This document shows, in pieces, positions 1-64,000 of a stretch of 64,000 nucleotides of DNA. A model generated the notes under the pieces. That model was not told where the DNA came from. It saw nothing but the letters and a program-made list of their open reading frames with translations, and did not search any database. Origin of the DNA: Betaproteobacteria bacterium (GTDB taxonomy: Bacteria; Pseudomonadota; Gammaproteobacteria; Burkholderiales; SG8-41). The position numbers and the translations under genes were made by a program. Location: NCBI GenBank assembly GCA_028291945.1, contig JAQGNH010000043.1, forward strand, positions 6,522 to 70,521, in the 5' to 3' direction. The stretch's first letter is position 1, and each line of letters begins with the position of its first letter.

Positions 1-110
1 GTGAGGACGTTGTCCGTGTTCTTTCCGTCGTTGCTGAGCTCCGATTGGGTTTGAGCGTGAGCTATTGAAGCGCTGATCAGAAATGCTGCGGCGAACACGA
101 ACCGTGTCAT
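1..110 (-). CDS. PQQ-dependent alcohol dehydrogenase (methanol/ethanol family), N-terminal fragment running off the window edge
   Basis: A reverse-strand ATG at 110-108 gives MTRFVFAAAFLISASIAHAQTQSELSNDGKNTDNVLT. This is a signal peptide followed by an NDxKxTxxVL start resembling quinoprotein ethanol dehydrogenases. Only about 36 codons are visible. Confidence 0.4.
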   Translation of the reverse strand, partial: MTRFVFAAAFLISASIAHAQTQSELSNDGKNTDNVL

Positions 111-230
111 CGACTCCCCTCCAATGAGCGCCGCCGGCCGTTTCGTATGGATTACTGCAAGATCGCCGGCAGTCGGCTCACGAATATTGCACTGGGAAGC
201 GGCGCGATAGCAAGGCGCGGAAAGTTGCGC

Positions 231-480
231 TTAACGTGCGTCCTGCCGACTGACTTCAGACTGAAGGGTGCGGGTTTTTTCCGGCCATGTGCTCTTGATG
301 TACGCGATCACCGCGCGGCTGCCCTTCGAGTTTTGCGCCATGACAGGCTGCGCCGTGCGGATCGTAAAGCTGTTTACCGCGCGCTGCGGTCGAGGCCGTG
401 ATCTGGCGCTCGGTCGTGTCGCTACAGGCTTGTAACCCAAGCGCAAGCAGCGCGGTCCAGCGCAGATAACGAAAACTCAT
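231..480 (-). pseudogene. c-type cytochrome remnant (lipoprotein signal, damaged CXXCH, internal deletion plus frameshift)
   Basis: ORF 256..480 reads MSFRYLRWTALLALGLQAC...GKQLYDPHGAACHGAKLEGQP. The expected CAACH heme motif reads GAACH (GGC where TGC is expected). The cytochrome-like C-terminal AVIAYIKSTWPE appears right after LEGQPR but in a different frame (ORF 231..446). Confidence 0.45.
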
Positions 481-534
481 CGAGCTAGCGGTACGTTCGC
501 GTCAACGCGATTGCCGTTGCCGCGCAGAAACGGT

Positions 535-1794
535 TCAGCTTGCGAGTCGGCGGTGTGCGGCGCCGTGTCGCGGACGGATGACGCTGCGCGCAAGTCTCTT
601 CACGGCCCCGAAGCGAGCCACGACGCCCACGAGAATTGCAGTCGTAAGAGCGATGCCTAGCGCTGTCCGGTTGTTCCTCACCAGCACGCGTGCAGCGTGG
701 ACAGGCGAGTTGTGCTCCCTCGGCGCGCGAGTTTCGGGCGCTGGGCTGATCGGAGCCGGCCGTGGTTGCGACAGCGCAGGGTGGCCGCGATCGACAAATG
801 GCGCTGCGCCCGATGGCACAGTCGACCCGGCGCTGGGAGCGGATTCGCCGCGCGCCGCAACAGTACTGGTCGGTATTGTGCCGGTATCGCTTCGCGTGGG
901 AACCTCGCTTTCGGCCGTGCGAGCAGCCTTTTCCTGCGCCGCCTCGTTGCGCCTCGATCCATACATATTTGCATAAACCCACGTGAACTCGGCACCAAAC
1001 AGGAAGATCTGCGCCGAATAATAAACCCACACCATCATGATCACGAGCGAGCCCGCGGCTCCGAAGCTCGAGGTTACGTCGCTCTTGCCCAGATAAAGGC
1101 CGATGAGAAATTTGCCGATCGTGAAGAGCAATGAAGTGACCGCAGCGCCGGTCCACACGTCGTGCCAGCCGACGTGCACGCGCGGGATCATCTTGTAGAT
1201 GAGCGCGAAGATCAAAGTGAGCAATCCAAAATTGATGACCAGGTCGAGGACGTGTGCCAGGGTTTCCCAGCCACCGAACCATGCTCCCCACCATTTACCC
1301 AGAGCAGCCAGCGCGGCCGACGTGACCAAAGAGATCGTGAGCAGGAATATGACGCCAAGTATCATTCCGAATGACAGCAAGCGCGTGCGCAACAGTGTCC
1401 AGATACCCGAGGTCTTGATGCGCGCTGGCACGCGCCATATGCGGTCGAGATCGCTCTGGAGCTCGTTGAAGACGGTGGTGGCGCCGATCAGCAGGCCGAT
1501 CACGCTGATGGTCGCGGCGAATCCGCCTGTGCTTGGCTTACTCGCGCTGCTCAGCATCTCCTGTATAGCCTTAGCCCCTTCCTCGCCCATCAGCGATTGC
1601 AGTTGCGCGAATATGACGCCGCGGACTGCATCCGCCCCGAACAGCAGGCCGGCGATCGAAATCACGATCATCAGCAGCGGCGTTATAGAAAAAAGCGTGT
1701 AGTACGAGAGGGCGGCACCCATGCTCGGTGCATAGTCTTCAGACCAGGAGTCGATGCTCTTTTTGGTGAGCGCCCAAACTTGTTTCAGGTTCAT
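535..1794 (-). CDS. YihY/BrkB family inner-membrane protein with a long C-terminal extension
   Basis: 419-aa ORF. The N-terminus MNLKQVWALTKKSIDSWSEDYAPSMGAALSYYTLFSITPLL and the multiple TM segments are typical of the YihY family. The Pro/Ala/Ser-rich tail ends in one more hydrophobic helix. Confidence 0.85.
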   Translation of the reverse strand: MNLKQVWALTKKSIDSWSEDYAPSMGAALSYYTLFSITPLLMIVISIAGLLFGADAVRGVIFAQLQSLMGEEGAKAIQEMLSSASKPSTGGFAATISVIGLLIGATTVFNELQSDLDRIWRVPARIKTSGIWTLLRTRLLSFGMILGVIFLLTISLVTSAALAALGKWWGAWFGGWETLAHVLDLVINFGLLTLIFALIYKMIPRVHVGWHDVWTGAAVTSLLFTIGKFLIGLYLGKSDVTSSFGAAGSLVIMMVWVYYSAQIFLFGAEFTWVYANMYGSRRNEAAQEKAARTAESEVPTRSDTGTIPTSTVAARGESAPSAGSTVPSGAAPFVDRGHPALSQPRPAPISPAPETRAPREHNSPVHAARVLVRNNRTALGIALTTAILVGVVARFGAVKRLARSVIRPRHGAAHRRLAS

Positions 1795-1926
1795 GGCGAG
1801 TATCCGGCAGCGGGCGATATGGCACCGCGTGCAAACTGCATGCCACCCACGAATTTACGGCCGGCGCGCCTGCAAAGCAGACGTGGACAACGACAGGTCG
1901 TCCGGCGGTCCCGGGGAGCGGGCGTC

Positions 1927-3462
1927 TCAGTCGAGCAGCTTCAGACGCTGGACCTTGCCGGAAGGCCCTTTCGGCAGCGAGTCTACGATTTTCAGGATTT
2001 TCGGCGCCTTGTAACTTCCGAGCTCACGCTGGGAGAAAGTCTTGAGCTCGTCTGCCGTGCAGCGCGAGCCGGGCTTCAGAACAACGCAGACCATGATTTC
2101 CTGCCCGTACAGCGAATCGGCGATACCTACGGCGGCGGCCTCCAGCACCGCCGGATGCTTCAGCAGCGCTTCATCGATTTCCCGCGGTGCGATGTTCTCT
2201 CCGCCTTTGATGATGAGCTCCTTGATGCGGCCGGTGACGAACACGAAACCATCCGCGTCCAGGTAACCGACATCGCCAGAGCGCATCCAGCCGTCCGATT
2301 GCAGTGTGCTCGCGGTCGTTTCCGGATCCTTGTAATAGCACTTCATCACGTTGTCGCCGCGGAGCATGATTTCGCCCTCGACACCGACCCGCTGCGTTGC
2401 GCCGGTGTGCAGATCTATGACCTTCGCTTCGTTTCCATAAGCCTGTCCCGGACTGCCGAGCTTGCGCTTGCTCGCATCGTAAGGATTCGTGAAACACGGC
2501 GCGTTGGTTTCAGTCATGCCGAAAGTTTCTATCACGCCAATACCGAACTTACGCTCGAAAGCGCGGTGCAAATCGGGGGCAAGCGGTGCGGACGCCGAGC
2601 GGCAGAACTTCACGCGCGATATGTCGAGACCGCTGTCGCGGGGATCCGGCGCATTGAGCAGATAGGCGATGATGGTCGGAACGACGTTGATCCATGTACA
2701 GTGGTGTTCCGCGACATGGCGCCAGTAATCCGAAACGCTGAAGCGATGCGGCATGACCACGCTTCCGCCGTGCACGAGCGGCGCGACGCCAGTCACGATC
2801 TGGCCGTTGATGTGGTACAGCGGCAGTGCGCACATCACCCGGTCTTCGCCGCCCAGACAGTGTGCTGCGCTCGTGTACTCACCGCCGGCGACGACGCTGC
2901 GATGCGGGTGTAGCACGCCTTTCGGTTTACCCGTCGTACCCGACGTATACATCAGCAGGCAGTCGTCTTCCTCATGTACGAGCGGCAACTCGAGATCGGT
3001 ATGTGGCGCAGCCCCCACCTTTTTGACTGACGAGCGCGGCTTGTCAATGGCGCGAGGGGCATCGGGATCCAGGACGACCACCTTCACCTCGCGCTGCACC
3101 GCGCCAAGCGCTTCATGCACGCGGGGCGCTAACTCTTCACTCGTGAAAATCAGCGCCGTGTCGGAATGATCGATCACGTATTCGAGCTGCGAGCGCTGCG
3201 ACAATAAATTCAGCGGCGCGACGGTGAAGCCGGCATACATGACACCGATCAGCAGCCGCGCGGTCTGATAGCTGTTGTGCAGCATCAGCGCGACTTTGTC
3301 GCCTTTCTGAAGACCCTGTGCAAGGAGAAAACCGCCGAGCGCGCGCGACGCGCGTTGAAGCTCGCCATAGGTCATGATGGCGCCCGTCTCGGGCGCGATC
3401 AGGAAAGGCGCGGCGGGCTGCTCAGACGCGCGCAGGTCGACGTGGTGGCGTATGGTGCGCAT
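1927..3462 (-). CDS. AMP-dependent acyl-CoA synthetase/ligase
   Basis: It carries the AMP-binding motifs YTSGTTGKPKGV, GYLDADGFVFVTGRIKELI and KGPSGKVQR. I place the start at the ATG at 3462 (MRTIRHH). The longer ORF to 3513 reads through a repeat arm. Confidence 0.85.
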   Translation of the reverse strand: MRTIRHHVDLRASEQPAAPFLIAPETGAIMTYGELQRASRALGGFLLAQGLQKGDKVALMLHNSYQTARLLIGVMYAGFTVAPLNLLSQRSQLEYVIDHSDTALIFTSEELAPRVHEALGAVQREVKVVVLDPDAPRAIDKPRSSVKKVGAAPHTDLELPLVHEEDDCLLMYTSGTTGKPKGVLHPHRSVVAGGEYTSAAHCLGGEDRVMCALPLYHINGQIVTGVAPLVHGGSVVMPHRFSVSDYWRHVAEHHCTWINVVPTIIAYLLNAPDPRDSGLDISRVKFCRSASAPLAPDLHRAFERKFGIGVIETFGMTETNAPCFTNPYDASKRKLGSPGQAYGNEAKVIDLHTGATQRVGVEGEIMLRGDNVMKCYYKDPETTASTLQSDGWMRSGDVGYLDADGFVFVTGRIKELIIKGGENIAPREIDEALLKHPAVLEAAAVGIADSLYGQEIMVCVVLKPGSRCTADELKTFSQRELGSYKAPKILKIVDSLPKGPSGKVQRLKLLD

Positions 3463-3477
3463 GACCCGAAAACGTTT

Positions 3478-3620
3478 ACCACGAAGGACACGAAGGACAC
3501 AAAGGAATACCAACCACCAACGATGACGGCGACTGAGGCGGTGATGATCTCATCGATGGCGCTGGGCTGCGCCTTTCAATTGCCAACGCTTTCCTTTGTG
3601 TCCTTCGTGTCCTTTGTGGT
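3478..3620. repeat. Inverted-repeat spacer element with arms of tandem 9-mers (RAAGGACAC / GTGTCCTTY)
   Basis: The left arm 3478-3507 (accacgaaggacacgaaggacacaaaggaa) and right arm 3591-3620 (ttcctttgtgtccttcgtgtcctttgtggt) are complementary at 29 of 30 positions. The one mismatch would be a G:U pair in RNA. The internal loop is 83 nt. Confidence 0.9.
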
Positions 3621-5092
3621 TATTTTGTTAGTCCATGCTTAGCCCAGTAGTCACCAAAGATGTCCTCCACGGTCGGCTCGTTCGGCGGGATCGTGCGCAC
3701 GATGCGTGTGATATTCATGAAGTGGCGGTAATTCAGATTTTCGGAAAAGCTGTTTCCACCCCAGGTGCCACACCCCATCGAGAGTGAAAATGGCAAGCCG
3801 TTGTCGAAGCTGCCGCCGTTGGCGAACGTATGCGCCTGGTTCACGATGACACGGCACACAGTCATCTCGCGACCCAGGTAGTCGATGTGCGACTCGTCGC
3901 GAGTATGAATACCGCACGAATGACCGTCGCCCATGTAGTCGTAGATTTCTCGCATGATCTCGACGGCATTTTCGAAATCCCGCGCCCGGTACAGCGTGAG
4001 TACCGGCGACAGCTTTTCCCCCGAATACGGATAATCGCGGCCCGTTCCGATTTCTTCGACCATCAGACACTTCGCTCGAATGAGCTCGGAGCGAGTCAGG
4101 CCCGCGAGCTCACAGATGCGAGACACCGGCTGAGCTGTTACCGCGGCCGAGAGCTTGCCGCCGGGAAACATTGTTTTCTGCAGCGTCTCTTTTTCGGGTG
4201 CGGACAACAGGACCCCGCCTTCGCGCTCCAGCGCGGCGATCATCCGATCGTAGACGTTGCCGTGAATGATCAGACTGTTTTCCGAAGAGCAGCTGGTTGC
4301 GTTGTCGAAAATCTTCGAACGCATTACTTTTGCTGCAGCGTCCGCGCAATCTGCGGTGTCATCGATGATGACCGCCACGTTTCCGGCGCCCACGCCCAGC
4401 GCCGGTGTGCCGCTCGAGTAACCTGCGCGCACATTGCTTTGCGAGCCCGTCACGACGACCAGGTCAGCCTGCTTCATCAGCTCATTCGAAAGCGCCTTCG
4501 TCGCGGCGGGAAGTAATTGCACGAGGTCGAGAGGTGCGCCGATGCGCTTCAGCTCTTCGTGAATGTACTCGAGCAGACGCACAGACGTGGAATAGCCTTT
4601 GGGTGAAGGCGACAGGATGATCGCGTTGCCGCATTTCAGCGCGTTAATGATGTTGTTCGCGGGCGTCGCGCCGGGGTTCGTTGACGGTACCACAGCCGCG
4701 ACTACACCCACCGGCCGCGCGATCTCTATAACGCCTTTATCGGGGTATTCCGCAATGACCCCCGTTGAGACCGCGCCCGCCAGATCGCGCAAAAGGCCGA
4801 GTGTCTTGCGGTGATTCTTGACGATTTTGTCAGCGACATTGCCCAGGCCGGTATCGCGCACCGCGAGCTCGGCAAGTTGGCGATTGCGAGCCGGCTCCAT
4901 GATCGCCCAGCCCACAGCGCTTACGACTTCGTCGAGCCCACACTGGTCGTATCGGGCGTAGGTTTTCTGCGCAGTGCGCGCACGATCCATCAACGCTCGC
5001 ACGGTCTGTGCGGCGCCGGTGAGTTCCGTGCTCGCTTCGGTAGTACTCACGATGGGATGCCTTTCACTGGCGCCCGCTCGACGCGTGGACAA
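3620..5092 (-). CDS. CoA-acylating aldehyde dehydrogenase family protein (EutE/SauS-like)
   Basis: 490-aa ORF containing VVPSTNPGATPANNIINALKCGNAIILSPSPKG and NATSCSSENSLI, the catalytic Cys region of acylating ALDHs. Confidence 0.8.
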   Translation of the reverse strand: MSTRRAGASERHPIVSTTEASTELTGAAQTVRALMDRARTAQKTYARYDQCGLDEVVSAVGWAIMEPARNRQLAELAVRDTGLGNVADKIVKNHRKTLGLLRDLAGAVSTGVIAEYPDKGVIEIARPVGVVAAVVPSTNPGATPANNIINALKCGNAIILSPSPKGYSTSVRLLEYIHEELKRIGAPLDLVQLLPAATKALSNELMKQADLVVVTGSQSNVRAGYSSGTPALGVGAGNVAVIIDDTADCADAAAKVMRSKIFDNATSCSSENSLIIHGNVYDRMIAALEREGGVLLSAPEKETLQKTMFPGGKLSAAVTAQPVSRICELAGLTRSELIRAKCLMVEEIGTGRDYPYSGEKLSPVLTLYRARDFENAVEIMREIYDYMGDGHSCGIHTRDESHIDYLGREMTVCRVIVNQAHTFANGGSFDNGLPFSLSMGCGTWGGNSFSENLNYRHFMNITRIVRTIPPNEPTVEDIFGDYWAKHGLTK

Positions 5093-5132
5093 GCCGCGCT
5101 TATCATACCGCGAGAGGCATTTGGGATTGATT

Positions 5133-5444
5133 ATGCGACTTGTGAAGTCACTTTTATTAGCCGCTGCGCTGGGTCTTGCCGCTTGCGCAACTGAACCGCC
5201 GAGATACGGCGAAGTCGTTACGATGAAAGCCGGCGAAGCGCAGGCGACCTCGGATTATCCGGCACCGGGCACCGTGTGGCGCCTCGATGAAAAGGACCTC
5301 AAAACGTTGAGCCCGACGCCCATCGTTCCGGCGCCGCCACCCCCGAATCTGCCGCCGCCCCCTCGGCCCAATGCCTCTTACCCGCCGGCGTACTACTCGC
5401 CGCCCTATTGGGGCCCGAGCTATTACTACTGGCGCGGGTGGTAA
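5133..5444 (+). CDS. Small lipoprotein with a Pro/Tyr-rich C-terminus
   Basis: An internal ATG at 5133 gives MRLVKSLLLAAALGLAAC, a lipobox. The C-terminus is PPPPNLPPPPRPNASYPPAYYSPPYWGPSYYYWRGW. Confidence 0.55.
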   Translation: MRLVKSLLLAAALGLAACATEPPRYGEVVTMKAGEAQATSDYPAPGTVWRLDEKDLKTLSPTPIVPAPPPPNLPPPPRPNASYPPAYYSPPYWGPSYYYWRGW

Positions 5445-5588
5445 CTTTCAGGTGCATCTCCTCGCGCTGGTTCAAACTCAGTCTCGGCTCCGCATCACGT
5501 GCCGCTCATGTCGTGAGCTGGCATACGTTTTGCCGGCGGAAGATGCTACACTCCGCGCCGTCACAAAACGCAACAGGCAGTTTATGAA

Positions 5589-7007
5589 ATGGAAGGCAAG
5601 AAGCACGTCAAATTCGAGGGAAGACTGGTCTTCGTCGGCTTCGGATCGGTCGGGCAGGGTTCTTTGCCACTCCTGCTGCGCCACATCGATATGCCGCACG
5701 AGCGCATCTCCATCGTCACCGGGGATGAGCGCGGCCGCGCCGAAGCTGCCCACTTCGGCATAAAGTTCGAGGTCCGTCCCCTCACGCGCCAGAATTATCG
5801 CGCGATACTCGATCCCCTGATCGGCAGGGGCGATTTCCTTCTCAATCTTTCAGTCGATGTCTCCAGCGTAGCGCTGATCGAGCTCTGTTACGAAAAGGGC
5901 GCGATGTACATGGATACGTGCATCGAGCCCTGGCTCGGCGGATACACGGATCAGAGCGTCACGCCGTCTTTGCGCTCGAATTACGGCTTGCGCGAGGCCG
6001 TGCGCGCTCTGCGCGACAAATATCCTAACAGCGGCCCCACGGTCATTCCCACTCATGGTGCTAATCCCGGCCTCATTTCGCACTGGGTCAAGCAGGCGCT
6101 CCTCGACATTGCGCGCGATGCGAAAGGCGAGGTCAAAACACCGAAGACACGCGACGCGTGGGCGAAGCTCGCCATGGAGCTCGGAGTAAAAACCATCCAT
6201 TGCGCTGAGCGTGACACGCAGGTGGCCGACCCGCGGAAGCGTCGTTTCGAATTCGTGAATACCTGGTCCGTGGACGGCTTCATCGGCGAAGGTTCGCAGC
6301 CTTGCGAGCTCGGCTGGGGCTCTCACGAAAAGCATTTCCCGCCCGACGGCAAGAACCACGAGGTCGGCTGCAAGGCAGCTATCTATCTCACGCGTCCGGG
6401 CGCATCGGTGAAGGTTCGTTCGTGGACGCCGACGGAAGGTCAGTACCACGGGCTCCTCATCACACACGGTGAAGCGATTTCGATTTCCGACTACTACACT
6501 GTGCGAAAGAACGGTCGCGTTGTTTACCGACCCACGTGCCATTACGCTTACCATCCTTGCGACGACACGGTGCTGTCGGTTCACGAGCTCGCTGGCAGAG
6601 GCTGGATCGGTCAGGAGAAAAGGCGCGTGCTGATGGACGAAATTTACGACGGTGTCGATGAGCTGGGCGCACTTTTGATGGGGCACGCACGGGGCGCGTA
6701 CTGGTACGGCTCGCAGGTCTCCGTGCACGAAGCGCGCAAGCTGGCCCCGTTCAACAACGCGACGAGCATACAGGTTGCAGCGGGCGTGCTCGGCGGTGTC
6801 GTGTGGGCCATGGAAAATCCGGACGCCGGCATACTGGATCCCGATGATCTCGATTTCGAGCGTGTGCTCGAAGTTGCAAACCCGTACTTAGGTAAAGTAC
6901 ACGGCGTGTACAGTGACTGGACGCCGCTAGAGGGGCGCAACCACCCGTTTCCTGAGGATCTCGATACGAGCGATGCCTGGCAGTTCAAGAACTTCCGAGT
7001 TGTCTAG
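5589..7007 (+). CDS. hss: Homospermidine synthase
   Basis: 472-aa ORF. It has an N-terminal Rossmann GFGSVGQG and overall resembles bacterial homospermidine synthases (saccharopine-dehydrogenase-like) in length and in the motifs HGANPGLISHW and YRPTCHYAYHPCDD. Confidence 0.75.
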   Translation: MEGKKHVKFEGRLVFVGFGSVGQGSLPLLLRHIDMPHERISIVTGDERGRAEAAHFGIKFEVRPLTRQNYRAILDPLIGRGDFLLNLSVDVSSVALIELCYEKGAMYMDTCIEPWLGGYTDQSVTPSLRSNYGLREAVRALRDKYPNSGPTVIPTHGANPGLISHWVKQALLDIARDAKGEVKTPKTRDAWAKLAMELGVKTIHCAERDTQVADPRKRRFEFVNTWSVDGFIGEGSQPCELGWGSHEKHFPPDGKNHEVGCKAAIYLTRPGASVKVRSWTPTEGQYHGLLITHGEAISISDYYTVRKNGRVVYRPTCHYAYHPCDDTVLSVHELAGRGWIGQEKRRVLMDEIYDGVDELGALLMGHARGAYWYGSQVSVHEARKLAPFNNATSIQVAAGVLGGVVWAMENPDAGILDPDDLDFERVLEVANPYLGKVHGVYSDWTPLEGRNHPFPEDLDTSDAWQFKNFRVV

Positions 7008-7021
7008 GACGACTCGGAAGT
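6991..7021 (+). terminator. Perfect 10-bp hairpin enclosing the hss stop codon
   Basis: acttccgagt (6991-7000) pairs with actcggaagt (7012-7021). The 11-nt loop contains the TAG at 7005-7007. No clear T-run follows. Confidence 0.35.
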
Positions 7022-7030
7022 TCGGGCGGA

Positions 7031-7131
7031 GTACGAACAGAGGGAAACCCAGGTTTCCCTCCGTAACCTCGCTCCGCTCGGCGGGCCGGTAAACAAACAG
7101 AGGGAAACCAAAGGTTTCCCTCCGTAACCTC
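7031..7131. repeat. Two tandem copies of a REP-like hairpin element (GTAMACNAACAG-stem-loop-stem-CGTAACCTC)
   Basis: Copies lie at 7031-7070 and 7089-7131. Each has the stem gagggaaacc / ggtttccctc. A third copy is at 23275-23317. Confidence 0.85.
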
Positions 7132-7260
7132 CCATCCTTCGGCGATCTATTGATCGCTCCGTAGCATCGACGCCGCAGGCGATCTAGCCGAAGGAGACGC
7201 TGCGGTTATTCTGCTTGTTAAATTGTCTTGGCTGGACTGACGGAGTCCGAAGGGACTCAT

Positions 7261-8244
7261 TCAATCCAGCTTGATGTTGGCTTCTTTGACGATCTTCGCG
7301 TACTTCGTGCGTTCGGAGAGGATGAACGCGGCGAACTCCTCCGGTGAGTTGCCGACAGCTTCTGCGCCGACGCTCGCCATCTTCTCTTTGACGTCGGGTT
7401 GACGCAGGAGCTTCGCGGCCTCACCGGCGAGTTTTGCAATCGCGTCTTTGCTGACGCCCGCAGGCGCGACTGGGCCCCACCACGTGCTCATGTCGAAGCC
7501 GGGCACGCCGGCTTCCGATATCGAAGGATATTCAGGCAGCAGCGAAAAGCGCTTCTCGGATGTGACGGCGATTGCGCGCAGCCGTCCCTGTTTGACGTGG
7601 TTGATCACGGTGGGGATCGTATCGAAGTCGAGATGTATCTGGCCGGAAACGAGATCGATGATCGATTGGCCCGCGCCTTTATAGGGAATGTGCAGCATGT
7701 CCACTCTCGCCTGCAGCTTGAAGAGTTCCCCGGCGAGATGCTGGACCGTGCCCGAACCGGGTGATGCAAACTGCAGCTGGCTAGGCCTCGCCTTGGCTAG
7801 TGCGATCAGGTCCTTCACGTTTCTCACCGGCAGCGATGGATGCACGACGAGCAGGTTTGGCGCAATCGCAACGAGCGAAATCGGTGCGAAGTCTTTTGCG
7901 GGGTCGTAAGGGAGCTTGATCAGCGACGGCAGGATCGACATCGCCGCGATGTGCGCCATCATCACGGTGTACCCATCGGGTGTCGCTTTCGCCACGACCT
8001 CGGCCGCAATCTGGCCGCTCGCGCCTCCGCGGTTGTCGGGCAGGACCTGCTGTCCGAGCACTTCGGAGAGCTTTTGCGTCGCAATGCGCCCCACGATATC
8101 GGTCCCGCCGCCGGGCGGGAAACCGATCGCCATGCGAATCGCTTTAGTGGGTTACTGCTGGGCCATGGCAGCCATGGGCAGAGCGCCGTTGATCGCCGCG
8201 CAGGCAAGCGCGAGTACGAACCTCTGCGCGAGTACGAACCTCAT
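7261..8244 (-). pseudogene. Bug/TctC-family periplasmic solute receptor interrupted by an in-frame TAA
   Basis: The ATG at 8244 gives the signal peptide MRFVLAQRFVLALACAAINGALPMAAMAQQ. A TAA at 8154-8152 then occupies the position held by Tyr in three of the four paralogues and Phe in the frameshifted one (AQxYP). The same frame continues PTKAIRMAIGFPPGGGTDIVGR for 290 more codons. An 18-bp tandem duplication lies in the signal peptide (8208-8242). Confidence 0.7.
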
Positions 8245-8303
8245 CACTTCTTCTCCTCGACGACTGCTTTGAAACGTTATAGTCCTCAGCATCCTGCATT
8301 AGG

Positions 8304-8843
8304 ATGAAACGCGCAATGTCGCACGACTCGATCGATCGCCCGTCGCCGTGGGTCCTACGCTGGGCGGCGCTGATTACCGCAGGTGGACGCGTCCTCGACG
8401 TCGCGTGTGGCCATGGGCGCCACGCCCGCTGGTTCGCCGAGCGCGGCCACGGGGTTGACGCCGTGGATCGCGATGCTGCGGCGATTGCGAGCCTTGCGCA
8501 CACGCGCGGCGTGCAGCCGTTGTGCGCCGACATCGAAAGCGGCCGTTGGCCTTATCAGCCGCAAACCTACGCCGCGGTCATCGTTGCGAACTATCTCCAC
8601 CGGCCGATCTTTCCTGACTTGCTAATGGCGCTTACCGACGGGGGCGTGCTCATCTACGAAACGTTTGCGCTCGGGAACGAACGCTACGGACGGCCGTCGA
8701 ACCCGCATTTCCTGCTCAAACCGGGTGAGTTGCTGGACCTTGTTCGCGGGCAGCTGCGGGTTGTCGCCTACGAACATATCTATAGCGATGATCCCAAACC
8801 TGCACTGTTGCAGCGCATTTGTGCGGTAAAATGCCCGCCGTGA
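8304..8843 (+). CDS. Class I SAM-dependent methyltransferase (TehB-like)
   Basis: 179-aa ORF with the motif I sequence [19 protein letters not shown]. Confidence 0.75.
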
Positions 8844-8874
8844 ATGGCAGGGTGCTGTTTTATCGGGAATAAGT

Positions 8875-9756
8875 ATGGCAAAGCTGAAGGGCAGTCTGGT
8901 TGCGATCGTAACGCCCATGCGCGATGACGGTGCGCTCGATCTGGACGCCTTCCGCGCTCTCATCGACTGGCACGTCCGCGAGGGCACCGACGCCATTGTC
9001 GTAGTCGGCACGACCGGCGAATCTCCTACAGTCGATTTCGATGAGCATCGTCTGCTGATCGACACTGCAGTCAAGCACGCGGCGAAGCGCATACCCATCA
9101 TTGCGGGCACGGGCGCGAACTCGACGCGCGAAGCGGTTGAGCTTGCGGCGCACGCGAAAAAAGCGGGTGCCGACATGAGCCTGACGGTGGTGCCTTACTA
9201 CAACAAACCGACGCAGGAAGGCTTGTACCGGCACTTCCGTGCGATCGCCGAGGCCGTCGACATCCCGCACATTCTGTATAACGTGCCTGCACGGACTGTC
9301 GCGGATCTGCACAACGACACGGTGCTGAGGCTTGCTGAGGTGCCCAATATCGTAGGCATCAAGGATGCCACGGCTGACCTGCAGCGCGGCGCCGAGCTGC
9401 TGCGTCGCAAGCCTGAGAGCTTTGCCGTCTACAGCGGTGACGACGCGACCGCACTGGGGTTGATGCTGCTCGGCTGTGATGGCGTCATTTCAGTAACCGC
9501 CAATGTTACGCCACGTCTCATGCATGATATGTCTGCTGCTGCAATCCGCGCTGACACAAAAGCCGCACGGGAGCTCAACAACAAGCTACTTGCCTTGCAT
9601 CGTGACCTGTTCTGCGAAGCAAATCCAATCCCCGTGAAATGGGCGGTGCAGCAACTCGGCCGCATTGCCGGTGGTATCCGGTTACCGCTCACGCCGCTAA
9701 CGAACCATTTTCATACTCAAGTGCGTGAAGCGATGCGCCAGGCCGGTGCCGCGTGA
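8875..9756 (+). CDS. dapA: 4-hydroxy-tetrahydrodipicolinate synthase
   Basis: 293 aa, with [10 protein letters not shown]...[14 protein letters not shown] and the overall DapA signature. bamC follows, as in many proteobacteria. Confidence 0.95.
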
Positions 9757-9781
9757 TGCAACCGACACGAGTGGAGACATT

Positions 9782-10918
9782 ATGACCCGATATTCGATGC
9801 GGGCCGTTGCATGCCTGGTGGTGTGCTTCGCGCTTGCTGCATGTGGTGGCAACATTCAGTTGCCGAGCAAGAAAGTCGATTACAAGTCGGCGGGAAAGCT
9901 TCCGTCACTGGAGGTCCCGCCCGATCTGACGCGTCCTGCCGGCGACGATCGCTTCGTGGTGCCGGACACCTCGCGTGGAGCCGCAACGTATTCCGCATAC
10001 CAGCGCGAGCGTGATGGTCGCTCCGAAGGGATCAGCTCGACCACGGTCCTGCCCCCACAGGAGGGTATTCGCGTAGAGCGCGCCGGCACTCAGCGCTGGC
10101 TCATCGTCAAAGGCGAACCTGAACAGCTGTGGCCCGTCGTGAAGGATTTCTGGCAGGAGACCGGGTTTCTCGTGAACATCGACATGCCAGAAGCTGGCGT
10201 GATGGAGACTGACTGGGCGGAGAACCGCTCCCGTGTGCCGGACGGATTTATCCGCAACACGCTGGGCAAGCTGCTGGACAGCGTGTACTCGACTTCGGAG
10301 CGGGACAAGTTTCGCACCCGGCTGGAACGCGGCTCGCAGAGCGGCACAACCGAGATTTACATCAGCCACCGCGGCATGGAAGAGGTGTACACGTCGGTGC
10401 AAAAGGATGACACGAAGTGGCAGCCGCGGCCGCCGAATCCGGAGCTTGAAGCCGAAATGCTTCGACGTCTGATGGTGCGGCTGGGCGTCCAGGAAGCGCG
10501 CGCGAAAACCGACATCGCCTCTGCTGCCAGCGCGCCGCAGCGGGCGGTGCTGCAGAAAGGACAGGACGGTTCGGCTCTGGCGCTCAACGAGCAGTTCGAC
10601 CGTGCATGGCGACGCGTCGGGCTTGCGCTCGATCGGGTCGGCTTCACTGTGGAAGACCGGGATCGCTCTAAAGGCCTCTACTACGTCCGCTATATCGATC
10701 CGGAAGTCGACAACAAGAGCGCGGAGAAAAAGGGCTGGTTGTCGAAGTTCAAATTCTGGGGCAGCAGCCCTGAGAAGCAGAAAAAAGAGCAGTACCGCGT
10801 CCTTGTGAGAGACGAAGGCGAGCGGGCCGAGGTGAACGTGCTCAACAAGGAAGGCGGCAAAGAGCAGTCGCCGACTGCGAATAGGATATTGACGCTGCTG
10901 TACGATCAGCTTAAGTAG
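9782..10918 (+). CDS. bamC: Outer-membrane protein assembly factor BamC (lipoprotein)
   Basis: The ATG at 9782 gives MTRYSMRAVACLVVCFALAACGG, a lipobox, followed by LPSLEVPPDLTRP. It sits immediately downstream of dapA. Confidence 0.75.
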   Translation: MTRYSMRAVACLVVCFALAACGGNIQLPSKKVDYKSAGKLPSLEVPPDLTRPAGDDRFVVPDTSRGAATYSAYQRERDGRSEGISSTTVLPPQEGIRVERAGTQRWLIVKGEPEQLWPVVKDFWQETGFLVNIDMPEAGVMETDWAENRSRVPDGFIRNTLGKLLDSVYSTSERDKFRTRLERGSQSGTTEIYISHRGMEEVYTSVQKDDTKWQPRPPNPELEAEMLRRLMVRLGVQEARAKTDIASAASAPQRAVLQKGQDGSALALNEQFDRAWRRVGLALDRVGFTVEDRDRSKGLYYVRYIDPEVDNKSAEKKGWLSKFKFWGSSPEKQKKEQYRVLVRDEGERAEVNVLNKEGGKEQSPTANRILTLLYDQLK

Positions 10919-10920
10919 CC

Positions 10921-11123
10921 GTGAGCTGTGAGCTGTGAGCCGTAAGGGGTAAGGGGTAAGCCCGTGGGACGTCAGGCGTGACGCGGAAGCCGCGCGTAGT
11001 AAGCGGGTGAGCCGGAATCGGTTAGTGGCAAAAGGGGAGAGGGTGCGCCGGATAGAACCGGAGGAACAGGTCGCGCGAGGGCTTTATACGGCTCACGGCT
11101 CACGGCTTACGACTCACGAATCG
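10921..11123. repeat. Inverted-repeat spacer element with tandem-heptamer arms (GTGAGCY/GTAAGSS ... CGGCTCA/CGACTCA)
   Basis: The left arm is six heptamers at 10921-10962 (gtgagct x2, gtgagcc, gtaaggg x2, gtaagcc). The right arm is five heptamers at 11089-11123 (cggctca x2, cggctta, cgactca, cgaatcg), imperfectly complementary. It fills the bamC-MBL spacer. Confidence 0.85.
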
Positions 11124-11134
11124 AGTGCATTGTG

Positions 11135-11902
11135 ATGCGCTTCGCATCCCTCGGCAGCGGCAGCGAGGGCAACGGCCTGATTGTCGAGTGCGGCGAAACG
11201 CGCGTGCTTGTCGACTGCGGCTTCAAGCTGAAGGAAACGATTCGACGGCTCGCCCGTCTCGGACTCGAGCCTTGCGATCTCGCGGCCGTTCTCGTGACGC
11301 ACGAACACGACGATCATGGGGGCGGAGTTGCCCGTCTGGCTCGCCGTTATGATTTACCGGTGTATCTCACGTACGGGACGCTCGTCGCGCTCGGGCCGCG
11401 AAGCTCGATGATGCCGCGCGTGAGCGTCATCGATAGCCATACGCCTTTTCTGATCGGCGACCTGGAGATCCATCCCTACCCGGTGCCGCACGATGCACGA
11501 GAACCGTCGCAGTTCGTGTTCAGCGATGGCGATCGGCGGCTGGGTCTGCTCACCGACACGGGTGACTCAACGCCTCATATCCAGCGGATGCTCTCCGGCA
11601 TCGACGCGCTGGTGCTCGAGTGCAATCATGATCTCGATCTGCTGATGAACGGGCCGTACCCGCCATCACTGAAGCGGCGAATCTCCGGCCGGCTGGGGCA
11701 TCTCGACAACGGAACGGCTGCGCGCATCGTGGCGGGGATCGATTGCAGCCGCCTTCAGCACTTCATTGCCGCGCACCTTTCTGCCCAGAACAACACCCCG
11801 GAGCTTGCTCGTGCAGCCATGTCCGATGCCTTGAAATGTGAACCTGCATGGGTTTGTGTGGCGACGCAAAGTGAGGGCCTGGACTGGCGGCACATCGCCT
11901 GA
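11135..11902 (+). CDS. MBL-fold metallo-hydrolase
   Basis: The HEHDDHGGG (HxHxDH) motif is present. The ORF opens GTG-ATG at 11132/11135. Confidence 0.85.
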   Translation: MRFASLGSGSEGNGLIVECGETRVLVDCGFKLKETIRRLARLGLEPCDLAAVLVTHEHDDHGGGVARLARRYDLPVYLTYGTLVALGPRSSMMPRVSVIDSHTPFLIGDLEIHPYPVPHDAREPSQFVFSDGDRRLGLLTDTGDSTPHIQRMLSGIDALVLECNHDLDLLMNGPYPPSLKRRISGRLGHLDNGTAARIVAGIDCSRLQHFIAAHLSAQNNTPELARAAMSDALKCEPAWVCVATQSEGLDWRHIA

Positions 11903-11983
11903 GTCTGCAATGTTGCTTCCTGCTTAAGGCAAGCCATTTTGGCCACGGCTTGTGCGGCTATCGCCGCTGAATTGCCGTGACAT

Positions 11984-12015
11984 AAAAAAGCCGGCTCGAT
12001 GAGCCGGCTTTTTTC
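11984..12015. terminator. Bidirectional rho-independent terminator
   Basis: aaaaaagccggctc-gat-gagccggctttttt: a 9-bp GC stem flanked by an A-run and a T-run, lying between convergent genes. Confidence 0.75.
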
Positions 12016-12026
12016 TGAGCTGAAAC

Positions 12027-12356
12027 TTACTTCTTGGTGTCGTCAGGCTTGGACTCGCTCGGCGAAGCGGGTGTCGATCCCATAGGCGTGCTGGGGCTTG
12101 AGCTCGAGGAACTGCCCATGCCGGAGCTTGAGCTTGAGCTGGAGCCGCTGGACATGCCGCTGCTGGTGGAGCCGGTCCCCGACGTCGTCGAATCGGAGCC
12201 GGGCGCGGGTGTGGGAGTGGGTGCAGTCGAGGACGACGACGAAGACGATGGCGCGCTGGGTGAGGGCGCCGGAGCAGGCGTCACTACTTTCTCTTCTTTC
12301 TTACAGGCCGTAAGGCCGATCGCCAGAATCGCGACGAGCAGGAGCGAGCGTTTCAT
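12027..12356 (-). CDS. Ser/Thr/Pro-rich low-complexity lipoprotein
   Basis: MKRSLLLVAILAIGLTAC is a lipobox, followed by SSSSSS/GMSSGSSSS low-complexity sequence. A paralogue-like gene lies at 38591..38992. Confidence 0.6.
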   Translation of the reverse strand: MKRSLLLVAILAIGLTACKKEEKVVTPAPAPSPSAPSSSSSSSTAPTPTPAPGSDSTTSGTGSTSSGMSSGSSSSSSSGMGSSSSSSPSTPMGSTPASPSESKPDDTKK

Positions 12357-12501
12357 GATTTTTCCTTTAGCAGAACATCACACGGAGTTAACAAGGCGAA
12401 CGGTTGGTCGCAAGCTGCGTTGCCGGCAGCTTACGCAATCGTCATGAACATTTTACCAGCTTCGCCGTAAATCGTGCTTACTTCCATCTTACACGAGCGG
12501 G

Positions 12502-13008
12502 TCACAGACCTGCCACGCTTGCAGGAGAGTACGGGGTAGACGCGTCCCACAGCTCGCTGTATCGCTCGAGCAACTGCTGTGTCCCGTCGATTTCGTTCAG
12601 CCCGCGCGCGTAGCGCATGTGCTCGTAATGAAACCGATGCAGGTAATGGCTGGCGTCGAATACGACGAACGCGTCGTAAAGATGTCGCCCCGCACGCGGG
12701 GTCTGTCTGATTTTGGCCGAATGGCCGAACCGTTGCAGAACGCCGACAAAACGCGGGCACAGACGCTCGATCGTGTTCGTTTCGTGTAAGACGATAAAGA
12801 GCCGGTTGAGGGGGTCGGCCCGCAAGAATTCGCGCAAGAGCTCGCATCGCGCAGGCGCGTTGTAGCTGGTCGAGAGCGACTTGTCGAAAATCCGGATAAC
12901 ACGCTGCGTGGTCGGAATGAGCGCGTCGAGCATGGCTTCGTACTGTCGACCGCTTTCGAAGCGTTCGTACTGTGTGTGCGGAAGAGCAGGGTGCGGATCT
13001 GGGCTCAT
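12502..13008 (-). CDS. Conserved hypothetical protein
   Basis: The codon usage looks coding. I chose the ATG at 13008 (MSPDPHP) because the longer ORF starts with TTG. I recognised no domain. Confidence 0.5.
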   Translation of the reverse strand: MSPDPHPALPHTQYERFESGRQYEAMLDALIPTTQRVIRIFDKSLSTSYNAPARCELLREFLRADPLNRLFIVLHETNTIERLCPRFVGVLQRFGHSAKIRQTPRAGRHLYDAFVVFDASHYLHRFHYEHMRYARGLNEIDGTQQLLERYSELWDASTPYSPASVAGL

Positions 13009-13094
13009 GTTCGATATCCGACGTAATGATGGCAAATGGTGACCCGTAAACTATCACCGGCCGCGGTCGTTTTTCTCATTCGTCGTTTCACGGC

Positions 13095-14252
13095 TCATGA
13101 TTCCTGCATTCGTCTTTCGCCACTCGACTTCCGGGGATGAAGCGTGATGTATCCGGCGCGATACCAGTCATAGAGGAGGCGCCGCGTCCTGGTATCGGTA
13201 CGAAGGGGCGGCGCAAGCTCTCGCGCGTCTGCGAGTGTGCTAAGCAGGCGAGCGGATGCCGGTCCGCAGGAGTATGACTCTCCGTTGATGAATATTCGCC
13301 TGCCGTACGTCAGCATGCGGGTGCGCAGGTTCAGCTTCAAACCTTTGCGCGTGGCCCGTTTTGCGAAGTCTTCAGGCGTGAACGTGCGTGACGGCCGATC
13401 GAACACCACCTGCATCTTCGGTTCCGTCAGATCGCGCCCGACGAATTCGACGACATCGGTTTCACTCCAGCGCAATTGTTGAAGCATTGATGATGTGCGA
13501 GTGATCATCGCAGGGGGAATCGTTCCCGGCGTACGCGTCGCTTTGAGATCCGGATCCGCGTACATCCCGCGGAGTGCCATCCGGTCCTGTAAAAATTCGA
13601 GAAAACGCGAACCGAGCTCGTGCGCGCTCGGGGCACGAAAACCGATCGAATACGTGATGCAGTCACCGATGCTGACGCCGTTATGCGCCCATGCCGGCGG
13701 CAGATAGAGGAGATCGCCTGGTTCAAGCACCCATTCGCGCTGTGGCCGGAAGTTGCGCAAGATCTTGACTGGAGAATCGTCAACGAGCTCGAGATCGCGT
13801 TGGTGGCTCACCTGCCATCGCCTTGCACCCTGTCCTTGTACCAGAAACACATCGTAACTGTCGAAGTGCGGTCCTACACCGCCGCCCGGCGCCGCGTAGC
13901 TCACCATCACGTCGTCCAGTCTCGCATACGGGATGAAGGCGAACTCGCGAAGCAGGCGCGCTGCTTGCGGGAGCACCTGGTCCACGCTTTGCACGAGCAG
14001 TGTCCAACCGGACCGCGGCAGCCGCGCGATGGCGCTGCGCTTGAACGGCCCATGCTGCACCTTCCAGCAACCGCTGATCTGTCTGATGATCCGAGATTCG
14101 ACATCGCTACGCCCGGCCAACGCTACCAGATCGTCCCGAGTGACCGCATTCGTGTATTCTGGAAGGGCGGTACGCGCAAGCAGCGGTTTTTTTTGCCAGT
14201 GCTGCCGCATGAACTCGCTACGTGTCAAACGGGGGAAAAGTTTTTTTTGCAT
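13095..14252 (-). CDS. Cupin/JmjC-domain protein (ribosomal protein oxygenase RoxA/YcfD-like)
   Basis: FMRQHWQKKPLL lies near the N-terminus and HFDSYDVFLVQGQGARRW is the Fe(II)/2OG cupin core. The start is ambiguous: ATG at 14252 or GTG at 14303. Confidence 0.7.
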   Translation of the reverse strand: MQKKLFPRLTRSEFMRQHWQKKPLLARTALPEYTNAVTRDDLVALAGRSDVESRIIRQISGCWKVQHGPFKRSAIARLPRSGWTLLVQSVDQVLPQAARLLREFAFIPYARLDDVMVSYAAPGGGVGPHFDSYDVFLVQGQGARRWQVSHQRDLELVDDSPVKILRNFRPQREWVLEPGDLLYLPPAWAHNGVSIGDCITYSIGFRAPSAHELGSRFLEFLQDRMALRGMYADPDLKATRTPGTIPPAMITRTSSMLQQLRWSETDVVEFVGRDLTEPKMQVVFDRPSRTFTPEDFAKRATRKGLKLNLRTRMLTYGRRIFINGESYSCGPASARLLSTLADARELAPPLRTDTRTRRLLYDWYRAGYITLHPRKSSGERRMQES

Positions 14253-14335
14253 CAAAACGATTATATCGAGGCCCGGTTCTTGACCCGCGGCGCGTTTGTT
14301 CACACAATGCAGTTACAGTTTTAGGGAGGCTCGAC

Positions 14336-14842
14336 GTGGAGCTCGTGCGAGGCGAAGAGCGAGTCAAACTGCAAGCGGGGCAACCGGCGCCGTCGTTCGA
14401 TCTGCCGGATGCAGACCTCAACATCGTGACTCTTGACGAGTTCAAGAATCATCGCATCGTCGTTCTCTATTTTTATCCGCGTGACGATACACCCGGCTGC
14501 ACTCTGGAGGCACTCGAGTTCAGCGAGCTCGAAGACGACTTCACACGCCTGCAAACAGTCGTGCTCGGTGTGAGCCTCGATGACTGCATGTCCCACGGCG
14601 CTTTTCGCGACAAGCACGGTCTTTGCGTGCAACTGCTCGCGGACCCTGACGGCGAAGTCTGCCAGCGGTACGGGGTACTTCAGGAGAAGGAACTGGAAGG
14701 CCGTAAGAAGACAGGTGTGGTGCGCTCGACGTTCATCATCGACCGCAGCGGCCTGCTCAGGCATGCGCTCTATGGTGTGAGCCCGCGAGGGCACGCCACG
14801 GAAGTGCTCGATATGGTCAGAGGTCTAGGCAAATGCAAATAG
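14336..14842 (+). CDS. bcp: Thioredoxin-dependent peroxiredoxin Bcp
   Basis: YFYPRDDTPGCTLEA is the peroxidatic Cys motif. The GTG at 14336 is preceded by GGGAGG. Confidence 0.85.
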   Translation: MELVRGEERVKLQAGQPAPSFDLPDADLNIVTLDEFKNHRIVVLYFYPRDDTPGCTLEALEFSELEDDFTRLQTVVLGVSLDDCMSHGAFRDKHGLCVQLLADPDGEVCQRYGVLQEKELEGRKKTGVVRSTFIIDRSGLLRHALYGVSPRGHATEVLDMVRGLGKCK

Positions 14843-15315
14843 CAAAGAACACAGTCGTAAAGCTGAAGTACCAGCTTTACGGCACCGACGGCGAGCTCAT
14901 CGAACAGACCGAAGAGCCCGTTGAGTATCTGCACGGCGGTTATGGCAATATGTTCCCAGCCGTCGAGAAAGCGCTCGAAGGCAAGGCTATCGGTGAGACG
15001 TGCCGCGTCAAGCTGGAGCCCGACGACGGCTTCGGTGACTACGACGCGGAGCTTGTCCACATCGAGCCGCGCGACAAGTTTCCGGGGACTGTAGAAGTCG
15101 GCATGCAGTTCGAAGGCAGCGGCCAGGAAACCGGTGACACGATCGTGTACACCGTTACTGACGTTGCCGAAGGCAAAGTCGTTGTAGACGGCAATCACCC
15201 GCTTGCCGGACAGACATTGCATTTCGAATGTACGATTGCGGATGTGCGTCCAGCGAGCGAAGAGGAACTGTCGCACGGGCACGTGCACGGCGAGCACGAG
15301 CATCACCACCACTGA
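14833..15315 (+). CDS. slyD: FKBP-type peptidyl-prolyl isomerase SlyD with a His-rich tail
   Basis: MQIAKNTVVKLKYQLY...DGNHPLAGQTLHF, with the C-terminus SHGHVHGEHEHHHH. Confidence 0.9.
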   Translation: MQIAKNTVVKLKYQLYGTDGELIEQTEEPVEYLHGGYGNMFPAVEKALEGKAIGETCRVKLEPDDGFGDYDAELVHIEPRDKFPGTVEVGMQFEGSGQETGDTIVYTVTDVAEGKVVVDGNHPLAGQTLHFECTIADVRPASEEELSHGHVHGEHEHHHH

Positions 15316-15349
15316 CATTCGTCAGTGGTCGGCGTCCTGACTGCTGACG

Positions 15350-16288
15350 CTAACGTCGTTCGTCCGACATGAGCTGGCTCCCGGGTACGACGCTGAAGCG
15401 CGCGCGTCCATTGTCGGTGTTCGCTGTAACGTAAATCCAGTTGATGAACGGACTGCCGTAGACTTCCAGCCGCGTCACGTTTTCAATGTGACGGCCCGAT
15501 CGAGGATCGACGAGCGGCCGATCGAAGCGGAACCAGTGCGTGTCGCCATGGATGACGAGCACTTCTCCGGGGTACCGCTGCGCTTCCTCGGCGAGCGCCG
15601 CAAGGATATCCGAGTAACCCCTGCTTCCGGTCCACAGATTACCTTGCATGGCTAACACCAATGCCGGCAGCTTGCGATCGCCTGCAATCCTGAACGCTTC
15701 GTGCATCCACTGCAGTAGCGCGGGGGTGCGTCGACCCGCTTCCTCGGGCATGTCTTTGCGATGATTATCCGGACCTGGAACGTTGAGGGTGGCGAAAAGC
15801 ACGTCTTCCACCATCCACCGCATGTGCTCGGGATAGCCTCTCGCCGTCTGGCGCTCTGCCTTCAGGCTGCGCTGGCCCATGCTCGCATCCTGCGAGAAAA
15901 AAAGCTCGCGCAGCTTTGCGAGTCGCTCGAGCGGCGCACGCCGGCCCCATGCCGTCCGCCCACAATCTGTCCATTCGTTGTCGCCCGGCGTATAGAAGAA
16001 AGGATGATGCGATAGCCCGAACCATTCGCGGCGCTGTTTGAACAATTCATCGCTGCATGCAGTGAGCGAATCCTTGAAGTCGCCGACGTGGAGAGCGAAT
16101 GCGAGACGCTGGTGATTCATTTCAGCCATCATCGTTACGAACTGCGGCTCTTCTTCGCGGTTGTAGGGCGTGTCGCCGAGGGCCGCGAACGAGAATTGCG
16201 CGGCGTTCGCCGCTGCGCACAATGCAAGCGTCAGTACGAAAGCGCCAAGCAGATCGAGCGGGTTGGTGCATCGAAGGCGGGAGGTCAC
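15350..16288 (-). CDS. Secreted metallophosphoesterase
   Basis: It has a signal peptide, then ALGDTPY, HVGDF and GDNEW, which are calcineurin-like phosphoesterase motifs. Confidence 0.75.
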   Translation of the reverse strand: MTSRLRCTNPLDLLGAFVLTLALCAAANAAQFSFAALGDTPYNREEEPQFVTMMAEMNHQRLAFALHVGDFKDSLTACSDELFKQRREWFGLSHHPFFYTPGDNEWTDCGRTAWGRRAPLERLAKLRELFFSQDASMGQRSLKAERQTARGYPEHMRWMVEDVLFATLNVPGPDNHRKDMPEEAGRRTPALLQWMHEAFRIAGDRKLPALVLAMQGNLWTGSRGYSDILAALAEEAQRYPGEVLVIHGDTHWFRFDRPLVDPRSGRHIENVTRLEVYGSPFINWIYVTANTDNGRARFSVVPGSQLMSDERR

Positions 16289-16347
16289 GAGGTCTCGTAA
16301 TTCGTCTTGGTGATAGAGGCGGCAGCGAATGTCAGCGCGTCAGCGAG

Positions 16348-18936
16348 TTACTCGTCCAGTTTCTGGCGCAGCCGATACAGCAAATCGAGCGCTTCTCGCG
16401 GCGTCATGGCATCGGGATCGGCGGATCTGAGCAACTCGAGCGAAGGATGCTGTGACGGTTCGGGCGGCACCGGTGCGTCGGGTGCGAAAAGGTCGCGCTG
16501 CGGGCTCGCGTTGAAACCCCGCTCCTCGAGCTCTGCGAGTCTGCGCCGCGCCGCACGGATCACAGTACCCGGAACGCCTGCAAGCTGTGCGACCTGCAGA
16601 CCGTAGCTGCGGCTCGCAGGACCCTCTTCGAGAGCATGGAGAAATACGATGCGGTCCTTGTGCTCGACTGCGTCGAGGTGGACGTTCGCCACTTGCTCGA
16701 ATTCTTTGGCGAGAGCCGTCAACTCGAAGTAGTGCGTTGCAAACAACGTATGGCAGCGGCTTTTTTCCACGAGATGCCGCGCTATGGCCCACGCGAGCGC
16801 GAGCCCATCGTAAGTCGATGTGCCGCGGCCGATCTCGTCCATGAGCACCAGGCTCTCCGGCGTGGCGTGATGCAGGATGTAGGCTGCTTCCGTCATTTCC
16901 ACCATGAATGTGGAGCGTCCGCCGGCCAGATCATCGGCAGCCCCGATCCTCGTGAATATCTGATCGAGTGGTCCGAGTCTGGCGCTTTTTGCGGGCACGT
17001 ACGATCCGCAGTGGGCGAGGAGCGCGATCAGAGCGGTCTGTCGCATGTAGGTCGATTTGCCGCCCATGTTAGGACCTGTGACGAGCAGCATCTGTCGCCG
17101 CGCTGAAAGGCGCACGTCGTTAGCGATGAAGTTGTCGACCTGCGCTTCGACCACAGGGTGCCGGCCCGCGTTGATCTCGATCAGCGGCTCGTCCACGAAT
17201 TCGGGGGCGCTCCAGTCGAGCGAGGATGCACGTTCGGCAAACGCCGCAAGGGCGTCGCATTCAGCCATCGCGGCGCCGATTCGCTGAAGCGTGGCCAGGT
17301 GCGGCGCCAGCTGATCAAGAAGCTTCTCGTAAAGATGTTTCTCGCGCGCGAGCGCACGCTCCTGAGCCGACAGCGCCTTGTCTTCGAATGCCTTGAGCTC
17401 GGGGGTGATATAGCGCTCGGCATTCTTGAGCGTCTGTCGGCGTCGATAATCATCCGGCACTTTTTCAGTCTGCGCGCGCGTGACTTCGATGTAGAAGCCA
17501 TGCACGCGGTTATATTCGACTTTCAGGTTTGCGATGCCACTGCGCTGTCGCTCACGCGCTTCGAGATCCAGCAGGAACTGGCCGCAGTTGTTCTGAATCG
17601 AGCGCAGCTCGTCGAGCTCTGTGTCGTAACCGTCGGCGATCACGCCGCCCTCGCGTACGACCGCGGCCGGCTCCGGGCGTATCGAACATCCAAGGACGCT
17701 TACGATATCGCCGTGGGTGTCGAGTGCTGCTGCGAGCTCGCGCAAACGGCTGCTTGTCGTACCGGCGAGCGCGGATGCGAGATCCGGCAACCGCTTGAGC
17801 GTGTCACACAAACCCGAAAGATCACGCGGCCGCGCGGATTTGAGCGCGATACGTGCAGTGATGCGCTCCACATCGACACAACCCTTGAGTGTGGTTTTCG
17901 CTCGAGCTTGCATGCCGGTAACCAGAAAGGCTGCGAGCGCATCGAGCCTCGCGCGCAGGAGGTTGCGATCGCGCAGCGGATGATGCAGCGCGTGACGCAG
18001 CCAGCGGCTACCCATGCCTGTTGCGCACGTGTCCATGAGCGAAAACAGTGTCGGCTCAGGCTCGCCACGGATGGTTTCCGATATCTCGAGATTGCGCCGC
18101 GTCGCGGGATCCATGCGCACGTATGCGCCGGAATGTTCGACTCGCAACGCTTTCACGTGCGCGATCGCGGTGCCCTGAGTCATCCTCACGAACTCGAGCA
18201 GAGCGCCCGCAGCCGCTATTCCGACGGGGTGATCTGTCGCGCCGAAACCCGAGAGATCCAGCGTCTCGAACTGTCGGCAGAGTGCGCGGCGGGCGGCATC
18301 ACTGTCGAAGTGCCATGCGGCGAGTGTCCTGTTCGTGCTGCCGCTGTTCAGCTCCGGCCACACAGTGTTCTCCGCAATCAGCACTTCAGACGGGCGCAAT
18401 CGCTCGAGCTCGTTCGCAAGACTTCCGGGAAGCGTCTCCATGATCGTGAAGCGACCAGAGGCGAGTGACAGCCACGCGAGGCCGAGCGTGGTGCGGCTGC
18501 GATGCAGCGCGAGTAGCAGGTTGTCGCGCTTTTCATCGAGCAGCGCGGAATCCGTGAGCGTGCCGGGCGTGACGATACGCATGACCTTGCGTTCGACGGG
18601 GCCTTTCGACGTGTTCGGGTCGCCGATCTGCTCGCAGATCGCAACCGATTCGCCGAGCTTCACAAGCTTCGCGAGATATTGCTCGACCGCGTGATAAGGC
18701 ACTCCCGCCATCTTGATCCGTTCGCCTGCCGAGGCGCCGCGTGTCGTCAGCGTGATGTCGAGCAGGCGCGCGGCGCGTTCCGCGTCGTCGAAGAAAAGCT
18801 CGTAGAAGTCGCCCATGCGATAGAAGAGGAGCATGTCCGGATGCTCCGCTTTGATGCGCAGGAACTGCTGCATCATGGGCGTATGCGCCGATGGTTCGGG
18901 CAACTGCGTGCTGTCGTGCGGTGTATTCACTTGCAT
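16348..18936 (-). CDS. mutS: DNA mismatch repair protein MutS
   Basis: The ATG at 18936 gives [52 protein letters not shown]. The Walker A motif GPNMGGKST is present. Confidence 0.95.
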
Positions 18937-19065
18937 GGCTTTTCGTGACCGCCGAATTATCGCTGATATGTACGCAGCGGACGAGGCTTTCCGATCCACG
19001 AGGACGGTTGGCCTGCAGCGCGCTGGTGCTACACTTTCCATCGAATCGCTATCAGGGAGAACAAT

Positions 19066-20160
19066 ATGAAATGTCTGCTGCCTTCTGCGGCTTTCGCGTC
19101 TTGCTGCGTGCTCGCACTCGCAGGCTGCGCATCGCTGCCGCGTTATTCTCACAACGTCGATGCAAACGTGCGTTCGACCCCGGACACGGTCGTCTGGGGC
19201 CACCTGCCCGGCGCGCGCAAACCCGTAGTTACGGTGCGCTCGGGGCAGGTGGTGCGCATCGATACGATCTCGCATCAGGGCGTTACGAACGGCATGGACC
19301 CCGTGAAGTTTTTCGGAGACGCAGGAATTGCTGCGAATGACGTGTTGACGGACGCGATGGATGTATATGGCAAAGTGCAGCGGCCGAAAGACTCCGGCGC
19401 GCACGTGCTGACCGGGCCCATATACGTCGAAGGCGCAGAACCCGGGGACATGCTCGAAGTTCGTGTGCTCGACATCGATTTTCGTGTCCCCTATGGCGTC
19501 AACAACAGCAACAAAGGGTCCGGCGTTCTGCCGGACCTGCACTCAAGTCCGAGTCCCAAGATAATCAGGTTCGATCTGCAGCGGCGCGTCGCGCTGTTTG
19601 CCCCCGGCATTGAAGTGCCACTGGCCCCTTTCATGGGCATCATGACGGTAGCACCGCCCGAGGCGAGCCTCGCGAGCACGCGACCGCCCGGCGTTTACGG
19701 CGGTAACATGGATTTCAACCGTCTTGGAATCGGCTCCAGCTTGTATTTGCCGGTCCATCAACGCGGCGGGCTCTTCTATACGGGCGATGCTCACGCGGTA
19801 CAGGGCGACGGCGAAGTGAATGGCACTGCAATAGAAGCATCATTGACTCCGGTGCTGCAATTCATCGTCCACAAGGGCGCCGGGAAAACCATGAAGTGGC
19901 CGCGCGCAGAGGACGCTTCGAACTACTACGTCATGGGCATGGACGTCGATCTCGACGTGGCGATGAAAGAGGCCGTGCAGGAGACGGTGACTTTTCTCGG
20001 CCGTGAAAGAGGGCTTACGCCCGGCGACGCATATTCGCTTGCCAGTATCGGCGTCAACTACGTCGTCGCTGAGGCCGTCGACCACGTGCTGATGATTTAC
20101 GGTGCGATCCCGAAAAAACTATTTTCGACGAATGCGCCTTTCTGGGCGGGCCAGCGCTAG
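19066..20160 (+). CDS. Acetamidase/formamidase family protein with a lipoprotein signal
   Basis: CVLALAGC is a lipobox. [16 protein letters not shown] and HAVQGDGEV are FmdA/AmdA-type motifs. Confidence 0.8.
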
Positions 20161-20187
20161 GGCGAGATGAGTAGGGAGATGGCGTAA

Positions 20188-21168
20188 ATGACTGTGAGCA
20201 TTGCTCGCCGAATTTCATCCGTGCTCGTGCTGCTTGCCAGCGTTGCGGCACAGCCGGTCGTGGCTCAAACGTATCCGTCCAAGGCGGTGCGAATCGTTGT
20301 TCCGTTCGCCCCCAGCAGCACGATCGATATCATCGCCCGCATCATCGCGCCCAAGCTGAGCGAATTGCTCGGGCAGCCGGTGCTCGTCGACAACCGCGCG
20401 GGTGCTGGAGGCATGGTAGGCATGGATGCGGTCGCGAAATCGCAGCCCGACGGGCACACGCTCGTGATCGGCGCGCTGGGGCCGCTCGCTATGAATCCGG
20501 CGCTGTATCCGAAGACACCGTTCGATCCAGTGCGTGACTTTGCTGCTGTCAGCCTGCTCGCGACGGGCCCCGTAGTGATCGCAGTGCACCCTTCGGTTCC
20601 GGCGCGAAACGTGAAGGAGCTGGTCGAGCTCGCAAAGAAAAGGCCGGGGCAGCTCAACTTCGGTTCACCGGGCGTCGGCAGCAGCCCTCATCTGACTGGC
20701 GAGCTCCTGAAAATGCTGACCGCCACCGACATCGTGCACGTGCCCTACAAAGGCAACGCCGAGGCGCTGACCGATCTCATCAGTGGACGCGTGAGTATTG
20801 TCTTTACCGGAGTGCCCCCGGTGGTCCCATTGGCGAAGGCGGGTCGCGTGAGACTGCTCGTGACGACCGGGCGGCAGCGTCTCGCACAGCTTCCAGACGT
20901 ACCCACGATCGCCGAAGCCGGACTGCCCGGCGCGCAGGTGTTGATCTGGTACGGCGCCGTCGCGCCTGCCGCAACGCCGAAAGACGTCGTCACGCGTTTG
21001 AATCGCGAGATTGTCAAACTGATGCAGGCCCCCGACATCCGTGAGCGGTTCTCTCAGCAGGGTATCGATCCGGAAACGAGCACCCCGGAGCAGTTCGCGC
21101 AGTTGATACGGGACGAGTACGCGCGCTGGACGAAAGTGATACGCGCGAGCGGAATCAAAGTGGAGTGA
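20188..21168 (+). CDS. Bug/TctC-family tripartite tricarboxylate transporter substrate-binding protein
   Basis: Signal peptide, then AQTYPSKAVRIVVPF...HVPYKGNAEAL. About 325 aa. Confidence 0.9.
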   Translation: MTVSIARRISSVLVLLASVAAQPVVAQTYPSKAVRIVVPFAPSSTIDIIARIIAPKLSELLGQPVLVDNRAGAGGMVGMDAVAKSQPDGHTLVIGALGPLAMNPALYPKTPFDPVRDFAAVSLLATGPVVIAVHPSVPARNVKELVELAKKRPGQLNFGSPGVGSSPHLTGELLKMLTATDIVHVPYKGNAEALTDLISGRVSIVFTGVPPVVPLAKAGRVRLLVTTGRQRLAQLPDVPTIAEAGLPGAQVLIWYGAVAPAATPKDVVTRLNREIVKLMQAPDIRERFSQQGIDPETSTPEQFAQLIRDEYARWTKVIRASGIKVE

Positions 21169-21177
21169 GCAAAGCGA

Positions 21178-22335
21178 ATGAGTCACTGGTTCGAATATTT
21201 TCCCGGTCAGCACATGTGGTCGCAAGGCATGATGTTTGGCATCGAGATGCAGACGTGGGGCGCCGCAGCGCTGGGCGAGATCGACCAGATCGGCCAGAAG
21301 CTCAAGGGCCACGAAGGCAATAACGAAAAATGGTGGCAGGAATGGACCTCGATGGCAAAGCGCATCGAGGGATTCGCCGAGCGCGAGGCGGATGCGGGCC
21401 ATCAGCTTACGGCCGGAAGCTACTATTTGCGTGCAGCCGTGTACTACTTCTGCGGCGAGCGCTTCATCGCACCCTCTGAACGCAAGTGGGACACCTACCG
21501 CAGCTGCCTGCGTTGCTTCGCTGAAGGCATTGCGCGGCGTTATCCGAATATCGAACGGGTGGAAGTGGCCTACGAAGGAACGACTTTGCCTGCGTGGTTC
21601 CTGAGAGCGGACGTGCGCGGGCCTGCACCGGCCGTGGTCATGTTCGACGGACTCGACAACGCAAAAGAGATGAGCGTACTGTTTGGCGGTGTCGAAATAG
21701 CCCGGCGCGGCATACACACGCTCGCGATCGACGGGCCAGGACAGGGCGAGGCGCTGAGGCTGCAGGGGATACCCAGCCGATACGACTATGAAGTGCCCGC
21801 TCGTGCGGCGTATGAGTACATGGCGAAGCGTGCGGAAGTCGATGACAAGCGCATCGCCGTTGCCGGCTTCAGCATGGGGGGTTATTACGCGCCGCGTGCG
21901 GCCGCCATGGAGTCTCGTTTTGCGGCATGTGTCGCGTGGGGTGGGCACTGGGACTACCACGAATCTTGGATACGCCGCCGCAGGATCATGGAAGCGGGCG
22001 GGACGAAACTCTCCGCCCCATCTTTCCAGTTACCGTGGGTGCTCGGCATGCCCGACATGGACGCGTGCATGAAGAAACTTGAAAACTATCGCCTGGCGCC
22101 GGTCGCGGAGCGCATCAAGTGCCCGTTCTATTGCATACACGGCGAGAACGATAACATCGTGCCGCTCGAGTTTGCGCAGAAACTTTTCGACGCTGTGGGG
22201 TCCAACGACAAGGCGCTGAAAGTGCTCACGGCCCACGACGGTGGAAGCGAGCACTGCCAGGAAGACAACCGGCAAGTCGGAGTCAATCTCGTTGCGGACT
22301 GGCTTGCGGAGCGCTTGGGTGGCACGCTGAGCTAA
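21178..22335 (+). CDS. Alpha/beta hydrolase
   Basis: 385 aa. GFSMGG is the nucleophile elbow. It lies directly after the tctC-like gene, so an operon is likely. Confidence 0.7.
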   Translation: MSHWFEYFPGQHMWSQGMMFGIEMQTWGAAALGEIDQIGQKLKGHEGNNEKWWQEWTSMAKRIEGFAEREADAGHQLTAGSYYLRAAVYYFCGERFIAPSERKWDTYRSCLRCFAEGIARRYPNIERVEVAYEGTTLPAWFLRADVRGPAPAVVMFDGLDNAKEMSVLFGGVEIARRGIHTLAIDGPGQGEALRLQGIPSRYDYEVPARAAYEYMAKRAEVDDKRIAVAGFSMGGYYAPRAAAMESRFAACVAWGGHWDYHESWIRRRRIMEAGGTKLSAPSFQLPWVLGMPDMDACMKKLENYRLAPVAERIKCPFYCIHGENDNIVPLEFAQKLFDAVGSNDKALKVLTAHDGGSEHCQEDNRQVGVNLVADWLAERLGGTLS

Positions 22336-22384
22336 AGTCCCGTATTCCCTGCGTGCCCGCGATCTCGAGCCGGACACGCTCAAA

Positions 22385-22435
22385 ATCTATCGTTTTGAGA
22401 GGCTAACTTTTCGAGAGACTAACATTTCGATAGAT
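22385..22435. promoter_or_regulatory. Operator-like palindrome enclosing two direct repeats, in an AT-richer spacer
   Basis: atctatcg (22385-92) pairs with cgatagat (22428-35). They flank ttttgagaggctaac (22393-407) and ttttcgagagactaac (22408-23). The structure lies about 60 nt upstream of the small HTH ORF. Confidence 0.3.
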
Positions 22436-22494
22436 CGATCGTGCCGTAGTTAACTGCAAGAGGTCGTACCCCGCTGCAAACTAGCGACGCTGCA

Positions 22495-22761
22495 TTGCTG
22501 ACCGTGCGTGGGGTGGAATTGAAAACCAAAGTTCAAAGGAAGGCTGGCCGGCCGGCGCGCTCGCGCCGCAGAACGATCGCCGAGCTCGTCCAGGAACGAG
22601 GATCCATAGCGCAATTTGCCCGTGATCTGTCGCAGATCAGCGGAGAGGAGGTCACCTGGGCAAGGGTCAATAACTGGATACTCCGCGATTCGGTTTCAAA
22701 GAACATGGCCGTTCACGTTCATAAGCTCACGCGTGCACCCCTGGCGGATCTCCTGAGCTGA
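22495..22761 (+). CDS. Small Cro/YdaS-like helix-turn-helix protein (start uncertain)
   Basis: SIAQFARDLSQISGEEVTWARVNNWILRDSVSKNMAVHVHKLTRAPLADLL resembles Cro/YdaS-type HTH proteins. There is no clear ATG start. Confidence 0.4.
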   Translation: MLTVRGVELKTKVQRKAGRPARSRRRTIAELVQERGSIAQFARDLSQISGEEVTWARVNNWILRDSVSKNMAVHVHKLTRAPLADLLS

Positions 22762-22811
22762 TGGCTGACGGGCTTCGAAATCCCCGCCTTCCCTAAAAGA
22801 AAGGAAACACC

Positions 22812-23243
22812 ATGCACAAAATTTTCGCCGTGATTCTCATGTGTTTGGCGACACCGTCATTGTGCTTTGCCGAGTCGAAGGTACCCCTGGAAGTCGTGCA
22901 CAGCGGCAAGGACCGCGCGGGACAACTCTTCGTAGCGGAGTTGAAAGAGATCATGCGCTCGCACAGCGCACGTCCCGTTACCGACCGCCAGAGACCGCGT
23001 ATCGTCGTTCTCGTCGCCACTGCTGACGGCGACTCTCAGCTTCGCGGCAGCTCGTCTGCGATATCGATCAGCATTCTTTATGACGCCCCGCGCATGCCTG
23101 GCGAAGGCGCATTTCTCAAGAGCGTGGCGCAATCGTGCAGCCGGGAAAACGCAGCGATTTGCGCGCGCAACGCGGCCGCCGACATCGAGTACGAAGTCAG
23201 TCTGCTGCGCAGAAACTGGCCCGCCCTGTGGGCTAGCCTTTGA
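22812..23243 (+). CDS. Secreted hypothetical protein
   Basis: MHKIFAVILMCLATPSLCFA is a signal peptide. 143 aa, no domain recognised. Confidence 0.5.
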   Translation: MHKIFAVILMCLATPSLCFAESKVPLEVVHSGKDRAGQLFVAELKEIMRSHSARPVTDRQRPRIVVLVATADGDSQLRGSSSAISISILYDAPRMPGEGAFLKSVAQSCSRENAAICARNAAADIEYEVSLLRRNWPALWASL

Positions 23244-23267
23244 GGGAGTGCCTGCCGGCACGCCCTC
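23242..23267 (+). terminator. Hairpin overlapping the stop codon
   Basis: gagggagtgcc-tgcc-ggcacgccctc, complementary at 10 of 11 positions. No T-run follows. Confidence 0.35.
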
Positions 23268-23274
23268 CAGAGCG

Positions 23275-23317
23275 GTAAACGAACAGGGAGAACCCAAGGT
23301 TCTCCCCGTTACCCCTC
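23275..23317. repeat. Third copy of the REP-like hairpin element
   Basis: gtaaacgaacagggagaacccaaggttctccccgttacccctc. It shares its flanks with the copies at 7031-7131, and the stem carries a compensatory A:T to G:C change. Confidence 0.8.
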
Positions 23318-23357
23318 TCCTACGGTTGGCTACCGCTGCAGTAACCGCGGGCTGCGG

Positions 23358-24317
23358 TTACTGAGGCTTGAAGCCGATGTCCTTTGCGAGCTTGCCGTAC
23401 CTTGCGTAGTCCTTGCGAATCACGTCGCCGAAGTATTCGGGCGGTTGTTGCACCACGTCGAGACCGGCGAGCGTCATCTTCTCCCGCACATCGGGAAAAC
23501 TCATCGCTTCGTTGATCGCCTTGTTCAACAGGGCGATCACCTCTTTCGGTACTGCGGCCGGAGCGATGTAGCCGAACCAGCCCTGTGACACATAACCCGG
23601 AACGTGCTCCGCGATGGTCGGGATGTCCGGCAAGTAAGACACGCGCGTCGGATTCGTAATCGCCAGCGCGCGGATGCGGCCCGCGCGAACGTGCGGCGCC
23701 ATCCCGGTAAAGCCGTCGATGGTGGCGTCGACCTGGCCGCCCATCAGTTCCGCAATGATCTGGCCGGTGCCTCTGTAAGGCACGTGCAGATAGCTGAAAC
23801 CCGCGAGGGTGCGCAGCTGCTCGATCGCGAGATGGGGAAAGCCGCCTTCTCCATTGGAGGCGAACGTGAGCTTGCCCGGATTCGCCTTGGCATAAAGCAC
23901 GAGATCGCGCGTCGTCTTGAAAGGGACACTCGGATGTACGGCGAGCCCGAGGAAGTTGGTCGCCAGTAACGCCACCGGCTGAAAATCTCTGATCGGGTCG
24001 TACGCAAGCTTCTTGTAGGTGTGAGGCGCTACGACCAGATTGCCGCCCTGGCCGATCGCGATCGTGTAGCCGTCGGGTGCCGCACGCGCCGCGAGCTCGA
24101 GCCCGAGCTGGCCGGCGGCACCGGGACGGTTATCCACGATCATCTGTTGACCATAGCGCTGGCTGAATTTTTCGCCGATCAGGCGCCCCAGTATGTCGGC
24201 CGTGTTCCCCGGGGGAAAGGGTACGATCACCCGCACCGGCTTGACTGGATATTGCTGGGCGAACGCAGCAACCGCGACTAACAAGCTAGCGACGAATATG
24301 CAAACCGCAGAACGCAT
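23358..24317 (-). CDS. Bug/TctC-family substrate-binding protein
   Basis: The ATG at 24317 gives MRSAVCIFVASLLVAVAAFAQQYPVKPVRVIVPFPPGNTAD, and HVPYRGTGQ is present. Confidence 0.9.
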   Translation of the reverse strand: MRSAVCIFVASLLVAVAAFAQQYPVKPVRVIVPFPPGNTADILGRLIGEKFSQRYGQQMIVDNRPGAAGQLGLELAARAAPDGYTIAIGQGGNLVVAPHTYKKLAYDPIRDFQPVALLATNFLGLAVHPSVPFKTTRDLVLYAKANPGKLTFASNGEGGFPHLAIEQLRTLAGFSYLHVPYRGTGQIIAELMGGQVDATIDGFTGMAPHVRAGRIRALAITNPTRVSYLPDIPTIAEHVPGYVSQGWFGYIAPAAVPKEVIALLNKAINEAMSFPDVREKMTLAGLDVVQQPPEYFGDVIRKDYARYGKLAKDIGFKPQ

Positions 24318-24387
24318 GTCAACTCCCGCTAATGGTCGCAATTATTGTGACATACGCAAACGCGTGGCGAAGTGCTGCGAGGCGGCG

Positions 24388-25215
24388 TCAGTTTTTTTCG
24401 GACCTCTGTGCGGTACGGCGAGTTTTCAGCTGTGGCGTGAGATGCGGTGCGATCAGCTTCAGCAGCTCCGCGAAAACCTTGGGGTTGCCTGCGACGATAT
24501 TGCCGGTTTCCATCCATCCTTCGTTGCCTTCGAGATCGCCGACGAGTCCCCCGGCTTCTGTGATGAGCAGCGAACCCGCAGCCATGTCCCAACGGCTGAG
24601 ACCAAGCTCCCAGAACGCATCGAGTCGTCCGGCCGCAACGTAGGCGAGATCGAGCGCCGCAGAGCCGGCGCGGCGTACACCTGCCGTGCCTTTCGTGATG
24701 TCCACCAGCATTGCCATGTACGGATCGAGATGGGCGAGTTCCTTGAACGGGAATCCGGTTCCGATGAGACACGGCTTCAGCTGCGCCCGTTTGCTGACAC
24801 GTAAGCGGGTGTCATTCAGGAATGCGCCGCGGCCGCGACTCGCAGTGAAAAGATCATTGCGCCCGGGATCGTAGATGACGGCCTGAGTCACGAGGCCGCG
24901 GTGCTCGAGGGCAATAGACACGGCATACTGCGGAAAACCATGCAAAAAGTTTGTCGTGCCGTCGAGCGGGTCGATCACCCACCGGTACTCGGACTGCCCG
25001 GACGCTCCGCTTTCCTCTGCTAAAATCGCGTGCCCCGGGTAAGCTTCGTGCAACGTGGAGATGACGACCTGCTCGGCTTCACGGTCCACCTCCGACACGA
25101 AATCGTTTACTGCTTTTTCCTTTACGGCAACGATGTCGAGATTGCGAGACGCGCGGTTGATGACATTGCCGGCGCGGCGTGCGGCTTTTACCGCGGTGTT
25201 GAGCATCGGGTGCAT
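24388..25215 (-). CDS. suhB: Inositol monophosphatase family protein SuhB
   Basis: [19 protein letters not shown]..., with the [16 protein letters not shown] and WDMAAG motifs. Confidence 0.9.
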
Positions 25216-25444
25216 GGCTGAGTGGGACCTGGTTTATTAGCTGCGGATGTTCGAAACAGGGCACGCGCCCGGCCTGCTACGTCTGAGCACCGGTGGGCCC
25301 GTTTGGAAGCGGCGTATTGTAGAGCGTAAGCAGGCATTGAGCACGTCGGCGTCCGTTGCCGACGATCGTTGTTCCGCTCCCGCATGTAGGGCGGCGCGCG
25401 TCCCTTCCCAGTCTCCTCTTTACTTTTGCAGCGTGTAAAGCTCC

Positions 25445-26170
25445 ATGCCCCGCACCGATCCGCTGAAGAATATCCGTATCGTTTTGTGCGAGACCAGCCA
25501 CCCGGGAAATATCGGGGCGGCCGCGCGCGCCATGAAAACGATGGGGCTGACAAAACTCCATCTCGTCCAGCCGCAGCGCTTTCCGGATCCCGAGGCAAAT
25601 TGGCGGGCCGCGCGCGCAACCGATGTGCTCGACAAGGCGAAGGTGCATGAAACCTTGGACGCCGCGTTGCATGGCGTCGGTCTAAGCGTGGCGTGCTCGG
25701 CTCGAACGCGTGAGATCGCGGTCCCGCAGTCAGGGGTTCGCGAAGTTGCTGCTCGCGCCATAGCAGTCGCGCGCTCCCAATCCGTTGCTCTCGTGTTCGG
25801 TAACGAGACGTTCGGCCTCACTACGGAACAGGTCAACAAGTGCGGCGTGCTCGCTACGATCCCGGCGAATCCGCGTTACCCATCGCTTAACCTGGCTGCT
25901 GCCGTTCAGGTCTTCGCCTATGAGTTGCGCACAGCGGCTCAGGAGAACGACGCGCCCACCCTAGAGCCCCGGCTGGCCCCCCACGAGGACGTCGAAAGGT
26001 TTTACGCGCATCTCGAGACGCTCATGACGGAGGTCGGATTTCTGAATCCGGAACATCCCAAAAAGCTCATGCCACGGCTGCGGCGGCTTTTTGCACGCGC
26101 GCGCCTCGAGCCTGAGGAGATCAACATATTACGCGGCATCATCAAGGCGCTTTCGCGCTCCAACCGGTAA
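25445..26170 (+). CDS. trmJ: tRNA (cytidine/uridine-2'-O)-methyltransferase TrmJ (SpoU family)
   Basis: IRIVLCETSHPGNIGAAARAMKTMG. It is divergent from suhB, as in other proteobacteria. Confidence 0.85.
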   Translation: MPRTDPLKNIRIVLCETSHPGNIGAAARAMKTMGLTKLHLVQPQRFPDPEANWRAARATDVLDKAKVHETLDAALHGVGLSVACSARTREIAVPQSGVREVAARAIAVARSQSVALVFGNETFGLTTEQVNKCGVLATIPANPRYPSLNLAAAVQVFAYELRTAAQENDAPTLEPRLAPHEDVERFYAHLETLMTEVGFLNPEHPKKLMPRLRRLFARARLEPEEINILRGIIKALSRSNR

Positions 26171-26210
26171 CCCCCGCACTGCCCGACGGCGCGCGCTTCC
26201 GGGCGACAAC

Positions 26211-26239
26211 ATAGTTGATTAAAATACTCGACTTTAATC
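26211..26239 (+). promoter_or_regulatory. IscR-box-like site upstream of cysE
   Basis: atagttgattaaaatactcgactttaatc contains a perfect 7-bp inverted repeat, gattaaa-N9-tttaatc. It resembles the boxes upstream of iscR at 26967-27020. Confidence 0.3.
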
Positions 26240-26255
26240 GCGCCGCTGGTTAGCC

Positions 26256-26978
26256 ATGTTCTCTCGCATAAAAGAAGAAATCGCCGTGGTATTCGAGCGT
26301 GATCCGGCCGCCCGAAATACGTGGGAAGTCATCACCTGCTACCCCGGTTTTCACGCGATGCTCGTGCACAGGCTTGCGCACCGGCTCTGGGGCGGCGGCT
26401 TCAAGTGGCTGGCGCGGTTCATTTCCCATCTCGGTCGCGGGCTCACCGGAGTCGAAATACACCCCGGTGCGCAAATCGGACGGCGTTTTTTTATCGATCA
26501 CGGCATGGGCGTGGTCATCGGCCAGACTGCGGAAATCGGCAACGACTGCACGCTTTATCATGGTGTCACGCTGGGGGGCACTTCCTGGAGTCCGGGCAAG
26601 CGCCACCCGACGTTGGGCGCAGGAGTCGTAATTGGCGCGGGCGCCAAAATTCTGGGTCCCATCCTCATCGGCGACGGCGCGAAGATCGGCTCCAACGCAG
26701 TCGTGGTGAAGTCGGTGCCGCCCGGCGCGACTGCGATTGGGATTCCGGCGCGAATTGTGGAGTCGCACGACACCCAAGGCCGGTTTGCCGCGTATGCAGT
26801 GGCACGCGATGTCAACGATCCGGTGGCGCAGGCGCTGCACGAACTGCTCGACCACTGCGTCGAGAACGATCATCGCATCGAGCACATCCTCGCTGAGTTG
26901 AAGCGGTTAGGCGGCAGAACGGACGAGCAGCGGCGCTCTGGATTTGACCCGGAACATTTGAACCGAATTGTTGACTAA
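26256..26978 (+). CDS. cysE: Serine O-acetyltransferase
   Basis: [19 protein letters not shown]...[28 protein letters not shown], with hexapeptide repeats. Confidence 0.9.
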
Positions 26979-27020
26979 ATCTGTCGGGAAAGAGTATAGT
27001 CGACTAAATCAGTATGCTAT
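26967..27020 (+). promoter_or_regulatory. iscR promoter with two IscR type-1-like boxes
   Basis: ttgact (26971-76), an 18-nt spacer, then tatagt (26995-27000). The box atagtcgactaaatcagtatgctat (26996-27020) fits the ATASYYGACTRWWWYAGTCRRSTAT pattern well. The box attgttgactaaatctgtcgggaaa (26967-91) resembles the E. coli iscR site. Confidence 0.55.
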
Positions 27021-27072
27021 TGTTTTTTCAGAGCAGTCCGTTGATTTGGCAAGCATTTTTCGAGGTGGGCGC

Positions 27073-27549
27073 ATGAGACTCACGACCAAAGGAAGATTTG
27101 CTGTGACGGCGATGGTGGACCTCGCGCTGAGGCACGGCGGGGGCCCCGTCACTCTGGCAGAAATCAGCTCGCGCCAGAAGATTTCGCTGTCCTACCTGGA
27201 ACAATTGTTCGGGAAACTGCGCCGGCACCAGCTCGTGGACAGTGTGCGGGGTCCCGGTGGCGGTTATCGCCTGGCAAAGGACATGGCATCGATTTCGGTA
27301 GCCGAGATCATCCTGGCCGTGGATGAGCCAATCGACGCGACTCAATGCGGAGGCAAGGAAAACTGCAAAGACGAGCAGAAGTGTCTGACTCACGACCTGT
27401 GGGCGACGCTGAACGAGCGCATCTTCGACTATCTCGAATCGGTGAGCCTCAGGCAACTCGTCGATGACCAGCGTTCGAAGGATTCAGGCGTGAATACGGT
27501 TCATGACATGCGTCAGAACCCGGGTAAAGGCGTTGCCGTATCGGCATGA
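27073..27549 (+). CDS. iscR: Rrf2-family Fe-S cluster assembly regulator IscR
   Basis: [19 protein letters not shown]...[14 protein letters not shown]...GPGGGYRL, with cluster ligands in [16 protein letters not shown]. Confidence 0.9.
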
Positions 27550-27601
27550 AGCGGGGAAATAGGGCTGCTTCCGCATCTCACTTTATTTCGCCATTAAGGT
27601 C

Positions 27602-28747
27602 ATGACCCACGTCTATCTCGATCATAACGCGACGACCGCGCTCGATGAGCGTGTGCTCCAAGCCATGCTGCCGTACATGAGAGCGCAGTACGGCAACGCG
27701 TCGAGCCGCCACGAGCTGGGCACGCAGGCGCGTAAGGCGGTTAACACTGCACGCGAGCAGGTGGCTGCGCTCGTGAACGTGCAGCCCACGCAAGTGATCT
27801 TCATGTCTGGCGGGACGGAAGCAAACAACCTCTTCATCAAAGGCGCGGCGGGTTATCTCAGACCGACGCAAATTGCGGTGAGCGCGATCGAACATCCGTG
27901 CGTGGCCAAGCCCGCACAGGACCTTGCGCGCGCTGGATGGAAAGTCCGAAAGCTCGCCGTGGGTTCGGATGGGCGGGTCGATTTGAATGACGTGACGGCT
28001 GCGTTCGCCGAGCCCACAGGCATCGTGTCGGTCATGCTCGCGAACAACGAGACTGGCGTAATACAGGACATTGCAGCGATCGCGGAACGGGCACGGGCAG
28101 CGCGAGCGTGGGTACACACAGACGCGGTGCAGGCGCTCGGAAAGATCGAAGTCGATTTCGCCGAACTCAACGTGCATGCAATGACTGTTTCGGCCCACAA
28201 GATTTATGGACCGAAGGGCGCCGGCGCGCTGATCATCGACAAGAGGATCGAATTGAAACCGATCATCGCCGGCGGTGGGCACGAGCAAGGCATGCGGTCA
28301 GGGACTGAGAACGTGCCTGCAATCGTCGGTTTTGGTGCGGCTGCCGAGCTGGCCGCCGAACGCCGTGTGGAATCGGGGCAACGCATCGCGGCGCTTCGTG
28401 AACAATTGGAAGAGGGTCTGCACGAGCTCGGAGCGATCATCTTCGGTGGACGCGCGCCGCGTATACCGAACACGAGCTACTTCGCGTTCCCGCATATCGA
28501 CGGCGAAACGCTGGTGATCGAGTTGGACAAGCTGGGTTACGCAGTCGCCGCAGGCGCCGCGTGCTCCAGCACGAGCACGGAGCCTTCGGCGACGTTGATC
28601 GCAATGGGCGTAGAGCCCGAGCTCGCGCGCGGCGCCGTGCGCTTGAGCCTCGGCGCGACCAGCACTGCGGCCGAGATCGATGGTTTTCTGCAGACGCTGG
28701 GCAGCGTGGTGAAACGTTTGAAAGGGCTCAGTGCGATGGCGGTGTGA
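27602..28747 (+). CDS. Class I (NifS/IscS-like) cysteine desulfurase
   Basis: 381 aa. It opens VYLDHNATT. SAHKIYGPKGAGAL carries the PLP Lys and AAGAACSSTSTEPS the active-site Cys. Confidence 0.85.
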   Translation: MTHVYLDHNATTALDERVLQAMLPYMRAQYGNASSRHELGTQARKAVNTAREQVAALVNVQPTQVIFMSGGTEANNLFIKGAAGYLRPTQIAVSAIEHPCVAKPAQDLARAGWKVRKLAVGSDGRVDLNDVTAAFAEPTGIVSVMLANNETGVIQDIAAIAERARAARAWVHTDAVQALGKIEVDFAELNVHAMTVSAHKIYGPKGAGALIIDKRIELKPIIAGGGHEQGMRSGTENVPAIVGFGAAAELAAERRVESGQRIAALREQLEEGLHELGAIIFGGRAPRIPNTSYFAFPHIDGETLVIELDKLGYAVAAGAACSSTSTEPSATLIAMGVEPELARGAVRLSLGATSTAAEIDGFLQTLGSVVKRLKGLSAMAV

Positions 28748-28792
28748 TTGCCGTGAGCACTGACAGGCCATAAAGGCGATAGAAGACAACAA

Positions 28793-29128
28793 ATGACGAT
28801 ACATCTGACAGAGAGTGCAGCGAGACAGATCCAGGCGCAGCTCGAGAAACGCGGCCGCGGACTGGGTTTACGCGTGGGCGTAAAGAAGGTCGGCTGCTCC
28901 GGTTTTGCATATACCTATGATTACGCCGACGAGGTCCGTGCCGAAGACCAGCTGTTCGAGTCATTCGGGACGAAATTGGTCGTTGACGCAAAGAGTCTCG
29001 ATTTCCTGAAAGGCTCTACGCTCGATTACGTTAGAGAAGGGCTGAAGCAAGCATTCAAGTTCCAGAACCCGAACGTGGACGCGATGTGCGGCTGCGGGGA
29101 GAGCTTCAGCGTCAAGGACAAGGCCTAA
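28793..29128 (+). CDS. sufA: A-type Fe-S cluster carrier (HesB/IscA/SufA family)
   Basis: 111 aa. It contains VKKVGCSGF and the C-terminal CGCGESF. Confidence 0.8.
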   Translation: MTIHLTESAARQIQAQLEKRGRGLGLRVGVKKVGCSGFAYTYDYADEVRAEDQLFESFGTKLVVDAKSLDFLKGSTLDYVREGLKQAFKFQNPNVDAMCGCGESFSVKDKA

Positions 29129-29165
29129 CCCATTGGTGCAAGCTTTTTGAAGTCAGGTTGAAACG

Positions 29166-30595
<1,430 letters not shown>

Positions 30596-30599
<4 letters not shown>

Positions 30600-31411
30600 A
30601 GAACGAAAAAGGACCAGAGCTGCTCGACGTGCGCGCGCTGACCGCGAAGGTCGCGGGTGTCCCGATACTCAAGGGCATCGACCTCCCGGTGCGCGCGGGC
30701 GAGATCCACGCGATCATGGGCCCGAACGGCTCGGGCAAAAGTACGTTCGCCAAAGTGCTTGCCGGTCATCCGGCATATGAGGTGACGGGTGGCACGGTGC
30801 GTTTTCAGGGTCATGATCTCCTCACGATGGAGCCGGAGGATCGTGCGCGCGCAGGGATCTTCCTGGGTTTTCAATATCCCGTCGAAATTCCGGGTGTCAG
30901 CAACAGCGCTTTTCTGCGTCTCGCATACAACACGGTTCAAGGCGCACGCGGCAAGGACGAGCTCGATCCCCTCGAGTTCGACGATTTCATCCGCGAGAAA
31001 ATGAAGCTCCTCGACATCGATCCTGCTTTTCTCGACCGCAGCGTGAACGAAGGGTTTTCCGGCGGTGAGAAGAAGCGCAACGAGATTCTTCAGCTGGCGG
31101 TTCTCGAGCCGAAGCTCGCAATACTGGACGAAACCGATTCGGGCCTCGACATCGATGCGCTGCGCGTGGTCGCAGGCGGCGTGAACAGCATGCTGAAACC
31201 CGATAACGCATTCGTCCTGGTGACGCACTATCAGCGGCTTCTGAACTACATCATCCCCGACTACGTGCACGTCATGGAAGGCGGCCGCATCATCAAGACG
31301 GGCGGAAAAGAGCTTGCGCTGGAGCTCGAAAGCCGCGGTTACGACTGGGTCGTCGACGAGTATCGCGCGGGCGAGCAGGAGAAAGGATACGTCGGCGCGA
31401 GCGCGGCGTAG
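30596..31411 (+). CDS. sufC: Fe-S cluster assembly ATPase SufC
   Basis: GPNGSGKST is the Walker A motif and [13 protein letters not shown] the ABC signature. It overlaps the sufB stop. Confidence 0.95.
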
Positions 31412-31421
31412 AGATCGCACC

Positions 31422-32726
31422 ATGACAACCGCCGTTCATCCTTACGTAGACGCGCTGCTGACCGGCACGCGTGATCTCCCGACTAGCCCTCACGGGTGGC
31501 TCAACGAACGCCGTGGACTTGCGCTCGAGCGCGCGAACGCTCTGAGCGTTCCGACGACGCGTGACGAAGAGTGGCGCTTCACCGATCTGACGCAGCTCAC
31601 GCGGCTTCAATTGCGTGCGCCGGGCGCACCCGCTGAGATTGCACCTGAAGCGGTCCTTCCGTACATTGTTCCCGAAGCCGGTTCGAGGATCGTCTTCGTC
31701 GACGGTGTGTTCGTCCCTCAGTTGTCCAGCACGGCCTCTGCCGTGTCGGGCGTGCGCGTCGCTCCGCTCGCAACGGCTTTGAAGACCGATGCCGGACGCC
31801 TGGAACCTCATCTCGCACGTCTTGCGGGATTCGAGCAGAACGTGTTCGTTGCGCTGAATACAGCGCATTTGCGCGATGGCGCCGTCGTCGTTATTTCGAA
31901 AGGCCAGATCTGCGAGAAACCGGTGCACATCCTCCATATCGCCACTCAGGCCGGTACGGCGGCTTATCCGCGCTGCGTCGTGATCGCCGAAGCGGGTGCC
32001 GAGTGCACGGTGGTCGAGGAATACCAAGCGATGTCAGAGGATGCTTATCTGACGAATGCCGTCACCGAGATCGCCGTCGCTGCGAGAGCCCGCGTGCGTC
32101 ATATCAAGCTGCAGTGCGAAAACGCCCGCGCGTTTCATATCGCGAGCTGCGCAGTCGTGGTCGCCAAGGACGCGTCGTATACCTCGCATACCGTGAGCCT
32201 GGGCGCGCGCCTGTCGCGTTACGACCTGAGTGTTGCGCTCAACGGAGAAGGCGCGTTCGCACAGATGGATGGTCTTGCGCTGATTTCAGGACGTCAGCTT
32301 GCGGATACGCACACCCTTATCGACCACACGCAGCCGAACGGCCGCAGCGCTCAGCTGCACAAGACGATCGTCGGAGGTGCTGCCCACGCGGTCTTCAACG
32401 GCAAGATTTTCGTCCGCCCCGGCGCCCAGCTCACCGATTCCTCGCAGCAAAGCCGCAACCTGCTGCTGTCGGATAAAGCAACCGTCGATACCAAACCGCA
32501 GCTCGAGATTTTCGCGGACGATGTGAAGTGCGCGCATGGCGCGACGGTCGGTCAGCTCGACGCGGAACAGCTTTTCTACCTGAGAAGCCGGGGACTTACG
32601 GAGACGGTGGCGCGCAACCTTTTGACGTACGCCTTTGGCGCCTCCGTGATCGAGCGCATTCCGGTGCGCTCGATAGTCGAGCGTCTGGAGCGGGCAGTTA
32701 TGGCGCAGACCGGCGCGGCAGCTTAG
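31422..32726 (+). CDS. sufD: Fe-S cluster assembly protein SufD
   Basis: The ATG at 31422 gives MTTAVHPYV. The C-terminus CAHGATVGQLDAEQLFYLRSRGL is typical of SufD. Confidence 0.9.
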   Translation: MTTAVHPYVDALLTGTRDLPTSPHGWLNERRGLALERANALSVPTTRDEEWRFTDLTQLTRLQLRAPGAPAEIAPEAVLPYIVPEAGSRIVFVDGVFVPQLSSTASAVSGVRVAPLATALKTDAGRLEPHLARLAGFEQNVFVALNTAHLRDGAVVVISKGQICEKPVHILHIATQAGTAAYPRCVVIAEAGAECTVVEEYQAMSEDAYLTNAVTEIAVAARARVRHIKLQCENARAFHIASCAVVVAKDASYTSHTVSLGARLSRYDLSVALNGEGAFAQMDGLALISGRQLADTHTLIDHTQPNGRSAQLHKTIVGGAAHAVFNGKIFVRPGAQLTDSSQQSRNLLLSDKATVDTKPQLEIFADDVKCAHGATVGQLDAEQLFYLRSRGLTETVARNLLTYAFGASVIERIPVRSIVERLERAVMAQTGAAA

Positions 32727-32736
32727 AGAGATTCCG

Positions 32737-33993
32737 ATGACAGCAATCCACAATGCAGTGCTCGAGCGTCCCGGCGCTCTCGACGTCGAACGTGTGCGCG
32801 CCGATTTTCCGATTCTGAAGCTGAAGGTGAACCAGAAGCCGCTCGTGTTCCTCGACAATGCGGCGTCCAGCCAGATGCCACAGCCCGTGATCGATCGGCT
32901 CGTGAAGTATCAGACAAGCGAGCACGCGAACATACACCGTGCAGTCCACTATTTGTCGGAGAAAGCGACTTCGGAGTACGAGGCCGCACGCCGCAAGGCG
33001 CAGCGCTTCATCAACGCGCCCGACGAGCACGCAGTGATTTTCACAAGCGGAACGACCGAGGGCATCAATCTCGTCGCACACGGGTATGGCCGCAAGTTCA
33101 TCGGCGCGGGGGACGAGATCATCCTCACCACGCTCGAGCACCATTCGAACATCGTGCCATGGCAGATGCTGGCGGAAGAGAAGGGTGCGAGGATCCGCGT
33201 CGTGCCTATCAATGACCGCGGCGAGCTCGATGTCGCCGAGTACAAGCGGCTCTTCAACGCGCATACGAAATTCGTCGGTGTCGGGCACGTGTCCAACGCT
33301 CTGGGGACGATCAATCCGGTGAAGGAATTGATTGCGATCGCGCACGAGCACGATGTGCCCGTATTGGTCGACGGCGCACAAGCCGCGCCCCACACCAGGG
33401 TCGACGTGCAGGACCTCGATTGCGACTTCTATGCGTTTTCAGGACATAAGGTCTGCGGACCGACGGGCATCGGGATCCTCTACGGCAAAGCTGCGCTGCT
33501 GGAGAAGATGCAGCCTTTCAAAGGCGGCGGTGACATGATTCTTTCGGTCACGTTCGAGAAGACCACCTACAACACGATCCCGCACAAGTTCGAAGCGGGC
33601 ACGCCGCCGATTGCAGCCGCCATTGGAATGGGCGCAGCCCTGGACTATCTGAGCGGGATCGGCATGGACACCATTGCCGCGCACGAGACGGATCTACTCG
33701 ACTACGCGACGGACCAGGTCAATCGCATGCCGGGCGTGAGGATCATCGGGACCGCTGAACAGAAAGCGGCAGTCGTGTCGTTTGTAGTGCAAGGGGTTCA
33801 TCCGCACGATGTGGGCACCTTGCTCAATGAAGAAGGCGTTGCTATCCGGACGGGCCACCATTGCGCACAGCCTGTCATGCAGCGCTTCAAAGTGCCCGCA
33901 ACGTGCCGCGCTTCATTTGCGTTCTACAACACCATGTCCGAAGTCGATGCGCTGGTGGCGGCGATACGCAAAGTGCAGAAGGTATTTGGGTAG
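32737..33993 (+). CDS. sufS: Class II cysteine desulfurase SufS
   Basis: FLDNAASSQ, FSGHKVCGPTGIG and RTGHHCAQP. Confidence 0.9.
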   Translation: MTAIHNAVLERPGALDVERVRADFPILKLKVNQKPLVFLDNAASSQMPQPVIDRLVKYQTSEHANIHRAVHYLSEKATSEYEAARRKAQRFINAPDEHAVIFTSGTTEGINLVAHGYGRKFIGAGDEIILTTLEHHSNIVPWQMLAEEKGARIRVVPINDRGELDVAEYKRLFNAHTKFVGVGHVSNALGTINPVKELIAIAHEHDVPVLVDGAQAAPHTRVDVQDLDCDFYAFSGHKVCGPTGIGILYGKAALLEKMQPFKGGGDMILSVTFEKTTYNTIPHKFEAGTPPIAAAIGMGAALDYLSGIGMDTIAAHETDLLDYATDQVNRMPGVRIIGTAEQKAAVVSFVVQGVHPHDVGTLLNEEGVAIRTGHHCAQPVMQRFKVPATCRASFAFYNTMSEVDALVAAIRKVQKVFG

Positions 33994-34004
33994 ACGGATT
34001 TTAA

Positions 34005-34499
34005 ATGGCCGATACCAAACAGCTCTATCAGGAAGTAATCCTCGACCACAACCGCAAGCCGCGAAACTGGGGCACGCTGCCTGATGCCACGCATCAGGCC
34101 GAGGGCGTGAACCCGCTGTGTGGCGACCGGCTGCAGCTCGCGGTCAAGTTGAGCGACGACGCGGTGGAAGGTATCGCGTTCGAAGGTGAATCGTGCGCGA
34201 TCTGCAAAGCGTCGGCGTCGATGATGACCACTGCGGTCAAGGGCAAAGCTCGGTCCGACGCGGAACGGCTAATCCAGGAATTTCGCGATATGGCTACGGG
34301 CAAGCTCGATACCGGAAAAGAGCCACACCATCTTGGGCGGTTGACCGTCTTTGCGGGTGTGCGCGATCTACCCACGCGAGTGAAATGCGCCATCCTGCCG
34401 TGGCACACCCTGCACGCCGCATTCAATTCCATGCGGACGACATCGACGGAAGCCGATGCTGATCCGATGCACGAGCAAACGCCTGGCGGCGCTGCGTGA
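34005..34499 (+). CDS. sufU: SufU-type (NifU-like, Zn-dependent) sulfur transfer protein
   Basis: LYQEVILDHNRKPRN...NPLCGD...GESCAICKAS...RVKCA. Confidence 0.85.
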   Translation: MADTKQLYQEVILDHNRKPRNWGTLPDATHQAEGVNPLCGDRLQLAVKLSDDAVEGIAFEGESCAICKASASMMTTAVKGKARSDAERLIQEFRDMATGKLDTGKEPHHLGRLTVFAGVRDLPTRVKCAILPWHTLHAAFNSMRTTSTEADADPMHEQTPGGAA

Positions 34500-34511
34500 T
34501 GGATTTCTGAC

Positions 34512-35072
34512 ATGCCAAAAATCGCCGAAATAGAACCGACGCCGAATCCGAACGCGATGAAGTTCGTCCTCAAGGAGCCGCTGACCTGGGGCATTACGCG
34601 CTCGTACGATAACGCGGGCGAGGCTCAGAACGATCCGCTCGCGGCTGCGCTTTTCGACATCGAGCACGTCACCAACGTCTTCTATGTCGACCACTGGATC
34701 ACGGTCACACAGGATGGCCAGGCCGACTGGGCGGAGCTCAAGCGCAAGCTGGCGGTGCCGATACGCGAAGCGCCGGCAGCGGACGATCAGTCCGCAGAAC
34801 TCGCGGCTCAGGCTGCTCCGGTCCTCGAGCAGATGAGCGAAGTCGACCGCGGGCGGCTGGACAAGATCAACGAAATTCTAGATGAGCAGGTGCGCCCGTA
34901 CCTGCAGGGCGACGGCGGCGATCTGTACGTCCTCGGCCTGAGCGACAAGACGCTCACTGTGCATTACCAGGGCGCGTGTGGAAGCTGCCCGAGCTCGATA
35001 TCAGGAACGCTCGCGGGCATCGAAAGTCTGGTGCGACAGATCGAGCCCGATATCGAGGTCATTGCGGTTTGA
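34512..35072 (+). CDS. Nfu-type Fe-S scaffold/carrier (Nfu_N plus NifU C-terminal domain)
   Basis: N-terminus IEPTPNPNAMKFVL. C-terminus GDGGDLYVLG...GACGSCPSS. Confidence 0.8.
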   Translation: MPKIAEIEPTPNPNAMKFVLKEPLTWGITRSYDNAGEAQNDPLAAALFDIEHVTNVFYVDHWITVTQDGQADWAELKRKLAVPIREAPAADDQSAELAAQAAPVLEQMSEVDRGRLDKINEILDEQVRPYLQGDGGDLYVLGLSDKTLTVHYQGACGSCPSSISGTLAGIESLVRQIEPDIEVIAV

Positions 35073-35389
35073 CGGGCTGGGTCACCGCGGCCCGGGCCGA
35101 CGAGCTCGCGCCGGGCCAATGGCGCGTCGTCGATGTAGACGGCACGCAAATCGTCGTGTTCAACCTCGATGGAGAGTATTGCGCCATCGAGGACGTCTGC
35201 ACGCACGACGGTGGTCAGCTCACCGGCGGCCATGTGGAAGGCGACGAGATCGTGTGCCCGCGCCATGGCGCCCGCTTCTGCATACGCACCGGTGAAGCGC
35301 TGACCGCACCCGCATACGAAGCGACGTCCAAGTTCCCGGTGCGCGTGGAAAACGGCGAGGTGCAAGTCCGCGACGATCGTTGGGATTGA
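35069..35389 (+). CDS. Rieske [2Fe-2S] ferredoxin-like protein
   Basis: CTHDGG...CPRHGARF is the Rieske motif. The probable TTG start at 35069 overlaps the upstream stop codon. Confidence 0.7.
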   Translation: MTGWVTAARADELAPGQWRVVDVDGTQIVVFNLDGEYCAIEDVCTHDGGQLTGGHVEGDEIVCPRHGARFCIRTGEALTAPAYEATSKFPVRVENGEVQVRDDRWD

Positions 35390-35405
35390 AGACCAAAAGC
35401 CTCAT

Positions 35406-35665
35406 CGCCAAGGACGCAAAGGAGAAACGAAGGACGCCAATCAGCACGCCAAGAATCTCCGTTTTGCGTGACCATGAGACAATTCACTGCTGGTCGAATG
35501 CGCCAAACGCTGGTGTATGTGCCAGCTTGATACGCACCAGCAGTAGTGTAGGCACCATGTTGTCCATGGCTCATCGCATAGGCGAATGATCGATACGGTT
35601 TGAGCCGCTGCTCACGAGAGAACGCCTTGGCGAGCTCGCTTCGTCCTTGGCGTCCCTTCTTTTCC
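35406..35665. repeat. Inverted-repeat spacer element (GGACGCCAAGG-type arms)
   Basis: Left arm cgccaaggacgcaaaggagaaacgaaggacgccaa (35406-40). Right arm cgccttggcgagctcgcttcgtccttggcgtcccttcttttcc (35623-65). Confidence 0.7.
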
Positions 35666-35694
35666 GCTTCTCGCTTTTACGGGTTGCCGCTTGA

Positions 35695-36759
35695 ATGGAC
35701 ACGCTGACTCATGGCCTTCTCGGCGCGCTGCTCGGGCGCGTCACGGCGCCGCGCAAGTCTCCGCAAAGTGCAGAGAGTCTTCCCGTCGGCCGCCGGATGC
35801 TCGTCGGCTTCCTCGCAGCGGCATTCCCCGACATCGATTTCATCTCGTCATACGTGTCGCCGCTGTCCTATCTTTACCATCACCGGGGTATTACGCATTC
35901 GCTGATCCTGCTGCCGATGTGGGCCGCGCTGCTGGCCGTCGTCTTTTCCCTGGTGTGGCGAAGCAAACCCCGATGGCCGGCGTATTTCGGCATTGCTGCG
36001 CTCGCGATCGGAAGCCATATCCTGACCGACTGGATCACGTCATTCGGTACTATGGTGTTTGCGCCGCTTTCAGACGCGCGCTACGGCATAGGCACGACGT
36101 TCATCATCGATCTGTGGTTTACCGGCATCATCCTGCTTGGACTGCTCGCTTCGCTCGTGTGGCGCGAGTCGCGGAGACCGGCGGCCGTGGGACTGACTGC
36201 GCTCGCAGCGTACGTGGGTTTCCAATGGCTGCTGCAGCAGCAGGCGATCGATTTCGGCGCGGCGTATGCTCGTTCAAACGGAATCTCGCCGGTGCATGTC
36301 AGTGCGGTGCCCCGGCCGGTATCGCCATTCAACTGGACCGTGGTGGTCCAGCATGATGATGCGTACAGGTACGCGCACATCAATCTGATCAGAACAAGAA
36401 CGCGGCCGGAACCCAATGCAGCGACCGGTTTCATAGCGCGGCTCAATGCCCCTTACAGGCCGCTCGGGGATGCTGCCTGGGCACGCGCAAGCCTAAATGG
36501 CAGTGATACAGCCTCGAGCGCGCTCGTGCACGAAGCATACGCGCAGCCGGGGTTCAGATTTTTTCGCTGGTTCGCTGCGTATCCTGCGTTGTTGCGCATC
36601 GACGCCGGAAACCCCGAGCAGTGCGTTTGGTTCCGCGATCTTCGCTTCGAGACTCCGGGCCGCGACGGCACACCTTTTCTTTACGGCATGTGCCGCGAAG
36701 GCGACAGACCGTGGCAGCCATTCCAGTTGCTGGGTGAGCAGCGGCGGCCCGTCTATTAA
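35695..36759 (+). CDS. Membrane-bound metal-dependent hydrolase (YdjM/DUF457-like)
   Basis: MDTLTHGLLGALLG, several TM segments, and HRGITHS. Confidence 0.7.
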   Translation: MDTLTHGLLGALLGRVTAPRKSPQSAESLPVGRRMLVGFLAAAFPDIDFISSYVSPLSYLYHHRGITHSLILLPMWAALLAVVFSLVWRSKPRWPAYFGIAALAIGSHILTDWITSFGTMVFAPLSDARYGIGTTFIIDLWFTGIILLGLLASLVWRESRRPAAVGLTALAAYVGFQWLLQQQAIDFGAAYARSNGISPVHVSAVPRPVSPFNWTVVVQHDDAYRYAHINLIRTRTRPEPNAATGFIARLNAPYRPLGDAAWARASLNGSDTASSALVHEAYAQPGFRFFRWFAAYPALLRIDAGNPEQCVWFRDLRFETPGRDGTPFLYGMCREGDRPWQPFQLLGEQRRPVY

Positions 36760-36768
36760 ACGGCAGCT

Positions 36769-37599
36769 TCAATTAAACAGATTGAGCACGCCGCCCAAGT
36801 CGACGTAGTTGATTGCGTGCGTCGTTTGTCCGCGCACTATGGGCTTCGCGTGATACGCGATGCTGACGCCACATTCGCCCATGAACTTCAGATCGTTGGC
36901 ACCGTCTCCGATGCCGATGATCTGCTCGCGCCCGAGCCCCAGTTGGTCACGTACCTCGATGAGCGCGTTCCGCTTGCCCTCTGCATTCACGATTTCGCCC
37001 ACAATATTTCCCGTGAGCTTATCTCCTGCGAGCTCGAGGCAGTTCGATCGGGTGTAGTCCAGTTGTAGCCGCTTTTTGAGACGGTCCGTGACGTAGGTAA
37101 AGCCGCCGGACACGAGTAGCGTTTTCATTCCGAGCTTGCGCGCAGCCGCCAGCAGCTTGTCCGCGCCTGGCGTAAGCTCTACGCGCTCGTCGTAAACGCG
37201 CTGCAACGCGTCCTCGCCGAGACCTCGGAGGACTGCGACGCGCCTCCGCAGACTGTCGTCATATTCGATCTCGCCGCGCATTGCAGCCTCTGTGATTGCC
37301 GCGACTTCCTTTTTGAGCCCGACCAGATCGGCGAGCTCGTCGATGGTCTCGATCGTGATGAGCGTGGAATCCATGTCCATGACGAGCAGCCGGAAATCGG
37401 CGAGATGCCGCCCCTCGGGCACGAACGCGTAATCGAGCTTCGCCTGTTCGCACAGCGGGATAATGTCTGGATGCGGGTGCGCGCCGTTTAACCTGAAAGC
37501 CTCTGATGTGAGCTTTGTGATTTCGCGCGCGCTGGCAAGCTTTGCGATACGCTTCAGGTCGCCGGTTTCGACATCGTTACCTTGGATGACCAGGTCCAT
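36769..37599 (-). CDS. serB: Phosphoserine phosphatase SerB
   Basis: The HAD motifs DMDSTLI, SGGF and GDGANDL are present. Confidence 0.9.
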   Translation of the reverse strand: MDLVIQGNDVETGDLKRIAKLASAREITKLTSEAFRLNGAHPHPDIIPLCEQAKLDYAFVPEGRHLADFRLLVMDMDSTLITIETIDELADLVGLKKEVAAITEAAMRGEIEYDDSLRRRVAVLRGLGEDALQRVYDERVELTPGADKLLAAARKLGMKTLLVSGGFTYVTDRLKKRLQLDYTRSNCLELAGDKLTGNIVGEIVNAEGKRNALIEVRDQLGLGREQIIGIGDGANDLKFMGECGVSIAYHAKPIVRGQTTHAINYVDLGGVLNLFN

Positions 37600-37730
37600 A
37601 TGTTGATAGGACGCAGCAAAAGCGAGCGATTATAACGGCAGACATCAGCGGGGTATCGTGCCCTCGCAGGCACAGTTCCTGCGGGACCGCGGGCACGGCA
37701 TTTGCGCCTTAATTCTTCAGGAGGCTCGCT

Positions 37731-38174
37731 ATGGCAAGCACATTGTTAGGCGGACGAGGCAAGGACCGCGAAACGCAGAAAGGGCACGGCACGAGCTCGC
37801 TCGGGCCGAGCGATACCAGTGACAGTGCGAGCGACATCACCGGTGCGCCGGGCGTTATTGAAGGAGATGTGATCGGACTCGACCACGGCACTTACGAAGA
37901 TATCGATGGAAGCCCCACCAGGACCGCCGGTGCGGACATCGGTGACGTGGATCTGGACAGTGACTCCGATTCGGTGGGCACGGGCGAGCACATGACGGCC
38001 GGCCGTGAGCCGGTCGGGCGCGAAAACCGCGACGTTCGGCCGGATCACATCGAGCGCATCCCGGGCGCGGGCGGAGGAGAGGCCCTTTTGGACGCAGACG
38101 AGGAAGAGACCGATTTGGACGGGGACGTGGACGAGGAGGAGGAAGAGTCCGACACGGGCACAGACCGCGACTGA
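37731..38174 (+). CDS. Acidic hypothetical protein
   Basis: 147 aa. GHGTSSLGPSDTSDSASD, then a D/E-rich tail (DEEETDLDGDVDEEEEESD). No domain recognised. Confidence 0.45.
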   Translation: MASTLLGGRGKDRETQKGHGTSSLGPSDTSDSASDITGAPGVIEGDVIGLDHGTYEDIDGSPTRTAGADIGDVDLDSDSDSVGTGEHMTAGREPVGRENRDVRPDHIERIPGAGGGEALLDADEEETDLDGDVDEEEEESDTGTDRD

Positions 38175-38192
38175 CCCGCGGTCACGACCCGG

Positions 38193-38498
38193 ATGTATCT
38201 CGTTCAGTTGCTTTTACCTTTATACGACAGTGCCGGCCGTCCCGTCGCCCACGAACGGTTCGCTCAGGTTCGCGACGAGCTTACCGAACGCTATGGGGGT
38301 GTTACCGCCTACCTGCGGTCCCCGGCGCAGGGCACCTGGAAAGTCGGTGAAGCGGTGGACCGCGACGAAGTCGTGATGTGCGAAGTGATGGTGGACAAGC
38401 TCGAACGCGACTGGTGGTCGGCATACCGCCGTGTGCTCGAGGAGCGGTTCGATCAGCAGGAGATGGTCGTGCGCGCGTCCGCGCTCGAACGGCTTTAA
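38193..38498 (+). CDS. Conserved hypothetical protein
   Basis: 101 aa with clean coding appearance. It lies 19 nt after the preceding gene. Confidence 0.5.
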   Translation: MYLVQLLLPLYDSAGRPVAHERFAQVRDELTERYGGVTAYLRSPAQGTWKVGEAVDRDEVVMCEVMVDKLERDWWSAYRRVLEERFDQQEMVVRASALERL

Positions 38499-38590
38499 CC
38501 CTGCAGGTCTAGCATGGCGCAACCCCGGCACAACAATTGCTAAACCGTCGGTGCAATCTGCATCGATCTTCAGAGGAGAGAAGCGTGAAT

Positions 38591-38992
38591 ATGAAACGTA
38601 GCGGTTATGTTTTGGCCTTGATGGGTGCTCTGCTGGCGTTGTCGGCCTGCGAGCGCAAAGAAACGACGACTGTCGTGCCGGGTGGAACCAGCACAGCCCC
38701 CAGCGGTTCGGCGAGCACGAGCTCAACTACCAGAGAGAAGGAAACTGTCGTTGTCCCCGGCGGCTCTTCGTCGTCCTCGACAAGTACAGCGCCCAGCTCG
38801 CCCGGTTCTTCGAGCTCGAGCAGTTCCAGCCCGAGCAGCCCAAGCCCGAGTGGTACCGGTGCTTCGTCATCCAGTGGTGGTGGAATGGGCGGATCCTCGT
38901 CCAGCGGCGGTACCTCATCCAGCGGCGGCATGAGTGGCGGATCTTCCGCTGCGAGCAGCCCCAGCGGAGCGGCGTCCTCGTCCAGCAAGTAG
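38591..38992 (+). CDS. Ser/Gly-rich low-complexity lipoprotein
   Basis: The ATG at 38591 follows GAGGAGAG. MKRSGYVLALMGALLALSAC is a lipobox, followed by SSSSSSSS/GGMGGSSSSGG low-complexity sequence. Confidence 0.6.
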   Translation: MKRSGYVLALMGALLALSACERKETTTVVPGGTSTAPSGSASTSSTTREKETVVVPGGSSSSSTSTAPSSPGSSSSSSSSPSSPSPSGTGASSSSGGGMGGSSSSGGTSSSGGMSGGSSAASSPSGAASSSSK

Positions 38993-39004
38993 TGACCATA
39001 CGCG

Positions 39005-39045
39005 GCAGCCGGCTTGCTTTTGCCGGCTGCGGCCGTTTGGTTTGC
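39005..39045 (+). terminator. Putative rho-independent terminator
   Basis: gcagccggc-ttgctttt-gccggctgc, followed by the T-rich stretch cgtttggtttg. Confidence 0.45.
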
Positions 39046-39253
39046 ATTGCTGTTCGCTGTGCCACGCACAGCGACGATCAGCTGCGTCGGCGCGCAAGTG
39101 GATCTCCGCTTTTTGATGTGGGCTAGGCGGGCGGAACGCAGATAACCATTCAGCGTGCGCACCGGCACCTTCCCCACTGTTCGTCCTGCGTGGTGATCTC
39201 GGCGTTCGATCTGCACGAGCGTGCCCGCCCCGATCTTCATGCGTTTCCCGTAC

Positions 39254-42200
39254 TTACAAGAGCTCGCTGAACGCCTGGCGTATCGCTGCGACTCGCGTCT
39301 GGATATCGGGCAGTTTCGCTTCGATCCGTATGCGATCAGGACCTGCAAGTCTGTAATTGCGCCGGCTTTGCACGAGCTTGAGCACTTTGATGGGCTCAAT
39401 GGGCGGATTGGGCACGAACTGCAACTGGATCGCAGATTCGGTGGCATCGACGCGCATGATGCCGAGCGCTTTCCCGAGTATGCGCAGCCGGTGGCTGTCG
39501 AGTAGTGCACGCGCCGGCTCGGGCAGGAGCCCGAAGCGGTCGACAAGCTCTTCGCGCAACAATGAGAGCGCATCTTCATCGTCGCAGTTCGCGAGCCTTT
39601 TGTAGAGTACGAGGCGCTCGTGAACGTCCGTCACGTAGTCGCTGGGGAGCAACGCAGGTACGTGCAGATTGATTTCGGTGGTGATGCCGAGCGGGGCACT
39701 CAGATCCGGTTCCTTCCCCAGCTTGAGTGATTTCACCGCCGTATCGAGCATCGAGCAGTACAGGTTGAATCCGATCTCCTGCATCTCTCCGCTTTGAGAT
39801 TCACCGAGCACTTCCCCCGCGCCGCGGATTTCCAGATCGTGCATAGCGAGAAAGAATCCCGATCCGAGCTCCTCCATCATCTGGATTGCTTCCAGCCGTT
39901 TCTTCGCCTGCGCTGTGACGTTGCCTTCTTCCGGCAGCAGCAGATAGGCGTAGGCCTGATGGTGCGAGCGCCCGACACGCCCGCGCAGCTGATGCAGCTG
40001 TGCGAGGCCAAAGCGGTCCGCGCGGTTGATGATGATCGTGTTCGCAGTCGGCACGTCGATGCCGGTTTCGATGATGGTCGTGCACAGGAGCACATTGAAC
40101 CGCTGCTGATAGAAGTCGCGCATGACGTGCTCGAGATCGCGTTCGCGCATCTGTCCGTGCGCAACGCGGATGCGCGCCTCCGGGACCAGCTTCGCGAGCA
40201 TCTCTTCGATCTGCCCGATCGAATCGACTTCGTTGTGCAGGAAGTACACGAGACCACCGCGTTTGAGCTCCCGCAGCACGGCCTCTCGTATCAGCGCCTT
40301 GCTATAGCGCGATACGAACGTCTTGATTGCGAGCCGGCGCTGTGGCGCCGTTGCGATAACCGAAAAATCGCGCAGGCCTTCGAGCGACATTGCGAGCGTG
40401 CGCGGGATCGGCGTTGCGGTGAGCGTGAGCACGTCCACTTCGGCGCGCAGCGCTTTGAGGCGCTCCTTCTGGCGCACGCCGAAACGATGCTCTTCATCGA
40501 TGATGACAAGGCCGAGGTTCTTGAATTTCATATCGGCCTGGATCAGCTTGTGCGTGCCGATCGCGATATCGACGCGGCCTTCTGCAATGCCCTTGAGCGC
40601 CTCCGCGTGTTCCTGCGTCGAGCGAAAGCGCGACAGCTCGGCGATCTTGACCGGCCAGTCAGCGAAGCGATCGGAAAACGTATTGAAATGTTGCTCTGCA
40701 AGCAGCGTGGTCGGAACGAGCACGGCAACCTGCTTTCCGTCTGCAACGGCCACGAACGCCGCGCGTAATGCCACCTCGGTCTTTCCGAAGCCCACATCGC
40801 CGCAGACCAGACGATCCATCGGCTTTCCGCTCTTCAGGTCCTCCAGTGTGGCGTTGATCGCGGCGGCCTGATCCTGCGTCTCCTCGAACGGAAAGGTTTC
40901 TGCGAACGCTTCGTAATCGTGCTGTTTCAGTTCGAATGCATGGCCCACGCGCGATGCGCGCTGCGCGTACAGGTTCAGCAGTTCTGCAGCAGTGTCCCGA
41001 ACCTGCGCCGCCGCCTTCTTCTTGGCTTTTTCCCACTGTCCGCCGCCCAGCGTGTGCAGGGGCGCCTGCTCAGGGGTGGCGCCGCTGTAGCGCCCGATAA
41101 GGTGCAGATTGGAAACCGGCACGTAAAGCTTGTCATTGCCAGCGTATTCGAGCGTCAGGAATTCGGTTTGTCCTTCACCGAGATCCATGCTCTGCAAACC
41201 CAGATAACGGCCGATGCCGTGCTGCTCGTGTACGACCGGATCGCCGATCTTGACCTCCGAGAGGTCGCGCAGCATGTACTCGTTAGTGGCACGGCGCGCC
41301 TCGCGCTGTGTACGTTGACGTACTTGAGAGGCGTACAGCTCGTTTTCCGTAAGCAGCGCGAGCCGGTCTGCATTGGCGATGAAGCCCGCGTGCAGGGGCG
41401 CAACACCCAACATGACCTTGTCGCTCGCCGCGAGAAACTCGGCGTAGCTCGCCGCGGCCGCAACTTTGAATCCGTACTCGGCGAAATAGTCGTGCATCGT
41501 TTCGCGGCGCCCAGGGCTTTCCGCAAGTAGCAGCACGCGGCCATCGAACGCACTGGTGAATGCGCGGAGCCGGTGCAGGGGATCTTCGGCACGCCGCTCC
41601 ACCGCAAGTGAGGGTAGCGGAGAAGTGGCGCTATCCGCTTGCGCTTCTGCGTGCGATTCGGACTGCGACGCATCATCGTGTTCGACGCGTTTTTCCACAC
41701 CCTCGACAGGCCGCACCGCGCTCTCGGCCCTGACGCCCGCGAGCTCCAGACGCGGGTAATCCTTGAGGGCCCCGAAGAGCTCGTCCGCCGTTAGGAAAAG
41801 CTCCTGCGGCGGCAGCACGGGATTAGCGAGGTCCCCTCGCAAAACGGCGTGGCGGCTGCGCGTATCCTGCCAAAATTCTTCGATCGACCGGGCGAGCCCG
41901 GGGTACACACAGATCGTTGCGCGCTGCGGCAGGTAGTCGGTAATCCGCGCCGTGTTTTCGAAGAACAGCGGGAGGTAATACTCGATTCCCGCGGTCGGTA
42001 CCCCTTTGGAGACGTCCTTGTAGACGCGCGACCTGGACGGATCACCCTCGAACTTCTCCCGGAAATTGCGGCGAAAGCGCGTCTGCCCGGCTTCGTCCAT
42101 CGGAAATTCCCGCGCGGGCAGCAGCCGCACGTCACCGACCTTATAGATGCTGCGCTGAGTGTCGACGTCGAAGCTGCGTATGCTTTCGATTTCGTCATCG

Positions 42201-42742
42201 AAAAGATCGATGCGATACGGAAGCGCGCTTCCCATGGGAAAAAGATCGATGAGCCCGCCGCGAAAGCTGTATTCGCCGGGCGCGACGACCTGTGTGACGT
42301 GCGCGTAGCCCGCAAGCGTGAGCTGACGCCGCAGCTCTGCTCCATCGAGCTTGTCGCCTTGCTTGAAGAAAAAAGTATGGCCAGCGAGATACGCAACGGG
42401 GGGGAGGCGGTAAAGCGCAGTGGTCGCCGCAACGATCGCCACGTCGAACTGGTTGTGCATCATCTGATAGAGCGTTGCGAGACGCTCCGAGATCAGATCG
42501 TTGTGAGGCGAGAAGTGATCGTAAGGAAGCGTTTCCCAATCGGGAAACAGATGCACCTTCAGCCCCGGGTCGAAATAGGGGATCTCTTCGAGAAGTCGCT
42601 GCGCATTCCACGCGCTGTCGGTGACGACCAGCAGCGGGCGAGCGCGAGCCGCGAGGGTCGCAATGGCCAGCGCGTCACTCGAACCGTACAGAGGGGAGGT
42701 GTATTCGCGGTGCCCGGCATCGGGCACGGGAAGCTGAAGCAT
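39254..42742 (-). CDS. mfd: Transcription-repair coupling factor Mfd
   Basis: 1162 aa. It has the helicase motifs GDVGFGKTEVA and DEEHRFG, and a TRG-type C-terminus. Confidence 0.95.
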   Translation of the reverse strand: MLQLPVPDAGHREYTSPLYGSSDALAIATLAARARPLLVVTDSAWNAQRLLEEIPYFDPGLKVHLFPDWETLPYDHFSPHNDLISERLATLYQMMHNQFDVAIVAATTALYRLPPVAYLAGHTFFFKQGDKLDGAELRRQLTLAGYAHVTQVVAPGEYSFRGGLIDLFPMGSALPYRIDLFDDEIESIRSFDVDTQRSIYKVGDVRLLPAREFPMDEAGQTRFRRNFREKFEGDPSRSRVYKDVSKGVPTAGIEYYLPLFFENTARITDYLPQRATICVYPGLARSIEEFWQDTRSRHAVLRGDLANPVLPPQELFLTADELFGALKDYPRLELAGVRAESAVRPVEGVEKRVEHDDASQSESHAEAQADSATSPLPSLAVERRAEDPLHRLRAFTSAFDGRVLLLAESPGRRETMHDYFAEYGFKVAAAASYAEFLAASDKVMLGVAPLHAGFIANADRLALLTENELYASQVRQRTQREARRATNEYMLRDLSEVKIGDPVVHEQHGIGRYLGLQSMDLGEGQTEFLTLEYAGNDKLYVPVSNLHLIGRYSGATPEQAPLHTLGGGQWEKAKKKAAAQVRDTAAELLNLYAQRASRVGHAFELKQHDYEAFAETFPFEETQDQAAAINATLEDLKSGKPMDRLVCGDVGFGKTEVALRAAFVAVADGKQVAVLVPTTLLAEQHFNTFSDRFADWPVKIAELSRFRSTQEHAEALKGIAEGRVDIAIGTHKLIQADMKFKNLGLVIIDEEHRFGVRQKERLKALRAEVDVLTLTATPIPRTLAMSLEGLRDFSVIATAPQRRLAIKTFVSRYSKALIREAVLRELKRGGLVYFLHNEVDSIGQIEEMLAKLVPEARIRVAHGQMRERDLEHVMRDFYQQRFNVLLCTTIIETGIDVPTANTIIINRADRFGLAQLHQLRGRVGRSHHQAYAYLLLPEEGNVTAQAKKRLEAIQMMEELGSGFFLAMHDLEIRGAGEVLGESQSGEMQEIGFNLYCSMLDTAVKSLKLGKEPDLSAPLGITTEINLHVPALLPSDYVTDVHERLVLYKRLANCDDEDALSLLREELVDRFGLLPEPARALLDSHRLRILGKALGIMRVDATESAIQLQFVPNPPIEPIKVLKLVQSRRNYRLAGPDRIRIEAKLPDIQTRVAAIRQAFSELL

Positions 42743-42821
42743 GGACCGCTAAGAGAAAAACCCGCAATTATAGAGAGTTGGGGCACGTGTCGTAAGGTTC
42801 AAGCCGGCACGCTACGGGTAC

Positions 42822-42860
42822 AAAAAATCCCGCCCGCGATTTACCGCGGACGGGATTTTG
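42822..42860 (-). terminator. Rho-independent terminator of the 42876..43946 gene
   Basis: aatcccgcccgcg / cgcggacgggatt form a stem complementary at 12 of 13 positions. A T-run follows on the minus strand (the aaaaaa at 42822-27). Confidence 0.6.
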
Positions 42861-42875
42861 GCGGGTCGAAAGAAC

Positions 42876-43946
42876 TTATCGCGTCGTCGCGGCGGTGGCG
42901 CTTTCGTGCAGGGTCACATACGCGTTGGCCGAAGTGCTTTCGGCGCTGCTCGGTGCGTTCGCTGCATTGAAGGGCCCATCAGGAAACAAGGTCGCCGTCG
43001 ATAGGTCCGGTTGGAGCGGACGCTCGTTGATCACGGGTCCGGCGCCGCTGATGCTCGTCCCCTCGCCACTCGTTACCCCGACAGCTGCGGTCGCCGTGCC
43101 ATTGGTGTCGCTCAAAGGAATGGCGGCCGAACCGCTGATCGTCGCGGGGTCGCTCACTGCGCCTTCCCCTGCAGGTGTGATCGCAGCGGTCGTGCCAGTC
43201 TCGCTGGCGGCCGTTGTGGACGCCTCCGCGGGAGCCGTTTCAGGCGTCATGCTAAGGCTCAAAGGCCGATTGCCACGCGTGTCGACGAGACCTGTTGTCT
43301 GGTCGGGCTGCGCGGGACGCTCGCCTGGAGCGGCCGGAGCATTTGCCGCGCTGTTTGCGGAAGCAGCAGTACTCTCCAAGACTGCCCTGTTATCGGACGG
43401 CGCTACGCCGACGACGGTGGCGCTATCAGCAGTGTTGGCGAGGCGCTCGCGCTCGATTGCAGCGAGCCGCTCCCGCTCGATCGCAGCAAGGCGCTCGCTC
43501 TCAATGCGTGCAATGGTGTCGCGCGTCTGCTGGACGCTCGCCACCTGCTGCGCGCGCACGCGCATGTCTTCGTTATAGCGCGCGGGCGCAGATTCGTTGG
43601 GACTCCACGGTGTCTGCGGGCTCGCCAAGCTCGCGGACTGAATTCGAGCGCTCCGTGCCCGAGCTGGGGGTAGCGATTGCCAAGGTGCGCTTTCGCTGAC
43701 TGAAAGCGGCGTCATGACTTCAGCGAAAGTCGGCGCGCTCGGGGTTGAAGTGACCGCTGCCGGCTGTGAGATGCGCACTCGAGTCGAGTCTGCCGCTCTC
43801 CATGGTGCGCTCTCGTCGACTGATGACGGCGTGCTCACCGTCCAATAGCCTGCTTCGCCCGAATAGGTGTCCCGCGCAGCAGTGGCCAGCGTGGGCCACG
43901 TACATGCGGCCGCCACTGCGGCAGCGATTAATGTTCTTGAATTCAT
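42876..43946 (-). CDS. Secreted repeat-containing Ala/Ser/Thr-rich protein of unknown function
   Basis: It has a signal peptide, MNSRTLIAAAVAAACTWPTLATA. Three ESAPW/ESAPA motifs are followed by the tandem IESERLAAIERERLAAIERERLA, encoded by 24-bp DNA repeats near 43443-43514. Confidence 0.55.
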   Translation of the reverse strand: MNSRTLIAAAVAAACTWPTLATAARDTYSGEAGYWTVSTPSSVDESAPWRAADSTRVRISQPAAVTSTPSAPTFAEVMTPLSVSESAPWQSLPPARARSARIQSASLASPQTPWSPNESAPARYNEDMRVRAQQVASVQQTRDTIARIESERLAAIERERLAAIERERLANTADSATVVGVAPSDNRAVLESTAASANSAANAPAAPGERPAQPDQTTGLVDTRGNRPLSLSMTPETAPAEASTTAASETGTTAAITPAGEGAVSDPATISGSAAIPLSDTNGTATAAVGVTSGEGTSISGAGPVINERPLQPDLSTATLFPDGPFNAANAPSSAESTSANAYVTLHESATAATTR

Positions 43947-44152
43947 CTGCGACGTCTCCTTGCGTGTAGAGTTGGTGACCCAAAGCTGGGCTGCCGTCGG
44001 ACTCGCAAGAGACGTGCCGTAAGAAACTAATCAATTAAACAGCACGTTGAACGGGCCTCTTCAACCTAAATGTCGCTGGCAGGCGACGCGCGGGTACTGC
44101 GACGCGCAACACACGCGCTGAATACGCTGTCGTGGACGAGCGACAGCAAAGG

Positions 44153-45235
<1,083 letters not shown>

Positions 45236-45241
45236 AAAAGC

Positions 45242-45398
45242 GTGATTCGTGAGCCGTGAGCGGTGAGCCGTGAGCGTGAATCGTGGCTGGTGATCCGAAA
45301 TCCCTGAGAATGGGGCGGCAATTCGTGGTGCGCTAAGAGCAGGGCGGCAAGAGTTTGGCGCTCAAAGCCGACAAATCACGAATCACGAATCACGGAAT
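45242..45398. repeat. Inverted-repeat spacer element with tandem-heptamer arms (GTGATTC/GTGAGCS ... ACGAATC)
   Basis: The left arm is about 9 units at 45242-45303 (gtgattc gtgagcc gtgagcg gtgagcc gtgagcg ...). The right arm is 4 units at 45371-45398 (acaaatc acgaatc acgaatc acggaat). It fills the amrA-amrS spacer. Confidence 0.85.
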
Positions 45399-45399
45399 T

Positions 45400-45957
45400 T
45401 CAGCCCTCCTCACACCACTTGGACACCGTATACCTGGCTAGTTTCAGTTCCGGATCCCAGAAGTCGGGCGGCAAGCCCGCCTTCTGTTTGAGATGCGCGA
45501 TGAATTCCGCCGGGTCGGGCAGCTCTTCCCAGACCTGAGGAAGAAAGGTGCTCTGATGAAAACCGTACTCGAATACGATGCCGTCGTGGCCTGCGCGGAG
45601 CTGCGACAGTGCGTGCTGTTCGTTTTCGAATGTAAGCGGCTCGAGGGGTGATAGCAGCGATACTTCGAGCCGTGTCCTTTCGAGCTCTTCGGCGGCGAGG
45701 GAACCGAAGCGCGGGTCGCGAAAAGCCGCTGCCACGGCGTTTGCCTTGACGTCCTCGAGCAGGGGCCGATGCGCGCGCAGCGTACCGATACAGCCTCTCA
45801 GGTCATCGCCCTGTCTGAGTGTCACGAAACACGCTCCGGGATCACGCAGCCATTGGGCGTCTTCATGTGCTGCAGCAGGTGTCAGGCCGAGCTCCCGCGC
45901 AATCGCCGCACGCGCGATGAGTAGAAGCACTTGTCCCGCGTCGGGCTGAATCCTCAC
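45400..45957 (-). CDS. amrA: AmmeMemoRadiSam system protein A (AMMECR1 domain)
   Basis: The LRGCIGTL motif is present. 185 aa. Confidence 0.9.
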   Translation of the reverse strand: MRIQPDAGQVLLLIARAAIARELGLTPAAAHEDAQWLRDPGACFVTLRQGDDLRGCIGTLRAHRPLLEDVKANAVAAAFRDPRFGSLAAEELERTRLEVSLLSPLEPLTFENEQHALSQLRAGHDGIVFEYGFHQSTFLPQVWEELPDPAEFIAHLKQKAGLPPDFWDPELKLARYTVSKWCEEG

Positions 45958-46760
45958 GGCTCGTAAAAGGCGAACGCGCCATATCCTACGACGCGGTTTT
46001 TGTCACCGGCCGTGTCTCCGGAGTTGCGCAGATCGAGAAGCTCGGGCCGAAGACCCCGGCGACGGGCAGCGAGCGTAAGCCCGCATACCGGCGTGGCGCC
46101 ACACGCCTGCTCGTGGTCGAGGTCGGTGCACAGGTGGAGTATGGCTTCGCACGTCGCCTGGTCGATCGCCTTCGCCTCCCTATAGGTAAGGTAGTGCGAG
46201 AGATCGGAGCTCACGACGATCAGGGTTTCGGATCCACCCCACAGCGCTTCCAGTACCTCGGCAACTTCGTCGCTGCGCGCGTCGCCCACGGCCAGCGGGA
46301 CGATTTTGAACTCGCTGAGCACCGTCTGCAGGAAAGGCAAATGTACTTCGAGCGAATGCTCGAGCGCGTGAGCGTCGTTGCTGACGATCACCTGCCGCAG
46401 TGCAACGATTTGCTCTACCGCTTGCGCATCGATCTCAACGGCGCCCAGAGGTGTCGCAAAACGCGCGACGCCAGGAAGCGCCAGCCCGCGCACCGCAACC
46501 CTGTGCGTAGGACCGAGCAGCACGACGCGCTTGATTACATCGCGGGCAGGTGCGAGCAGCGCATAGGCTGTTGCAGCTACGGGGCCCGAGTACACATAGC
46601 CAGCGTGCGGTGCAACGAGCGCCTTGGGCACTGCAGTGGGTCGGGCGGCGACGTTGCCCAGCAATTGTTCGATTTCGTCCGACAGGCTTTTTCTTTCGCC
46701 AGAATAGAAAAGGCCTGCGACGGCAGCCGGTCGTACACTGTTGAACTTAGAACCGATCAT
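45954..46760 (-). CDS. amrB: AmmeMemoRadiSam system protein B (Memo-like)
   Basis: The ATG at 46760 gives MIGSKFNSVRPAAVAGLFYSG. VAPHAGYVYSG is present. It overlaps the amrA start by 4 nt. Confidence 0.85.
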   Translation of the reverse strand: MIGSKFNSVRPAAVAGLFYSGERKSLSDEIEQLLGNVAARPTAVPKALVAPHAGYVYSGPVAATAYALLAPARDVIKRVVLLGPTHRVAVRGLALPGVARFATPLGAVEIDAQAVEQIVALRQVIVSNDAHALEHSLEVHLPFLQTVLSEFKIVPLAVGDARSDEVAEVLEALWGGSETLIVVSSDLSHYLTYREAKAIDQATCEAILHLCTDLDHEQACGATPVCGLTLAARRRGLRPELLDLRNSGDTAGDKNRVVGYGAFAFYEP

Positions 46761-46857
46761 AGCTTTGCGGGTGGGGCTCGGCGGCCTCCGCTTCAAGGGA
46801 ATGACTATTTTACGCCGCTGGTACAATTACCTACTCCGTCTCTATTCTCCCTATCTC

Positions 46858-47592
46858 GTGCCACGCTATTTCGCCTTGGTACCGGCCGCCGGCAGCGGAT
46901 CCCGATTTGGCAACGGCACGCCCAAGCAGTACTGGACGCTCGGGGGCAAACCCTTGCTGTACCACGCACTGCGCGAACTTGCAGCGCATCGATTTATCGA
47001 TCAGGTTTTCGTCGTCCTCGCCCCGGACGACGCTCAGTTCTCATCAGTCGCGTCGGAAACCCTCGGCGGCAAAATTCGGCCTTTATTCTGTGGTGGACAA
47101 ACTCGCGCCGCAAGCGTGCATAACGGTCTGCTGGCTGTGCGCGATGCCGTTGCAAACGATGACTGGATGCTCGTGCACGATGCCGCACGGCCTTGCCTCA
47201 GTGCGGGTGCGCTCGAGCGCCTCATACACGAGCTCGCAGCAGACGAGGCGGGCGGATTGCTGGCCATCCCTGTGGCCGATACGCTGAAGCGGAGCGACGA
47301 CCAGGCCCGGGTGGCGGCGACTGTACACCGCGACGGCCTGTGGCAGGCCCAGACACCGCAGATGTTCAGATACAGCGTTCTTTGCGCAGCACTAGATGCT
47401 TGCGGACCTGCTGCGGTCACGGACGAGGCGGGCGCCGTCGAGAAGCTCGGGTTGAAACCCAAGCTCGTCATGGGCGAAGCGCGCAATCTCAAAGTGACTT
47501 ACCCGGACGACCTGGAGTTAGCGGCGCTCATTCTCGAGAACGCCTGGACCAGCCAAGAGAGAGGAGCGGCGACGGGTGACAAATCGCAGTGA
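46858..47592 (+). CDS. ispD: 2-C-methyl-D-erythritol 4-phosphate cytidylyltransferase
   Basis: ALVPAAGSGSRFG...VHDAARPC. The start is ambiguous: GTG at 46858 or ATG at 46801. Confidence 0.9.
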   Translation: MPRYFALVPAAGSGSRFGNGTPKQYWTLGGKPLLYHALRELAAHRFIDQVFVVLAPDDAQFSSVASETLGGKIRPLFCGGQTRAASVHNGLLAVRDAVANDDWMLVHDAARPCLSAGALERLIHELAADEAGGLLAIPVADTLKRSDDQARVAATVHRDGLWQAQTPQMFRYSVLCAALDACGPAAVTDEAGAVEKLGLKPKLVMGEARNLKVTYPDDLELAALILENAWTSQERGAATGDKSQ

Positions 47593-47663
47593 GATCTCAA
47601 ACGTGAGCCGGGCGAGCGGCGAAGGCATACTCGGCCCGTGCTCGAGCCCCGCGGCATAAATCT

Positions 47664-48158
47664 ATGAGAATCGGTCAGGGCTTCGACATTCATGCGCTCG
47701 TGCCGGGGCGCAAGCTCATCATCGGCGGCGTGGAAATCGCGTACGAGCGCGGCCTCGCTGGCCATTCCGACGCCGATGTTCTGTTGCATGCGATCTGCGA
47801 TGCGTTGCTGGGTGCCGCCGGGCTCGGCGACATCGGCACCCACTTTCCAGACACCGATCCACAGTATCGAGGGGTCGACAGCCGCGTAATCCTGCGCCGC
47901 GTCAGTCGCCTCGTGAAAGCCAGCGGCATGCTGGTAGCCAATATCGATGCGACGATCATCGCCCAAGCTCCGAAAATGGCGCCGCACATTGCGCGCATGC
48001 GCGAGAACGTTGCGCAGGATCTTGGGCTCCTGGCCGGCGCGGTCAACGTCAAGGCCAAGACTGCCGAGCGGCTCGGCGCGGTCGGCCGTGGCGAAGGCAT
48101 CGCTGCCGAAGCCGTTGCGCTGCTGCTGCCGGAGCCCTCGTCGAGCGATGGCGGCTAG
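47664..48158 (+). CDS. ispF: 2-C-methyl-D-erythritol 2,4-cyclodiphosphate synthase
   Basis: [12 protein letters not shown]...[19 protein letters not shown]. Confidence 0.95.
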
Positions 48159-48693
48159 CGGGCTCGACCGCGCCCGAGTATTTTTCGCGCTGTGGCCGGA
48201 CGCTGACGTCACGAACGCCCTCGCCGCGGCAGGGCGTGTGGCACAGGAGGAATGCGGCGGCCGCGCCATCGCGGCAGAAAAACTCCACATGACGCTGTTC
48301 TTCGTCGGCAATATCGAACGGGCGCGCCTTGCGTCGCTGAAGGCGCTTGCGCGCTCGATCGACGGCGCTGCATTCGAGGTCGATATCGACACGATCGCTT
48401 ATTGGCGTCACAACCGAATCGTGTGGGCCGGGACCCAACGCTGCCCACGCGAGCTCGCCGGGCTCGTACATGGTTTGCACGAGCGTCTCGCGACCGAGGG
48501 CATCAAGGGTGAAGACAGGCCTTATGCCCCGCACGTGACGCTGGTTCGCAATGCGCAGCGTGCGCCGCAGCGAACCGGCCTGGAGCCGTTCGCCTGGCGC
48601 GCTGACGACTTCGTACTTGTCGAGTCCGTTCCCGGACACGGTGGCGTACGATACGATGTGATCGAACGCTGGCGCCTTGCCGCGCCTGCATAA
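48148..48693 (+). CDS. thpR: RNA 2',3'-cyclic phosphodiesterase (2H family, ThpR/LigT)
   Basis: It has two HxT motifs (HMTLFF and HVTLVR). The ATG at 48148 overlaps the ispF end. Confidence 0.8.
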
Positions 48694-48714
48694 TCCGCTG
48701 CCAAGGGGAGCACG

Positions 48715-49197
48715 ATGAACGGTGCCGCGTTTGCCGCAGTTTTCGTGCAGGAGGGAAAACGTGCGGCCCCCGGCTCGGACACACTCCTGCTGCCGGACTG
48801 GCGCATCGACGACTGGCGCAAGCTTCTCGCCGGCACAAGCGTAAAACAGTTCCGTACGAGCGATGTGGTCATACAGCGCGACGTGCAAGAGCGAGTGCTC
48901 TACTTCGTCGCAGCCGGTACGCTCGAAGTGGGCGTGACCACCTTCGACGGCGTCAGCGTTTCGCCGCTCGCTCGCATCGGGCCGGTCAGCGTTATCGGTG
49001 AACAGTCGTTCTTCGACGGCCACCCGCGCTCGGCTAACGTGTGGGCAGTGACGAACGGGACACTGCTACGCTGGGAGTTTCAGGCGTTCGAGCAGTTCGG
49101 AGCCCAGGAGCCCCACCTTGCGCGCGACGTCATATTCGCTGTGGCGCGCGTGCTTTCGACGCGGTTGCGCATGACGACCATACGTGTGAGGCGCTAA
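48715..49197 (+). CDS. Stand-alone cyclic-nucleotide-binding (CAP_ED) domain protein
   Basis: VIGEQSFFDGHPRSANVWAV is the phosphate-binding cassette. 160 aa with no output domain. Confidence 0.7.
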   Translation: MNGAAFAAVFVQEGKRAAPGSDTLLLPDWRIDDWRKLLAGTSVKQFRTSDVVIQRDVQERVLYFVAAGTLEVGVTTFDGVSVSPLARIGPVSVIGEQSFFDGHPRSANVWAVTNGTLLRWEFQAFEQFGAQEPHLARDVIFAVARVLSTRLRMTTIRVRR

Positions 49198-49198
49198 C

Positions 49199-49441
49199 GC
49201 CGTCAGCGGTCAGGCGGCACTGGTCAGCCGTTCACCGCGTGAGTGAGCAGAACGTATTCGATAGAGCGGGTGCGCGAGTTCGATGATGCGGGGGCTTTCG
49301 CCTTGGTGTGACCGCTGACGGCTGATCACTGATGGTTCAGGTATTACGCTGACGCTTGACCGCTGACCGCTGACGGGTTTTTGGTTTGATGGCTGACCGC
49401 TGACGGTTTAGGTCTGACGGCGGGCACCTGACCGCTGACGT
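49199..49441. repeat. Repeat cluster built from the 11-mer GACCGCTGACG and its complement
   Basis: One inverted copy, cgtcagcggtc, lies at 49201-11. Exact direct copies start at 49310, 49365, 49395 and 49430, with a near copy at 49358. The cluster extends into the 3' end of the envZ ORF. Confidence 0.85.
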
Positions 49442-50744
49442 CTCTTATCGGCACCTCGAGCCGTGCCCGCAACCCACCGCCCTCTCTCGACAGCAGCCTG
49501 ATGTTGCCGCCGTGCATGCCCGCAATTCTGTCGACGATCGCCAGGCCTAGTCCCGTGCCGCTGCCGCTGCGCGCCGTGTCGAGGCGCGTAAACGGCTGGA
49601 GCATGCGCTCGACGGCGTCCTCAGGAATTCCAGGGCCTCGATCGAGCACTTCTAGATAGACGCGATCTCCGTCCTCGCCGGTTACGAGCTCCACTTCTCC
49701 ACCTCCGTGCCGCAACGCGTTGTCGATCAGGTTGCCGATCAGCCTCTGCATGGCACGCGGTCGCAGCGACAGCGGACGTGCCTCGCCGAGCGTGCTGCGC
49801 ACGGGTTTACCGCTGAGAACGTAGCGTGCAACGACGTTTTCGGCGAGCGTGTTCAAATCCGTTCCGGGGACTGCTTCTTCTGTGTCGCGCAGCCTGGCGA
49901 AATCGAGGAACTGGCCAATCGCCGTATCGATGTCTTCGATATCCTGAACGAGACCTTCCTTGAGCTCGTCGTCTTCTTTGTCACCCATCATCTCGAGTCC
50001 GAGACGTATGCGTGAGAGCGGCGTGCGCAAGTCGTGCGAAACCCCGGCGAGCAGCAGTGCGCGCTCGTCATCGAGCCGCTGGAGGTCGGCTGCCATCTGG
50101 TTGAATGCCTGCGCCAGTGTGCCGATCTCGGACGGTCCGGATTCGGTCACGGGCTGTGGTGTCGTTCCACGTCCCATCTGTCCTGCCGCACGCGTGAGCT
50201 CGCGCAACGGCCGGTTGATGAGCGAGACAATGAAATAGGCGCCGCCGAGCGCGAGTATCAGGACGAGTGCTCCCCAGCCTATCCAGCGCAGGGGCTCGTT
50301 GCGCTCGATACGAGAGCGCGGCATGTGCATCCAGTAACCGTCTTTGTCGATGTTGAAGCTAACCCAGAGGCCCCTGACGCCTCCGCGGCTCAGGGTTATC
50401 AGGGTTTCGGGCCCGAGCTGACGCCGCAGCTCACTTGCGACTTCCTGAACGAAGTCTCTATCGGGAAGAGGTGCGATGCGCTCACCGGGCGCGGCGAGAT
50501 AGACTTGTATGCTCTCCGACTGAGACAGCTCGGAAAGCAGGTCGAAGCGCTTGGCGGGGTCAGCCGTGATGAGCGCCCAGCGCGTGAGATTAATGACGCT
50601 CGCGATCTGCTGTGCCGTCTGGAGTGCACGCGGCGCGCGCTCGCTCGCGCGAAAAATCTGCAGCCACGCGAGATTCGCGACGACGAGCAGCAGGGCGATA
50701 AACAACACACTGCGCCACAGCAGTGAGCGCGGCCAAAGCCTCAT
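49344..50744 (-). CDS. envZ: EnvZ-like sensor histidine kinase
   Basis: It has two TM segments, a HAMP domain, the H-box GVSHDLRTPL, and the ATPase motifs DNALRHG and GTGLGLAIV. The start is the ATG at 50744 (MRLWPRS) or the GTG at 50759. The last ~30 codons derive from the repeat. Confidence 0.85.
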   Translation of the reverse strand: MRLWPRSLLWRSVLFIALLLVVANLAWLQIFRASERAPRALQTAQQIASVINLTRWALITADPAKRFDLLSELSQSESIQVYLAAPGERIAPLPDRDFVQEVASELRRQLGPETLITLSRGGVRGLWVSFNIDKDGYWMHMPRSRIERNEPLRWIGWGALVLILALGGAYFIVSLINRPLRELTRAAGQMGRGTTPQPVTESGPSEIGTLAQAFNQMAADLQRLDDERALLLAGVSHDLRTPLSRIRLGLEMMGDKEDDELKEGLVQDIEDIDTAIGQFLDFARLRDTEEAVPGTDLNTLAENVVARYVLSGKPVRSTLGEARPLSLRPRAMQRLIGNLIDNALRHGGGEVELVTGEDGDRVYLEVLDRGPGIPEDAVERMLQPFTRLDTARSGSGTGLGLAIVDRIAGMHGGNIRLLSREGGGLRARLEVPIRDVSGQVPAVRPKPSAVSHQTKNPSAVSGQASA

Positions 50745-50762
50745 GCGCTGTGCTGACACAGC

Positions 50763-50854
50763 CTGATTCGTGACCCGTGATCCGTGACTCGACTATACCG
50801 GCCGTGGTTACGCACGCTGAAATCGGACGAATCACAAATCACGAATCACCCGTC
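50763..50854. repeat. Inverted-repeat spacer element with heptamer arms, between ompR and envZ
   Basis: Left arm ctgattc gtgaccc gtgatcc gtgactc (50763-90). Right arm acgaatc acaaatc acgaatc acccgtc (50827-54). The last unit overlaps the ompR stop codon. Confidence 0.85.
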
Positions 50855-51587
50855 ACGCAGTCTGCTTCGGTTCGCCATCGGGAATGAACACGTAACCGAA
50901 ACCCCACACGGTTTGTATGAACGCGGGTTTGGCCGCATCGGGCTCGATGAGCTTTCGCAGGCGCGAGATCTGGACATCGATACTGCGATCGAACGCGCCG
51001 AATTCGCGCCCCCGGGCAAGCTCCATCAGCTTGTCGCGCGATAACGGAACGCGCGGATGCTGAACGAGAACCTTGAGCAGGGCGAATTCACCGGTGGTGA
51101 GGGTCACGTCGTCGCCGCTTTTGGTGAGATTGCGCGTGGCGAGATTCAGACGGAACTCACCGAACTCGGCGATTTGCGCATCCGCACTCGGCGCGCCCGG
51201 AGGCGCCGGCACCGGCCGACGCCGCAGCACGGCCTGGATGCGTGCCACGAGCTCCCGTGGATTGAACGGCTTTGCGAGATAATCGTCGGCGCCCACCTCG
51301 AGACCGACGATCCGATCGACATCGTCACCTTTCGCTGTGAGCATGATGATCGGCATATCTTCGTTGCCGCCGCGCAGACGCCGACAAATCGAGAGTCCGT
51401 CCTCACCGGGCAGCATGAGATCCAGAATCATCAGGTCGTAGCGCTCGCGCGCGAGCTGACGATTCATTTCCGTGGCGTTCGATACGGTGCGCACGCTGTA
51501 GCCCTGCTCTCCCAGATAGCGGTTGAGCAAGTCGCGCAGGCGCGCGTCGTCGTCGACGACCAGAACCTTGGTCTTGTGCTCTGACAT
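50853..51587 (-). CDS. ompR: OmpR-family response regulator
   Basis: KVLVVDDDARLRDLL...DLMILDLMLPGEDG, with a winged-helix C-terminus IQTVWGFGYVF. Confidence 0.95.
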   Translation of the reverse strand: MSEHKTKVLVVDDDARLRDLLNRYLGEQGYSVRTVSNATEMNRQLARERYDLMILDLMLPGEDGLSICRRLRGGNEDMPIIMLTAKGDDVDRIVGLEVGADDYLAKPFNPRELVARIQAVLRRRPVPAPPGAPSADAQIAEFGEFRLNLATRNLTKSGDDVTLTTGEFALLKVLVQHPRVPLSRDKLMELARGREFGAFDRSIDVQISRLRKLIEPDAAKPAFIQTVWGFGYVFIPDGEPKQTA

Positions 51588-51627
51588 GGCCGCAATCGTA
51601 ACGACTTGCGTTTATCCCTTCCAGTTC

Positions 51628-51676
51628 TTTGTAACACTTTATTGCGCCGGGTGAGCCCGAAACAAACTGTTACAAA
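51628..51676. promoter_or_regulatory. Candidate response-regulator operator (inverted TTTGTAAC / GTTACAAA) in the divergent promoter region
   Basis: tttgtaac (51628-35) and gttacaaa (51669-76). GTAAC/GTTAC half-sites resemble OmpR/CpxR-type boxes. Confidence 0.3.
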
Positions 51677-51772
51677 AAACGCCTGAGCGGGGATGCCCTG
51701 GTGCATCCCAATCCCATAGCATCCGATCACCCCTACCGACAAGAGGTGGCATATGAAACGAGGAGAGCACAA

Positions 51773-52084
51773 ATGGGAATATTCAAAGGCGCGGTGGTCG
51801 TCGCCGCAATGGTACTCGCAGCGCCCGTATGGGCAGACGGCGGACACGGACACGACCGAGGCTGGGACGACGGCGGTAGGCGCGGGCATCGTCATCACTG
51901 GGACCGGGACGATTACCGTCGCGGGGGGCGGTATTACGGACATCAGCACCGGCATTGGGATCGCACACCCCGGAGCGACTACTACAACCAGCACTACTAC
52001 GCGCCGCCGCCGGCCTATGGATACCTCGCGCCCGCGCCGGGTGTGCACATCGTAGCGCCCAACGTGTACATCCCGTTTCGTTGA
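51773..52084 (+). CDS. Small secreted His/Arg/Tyr-rich protein
   Basis: The RBS aggagag precedes the ATG at 51773. MGIFKGAVVVAAMVLAAPVWA is a signal peptide, followed by GHGHDRGWDDGGRRGHRHHWDRDDYRRGGRYYGHQHRHW. Confidence 0.5.
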   Translation: MGIFKGAVVVAAMVLAAPVWADGGHGHDRGWDDGGRRGHRHHWDRDDYRRGGRYYGHQHRHWDRTPRSDYYNQHYYAPPPAYGYLAPAPGVHIVAPNVYIPFR

Positions 52085-52118
52085 TTGTTTACGCAAACAA
52101 ATAGAGGAAGGAACCCAT

Positions 52119-52475
52119 ATGAAAACCTGGATCACTGCAATCGCGCTGCTTGCCGCTACCGCGCCGGCCATGGCGTACCAGAACGTACGAGACGCGTCGA
52201 TCAATGATCGCGAATATCGGCTGGAGCAGCGCATGGAGCACGGCTTGCGCACGGGCGAGCTCACGCGCAGCGAATACCGGCGACTGCGTTACGAGTTGCG
52301 CGACATCCAACGCAACGAGCAGTTCTTCCTGTCGGACGGCCGTTTGTCGCCGCGTGAGCGAGACCAGCTGCATGCTCGCCTGGATAACCTCTCGCGTGAG
52401 ATTTATCGGCAACAACAGGACGTCGAGCGGCGTGGTGGGTTCTATAATGGGAATTACGCCGAAAGGCGCTACTAA
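52119..52475 (+). CDS. Small secreted Arg/Glu-rich helical protein
   Basis: The RBS gaggaagg is present. MKTWITAIALLAATAPAMA is a signal peptide. 118 aa. Confidence 0.55.
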   Translation: MKTWITAIALLAATAPAMAYQNVRDASINDREYRLEQRMEHGLRTGELTRSEYRRLRYELRDIQRNEQFFLSDGRLSPRERDQLHARLDNLSREIYRQQQDVERRGGFYNGNYAERRY

Positions 52476-52490
52476 GGCGACAGAAGAAGC

Positions 52491-52766
52491 ATGAAACGTG
52501 ATCTGTTCGCGTTCGTGGTGGCAGCCGGGCTCGTCGCCGGCTCGGCTGCAGCCGGCGCATGGGAACTACAGAGCGCCTATGCGCAGGCTCAACCGCAGAA
52601 GGGCGCGCCTGGGCCCGGCTCCGAGCGCGGGGATCACGCACGGGACAATCGCGGTGAACGTCGCGACGAGCGGCGGGACCGCATGACCGACGATGAGCGC
52701 CGCGCCCTACAGCGCGACCTCGAAAAGGCGAATCGCGAGCTTTACGGGCGGCGCCCCCAGAAATAA
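52491..52766 (+). CDS. Small secreted charged protein
   Basis: It has a signal peptide, MKRDLFAFVVAAGLVAGSAAAGA. 91 aa with an RDERRDRMTDDERRALQRDLEKANRELY tail. Confidence 0.5.
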   Translation: MKRDLFAFVVAAGLVAGSAAAGAWELQSAYAQAQPQKGAPGPGSERGDHARDNRGERRDERRDRMTDDERRALQRDLEKANRELYGRRPQK

Positions 52767-52776
52767 GGGAGGGTTG

Positions 52777-54246
52777 ATGCGGCTTCGGGTGCGACAGCTG
52801 ATCCCGATGATTGTCGGCATCGCGCTGAGTGCTGCTCATGCCGCTTCGCCGCCACTCGGAGTCGATGACGCGCGCCATCTGCTCTCTCGCACGAGCTTTG
52901 CGGCTACGCCTGCAGCAACCGAGAGCTACGCACGCCTCACGCGAGAGCAGGCGCTCGATCGCTTGCTTGCGACCACTCGCCAGCAGGCGACCACTCCACC
53001 GCCCGCCTGGACCAGCGCGCCGTTCGAATCTCTGCGCCGGTTTCGTACCGCGAGCGGGGAGGAGCGCCAGGCGCTGCAACGCCAGCGTCGCGAGGAAGGG
53101 CTCGAGCTGCGCGCATGGTGGCTGGATGAAATGCGGCGGACGCCATCGCCGCTCACCGAGAAAATGGCACTCTTCTGGCACAACCATTTCGTCTCGAGCG
53201 ATCAGAAGGTGCGCTCACCGCAGCTGATGTATCGGCAGAATGCGCTGCTGCGGCGGCACGCGCTCGGCAATTTCGGAACGCTGCTCCACGAGATCGCCCG
53301 CGATCCGGCGATGGTGATATACCTCGACAACGCGTCGAACCGGAAAGGTCAGCCGAACGAGAATTTCGCGCGCGAAGTGATGGAGCTTTTTACGCTGGGA
53401 GAGGGACACTACAGCGAACCGGACATCAAGGAGGCGGCACGCGCGTTTACCGGCTGGGGCATCGAGCCCGATCGCGGCGAGTTCGTGTTTCGGACTGCGC
53501 TGCACGATGAGGGTTACAAAAATGTCCTCGGTCGTGGCGGCTACATGAACGGCGATGACGTCCTGAATGTTCTGCTCGCGCAGCCGCGCACCGCCGAGCT
53601 CATCGTCGAAAAGCTGTGGCGCGAATTCGTTTCACCCGCACCCGACCCGGCTGAAGTAAGGCGGATCGCGCGCATTTTCCGGGACAGCGGCTACGAGATC
53701 AAGGCGGCGTTGCGCGCGCTGTTCACCTCGGACGCGTTCTATGCACCGCAGTATCGCGCCGCTCTGATCAAGTCCCCGGTGGAGCTTATCGTCGGTACGC
53801 TGCGGCAGTTCGACTTCGCCACAGGCCAAATGCTGCCATTTGCATTCTCCGCGGCGCAGCTGGGTCAAAACCTGTTCGCACCACCCAATGTTAAAGGGTG
53901 GCCAGGCGGCGAAGCCTGGATCAACTCGACGACGCTGCTCGCACGCAAACAGCTCCTCGAGCGGCTCTTCAGAGAGGAAGACCCGCGACCCGTGGCCGCT
54001 GCGATGGAGAACGAAAGGCCAACGGGCAGTGGGATGATCGACAACGGTCGTGAGCGGCTGCTGCGCGCCCTCGCGGATGTGAGGTTCGATTCCACGCAGT
54101 GGTTCGCGCAGCTCAAGAGCTTGGACGGCGAAGCCGTGCAGCGCGCCGTTCTCGCGGCGGCGCCGGGCAACCCAATCCCCGCTGACGTGCGAGGCCTGCA
54201 GGCGCTGCGACTTCTCACGCAAGATCCGGTGTATCAGTTGAAGTGA
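52777..54246 (+). CDS. DUF1800 domain-containing protein
   Basis: The RBS aagggaggg precedes the ATG at 52777. LFWHNHFVSS and ENFAREVMELFTLGEGHYSEPDIKEAARAFTGW are hallmark DUF1800 motifs. Confidence 0.85.
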   Translation: MRLRVRQLIPMIVGIALSAAHAASPPLGVDDARHLLSRTSFAATPAATESYARLTREQALDRLLATTRQQATTPPPAWTSAPFESLRRFRTASGEERQALQRQRREEGLELRAWWLDEMRRTPSPLTEKMALFWHNHFVSSDQKVRSPQLMYRQNALLRRHALGNFGTLLHEIARDPAMVIYLDNASNRKGQPNENFAREVMELFTLGEGHYSEPDIKEAARAFTGWGIEPDRGEFVFRTALHDEGYKNVLGRGGYMNGDDVLNVLLAQPRTAELIVEKLWREFVSPAPDPAEVRRIARIFRDSGYEIKAALRALFTSDAFYAPQYRAALIKSPVELIVGTLRQFDFATGQMLPFAFSAAQLGQNLFAPPNVKGWPGGEAWINSTTLLARKQLLERLFREEDPRPVAAAMENERPTGSGMIDNGRERLLRALADVRFDSTQWFAQLKSLDGEAVQRAVLAAAPGNPIPADVRGLQALRLLTQDPVYQLK

Positions 54247-54299
54247 ATGAGCGGCCGCATTCCGGCTGAAGACCCTGAACGGCATCGAGAGAGGCGGCT

Positions 54300-55457
54300 A
54301 TGAATAGACGTGACTTCCTGACGAGCGTGGGCGCAGCCACCGTCGCAGCACTTGTCCCGACCGCCGCGTTAGCTGGCCCGCGCCCCGATTACAGCAATCT
54401 CCTGATCCTGATCGAGCTCAAAGGCGGCAACGATGGCTTGAACACCGTGATCCCCTACAGCTCGGGCGAGTATTACAGCCTTCGACCGCGAATCGCTATT
54501 CCCCGCGACCAGGTTTTGCAGCTCGACAGCGCAACGGGTCTGCATCCTGCGCTGGAGCCGTTGATGCCACTGTGGCGAAGCCGCGAACTGGCGATCGTCC
54601 AGGGAATGGGTTACCCGAGCCCGAACCTGTCCCATTTCCGATCGATCGAAATCTGGGATACCGCGGCGAACAGCAGCGAATATCTGAATGAAGGCTGGCT
54701 TACCCGGGCTTTTGTCCAGACGCCGCCGGCACGCTCCTTTGCGGCTGATGGCGTCATCGTGGGCGCCGCGGAATTGGGCCCGATGGCAGGTAGCGGGACG
54801 CGGGCGATCGCGCTCACGAATCCGGAGCAGTTCATACGTCAGGCGCGATTCGCTGCGCCGACGATGCAGGCGAGCAGTGGCGCGTTGCGCCACATACTCA
54901 AGGTTGAGTCCGACATCGTGCACGCCGCAGCCGGGATTACGGCGGACTACCCGCTGCAGACCGAGTTCGCGAAGACGCCATTCGGCAATGCCATTCGGAC
55001 GGCCGCGCAGGTGGTTGCGAGCAAAGCGGGCGTAGCGGCGATCAAAGTGTCGCTGAACGGGTTCGATACCCACAGCGCTCAGCAGGGGACGCAGGCGCGG
55101 CTCCTCAAGGACCTCGCTGAGGGCCTCGCGGCGCTGAAGAGTGCGCTCGTGGAAACGGGACGCTGGCAGTCGAGCCTGATCCTCACCTACGCGGAGTTCG
55201 GGCGGCGCCCGGCCGAGAATCAGAGCGGCGGCACGGACCATGGAACTGCAAGCGCCCATTTCGTGCTGGGTGGCAGGGTCAAGGGGGGGCTCTACGGCGA
55301 GGCGCCGTCATTGAACGGACTGGACGGGAATGGCAATCTCGCCCGCTCCGTGGACTTCCGCGAGCTGTATGCGACGGTGCTCGAGCGCTGGTGGGGCACA
55401 GACTCTGCAGCAGTCCTGCGGGGACGCTACACCCCGCTCGACCTGGTGCGCGCCTGA
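54300..55457 (+). CDS. DUF1501 domain-containing protein (sulfatase-like fold) with a Tat signal
   Basis: MNRRDFLTSVGAATVAALVPTAALA is a twin-arginine signal. GGNDGLN and GGTDHG are present. It is the usual partner of DUF1800. Confidence 0.85.
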   Translation: MNRRDFLTSVGAATVAALVPTAALAGPRPDYSNLLILIELKGGNDGLNTVIPYSSGEYYSLRPRIAIPRDQVLQLDSATGLHPALEPLMPLWRSRELAIVQGMGYPSPNLSHFRSIEIWDTAANSSEYLNEGWLTRAFVQTPPARSFAADGVIVGAAELGPMAGSGTRAIALTNPEQFIRQARFAAPTMQASSGALRHILKVESDIVHAAAGITADYPLQTEFAKTPFGNAIRTAAQVVASKAGVAAIKVSLNGFDTHSAQQGTQARLLKDLAEGLAALKSALVETGRWQSSLILTYAEFGRRPAENQSGGTDHGTASAHFVLGGRVKGGLYGEAPSLNGLDGNGNLARSVDFRELYATVLERWWGTDSAAVLRGRYTPLDLVRA

Positions 55458-55646
55458 GCGGGTCTTCCGCCGGGGGATTTACACCGTATTTCTGGGCCGA
55501 GCAAAGGCATACAAATCCGTGGGCTAAGGCCCCAAGCTCAGCCTTTGTTCTCGCGTTCTCCCGCGCCCGCGGCTAGAATGTAGTCGAGCGGCGGAGCCCC
55601 CGCTTAATGTCGCAGGCATAAAAATAGAAGCCGGGAGACAGGATAC

Positions 55647-56777
55647 ATGTTAGCCACACGTATACGGCAGAAGGACGGCGTTTTCTACTTCGCCAGTTAC
55701 CCTGCCAAGGACGTTCTGGACAAGGTGCGGTTCATCAGTCGCTTCTACGGTGAAGGCGACGACATTGCACCGCACACCGTTCCCCAGAACGACGAAATCG
55801 CCCAGTTCATTGCCCGCGTCGAGCGCACGGACGAGGCGTTTCAGCGGCAGCTCTCGCGCGCGAAGGTCCGGGCGCTTCGAAATTTCTACGAAATGGCGGT
55901 GAGCCAGCCGCCGATCCCCGGCACGGTGCTTCTGTTTACGGCCGAGACGTTGCGCTTCAGCGCGACCAACAGCGATACGGTCGGAAACTTGCAGGAACCC
56001 ACTGCGCGCTATCTCATCATCGATGGCCAGCATCGCCTTGCTGCGCTGCGCTTCTATCTGAAGGAGCATCCGGCCGAAGCAGCGAGCATCAATGTGCCCT
56101 GCGTCATCTTCGATGGACGCAGCGAAGATTTCGCCGCGGAAATGTTCGTTATCATCAACTCGACGCCGACTCGCATCAACAAGAGTCACCTGGTCGACCT
56201 GTACGAGCGCGTGTCGTGGGCCGAGCCCGACCGCCGGTTCGCCGCACGGCTGGTCGAAGACCTCTACAAGGAAGACGACAGTCCGCTGCAGTACCGGATC
56301 AACCGGTTGGGCGGGCGCAGTCAGCAGGACAAGTGGATACTCCAGGCTGAGCTATTCAACGAGCTGCACCGATGGGTCAGCGCGGACTGGAAGAAAATCC
56401 GGCAGCACTCGAATACCTACCGTGAGGGCGAAAAGTATTACGGCATGGTGCGCGACTTCTTCAAATCGGCGGAGAAGGTGTGGGGCGACGCGTGGGGCAA
56501 CGACAATTACATGGTGACCAAGCCGGTGACCATCAAAGCCATGGTGCGTGTGTGCGCCGATCTTGCCCGGACGGAGGGTGATCCGGCCGAAGGGCGGGTG
56601 AAACGCTGGGAAGAGCGCCTGTCATCGTGGAAAGAACAGCAGCGCGCGTTCCGGTCCGACGGTTTTTACGAACGCTTTCCCGCCAAAGGGCAGATCGAGC
56701 GCGTCGCACGCATTCATCGAGATCTTGCCAAGTGGGCAGGCATTGAGACGCGCAGCCCCGCTAAGGCGCGGGAATAG
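55647..56777 (+). CDS. DGQHR domain-containing protein (DndB/DpdB-like, ParB-nuclease superfamily)
   Basis: The motifs AFQRQL, IIDGQHRLAAL and EMFVIINSTPTRINKSH are present. 376 aa. No dnd or dpd partner genes are adjacent. Confidence 0.8.
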   Translation: MLATRIRQKDGVFYFASYPAKDVLDKVRFISRFYGEGDDIAPHTVPQNDEIAQFIARVERTDEAFQRQLSRAKVRALRNFYEMAVSQPPIPGTVLLFTAETLRFSATNSDTVGNLQEPTARYLIIDGQHRLAALRFYLKEHPAEAASINVPCVIFDGRSEDFAAEMFVIINSTPTRINKSHLVDLYERVSWAEPDRRFAARLVEDLYKEDDSPLQYRINRLGGRSQQDKWILQAELFNELHRWVSADWKKIRQHSNTYREGEKYYGMVRDFFKSAEKVWGDAWGNDNYMVTKPVTIKAMVRVCADLARTEGDPAEGRVKRWEERLSSWKEQQRAFRSDGFYERFPAKGQIERVARIHRDLAKWAGIETRSPAKARE

Positions 56778-56930
56778 GCTGCCGGTGACGGCTTCGGCCA
56801 GAGACTGAACAGCCCGCGACATCCCTTCCTAGGGGACTCGTGCGGTCGATTTGGGATCTGACAGGCGGACAGTCCGTTAGAGTTGATCTCACAATCCGGC
56901 CGGCGTTACGCTTCTTCCAGGGAGGTGGAA

Positions 56931-57895
56931 GTGCGTATCAAATCGTTGTTTCTTCTGTTTTCGATCGCGTGCAGCATCTGCCTAGCGGCGGTCGCCTGCG
57001 CGCAGAATTTTCCCGAGCGGCCGGTCACGCTGATCGTGCCGTGGAGTCCGGGAGGTGGCACAGACGTCGCGATGCGCGCGCTTGCCGATACGACCAGCAA
57101 GCACCTGGGCCAGCGGGTGATCGTGGAAAACAGGGCGGGTGCAGCAGGCACGATAGGGCCCGCGTGGATGGCGAAGAATGGCAAGTCCGACGGCTACGTC
57201 GTATCGCAGATGCCGATCACGGTTTTTCGCCTGCCGCACATGACCAAAACCGATTTCGACCCGCTCAACGATTTCACCTGGATCATTCACCTCACCGGCT
57301 ACACCTTCGGCGTGGTCGTACGGGCCGACTCGCCGTTGAAGACATGGCAGGACCTGATCGCCTACGCGCGAGCCAATCCGGGCAAGCTGAGCTACGGCAC
57401 ACCCGGCACCGGCACCAGCTTGCATATCACGATGGAAGACATCGCGGTACGCGAAGGCGTGAAGCTGCTGCACGTGCCCTTCAAGGCAACGCCGATGCGA
57501 CGGCGGCGCTGCTCGGCGGCCATATCATGGCGTCTGCCGACTCGACGGGGTGGGGCGAGCTCGTCGACGCCGGCAAATTGCGAATGCTCGTGACCTGGGG
57601 TGCGCAGCGCACCAAGCGCTGGCCCACCGTGCCGACGTTGAAGGAAGTCGGCTACAACATCGTCTCGGTCTCCCCTTATGGCATTGCGGATCCCAAGGGG
57701 ATGGATGCCAAGGTGGTCAGGGTGCTGCATGACGCGTTCAAAAAAGGCATGGAAGAGCCCGCTTTTCAAAAAATACTCGAGCGTCTGGACCAGCAGGAAA
57801 ACTTCTACATGAACAGCGAAGACTACGCGCGCTACGCGAAGAAGACGTTCGACGAAGAAAGACTGTACGTCGAACGCATGGGTCTGAAACAGTAG
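56931..57895 (+). pseudogene. Bug/TctC-family substrate-binding protein with a 1-nt frameshift
   Basis: The GTG at 56931 follows GGAGG. Frame A reads ...AQNFPERPVTLIVPWSPGGGTDV...LLHVPFK. The family-conserved continuation GNADATAALLGGHIMASADSTGW... lies in the -1 frame. The junction ttcaaggcaac at 57480-90 lacks one G of the expected ttc aag ggc aac. Confidence 0.75.
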
Positions 57896-57994
57896 CGGGC
57901 GAAAGCAGCAGCAACGTAGATCTAAAGCGCGGCGCAAGCCCCGCTTTGCGTTCCTGCTGCGCGGCTTGAGCTGTGCAGCAGGTAGCAACGCAGA

Positions 57995-58345
57995 TTATTT
58001 CGCCGCCACGCACATGATCTCGACGAGCGTATCGGGAGAGCCGAGCAGCGCTTGAACCGTCGCACGCGCCGGCGGATTGCGCGGATCGACCCAGGCGAGC
58101 CATGCCTCGTCCATCTGCGGCTTCAATTTCATGTCGTTCACATAGACCGTGGCGGTAAGTATCCGTGATTTGTTCGTGCCGCATTTCTTGAGCAGATCAT
58201 CGATCTGACGCAACACGTCCTGTGTCTGTTCTTTCATTCCGACGTTCAACTTTTCAGCCACCTGGCCCGCAAGATAAACGGCGCCGTTGTATTCGACGGC
58301 GTCAGAAAGCTTGCGATCGGGGTTGTGTCTCACGATGTCATTCAT
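57995..58345 (-). CDS. RidA/YjgF family protein
   Basis: 116 aa. ...GAVYLAGQV...ARATVQALLGSPDTLVEIMCVAAK. Confidence 0.85.
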   Translation of the reverse strand: MNDIVRHNPDRKLSDAVEYNGAVYLAGQVAEKLNVGMKEQTQDVLRQIDDLLKKCGTNKSRILTATVYVNDMKLKPQMDEAWLAWVDPRNPPARATVQALLGSPDTLVEIMCVAAK

Positions 58346-58370
58346 TAGTTCTAATCCTTAAAAGTTCAAA

Positions 58371-58543
58371 GAAGCGACGCCAGGGAGAGATTAAGGACGC
58401 CAAGCGGCTCGCAATACGAGTGACATGTATTCGACGCAGATTCCACGGCTGAAGCAGGGAAGGCTCGCGCCGGCAGCGTAAAGACCGATCGCACTTTCGT
58501 GGTTTTTTCGCGTCCTTGGCTGTTCCGTGGCGTCCTGGGCGTC
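58371..58543. repeat. Inverted-repeat spacer element (GGACGCCAAG-type arms) between the two RidA genes
   Basis: Left arm gaagcgacgccagggagagattaaggacgccaagcg (58371-406). Right arm cgcgtccttggctgttccgtggcgtcctgggcgtc (58509-43). Confidence 0.7.
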
Positions 58544-58559
58544 TATGCTTTTACGCTGT

Positions 58560-58913
58560 TTATTTCGCACAGATCATCATGATCTCCACCCGCGTATCCG
58601 GCGTAGCGAGCCGCGATTCTACTGTAGCGCGCGCCGGTTTGTTGTCGGGATCGACCCACGCTGCCCACGCCGCGTCCATCTGGTCCTTCTCGCGGATGTC
58701 GGTGAGCCACACGTTGCACCAGAGGATTTTCGATTTGTCACTTCCCGCGTCGGCGAGCAGCCGATCTATTTTTTTAAGTACCTCGTCCGTCTGCATTTTG
58801 CACGATGCTGATCTATTGTCAGCGGTCGTGCCGGCCACGAAAACGAGATTTCCAAACTCTACGAGGCGGGAGAGACTGCCGCCGGGATGATGACGCTTGA
58901 TCGGGTTGCTCAT
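58560..58913 (-). CDS. RidA/YjgF family protein (paralogue)
   Basis: 117 aa. ...NLVFVAGTT...ARATVESRLATPDTRVEIMMICAK. Confidence 0.85.
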   Translation of the reverse strand: MSNPIKRHHPGGSLSRLVEFGNLVFVAGTTADNRSASCKMQTDEVLKKIDRLLADAGSDKSKILWCNVWLTDIREKDQMDAAWAAWVDPDNKPARATVESRLATPDTRVEIMMICAK

Positions 58914-59230
58914 GACTTCTCCTTTAAAAGATTGGGGTAGACGCGCATTCTGGTAAACAAACGGTCAATTGACAACCTCTATACACAGCCGCTATTGCGT
59001 GCTGGCAAGCGCCACCCCTCCCTCCGAGAACAGCAGTCTGAGACTTCCGGGTCGCTGGAACGCGCTCGGTGCGGACAGGCGCCGCTACGATCAGCGGGAT
59101 TTGCCGCCAGCGCGCGGCAGTCAAGATCAGGTGGTGTGATGCAGCAGGATATCGGTAAGATCCTCGCGGATGGCTTCCCGGGTATTGCGACCGCTTAGTT
59201 GTTCTTCAAAAAACGAGGAGAGATTTACCT

Positions 59231-60205
59231 ATGAAGGTTCTGCGCAGGTGTTGCGTCGCTGCGGCCTTGGCGTGTGCTGCGATTTCCGGTTCGCTACACG
59301 CTCAGGCTTATCCCAGTAAGCCGATACGTTGGATAGTACCGTTTCCGCCGGGCGGTGGAACCGATGTGATCTCGAGGGCGCTGGCGCAGAAGCTCACGGA
59401 GGCATGGGGGCAGCAGGTGGTGGCCGATAACCGGCCGGGATCGGGCGGCACCATTGGACTTGCAGCGGCTGCAAAGCTTCCCGCCGACGGCTACAACATC
59501 GTGCTGGGTCAGCTTGCGAACGTCGCCATCGCGCCGGCGCTGTATGCGAAGCTGCCGTATGACCCGATCAAGGACTTCACACCGGTCACGCTCGCGCTCA
59601 CGTCACCGCTGATTCTCGTCGCGCATCCTTCGCTGCCCGCGAAGAACGTCAAGGAGCTGATCGCACTCGCCAAGGCGAAGCCTGATTCGGTTACGTTCGG
59701 CTCCCCGGGAAATGGCACGACGGGACATCTCGGCACGGAGATCATCAAGACCGCGGGCGGGGTGAAGATGACGCACATACCCTATAAAGGCGCGTCGCCC
59801 GCCTTTACCGGTCTGCTCAGTGGCGAGATCAGCGTCTATATGAGCAGTATTCAACCTGCTATTCCGATGCTGAACGCAGGACGTGTCAGAGCCCTCGGAG
59901 TCACGAGTGCTAAACGCATGGCAACGCTGCCCAACGTGCCGACGATCTCGGAAAGCGGTTTGCCGGGATACGAAGTGACGAACTGGTACGGCGTGATGAT
60001 GCCGGCGGGTGTGCCGAAAGAGGTGCTCACCAAAATCCACGCTGAGCTTGTGAAAATATTGAAGATGCCGGATGTGCAGCAGCGCTTCCAGGCCGAAGGC
60101 GGCGACACGACGTCGAACACGCCGGAGCAGTTTGCGGCGTTCATCAAGACTGAAATTACGAAGTGGAGTAAAGCGGTCCGGGAGTCGGGTGCGAAGGTCG
60201 ACTAA
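59231..60205 (+). CDS. Bug/TctC-family substrate-binding protein
   Basis: Signal peptide, then AQAYPSKPIRWIVPFPPGGGTDVISR...HIPYKGASPA. Confidence 0.9.
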   Translation: MKVLRRCCVAAALACAAISGSLHAQAYPSKPIRWIVPFPPGGGTDVISRALAQKLTEAWGQQVVADNRPGSGGTIGLAAAAKLPADGYNIVLGQLANVAIAPALYAKLPYDPIKDFTPVTLALTSPLILVAHPSLPAKNVKELIALAKAKPDSVTFGSPGNGTTGHLGTEIIKTAGGVKMTHIPYKGASPAFTGLLSGEISVYMSSIQPAIPMLNAGRVRALGVTSAKRMATLPNVPTISESGLPGYEVTNWYGVMMPAGVPKEVLTKIHAELVKILKMPDVQQRFQAEGGDTTSNTPEQFAAFIKTEITKWSKAVRESGAKVD

Positions 60206-60248
60206 GGACCGTCAACCGGTGAGGACAGAAGGAAAGGCGACAAGCCTT

Positions 60249-60443
60249 AACCGAAGGACACAAAGGACACGAAGGAATTCAACTTTAAAAAACAGGACTG
60301 TCAGATCAAATCGAAACTACGGCATTCAAGCGCACTGGCGCACGCCGAAGGAGGAGGGTTACGGGGGGAACCTTCGGTGCCCCCTGTTCCTTCACCGCGC
60401 CGAAGGGCATCCCGCAGGGATGTCCTTTGTGTCCTTTGTGGTG
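60249..60443. repeat. Inverted-repeat spacer element with RAAGGACAC / GTGTCCTTT 9-mer arms (sibling of 3478-3620)
   Basis: Left arm aaccgaaggacacaaaggacacgaaggaa (60249-77). Right arm tgtcctttgtgtcctttgtggtg (60421-43). They share a 15-nt exact complementary core, aaggacacaaaggac / gtcctttgtgtcctt. Confidence 0.85.
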
Positions 60444-60451
60444 AATGTTGT

Positions 60452-61504
60452 TTAAAGCGCGTCGCAGACCGCTTCCGTAACGATCTCGGTCGTCGCTTCG
60501 CCGCCCAAATCGGGCGTGTGTATGCGCTTGGCAGTCACGGCTTCGATTGCCTTCATCAGGCGCGCAGCAGATTCTCTTTCGCCCAGGTGCTCGAGCATCA
60601 TCGACGCCGTCCAGAACGTCGCAACCGGATTCGCGATGCCTTTGCCTGTGATGTCGAATGCCGAGCCATGTATCGGCTCGAACATCGATGGGAACTTGCG
60701 TTCGGGATTGAGATTAGCCGTGGGTGCAATGCCGAGGCTTCCTGATAGCGCTGCGGCCAGGTCCGACAGTATGTCTGCGTGCAGATTGGTCGCAACCACG
60801 GTGTCGAGCGCATGCGGCTTGCCGACCATTTGCGTGGTGACGGCGTCTACGAGTACCCGCTGGGTCTCGATATCCGGATAGTCTTTCGCGACTTCATAGA
60901 ATATCTCGTCCCACATAACCATCCCATGACGCTGCGCGTTGGACTTCGTAACGAGTGTCAGGTGCTTGCGTGGGCGGGTGCGCGCGAGCTCGAAAGCGTA
61001 GCGATGGATGCGGGCGACCCCGGTGCGCGTGAAGATTGAAGTCTCAGTCGCGACTTCCTCCGGCAATCCACGATGTGCGCGTCCGCCGCTTCCCGAGTAT
61101 TCACCTTCCGAATTCTCGCGAATGATCACCCAGTCGATGTGTTCGCCATTTCTCAACGGGCTGGTGATGCCCGGCAGCACCCGGGCCGGGCGCACGTTGG
61201 CATACTGATCGAAACCCTGGCAAATCGGCAATCGCAGACCCCACAGCGACACGTGATCCGGCACGTTTGGAGCGCCTACCGCCCCGAAAAAAATAGCGTC
61301 GAAAGTCTTGAGCTTTTCAAGTCCGCCTTCCGGAATGTAATGGCCGTGCTTGAGGTAATACTCGCTGCTCCACGGAAAATGCTCCACCTCGAGCCGAAAA
61401 CCTTTATCGCGTGAGGCAAGCACGTCCAGTACTTTCAGACCTGCTGCGATCACTTCTATTCCGATGCCATCGCCAGGGATGGCTGCGATTCTGAAACTAC
61501 GCAC
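60452..61504 (-). CDS. Tartrate dehydrogenase/decarboxylase (D-malate dehydrogenase; isopropylmalate/isocitrate DH family)
   Basis: 350 aa. MRSFRIAAIPGDGIGIEV...FGAVG...YANVRP...IIRENSEGEY...NLHADILSD. Confidence 0.8.
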   Translation of the reverse strand: MRSFRIAAIPGDGIGIEVIAAGLKVLDVLASRDKGFRLEVEHFPWSSEYYLKHGHYIPEGGLEKLKTFDAIFFGAVGAPNVPDHVSLWGLRLPICQGFDQYANVRPARVLPGITSPLRNGEHIDWVIIRENSEGEYSGSGGRAHRGLPEEVATETSIFTRTGVARIHRYAFELARTRPRKHLTLVTKSNAQRHGMVMWDEIFYEVAKDYPDIETQRVLVDAVTTQMVGKPHALDTVVATNLHADILSDLAAALSGSLGIAPTANLNPERKFPSMFEPIHGSAFDITGKGIANPVATFWTASMMLEHLGERESAARLMKAIEAVTAKRIHTPDLGGEATTEIVTEAVCDAL

Positions 61505-61744
61505 TGTAGGACTCCTTGCTGCCGCGGGGGTGTTTCTTAGGAAGCCGCATAATAATGCGTGCGACTGAACATCGTCACGTTCATTCGCGTCAGGCGCATA
61601 CGCGGTTGCGCGACAGCGGATACTTTATTCTGTCAGGGTTGGAGCTTGAATGAGGGTTCGCTAACAATTATGGTGCGGCACGCACGCCCCCAGATCGCGA
61701 GCGCTTAGTTGCCGAGAAGAACAACTGACCTACGGTAGAATCGC

Positions 61745-62458
61745 GTGCATAACCATAACGCGCGCCGTTCCGATCCTTTGAAAATTCTCGCGCTCGACAC
61801 CTCTACTGAATACTGCTCGGTCGCGCTTTCCATCGACGGGGAAGTTGATTTCCGTGGCACGCACGCGGGGCAGACGCATTCGCAGCTCGTGTTGTGTATG
61901 GTCGATGAGTTGCTGCGAGCGCACGCGATGCGCCTGGACAGCCTGGATGGGATCGCGTATGGCGAGGGCCCTGGATCCTTCACGGGGTTGCGCATCGCCT
62001 GCGGCGTCGTACAAGGGCTCGCTTTCGGCGCTAGCTTGCCTGTCGTGGGCATCGGCACGCTTCTCGCAATGGCCGCAGGCACACGGGCCGAACGCGTCGT
62101 GTGCTGTCTGGATGCGCGGATGCAGGAGATTTACCACGGAGCCTATGAGTACCGGAGCGGCGCATGGCGCGTGGTGCATGAACCGTCGGTGTGCCCACCC
62201 GCTGCCGCGCCTGCCGTGTCGGGCAGCGGCTGGCTCGGGTGCGGCAGCGGTTTCCTCGCTTACCCGGAAGCGCTCGCGAGTCGGTACGCAGGACAGCTGG
62301 AAGCGACCGAGCCTCTTCGCTTTCCACACGCACGTGAAGTGGCGCAGCTCGCCTTGCCGCGGTTCGCCGCTAACGAGGCGGTCAGCTCCGAGCACGCCGC
62401 GCCGGTTTACCTGAGGGACAAAGTCGCCTTGCGCACCGATGAGCGCCCCGGTCGCTAA
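61745..62458 (+). CDS. tsaB: tRNA threonylcarbamoyladenosine biosynthesis protein TsaB
   Basis: KILALDTSTEYCSVAL...GPGSFTGLRI. The start is the GTG at 61745 or the TTG at 61778. Confidence 0.85.
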   Translation: MHNHNARRSDPLKILALDTSTEYCSVALSIDGEVDFRGTHAGQTHSQLVLCMVDELLRAHAMRLDSLDGIAYGEGPGSFTGLRIACGVVQGLAFGASLPVVGIGTLLAMAAGTRAERVVCCLDARMQEIYHGAYEYRSGAWRVVHEPSVCPPAAAPAVSGSGWLGCGSGFLAYPEALASRYAGQLEATEPLRFPHAREVAQLALPRFAANEAVSSEHAAPVYLRDKVALRTDERPGR

Positions 62459-62903
62459 CAGCGTAGCGTACCGGCGCATGACCGAGGCTGATATCGAAGC
62501 CGTCGTTGCGATCGAGAACATCGTTCACGCGCATCCATGGACGGCGGGTAACTTCAAGGACTCGCTCGCTGCTGGTTATGAATGCTGGATTGCCTGGCAC
62601 GGTTCCCAGGTCGCCGGCTACGGTGTTCTGATGGTTGCTGCGGGTGAGGGACACTTGCTGAATCTGAGTGTCGCAGCGCAGTGGCAGCGCAAAGGCTTGG
62701 GCAGCGACTTTACGCGCTTCTTCATCAAGCTTGGGCGCGATTATGATGCTGCTCGAATTTATCTGGAAGTGCGCCCCTCGAATGCCGCCGCCCGGGCACT
62801 GTATGCTGGCAACGGTTTCGCGGAGGTTGGAACGCGCCGGGATTACTATCCTGCGGCAGACGGCCGTGAAGACGCTCTGATCATGGAGCTCAACCTGAAA
62901 TGA
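62439..62903 (+). CDS. rimI: Ribosomal protein S18-alanine N-acetyltransferase
   Basis: It has a GNAT fold, with QRKGLG and LEVRPSNAAARALYAGNGF. It follows tsaB. Confidence 0.85.
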   Translation: MSAPVANSVAYRRMTEADIEAVVAIENIVHAHPWTAGNFKDSLAAGYECWIAWHGSQVAGYGVLMVAAGEGHLLNLSVAAQWQRKGLGSDFTRFFIKLGRDYDAARIYLEVRPSNAAARALYAGNGFAEVGTRRDYYPAADGREDALIMELNLK

Positions 62904-63766
62904 CTTCGCGACGCGACGAGATACTGAAGGAAATCGGCATCACCCCCGTGTGGCGCTTGCGCGTTCAAGAATCGCTCGCAGAGGCGCAGGAGGTGAGCTC
63001 CGAGCCGGCACCACCCGTTCCAGATACTCGGGCGTTGCAGCCATCTTTTGAAGGCACGAGCCCGGTCTCTCATCAAACGGGCGAACCGTCGCGCGTCGCG
63101 GCTCAGCCGTCAGCGCTTCACGGAAGCTCGGCTCCGATGCTGCGGCGTTCTGCAGCTGATGACGACGAGCGTCGCGCGGCGATCATCCGGATGGATTGGG
63201 CCGGGCTCAAACAGGCCGTGGCGCAGTGCGTCGCATGCGCCCTGCATGCGAGGCGCAATAAAACGGTATTCGGAGTGGGCGACGAAAACGCCGACTGGAT
63301 GTTCGTTGGCGAAGGCCCTGGCGCCGACGAAGATAGACAGGGCGATCCGTTCGTCGGCCAGGCCGGAAAACTGCTCGACAGCATGCTTGCCGCGATCAAA
63401 TTGAAGCGCGATGACAACGTCTATATAGCCAACGTCGTGAAATGCCGCCCGCCCGGCAACCGCAACCCGGAACCTGACGAGGCGTCAAAGTGCGAGCCTT
63501 ATCTGCAGCGGCAGATCGAGCTTATCAAACCCAAGCTCATCATTGCGCTGGGCCGGGTCGCCGCGCTCAATCTTCTTTCGCGCGAGGCCAGCATCGCGAG
63601 CTTGCGCGGACGCGTGCTCGCGTACCGGGGCACACCGCTCATCGTGACGTACCATCCCGCGTATCTGCTGCGCAATCTGCCGGACAAAGCGAAAGCGTGG
63701 GAAGATCTGTGCTTCGCGGTCAAAACCATGCAGAGCTTGCAATCGGGGCCGAGCGTCACCACTTGA
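62900..63766 (+). CDS. Family 4 uracil-DNA glycosylase with an N-terminal extension
   Basis: [50 protein letters not shown]...[12 protein letters not shown]. Confidence 0.85.
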
Positions 63767-63774
63767 GAGCCAGT

Positions 63775-63802
63775 GCGGAATGGTGAATCACGAATGCGGA
63801 AT
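63775..63802. repeat. Short tandem-heptamer block (GCGGAAT GGTGAAT CACGAAT GCGGAAT)
   Basis: It has four heptamer units in the udg-lemA spacer. A TCGTTCA-type block follows at about 63812-63836. Arm complementarity is weak. Confidence 0.35.
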
Positions 63803-63855
63803 AAAACTTCTCATCGTTCATCACTGATCGTTCAACATTAGTAAAAGGACGGAAT

Positions 63856-64000
63856 ATGACGAGGCGCTTTTTAATGCTGGGGTGGTTGTCGGTGCTCTTT
63901 CTGTCCGGGTGCGGCTACAACACGCTCCAGCAGCAGGACCAGCAGGTCAAGGCCGGTTGGGCCGAGGTGCTGAACCAGTACCAGCGTCGGGCCGATCTCG
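63856..64000 (+). CDS. lemA: LemA family protein (N-terminal part, truncated by the window end)
   Basis: MTRRFLMLGWLSVLFLSGCGYNTLQQQDQQVKAGWAEVLNQYQRRADL. Confidence 0.8.
   Translation, partial: MTRRFLMLGWLSVLFLSGCGYNTLQQQDQQVKAGWAEVLNQYQRRADL

Follow-up and report, generated by a model that had tools for sequence, protein, structure and literature searches.

The 64-kb stretch of DNA analysed here, which we call the window, comes from a soil betaproteobacterium. In eight of its gene-to-gene spacers, 7- or 9-base repeats form two arrays that face each other and are able to fold into a long hairpin. The two short tandem-repeat arrays of an element are convergent, the second being the reverse complement of the first and ending shortly before the next start codon or before the convergent gene's stop. 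The elements fill their spacers from stop to start, as a sequence-only reading of this DNA had described. We read all nine candidate sites and graded E1, E2, E4, E5, E6 and E8 as strong, E3 and E7 as decayed, and E9 as a vestige. An 11-mer unit had been proposed for E3 and E7; we found instead decayed arrays of the nonamer AAGGACGCC, and the best ungapped arm of E3 is just 11 nt.

Table. Repeat elements of the window, with Tandem Repeats Finder (TRF) arrays, adjoining gene landmarks and the two folding z-scores of each element.
Feature	Position	Units or content	TRF array	Landmark	z-scores
E1 5' arm	3478-3507	ACCAC(GAAGGACAC)x2 + AAAGGAA, nonamers	3480-3506	15 nt from likely ATG (3462-3460, minus strand) of AMP-binding gene	-9.7/-8.5
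E1 core	3508-3590				
E1 3' arm	3591-3620	TTCCTTTGTGTCCTTCGTGTCCTTTGTGGT	3592-3618	ends on stop codon (TTA, 3620-3622) of minus-strand aldehyde dehydrogenase gene	
E2 5' arm	10921-10962	GTGAGCT, GTGAGCT, GTGAGCC, GTAAGGG, GTAAGGG, GTAAGCC	10917-10960	begins 2 nt past BamC stop codon (TAG, 10916-10918)	-4.5/-4.4
E2 core	10963-11089				
E2 3' arm	11090-11118	GGCTCAC, GGCTCAC, GGCTTAC, GACTCAC, G	11088-11118	stops 13 nt 5' of GTG start (11132) of metallo-beta-lactamase-fold gene	
E3 5' arm	35406-35441	decayed nonamers, CGCC AAGGACGCA AAGGAGAAAC GAAGGACGCC AAT		3' of Rieske gene stop	-3.0/-3.8
E3 3' arm	35620-35659	GAACGCCTTGGCGAGCTCGCTTCGTCCTTGGCGTCCCTTC		35 nt to YdjM start (35695)	
E4 5' arm	45242-45296	GTGATTC, GTGAGCC, GTGAGCG, GTGAGCC, GTGAGC, GTGAATC, GTGGCTG, GTGATCC	45248-45279	6 nt from ATG (45235) of minus-strand AmmeMemoRadiSam radical SAM gene	-4.5/-4.1
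E4 3' arm	45373-45395	AAATCAC, GAATCAC, GAATCAC, GG	45374-45394	stops 4 nt before AMMECR1 stop codon (45400-45402)	
E5 left arm	49198-49230	CGCCGTCAGCGGTCAGGCGGCACTGGTCAGCCG, GGTCAGC-type heptamers		immediately 3' of cNMP-binding gene stop (TAA, 49195-49197)	-3.1/-3.8
E5 right side	49310-49440	four GCTGACC heptamer blocks (49310-49325, 49348-49376, 49391-49406, 49428-49440)	49347-49374	49347-49441 within 3' tail of histidine-kinase ORF (stop codon 49344-49346)	
E6 left arm	50763-50790	CTGATTC, GTGACCC, GTGATCC, GTGACTC	50764-50787	20 nt to kinase ATG (50742, minus strand)	-2.7/-4.4
E6 core	50791-50828				
E6 right arm	50829-50856	GAATCAC, AAATCAC, GAATCAC, CCGTCAC	50830-50849	last unit includes response-regulator stop codon (TCA, 50853-50855, as read on plus strand)	
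E7 left arm (weak)	58374-58406	GCGACGCCAGGGAGAGATTAAGGACGCCAAGCG, decayed AAGGACGCC nonamers		E7 flanked by two minus-strand RidA genes	-0.3/-1.9
E7 right arm (weak)	58510-58543	GCGTCCTTGGCTGTTCCGTGGCGTCCTGGGCGTC			
E8 5' arm	60250-60279	ACC GAAGGACAC AAAGGACAC GAAGGAATT	60254-60276	44 nt 3' of TctC-family gene stop	-5.1/-5.8
E8 core	60280-60421	internal GC-rich hairpins			
E8 3' arm	60422-60443	GTCCTTTGTGTCCTTTGTGGTG	60421-60440	8 nt ahead of stop (60452) of convergent isocitrate/isopropylmalate dehydrogenase gene	
E9 vestige	63770-63830	GGTGAATCACGAATGCGGAAT ... ATCGTTCATCACTGATCG		3' of UDG-family gene	-2.5/+0.4

Tandem Repeats Finder detected period-7 or period-9 arrays in both arms of E1, E2, E4, E6 and E8, and one array in E5. 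When inverted repeats no more than 350 nt apart were ranked across the whole 64 kb, all of the eight longest came from E1, E2, E4 or E5, and those of E6 and E8 ranked lower in the same list. The motif GTGANNNGTGANNNGTGA (GTGANNN triplets, at most one mismatch) gave 13 hits where shuffled sequence predicts 0.17, and always pointed inward, with plus-strand copies in left arms (8/8) and minus-strand copies in right arms (5/5). Similarly, GGACRCNNAGGACRC was found seven times against 0.6 expected. A G-rich-first polarity is seen in 30 of 33 pairs, and hairpin stability alone is insufficient to explain it. With these results and the folding described below, we conclude that the tandem-unit inverted arrays are real and that the family is defined by its architecture rather than by its sequence.

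We compared the folding of each element with dinucleotide shuffles. Most elements folded better than their shuffled counterparts, with stems of about 30 bp in E1, 26 bp in E2 and 20 bp in E8, but E7 was no better than shuffled sequence and scored z = 0.0 when all spacers were compared. Of the 23 spacers that lack an element and are 60 nt or longer, only three reached z <= -3, all three with classical terminator-type hairpins, and the eight divergent spacers all fell between -0.6 and +1.1. The concern that the repeats might be assembly artefacts could be dismissed, because the elements recur in independent assemblies: an NCBI MAG contig and five contigs from JGI metagenomes carry them at 98.8-99.9% identity, and they are found in related species as well.

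The elements are tolerated only in spacers other than divergent promoter regions, although within this window alone the avoidance is not significant (elements in 0/8 divergent versus 8/23 remaining spacers, counting those 60 nt or longer; Fisher p ~0.06). Four element-bearing gene pairs had been listed as co-directional; these hold, and adding BamC-MBL and Rieske-YdjM brings the count to six. The remaining two pairs are convergent.

That the elements are not REP/BIME, MITE, ERIC or CRISPR structures was borne out. REP, MITE and CRISPR identities were rejected because the cores had no other match in the ~2 Mb of DNA compared, and Rfam returned no match even at E <= 1. None of the window proteins screened with Pfam, and none of those annotated on matching contigs, was a RAYT or a transposase.

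Comparison with relatives showed that the arrays change by whole units, leaving strains 7 or 14 nt apart, which is what replication slippage would produce. E2 has one GTAAGGG unit fewer in a 97.7%-identical strain (L231), and at 91% identity (L230) its 3' arm is kept, but other sequence takes the place of the core and 5' arm. In L002, E4 carries an extra GTGAATC in the 5' arm (+7 nt) and one unit fewer in the 3' arm (-7 nt). Unit identity in the E4 5' arm is altered in L232 and L234, and the 3' arms of L234 and L235, both with GGCTCAC units, differ by 14 nt. The 3' arm of E3 is ~85% identical to that of L232, near the neutral rate. In the E5 region the window shows a gap of 7 nt, and relatives show gaps of 3 nt and 16 nt; kinase lengths across the window and relatives are 466/471/463 aa, and the repeat-bearing tail lies past the last Pfam domain, HATPase_c, whose final residue is 438 of 471.

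The response-regulator/kinase junction also varied. In five relatives the stop and start codons overlap there as GTGA or ATGA, and ten others have 70-120-nt elements with differing units (GTGAGGC, GTGAGTC, GTGATAG, GTGAACG, GACTGAT and others), just a partial one in L128. These elements start on the stop codon, end no more than ~10 nt from the start codon and are scattered patchily on the gene tree. The overlap is likely to be the ancestral state. We conclude that elements originate and are rebuilt at their own sites rather than through transposition of a conserved unit, and that unit sequence drifts among lineages while the two arms of an element remain related.

Between species 88% identical, E6 and E8 are conserved beyond synonymous sites. 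E6 retains 89% identity with zero indels across three such lineages. Relative to L222, E8 is 100% identical in its 5' arm (outer flank, 65%), 91% in its core versus 74-83% at third codon positions, and 96% in its 3' arm; its flanks overall are 62-65% identical. These alignments show E6 and E8 to be under constraint, which fits selection. Their conservation could also stem from ordinary signals in the core, such as a start region or terminator, and not from the arms; by consensus match, E8 contains a terminator-like 13-bp hairpin (60401-60429) followed by its T-rich 3' arm.

The changing but always self-complementary units had been taken as the mark of a selected hairpin. The conservation of E6 and E8 is in keeping with that idea, but self-complementarity is insufficient proof of it, because slippage combined with copying between arms, by quasi-palindrome template switching, predicts equally self-complementary arms. 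The main rival explanation is that the elements are a neutral by-product of slippage. In L001 the left edge of E8 carries a clustered change that lengthens complementarity by 6 bp, the outcome expected from a template switch. E5, E7 and E9 were gained, lost or rebuilt between 88%-identical species, which looks neutral: L222 lacks ~140 nt of the E7 spacer and at the E9 site has a complete element, (GATGAAT)n...(ATTCATC)n. The arms of E4 are likewise in flux among close relatives. Arms are also frequently unequal or only partly complementary. The E1 arms are 30 nt long and 97% complementary; the E4 inverted repeat reaches 75%, its 3' arm (GAATCAC) pairing only with GTGATTC-type units and leaving most 5' units (GTGAGCC) without a partner. 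Further, RNA-level selection should leave a G-U asymmetry, and this is absent: among 15 co-directional elements, the sense-strand RNA folded more stably in only 5. The shuffled-level fold of E7 also counts against the hairpin reading.

Our best guess is nevertheless that the elements function as transcript-level stem-loops. The spacers would be transcribed within operons or at 3' ends, and the two arrays would pair in RNA into a long stem that tolerates register shifts and closes off the spacer, bringing the upstream stop and downstream start to the base of one helix. A 20-30-bp stem may block 3' exonucleases, be cleaved by RNase III, or both, and would in that way determine how stable the cistrons on either side are relative to each other, or how they are translated, much like REP stem-loops inside operons. 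Arm likeness would be upheld by selection for pairing and by template switching between arms. We put this overall explanation, convergent arrays remodelled in place and acting as stem-loops, at roughly 45%, slightly short of even odds.

The elements had gone unrecognised but are not a new kind of structure, as counterparts in Xanthomonas and cyanobacteria have been published (PMC4692102, PMC2670836). Xanthomonas genomes each carry 70-75 convergent pairs of GGGAATC heptamer repeats, the majority transcribed, and species vary in length while retaining the pair type (Rehm 2015, PMC4692102). These pairs match our elements in architecture and G-rich-inward polarity, lie next to stop and start codons as ours do, and likewise avoid divergent spacers. 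The STRR of heterocystous cyanobacteria, 7-bp repeats that form hairpins between cistrons (PMC2670836), are the same kind of structure. We conclude that all three belong to one little-understood kind; what is new here includes the presence of several unit families within one genome, nonamers among them, and their turnover in place. The same architecture was found in Gemmatimonadota, Acidobacteriota and other Betaproteobacteria, and the structure proves widespread. As a separate observation, genes for the 23S-rRNA intervening-sequence protein (PF05635) lay inside such pairs at eight of eight loci.

The window comes from an uncultured soil betaproteobacterium, a Burkholderiales-like MAG (window protein accessions MDB59215xx), and its genes are ordinary housekeeping genes: a risA/risS-like two-component system, ispDF, the AmmeMemoRadiSam trio, suf, mfd, dapA-bamC and TctC-family receptors. 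We read nine intergenic sites (E1 to E9) for which a sequence-only reading had proposed short tandem units arranged as inverted arms around a variable core, and found the arrays and their inverted partners where that reading had placed them. In eight spacers of the window, tandem arrays face each other on opposite strands within a few hundred nucleotides. Tandem Repeats Finder placed arrays with a period of 7 or 9 nt on either side of E1, E2, E4, E6 and E8, and inside E5. When inverted repeats within 350 nt were searched across the whole window, the eight longest all came from E1, E2, E4 or E5, with E6 and E8 ranking lower, and the top inverted repeat was that of E1, whose 30-nt arms are 97% complementary. 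The pattern GTGANNNGTGANNNGTGA with up to one mismatch matched 13 times in the window, compared with 0.17 matches expected from shuffles; all eight plus-strand matches lay in left arms and all five minus-strand matches in right arms. The nonamer pattern GGACRCNNAGGACRC matched seven times in the window, with 0.6 matches expected.

Positions of the window elements and of PF05635 genes located between inverted arrays
Feature	Position	Lineage	Context or arrays
E1	window 3478-3620	Betaproteobacteria	
E2	window 10921-11118	Betaproteobacteria	BamC/metallo-beta-lactamase-fold
E3	window 35406-35659	Betaproteobacteria	
E4	window 45242-45395	Betaproteobacteria	AmmeMemoRadiSam genes
E5	window 49198-49440	Betaproteobacteria	
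E6	window 50763-50856	Betaproteobacteria	response-regulator/kinase junction
E7	window 58374-58543	Betaproteobacteria	ridA-ridA
E8	window 60250-60443	Betaproteobacteria	convergent TctC-family/dehydrogenase
E9	window 63770-63830	Betaproteobacteria	
PF05635 locus	L081:1867-2304	Gemmatimonadota	GTGAGCG/CGCTCAC arrays
PF05635 locus	L029:1298-1819	Gemmatimonadota	GAAAGGC arrays
PF05635 locus	L098:7302-7940	Acidobacteriota	GTGGTC-type arrays
PF05635 locus	L117:895-1490	Acidobacteriota	GAGAATT arrays
PF05635 locus	L207:2400-2930 (L207-212)	Gemmatimonadota	
PF05635 locus	L213:2370-3000 (L213-221)	Gemmatimonadota	
PF05635 locus	L238:1424-1872 (L237/L238)	Xanthomonas	accB-accC, GGGAATC arrays
PF05635 locus	L240:1483-1930 (L239-244)	Dyella	accB-accC, GGGAATC arrays

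The units in the window are GTGANNC, GGTCAGC and RAAGGACRC, and G-tracts are absent. Some units recur inside the genome, with GAAGGACAC found in E1 and E8, GTGAGCC in E2 and E4, and GTGATTC in E4 and E6. The nonamer GGACRCNAAGGACRC was found in E8 orthologues only among all fetched loci, and therefore we consider it lineage-specific. Two of the earlier unit descriptions needed amendment. E3 and E7 are decayed arrays of the nonamer AAGGACGCC, which is akin to GAAGGACAC, and the proposal that each copy stays self-complementary applies to E4 only in part, as its 5' GTGAGCC units are unpartnered and its 3' arm is built of GAATCAC.

The elements had been described as filling the spacer from stop codon to start codon. 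The distance from arm to codon ranges from overlap with the codon up to about 45 nt, and the stop codon of E6 forms part of its first unit; the description breaks down at E5, the right part of which enters the 3' tail of the kinase ORF past its last domain. At window 49344-49441, within this ORF (49344-50742, minus strand), the last ~30 codons past HATPase_c are read from the GCTGACC array of E5. Because relatives show 7-nt and other indels in this tail and their kinases differ in length (463, 466 and 471 amino acids), it seems to have come about through the repeat and not as conserved protein sequence. Co-directional gene pairs flank six of the elements, and not four as first counted. None of the 8 divergent spacers holds an element, compared with 8 of 23 other spacers, a difference in the expected direction (p ~0.06, from one window). 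Orientation was counted on the curated window map only, since ORF-based maps elsewhere miscalled a known co-directional pair as divergent.

We compared the minimum free energy of each element with dinucleotide shuffles, and used all 31 window spacers of at least 60 nt as the folding control. The z-score was about -9 for E1, -5 for E8, -4.5 for E2 and E4, and -3 to -4 for E5, E6 and E3. Thus the expectation that the copies fold better than shuffled sequence was borne out for E1 to E6 and E8, whereas E7 (z -0.3/-1.9) and E9 (z -2.5/+0.4) were unconvincing. Only three element-free spacers reached a z-score of -3 or lower, all of them holding classical terminator-type hairpins, and all eight divergent spacers lay between -0.6 and +1.1.

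An element of this kind could be a catalogued mobile repeat (REP/BIME/REPIN or MITE) or an assembly artefact. Like REPs, the window elements are palindromic and intergenic and lie between co-directional or convergent genes. However, there is no conserved imperfect-palindrome consensus, the arms vary from copy to copy, and the cores are unique: a blastn search with eight cores returned nothing matching in the window or in ~2 Mb of fetched related and unrelated DNA, with one chance-level hit. Unique cores, together with the different units that different lineages carry at one junction (see below), also exclude a MITE with a conserved interior. A CRISPR array is excluded by 7-9-nt units that run head to tail in inverted arrays. 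The window proteins scanned, and those annotated on matching contigs, contained no RAYT, transposase, cas or PF05635 domain. Rfam gave zero hits at gathering thresholds, and relaxing the cut-off to E<=1 still left the elements unmatched. Further, a response-regulator protein identical to that of the window is encoded on one NCBI MAG contig and five JGI metagenome contigs, which are 98.8-99.9% identical to the window. Because the same elements are present on these contigs, and recur in related species as well as in these six independent assemblies, we conclude that the arrays are not assembly artefacts. The mobile-repeat and artefact readings are already largely refuted and we give them next to no weight, in agreement with the sequence-only reading, which had set the elements apart from REP, MITE and CRISPR structures and had noted neither transposase nor RAYT.

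Intrinsic bidirectional termination also fails to describe the elements, with T-runs absent after the arms of the heptamer elements E2, E4 and E6; only E8 has a terminator-like inner hairpin, of 13 bp, followed by its T-rich arm. A consensus promoter and terminator scan over 44-64 kb gave counts at chance level. Terminator-type hairpins with a T-tract occur at other gene ends of the window, at 11981-12017 (A-tract, GC stem, T-tract), 6989-7064 and 42824-42859, and therefore the genome does not depend on repeat pairs for termination.

The elements had been presented as an unrecognised structure. They are not a catalogued mobile repeat, but they belong to a kind that is already published and poorly understood, namely convergent short-repeat pairs. 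In Xanthomonas, 70-75 cases per genome have been described in which two GGGAATC repeat sites lie convergently on opposite strands; these repeats are mostly transcribed, and the type of pair is kept while lengths differ between species (Rehm et al. 2015, PMC4692102). Judged by sequence, the window elements match this description in architecture, polarity and position. As in X. campestris and X. citri, two heptamer arrays face each other on opposite strands with a spacer between them, and the number of units varies between relatives while the pair persists. The Xanthomonas pairs lie mostly between aligned or convergent ORFs and rarely between divergent ones, and the counts in the window point the same way. 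The Xanthomonas pairs differ in having a single consensus unit, GGGNATC, for which a G-quadruplex has been proposed. This consensus does not extend to the window, where several units (GTGAGCY, GTGATTC, GTGACCC, GGTCAGC) occur together with nonamers (GAAGGACAC, AAGGACGCC), all without G-runs, in a betaproteobacterial lineage.

In heterocystous cyanobacteria, 7-bp STRR between hupS and hupL form hairpins, with a suggested role in transcript stability or translational coupling (PMC2670836). Tandem 7-bp units and a hairpin-forming intercistronic layout are common to both systems. Membership of the STRR is excluded nonetheless: STRR have few genome-wide consensus units, lie in AT-richer genomes and include no described nonamers, whereas the window comes from a betaproteobacterial MAG with different and more diverse units. 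Paired inverted arrays were reported to be rare in Anabaena (PMC4692102). The TAACTGA repeats of marine Beggiatoaceae, cyanobacteria and Bacteroidetes are likewise intergenic heptamer arrays near start codons with a patchy distribution across phyla, and a post-transcriptional role has been proposed for them; unlike the inverted, multi-unit elements of the window, they have a single unit in direct orientation, with 169 direct sets and one indirect (PMC4679880). Compared with published cases, the window elements offer more unit diversity and a clearer evolutionary history. They extend the phenomenon beyond Xanthomonas and cyanobacteria and bring together several unit families within a single genome.

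We scanned 185,579 species representatives with GTGAGCB x3 and found at least 120 loci, compared with ~10 estimated by chance. Some matches lack an inverted partner, those in Streptococcus and Streptomyces among them, and these repeats are probably unrelated. Among the matches listed, an array of complementary units follows within 500 nt at 22 or more loci and the reverse order occurs at one; the paired loci belong to Gemmatimonadales, Pyrinomonadaceae and other Acidobacteriota, Betaproteobacteria, Rhodocyclaceae, Myxococcaceae and others, and the GTGAGCG unit recurs across distant phyla. A unit-agnostic detector identified 33 inverted pairs among the same listed matches, 13 of which are built of units unrelated to the search pattern (ATTTTGG, GTGGTCG, CGGGGAA, GGATTGA, GTTGATC and so on). 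The left arm contains more G than C in 30 of the 33 pairs, including 12 of the 13 with unrelated units, and we therefore consider the architecture and its G-rich-inward polarity to be general. Within the window, E5 and E6 have little or no G excess. In three Gemmatimonadales loci (L012:2215-2313, L015:6665-6775 and L122:6918-7028), the core of the pair holds a second, nested palindromic repeat, GTCATCCCGAGGAGCG..GACGAGGGATCTAC / GTAGATCCCTC, which looks like a REP-type element inserted into the loop.

Two ideas on the 5' units were inspected and set aside. Stop codons in three frames, as the reason for the polarity, hold for GTGA and GTAA units, but by eye many other 5' units are stop-free. 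Mimicry of an extended Shine-Dalgarno complement (AAGGAGGTGATCC) by the 5' units is suggestive for AAGGA- and GTGATCC-type units, and ATTTTGG and GTCTACG units do not fit it. A further idea on the polarity is that a C-rich arm placed first would expose a Rho loading site, whereas the same arm placed last would be paired at once.

Another model is one in which the arrays, GTGANNC or AAGGACAC, are double-stranded DNA sites for an oligomerising protein, such as a nucleoid-associated protein, gyrase as at BIMEs, or a Chi/Ter-type polar factor, and face each other because binding is directional. The strict inward direction of the G-rich strand would fit such a protein, as would the recurrence of a few units within the genome (GAAGGACAC, GTGAGCC, GTGATTC) and of GTGAGCG across phyla, and the conservation of the E8 arms, perfect in one of them. 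However, units vary widely between elements, and between close relatives at one site, which is a poor match to one sequence-specific protein; a period of 7 nt is out of step with the helical repeat of DNA, and no candidate gene is linked to the elements. We regard this model as very improbable.

Comparison of strains revealed change by whole units. Strain L002 has one GTGAATC more in the 5' arm of E4 and one AATCACG fewer in the 3' arm. In another, 97.7% identical (L231), E2 lacks one GTAAGGG unit, and 6 nt of its core are duplicated in tandem. L234 and L235 also differ by 14 nt in the 3' arm of E4. We conclude that whole units are added to and lost from the arrays, which face each other and are able to pair.

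The history of one element can be followed at the response-regulator/kinase junction, which we compared across 80 fetched loci encoding relatives of the response regulator. Most of these loci, including those of five close relatives (at least 79% protein identity), have an ATGA or GTGA stop/start overlap or a 3-nt gap. In ten close relatives the junction is instead a 70-120-nt spacer filled by inverted heptamers (only partially in L128), with arrays that start on the stop codon (TGATAGGTGATAGG...) and finish no more than ~10 nt from the kinase ATG. Unit sequence varies by lineage (GTGAGGC, GAGAGGC, GTGAGTC/GATTCAC, GACTGAT, GTGAACG, GTGATAG, GAGGCGT), the elements are patchy in every clade, and two relatives whose regulator genes are 91% identical (L141 and L142) already have different units. 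To judge from the junction sequences, a 7-nt GTGAnnn duplication at the overlap would keep both reading frames, harming neither gene, and would thus be an easy starting point. At this single junction the evolutionary steps can be followed clearly, from a 4-nt overlap of stop and start codons up to a spacer of 110 nt that can form a hairpin. The detector used picked up inverted pairs in the closest relatives only (170 kb), and none in 494 kb of more distant ones. We conclude that the elements arise in place, and in the window they lie in spacers other than promoter regions.

We then compared the window with its syntenic counterpart in a related, 88%-identical species (L222, L232 and L234), in which third codon positions are 74-83% identical. 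The elements had mixed fates. E6 is 89% identical and indel-free in three lineages. In E8 the arms are 100% and 96% identical, with one change in 57 nt where roughly 10-15 would be expected at the synonymous rate, and the core is 91% identical compared with 62-65% in the immediate outer flanks. E3 is ~85% identical. E5 has many indels and retains only 51% identity, the other species lacks ~140 nt of the E7 spacer, and the site of E9 is occupied there by a full (GATGAAT)n...(ATTCATC)n element. E2 of another locus (L230) keeps the 3' arm and has its 5' arm and core replaced. In L001, a clustered change at the left edge of E8 (ccttaac--cg to cattcaccacg) adds 6 bp of complementarity to the 3' GTGGTG and is possibly an arm-to-arm template switch. 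Next to E7 and E8, a CoA-transferase gene and a small ORF separate the TctC-family gene from ridA in the related species (L222:8114-9519); both are absent from the window (59231 region).

Some copies thus change more slowly than synonymous sites while others are turning over, and therefore the choice between a selected RNA structure and a self-growing palindrome is directly testable. The main rival to the transcript-level stem-loop favored below is that the elements are functionless palindromes, in which slippage expands arrays in freely varying DNA and quasi-palindrome template switching copies one arm to the other, so that the palindrome grows by itself and is purged only where a promoter or gene would be damaged. 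The 7- or 14-nt indels between strains, unbalanced between arms, are in keeping with this, as are the fast change of units between L141 and L142, the presence or absence of E7, the rebuilding of E5, the decay or growth of E9, the clustered change that raised complementarity in L001, and the frame-preserving overlap duplication. Among long simple repeats, heptanucleotides are also the most over-represented in many bacteria, Burkholderia among them, with slippage as the proposed cause (Mrazek 2007, as cited in PMC4679880). The near-invariance of the E8 arms and core, the absence of indels from E6 in three lineages, the recurrence of like units (GTGAGCG and similar) in distant phyla, and a polarity seen at 22 or more loci compared with one, and in 30 of 33 pairs among the matches listed, for which there is no obvious mutational cause, all count against neutrality. 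We consider a neutral origin of the elements less likely than not.

We favor a transcript-level stem-loop that tunes the flanking cistrons, to which we assign a probability of about 0.45, somewhat short of even odds. Under this model the arrays would pair in a polycistronic or 3'-terminal transcript into a stem of 20-30 bp that tolerates register shifts. The stem would close the spacer, with the stop codon and the next start codon at its base, and could plausibly hinder 3' exonucleases and serve RNase III as a substrate. The flanking cistrons would be uncoupled or tuned in their expression, much as with REP stem-loops in operons and RNase III acting on rRNA intervening sequences. REP/BIME elements of enterobacteria and pseudomonads are extragenic palindromes that occur at 3' ends and inside operons, are absent from promoters, and serve as mRNA stabilisers or protein-binding sites; they have a conserved ~35-nt palindrome and are spread by RAYT transposases. 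They are the best-understood model for a possible mode of action here, despite the differences that the window arms are tandem repeats varying in sequence from copy to copy, with unique cores and no RAYT seen.

The claim that the elements are selected hairpins is supported in part: at least two of them, E6 and E8, are under constraint, while several others look neutral. The stem-loop model is weakened by those neutral-looking copies and by RNA folding. The sense strand is the more stable in only 5 of 15 co-directional elements, so that the G-U signature of selection at the RNA level is absent, and predicted stability without strand bias is what a neutral palindrome would give. Conservation of E6 and E8 might also stem from ordinary signals in their cores, for example the 13-bp terminator-like hairpin of E8, and the G-rich-first polarity is left unexplained by the stem-loop and neutral models alike. 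A missing Shine-Dalgarno motif, considered as a sign of translational coupling, was uninformative: by a crude test the motif is absent from 5 of 6 downstream genes, yet it is present in only 20 of 52 others.

Among the paired loci, one in Gemmatimonadales (L081) has a 437-nt core between (GTGAGCG)n and (CGCTCAC)n that encodes a PF05635 protein. PF05635 is the 23S rRNA intervening-sequence protein, a four-helix bundle with the fold of the DGR accessory protein Avd. PF05635 genes lay between inverted heptamer arrays at all 8 independent loci examined, which come from Gemmatimonadota, Acidobacteriota, Xanthomonas and Dyella (table). In the P0004 contigs from six samples the arrays contain 4.3-7.3 units and differ in length between samples, and in P0088 the PF05635 gene is flanked by ~22-nt units that contain GTGAGCG. 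In Xanthomonas and Dyella the gene is conserved between accB and accC, with CGGGAATCGGGAGTGGAGAATCGGGAATCGG before it, within 10 nt of the accB stop, and ATTCCCCATTCCCGACTCCCTATTCCC after it, ending at the accC ATG. These arrays are the GGGAATC repeat of Rehm et al. itself. The PF05635 genes that we found in some Xanthomonas pairs do not figure in that paper, from which the terms S23, four helix, accB and accC are absent (PMC4692102). The accB-PF05635-accC arrangement in Xanthomonas offers a tractable test system. The occurrence of PF05635 genes in repeat pairs joins two unexplained features of bacterial genomes and may matter more than our main finding.

These genes raise the alternative that the pairs are an ORF-less form, or a preferred landing site, of a selfish hairpin class related to 23S rRNA intervening sequences, whose full-length members carry PF05635 in the loop and whose long stem lets the insert be removed or tolerated in RNA. 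The 23S intervening sequence of Coxiella combines an S23p (PF05635) ORF with a terminal stem that RNase III cleaves, and its tandem heptamers differ in number from strain to strain (PMC4990558). Intervening sequences of this kind, in Coxiella, Leptospira and others, share with the window elements a long terminal inverted-repeat stem around a variable interior; they sit in rRNA helices, some with an ORF, whereas the window elements lie between protein-coding genes and are ORF-less. The eight PF05635 loci, the variation of their arrays between samples and the other small hairpin repeats nested in the three Gemmatimonadales cores are consistent with such a class. However, tblastn and six-frame profile searches (E<=1) detected neither a gene nor a remnant of PF05635 in the window, in ~170 kb of its closest metagenomic relatives (L127-L143) or in syntenic contigs of related species, and because of this the link to the window elements is by architecture only. 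The stem is present in the window and the gene that marks an IVS-like element is not. More than 20 elements of the window lineage are ORF-less, cores are unique, and different units at one junction across lineages fit growth in place better than insertion. Moreover, no mobility function is known for PF05635 proteins. We therefore judge this alternative quite unlikely.

A broader proposal, which we think unlikely though worth stating, is that convergent short-repeat hairpins form one class across phyla, comprising at least Betaproteobacteria, Xanthomonadales, Gemmatimonadota and Acidobacteriota and possibly cyanobacteria. The full-length form would carry PF05635 in the loop, and the ORF-less copies of the window, the GGGAATC pairs of Xanthomonas and rRNA intervening sequences would be versions of one selfish or domesticated RNA-level insert. 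If so, host transcripts would tolerate this insert because its repeat stem is processed or bypassed.

Further features of the window lie outside the elements. The co-directional spacer at 55458-55646, upstream of a solitary DndB-like gene, holds no repeat element and is 93.7% identical to the 88%-identical species, a value higher than in most coding sequence and well beyond that of third codon positions; a conserved leader or a regulatory RNA may lie here. The gene itself (55647-56777, 376 amino acids) is a lone DndB-family member beside DUF1501/DUF1800 genes, with no other dnd gene annotated within ~18 kb. At 22393-22434, a 16-nt tandem repeat, TTTCGAGAGACTAACA, is present in 2.6 copies in the spacer immediately 5' of a small ORF (22495-22761) that weakly matches a CI-repressor-like HTH, and this repeat may be an operator or iteron-like site.
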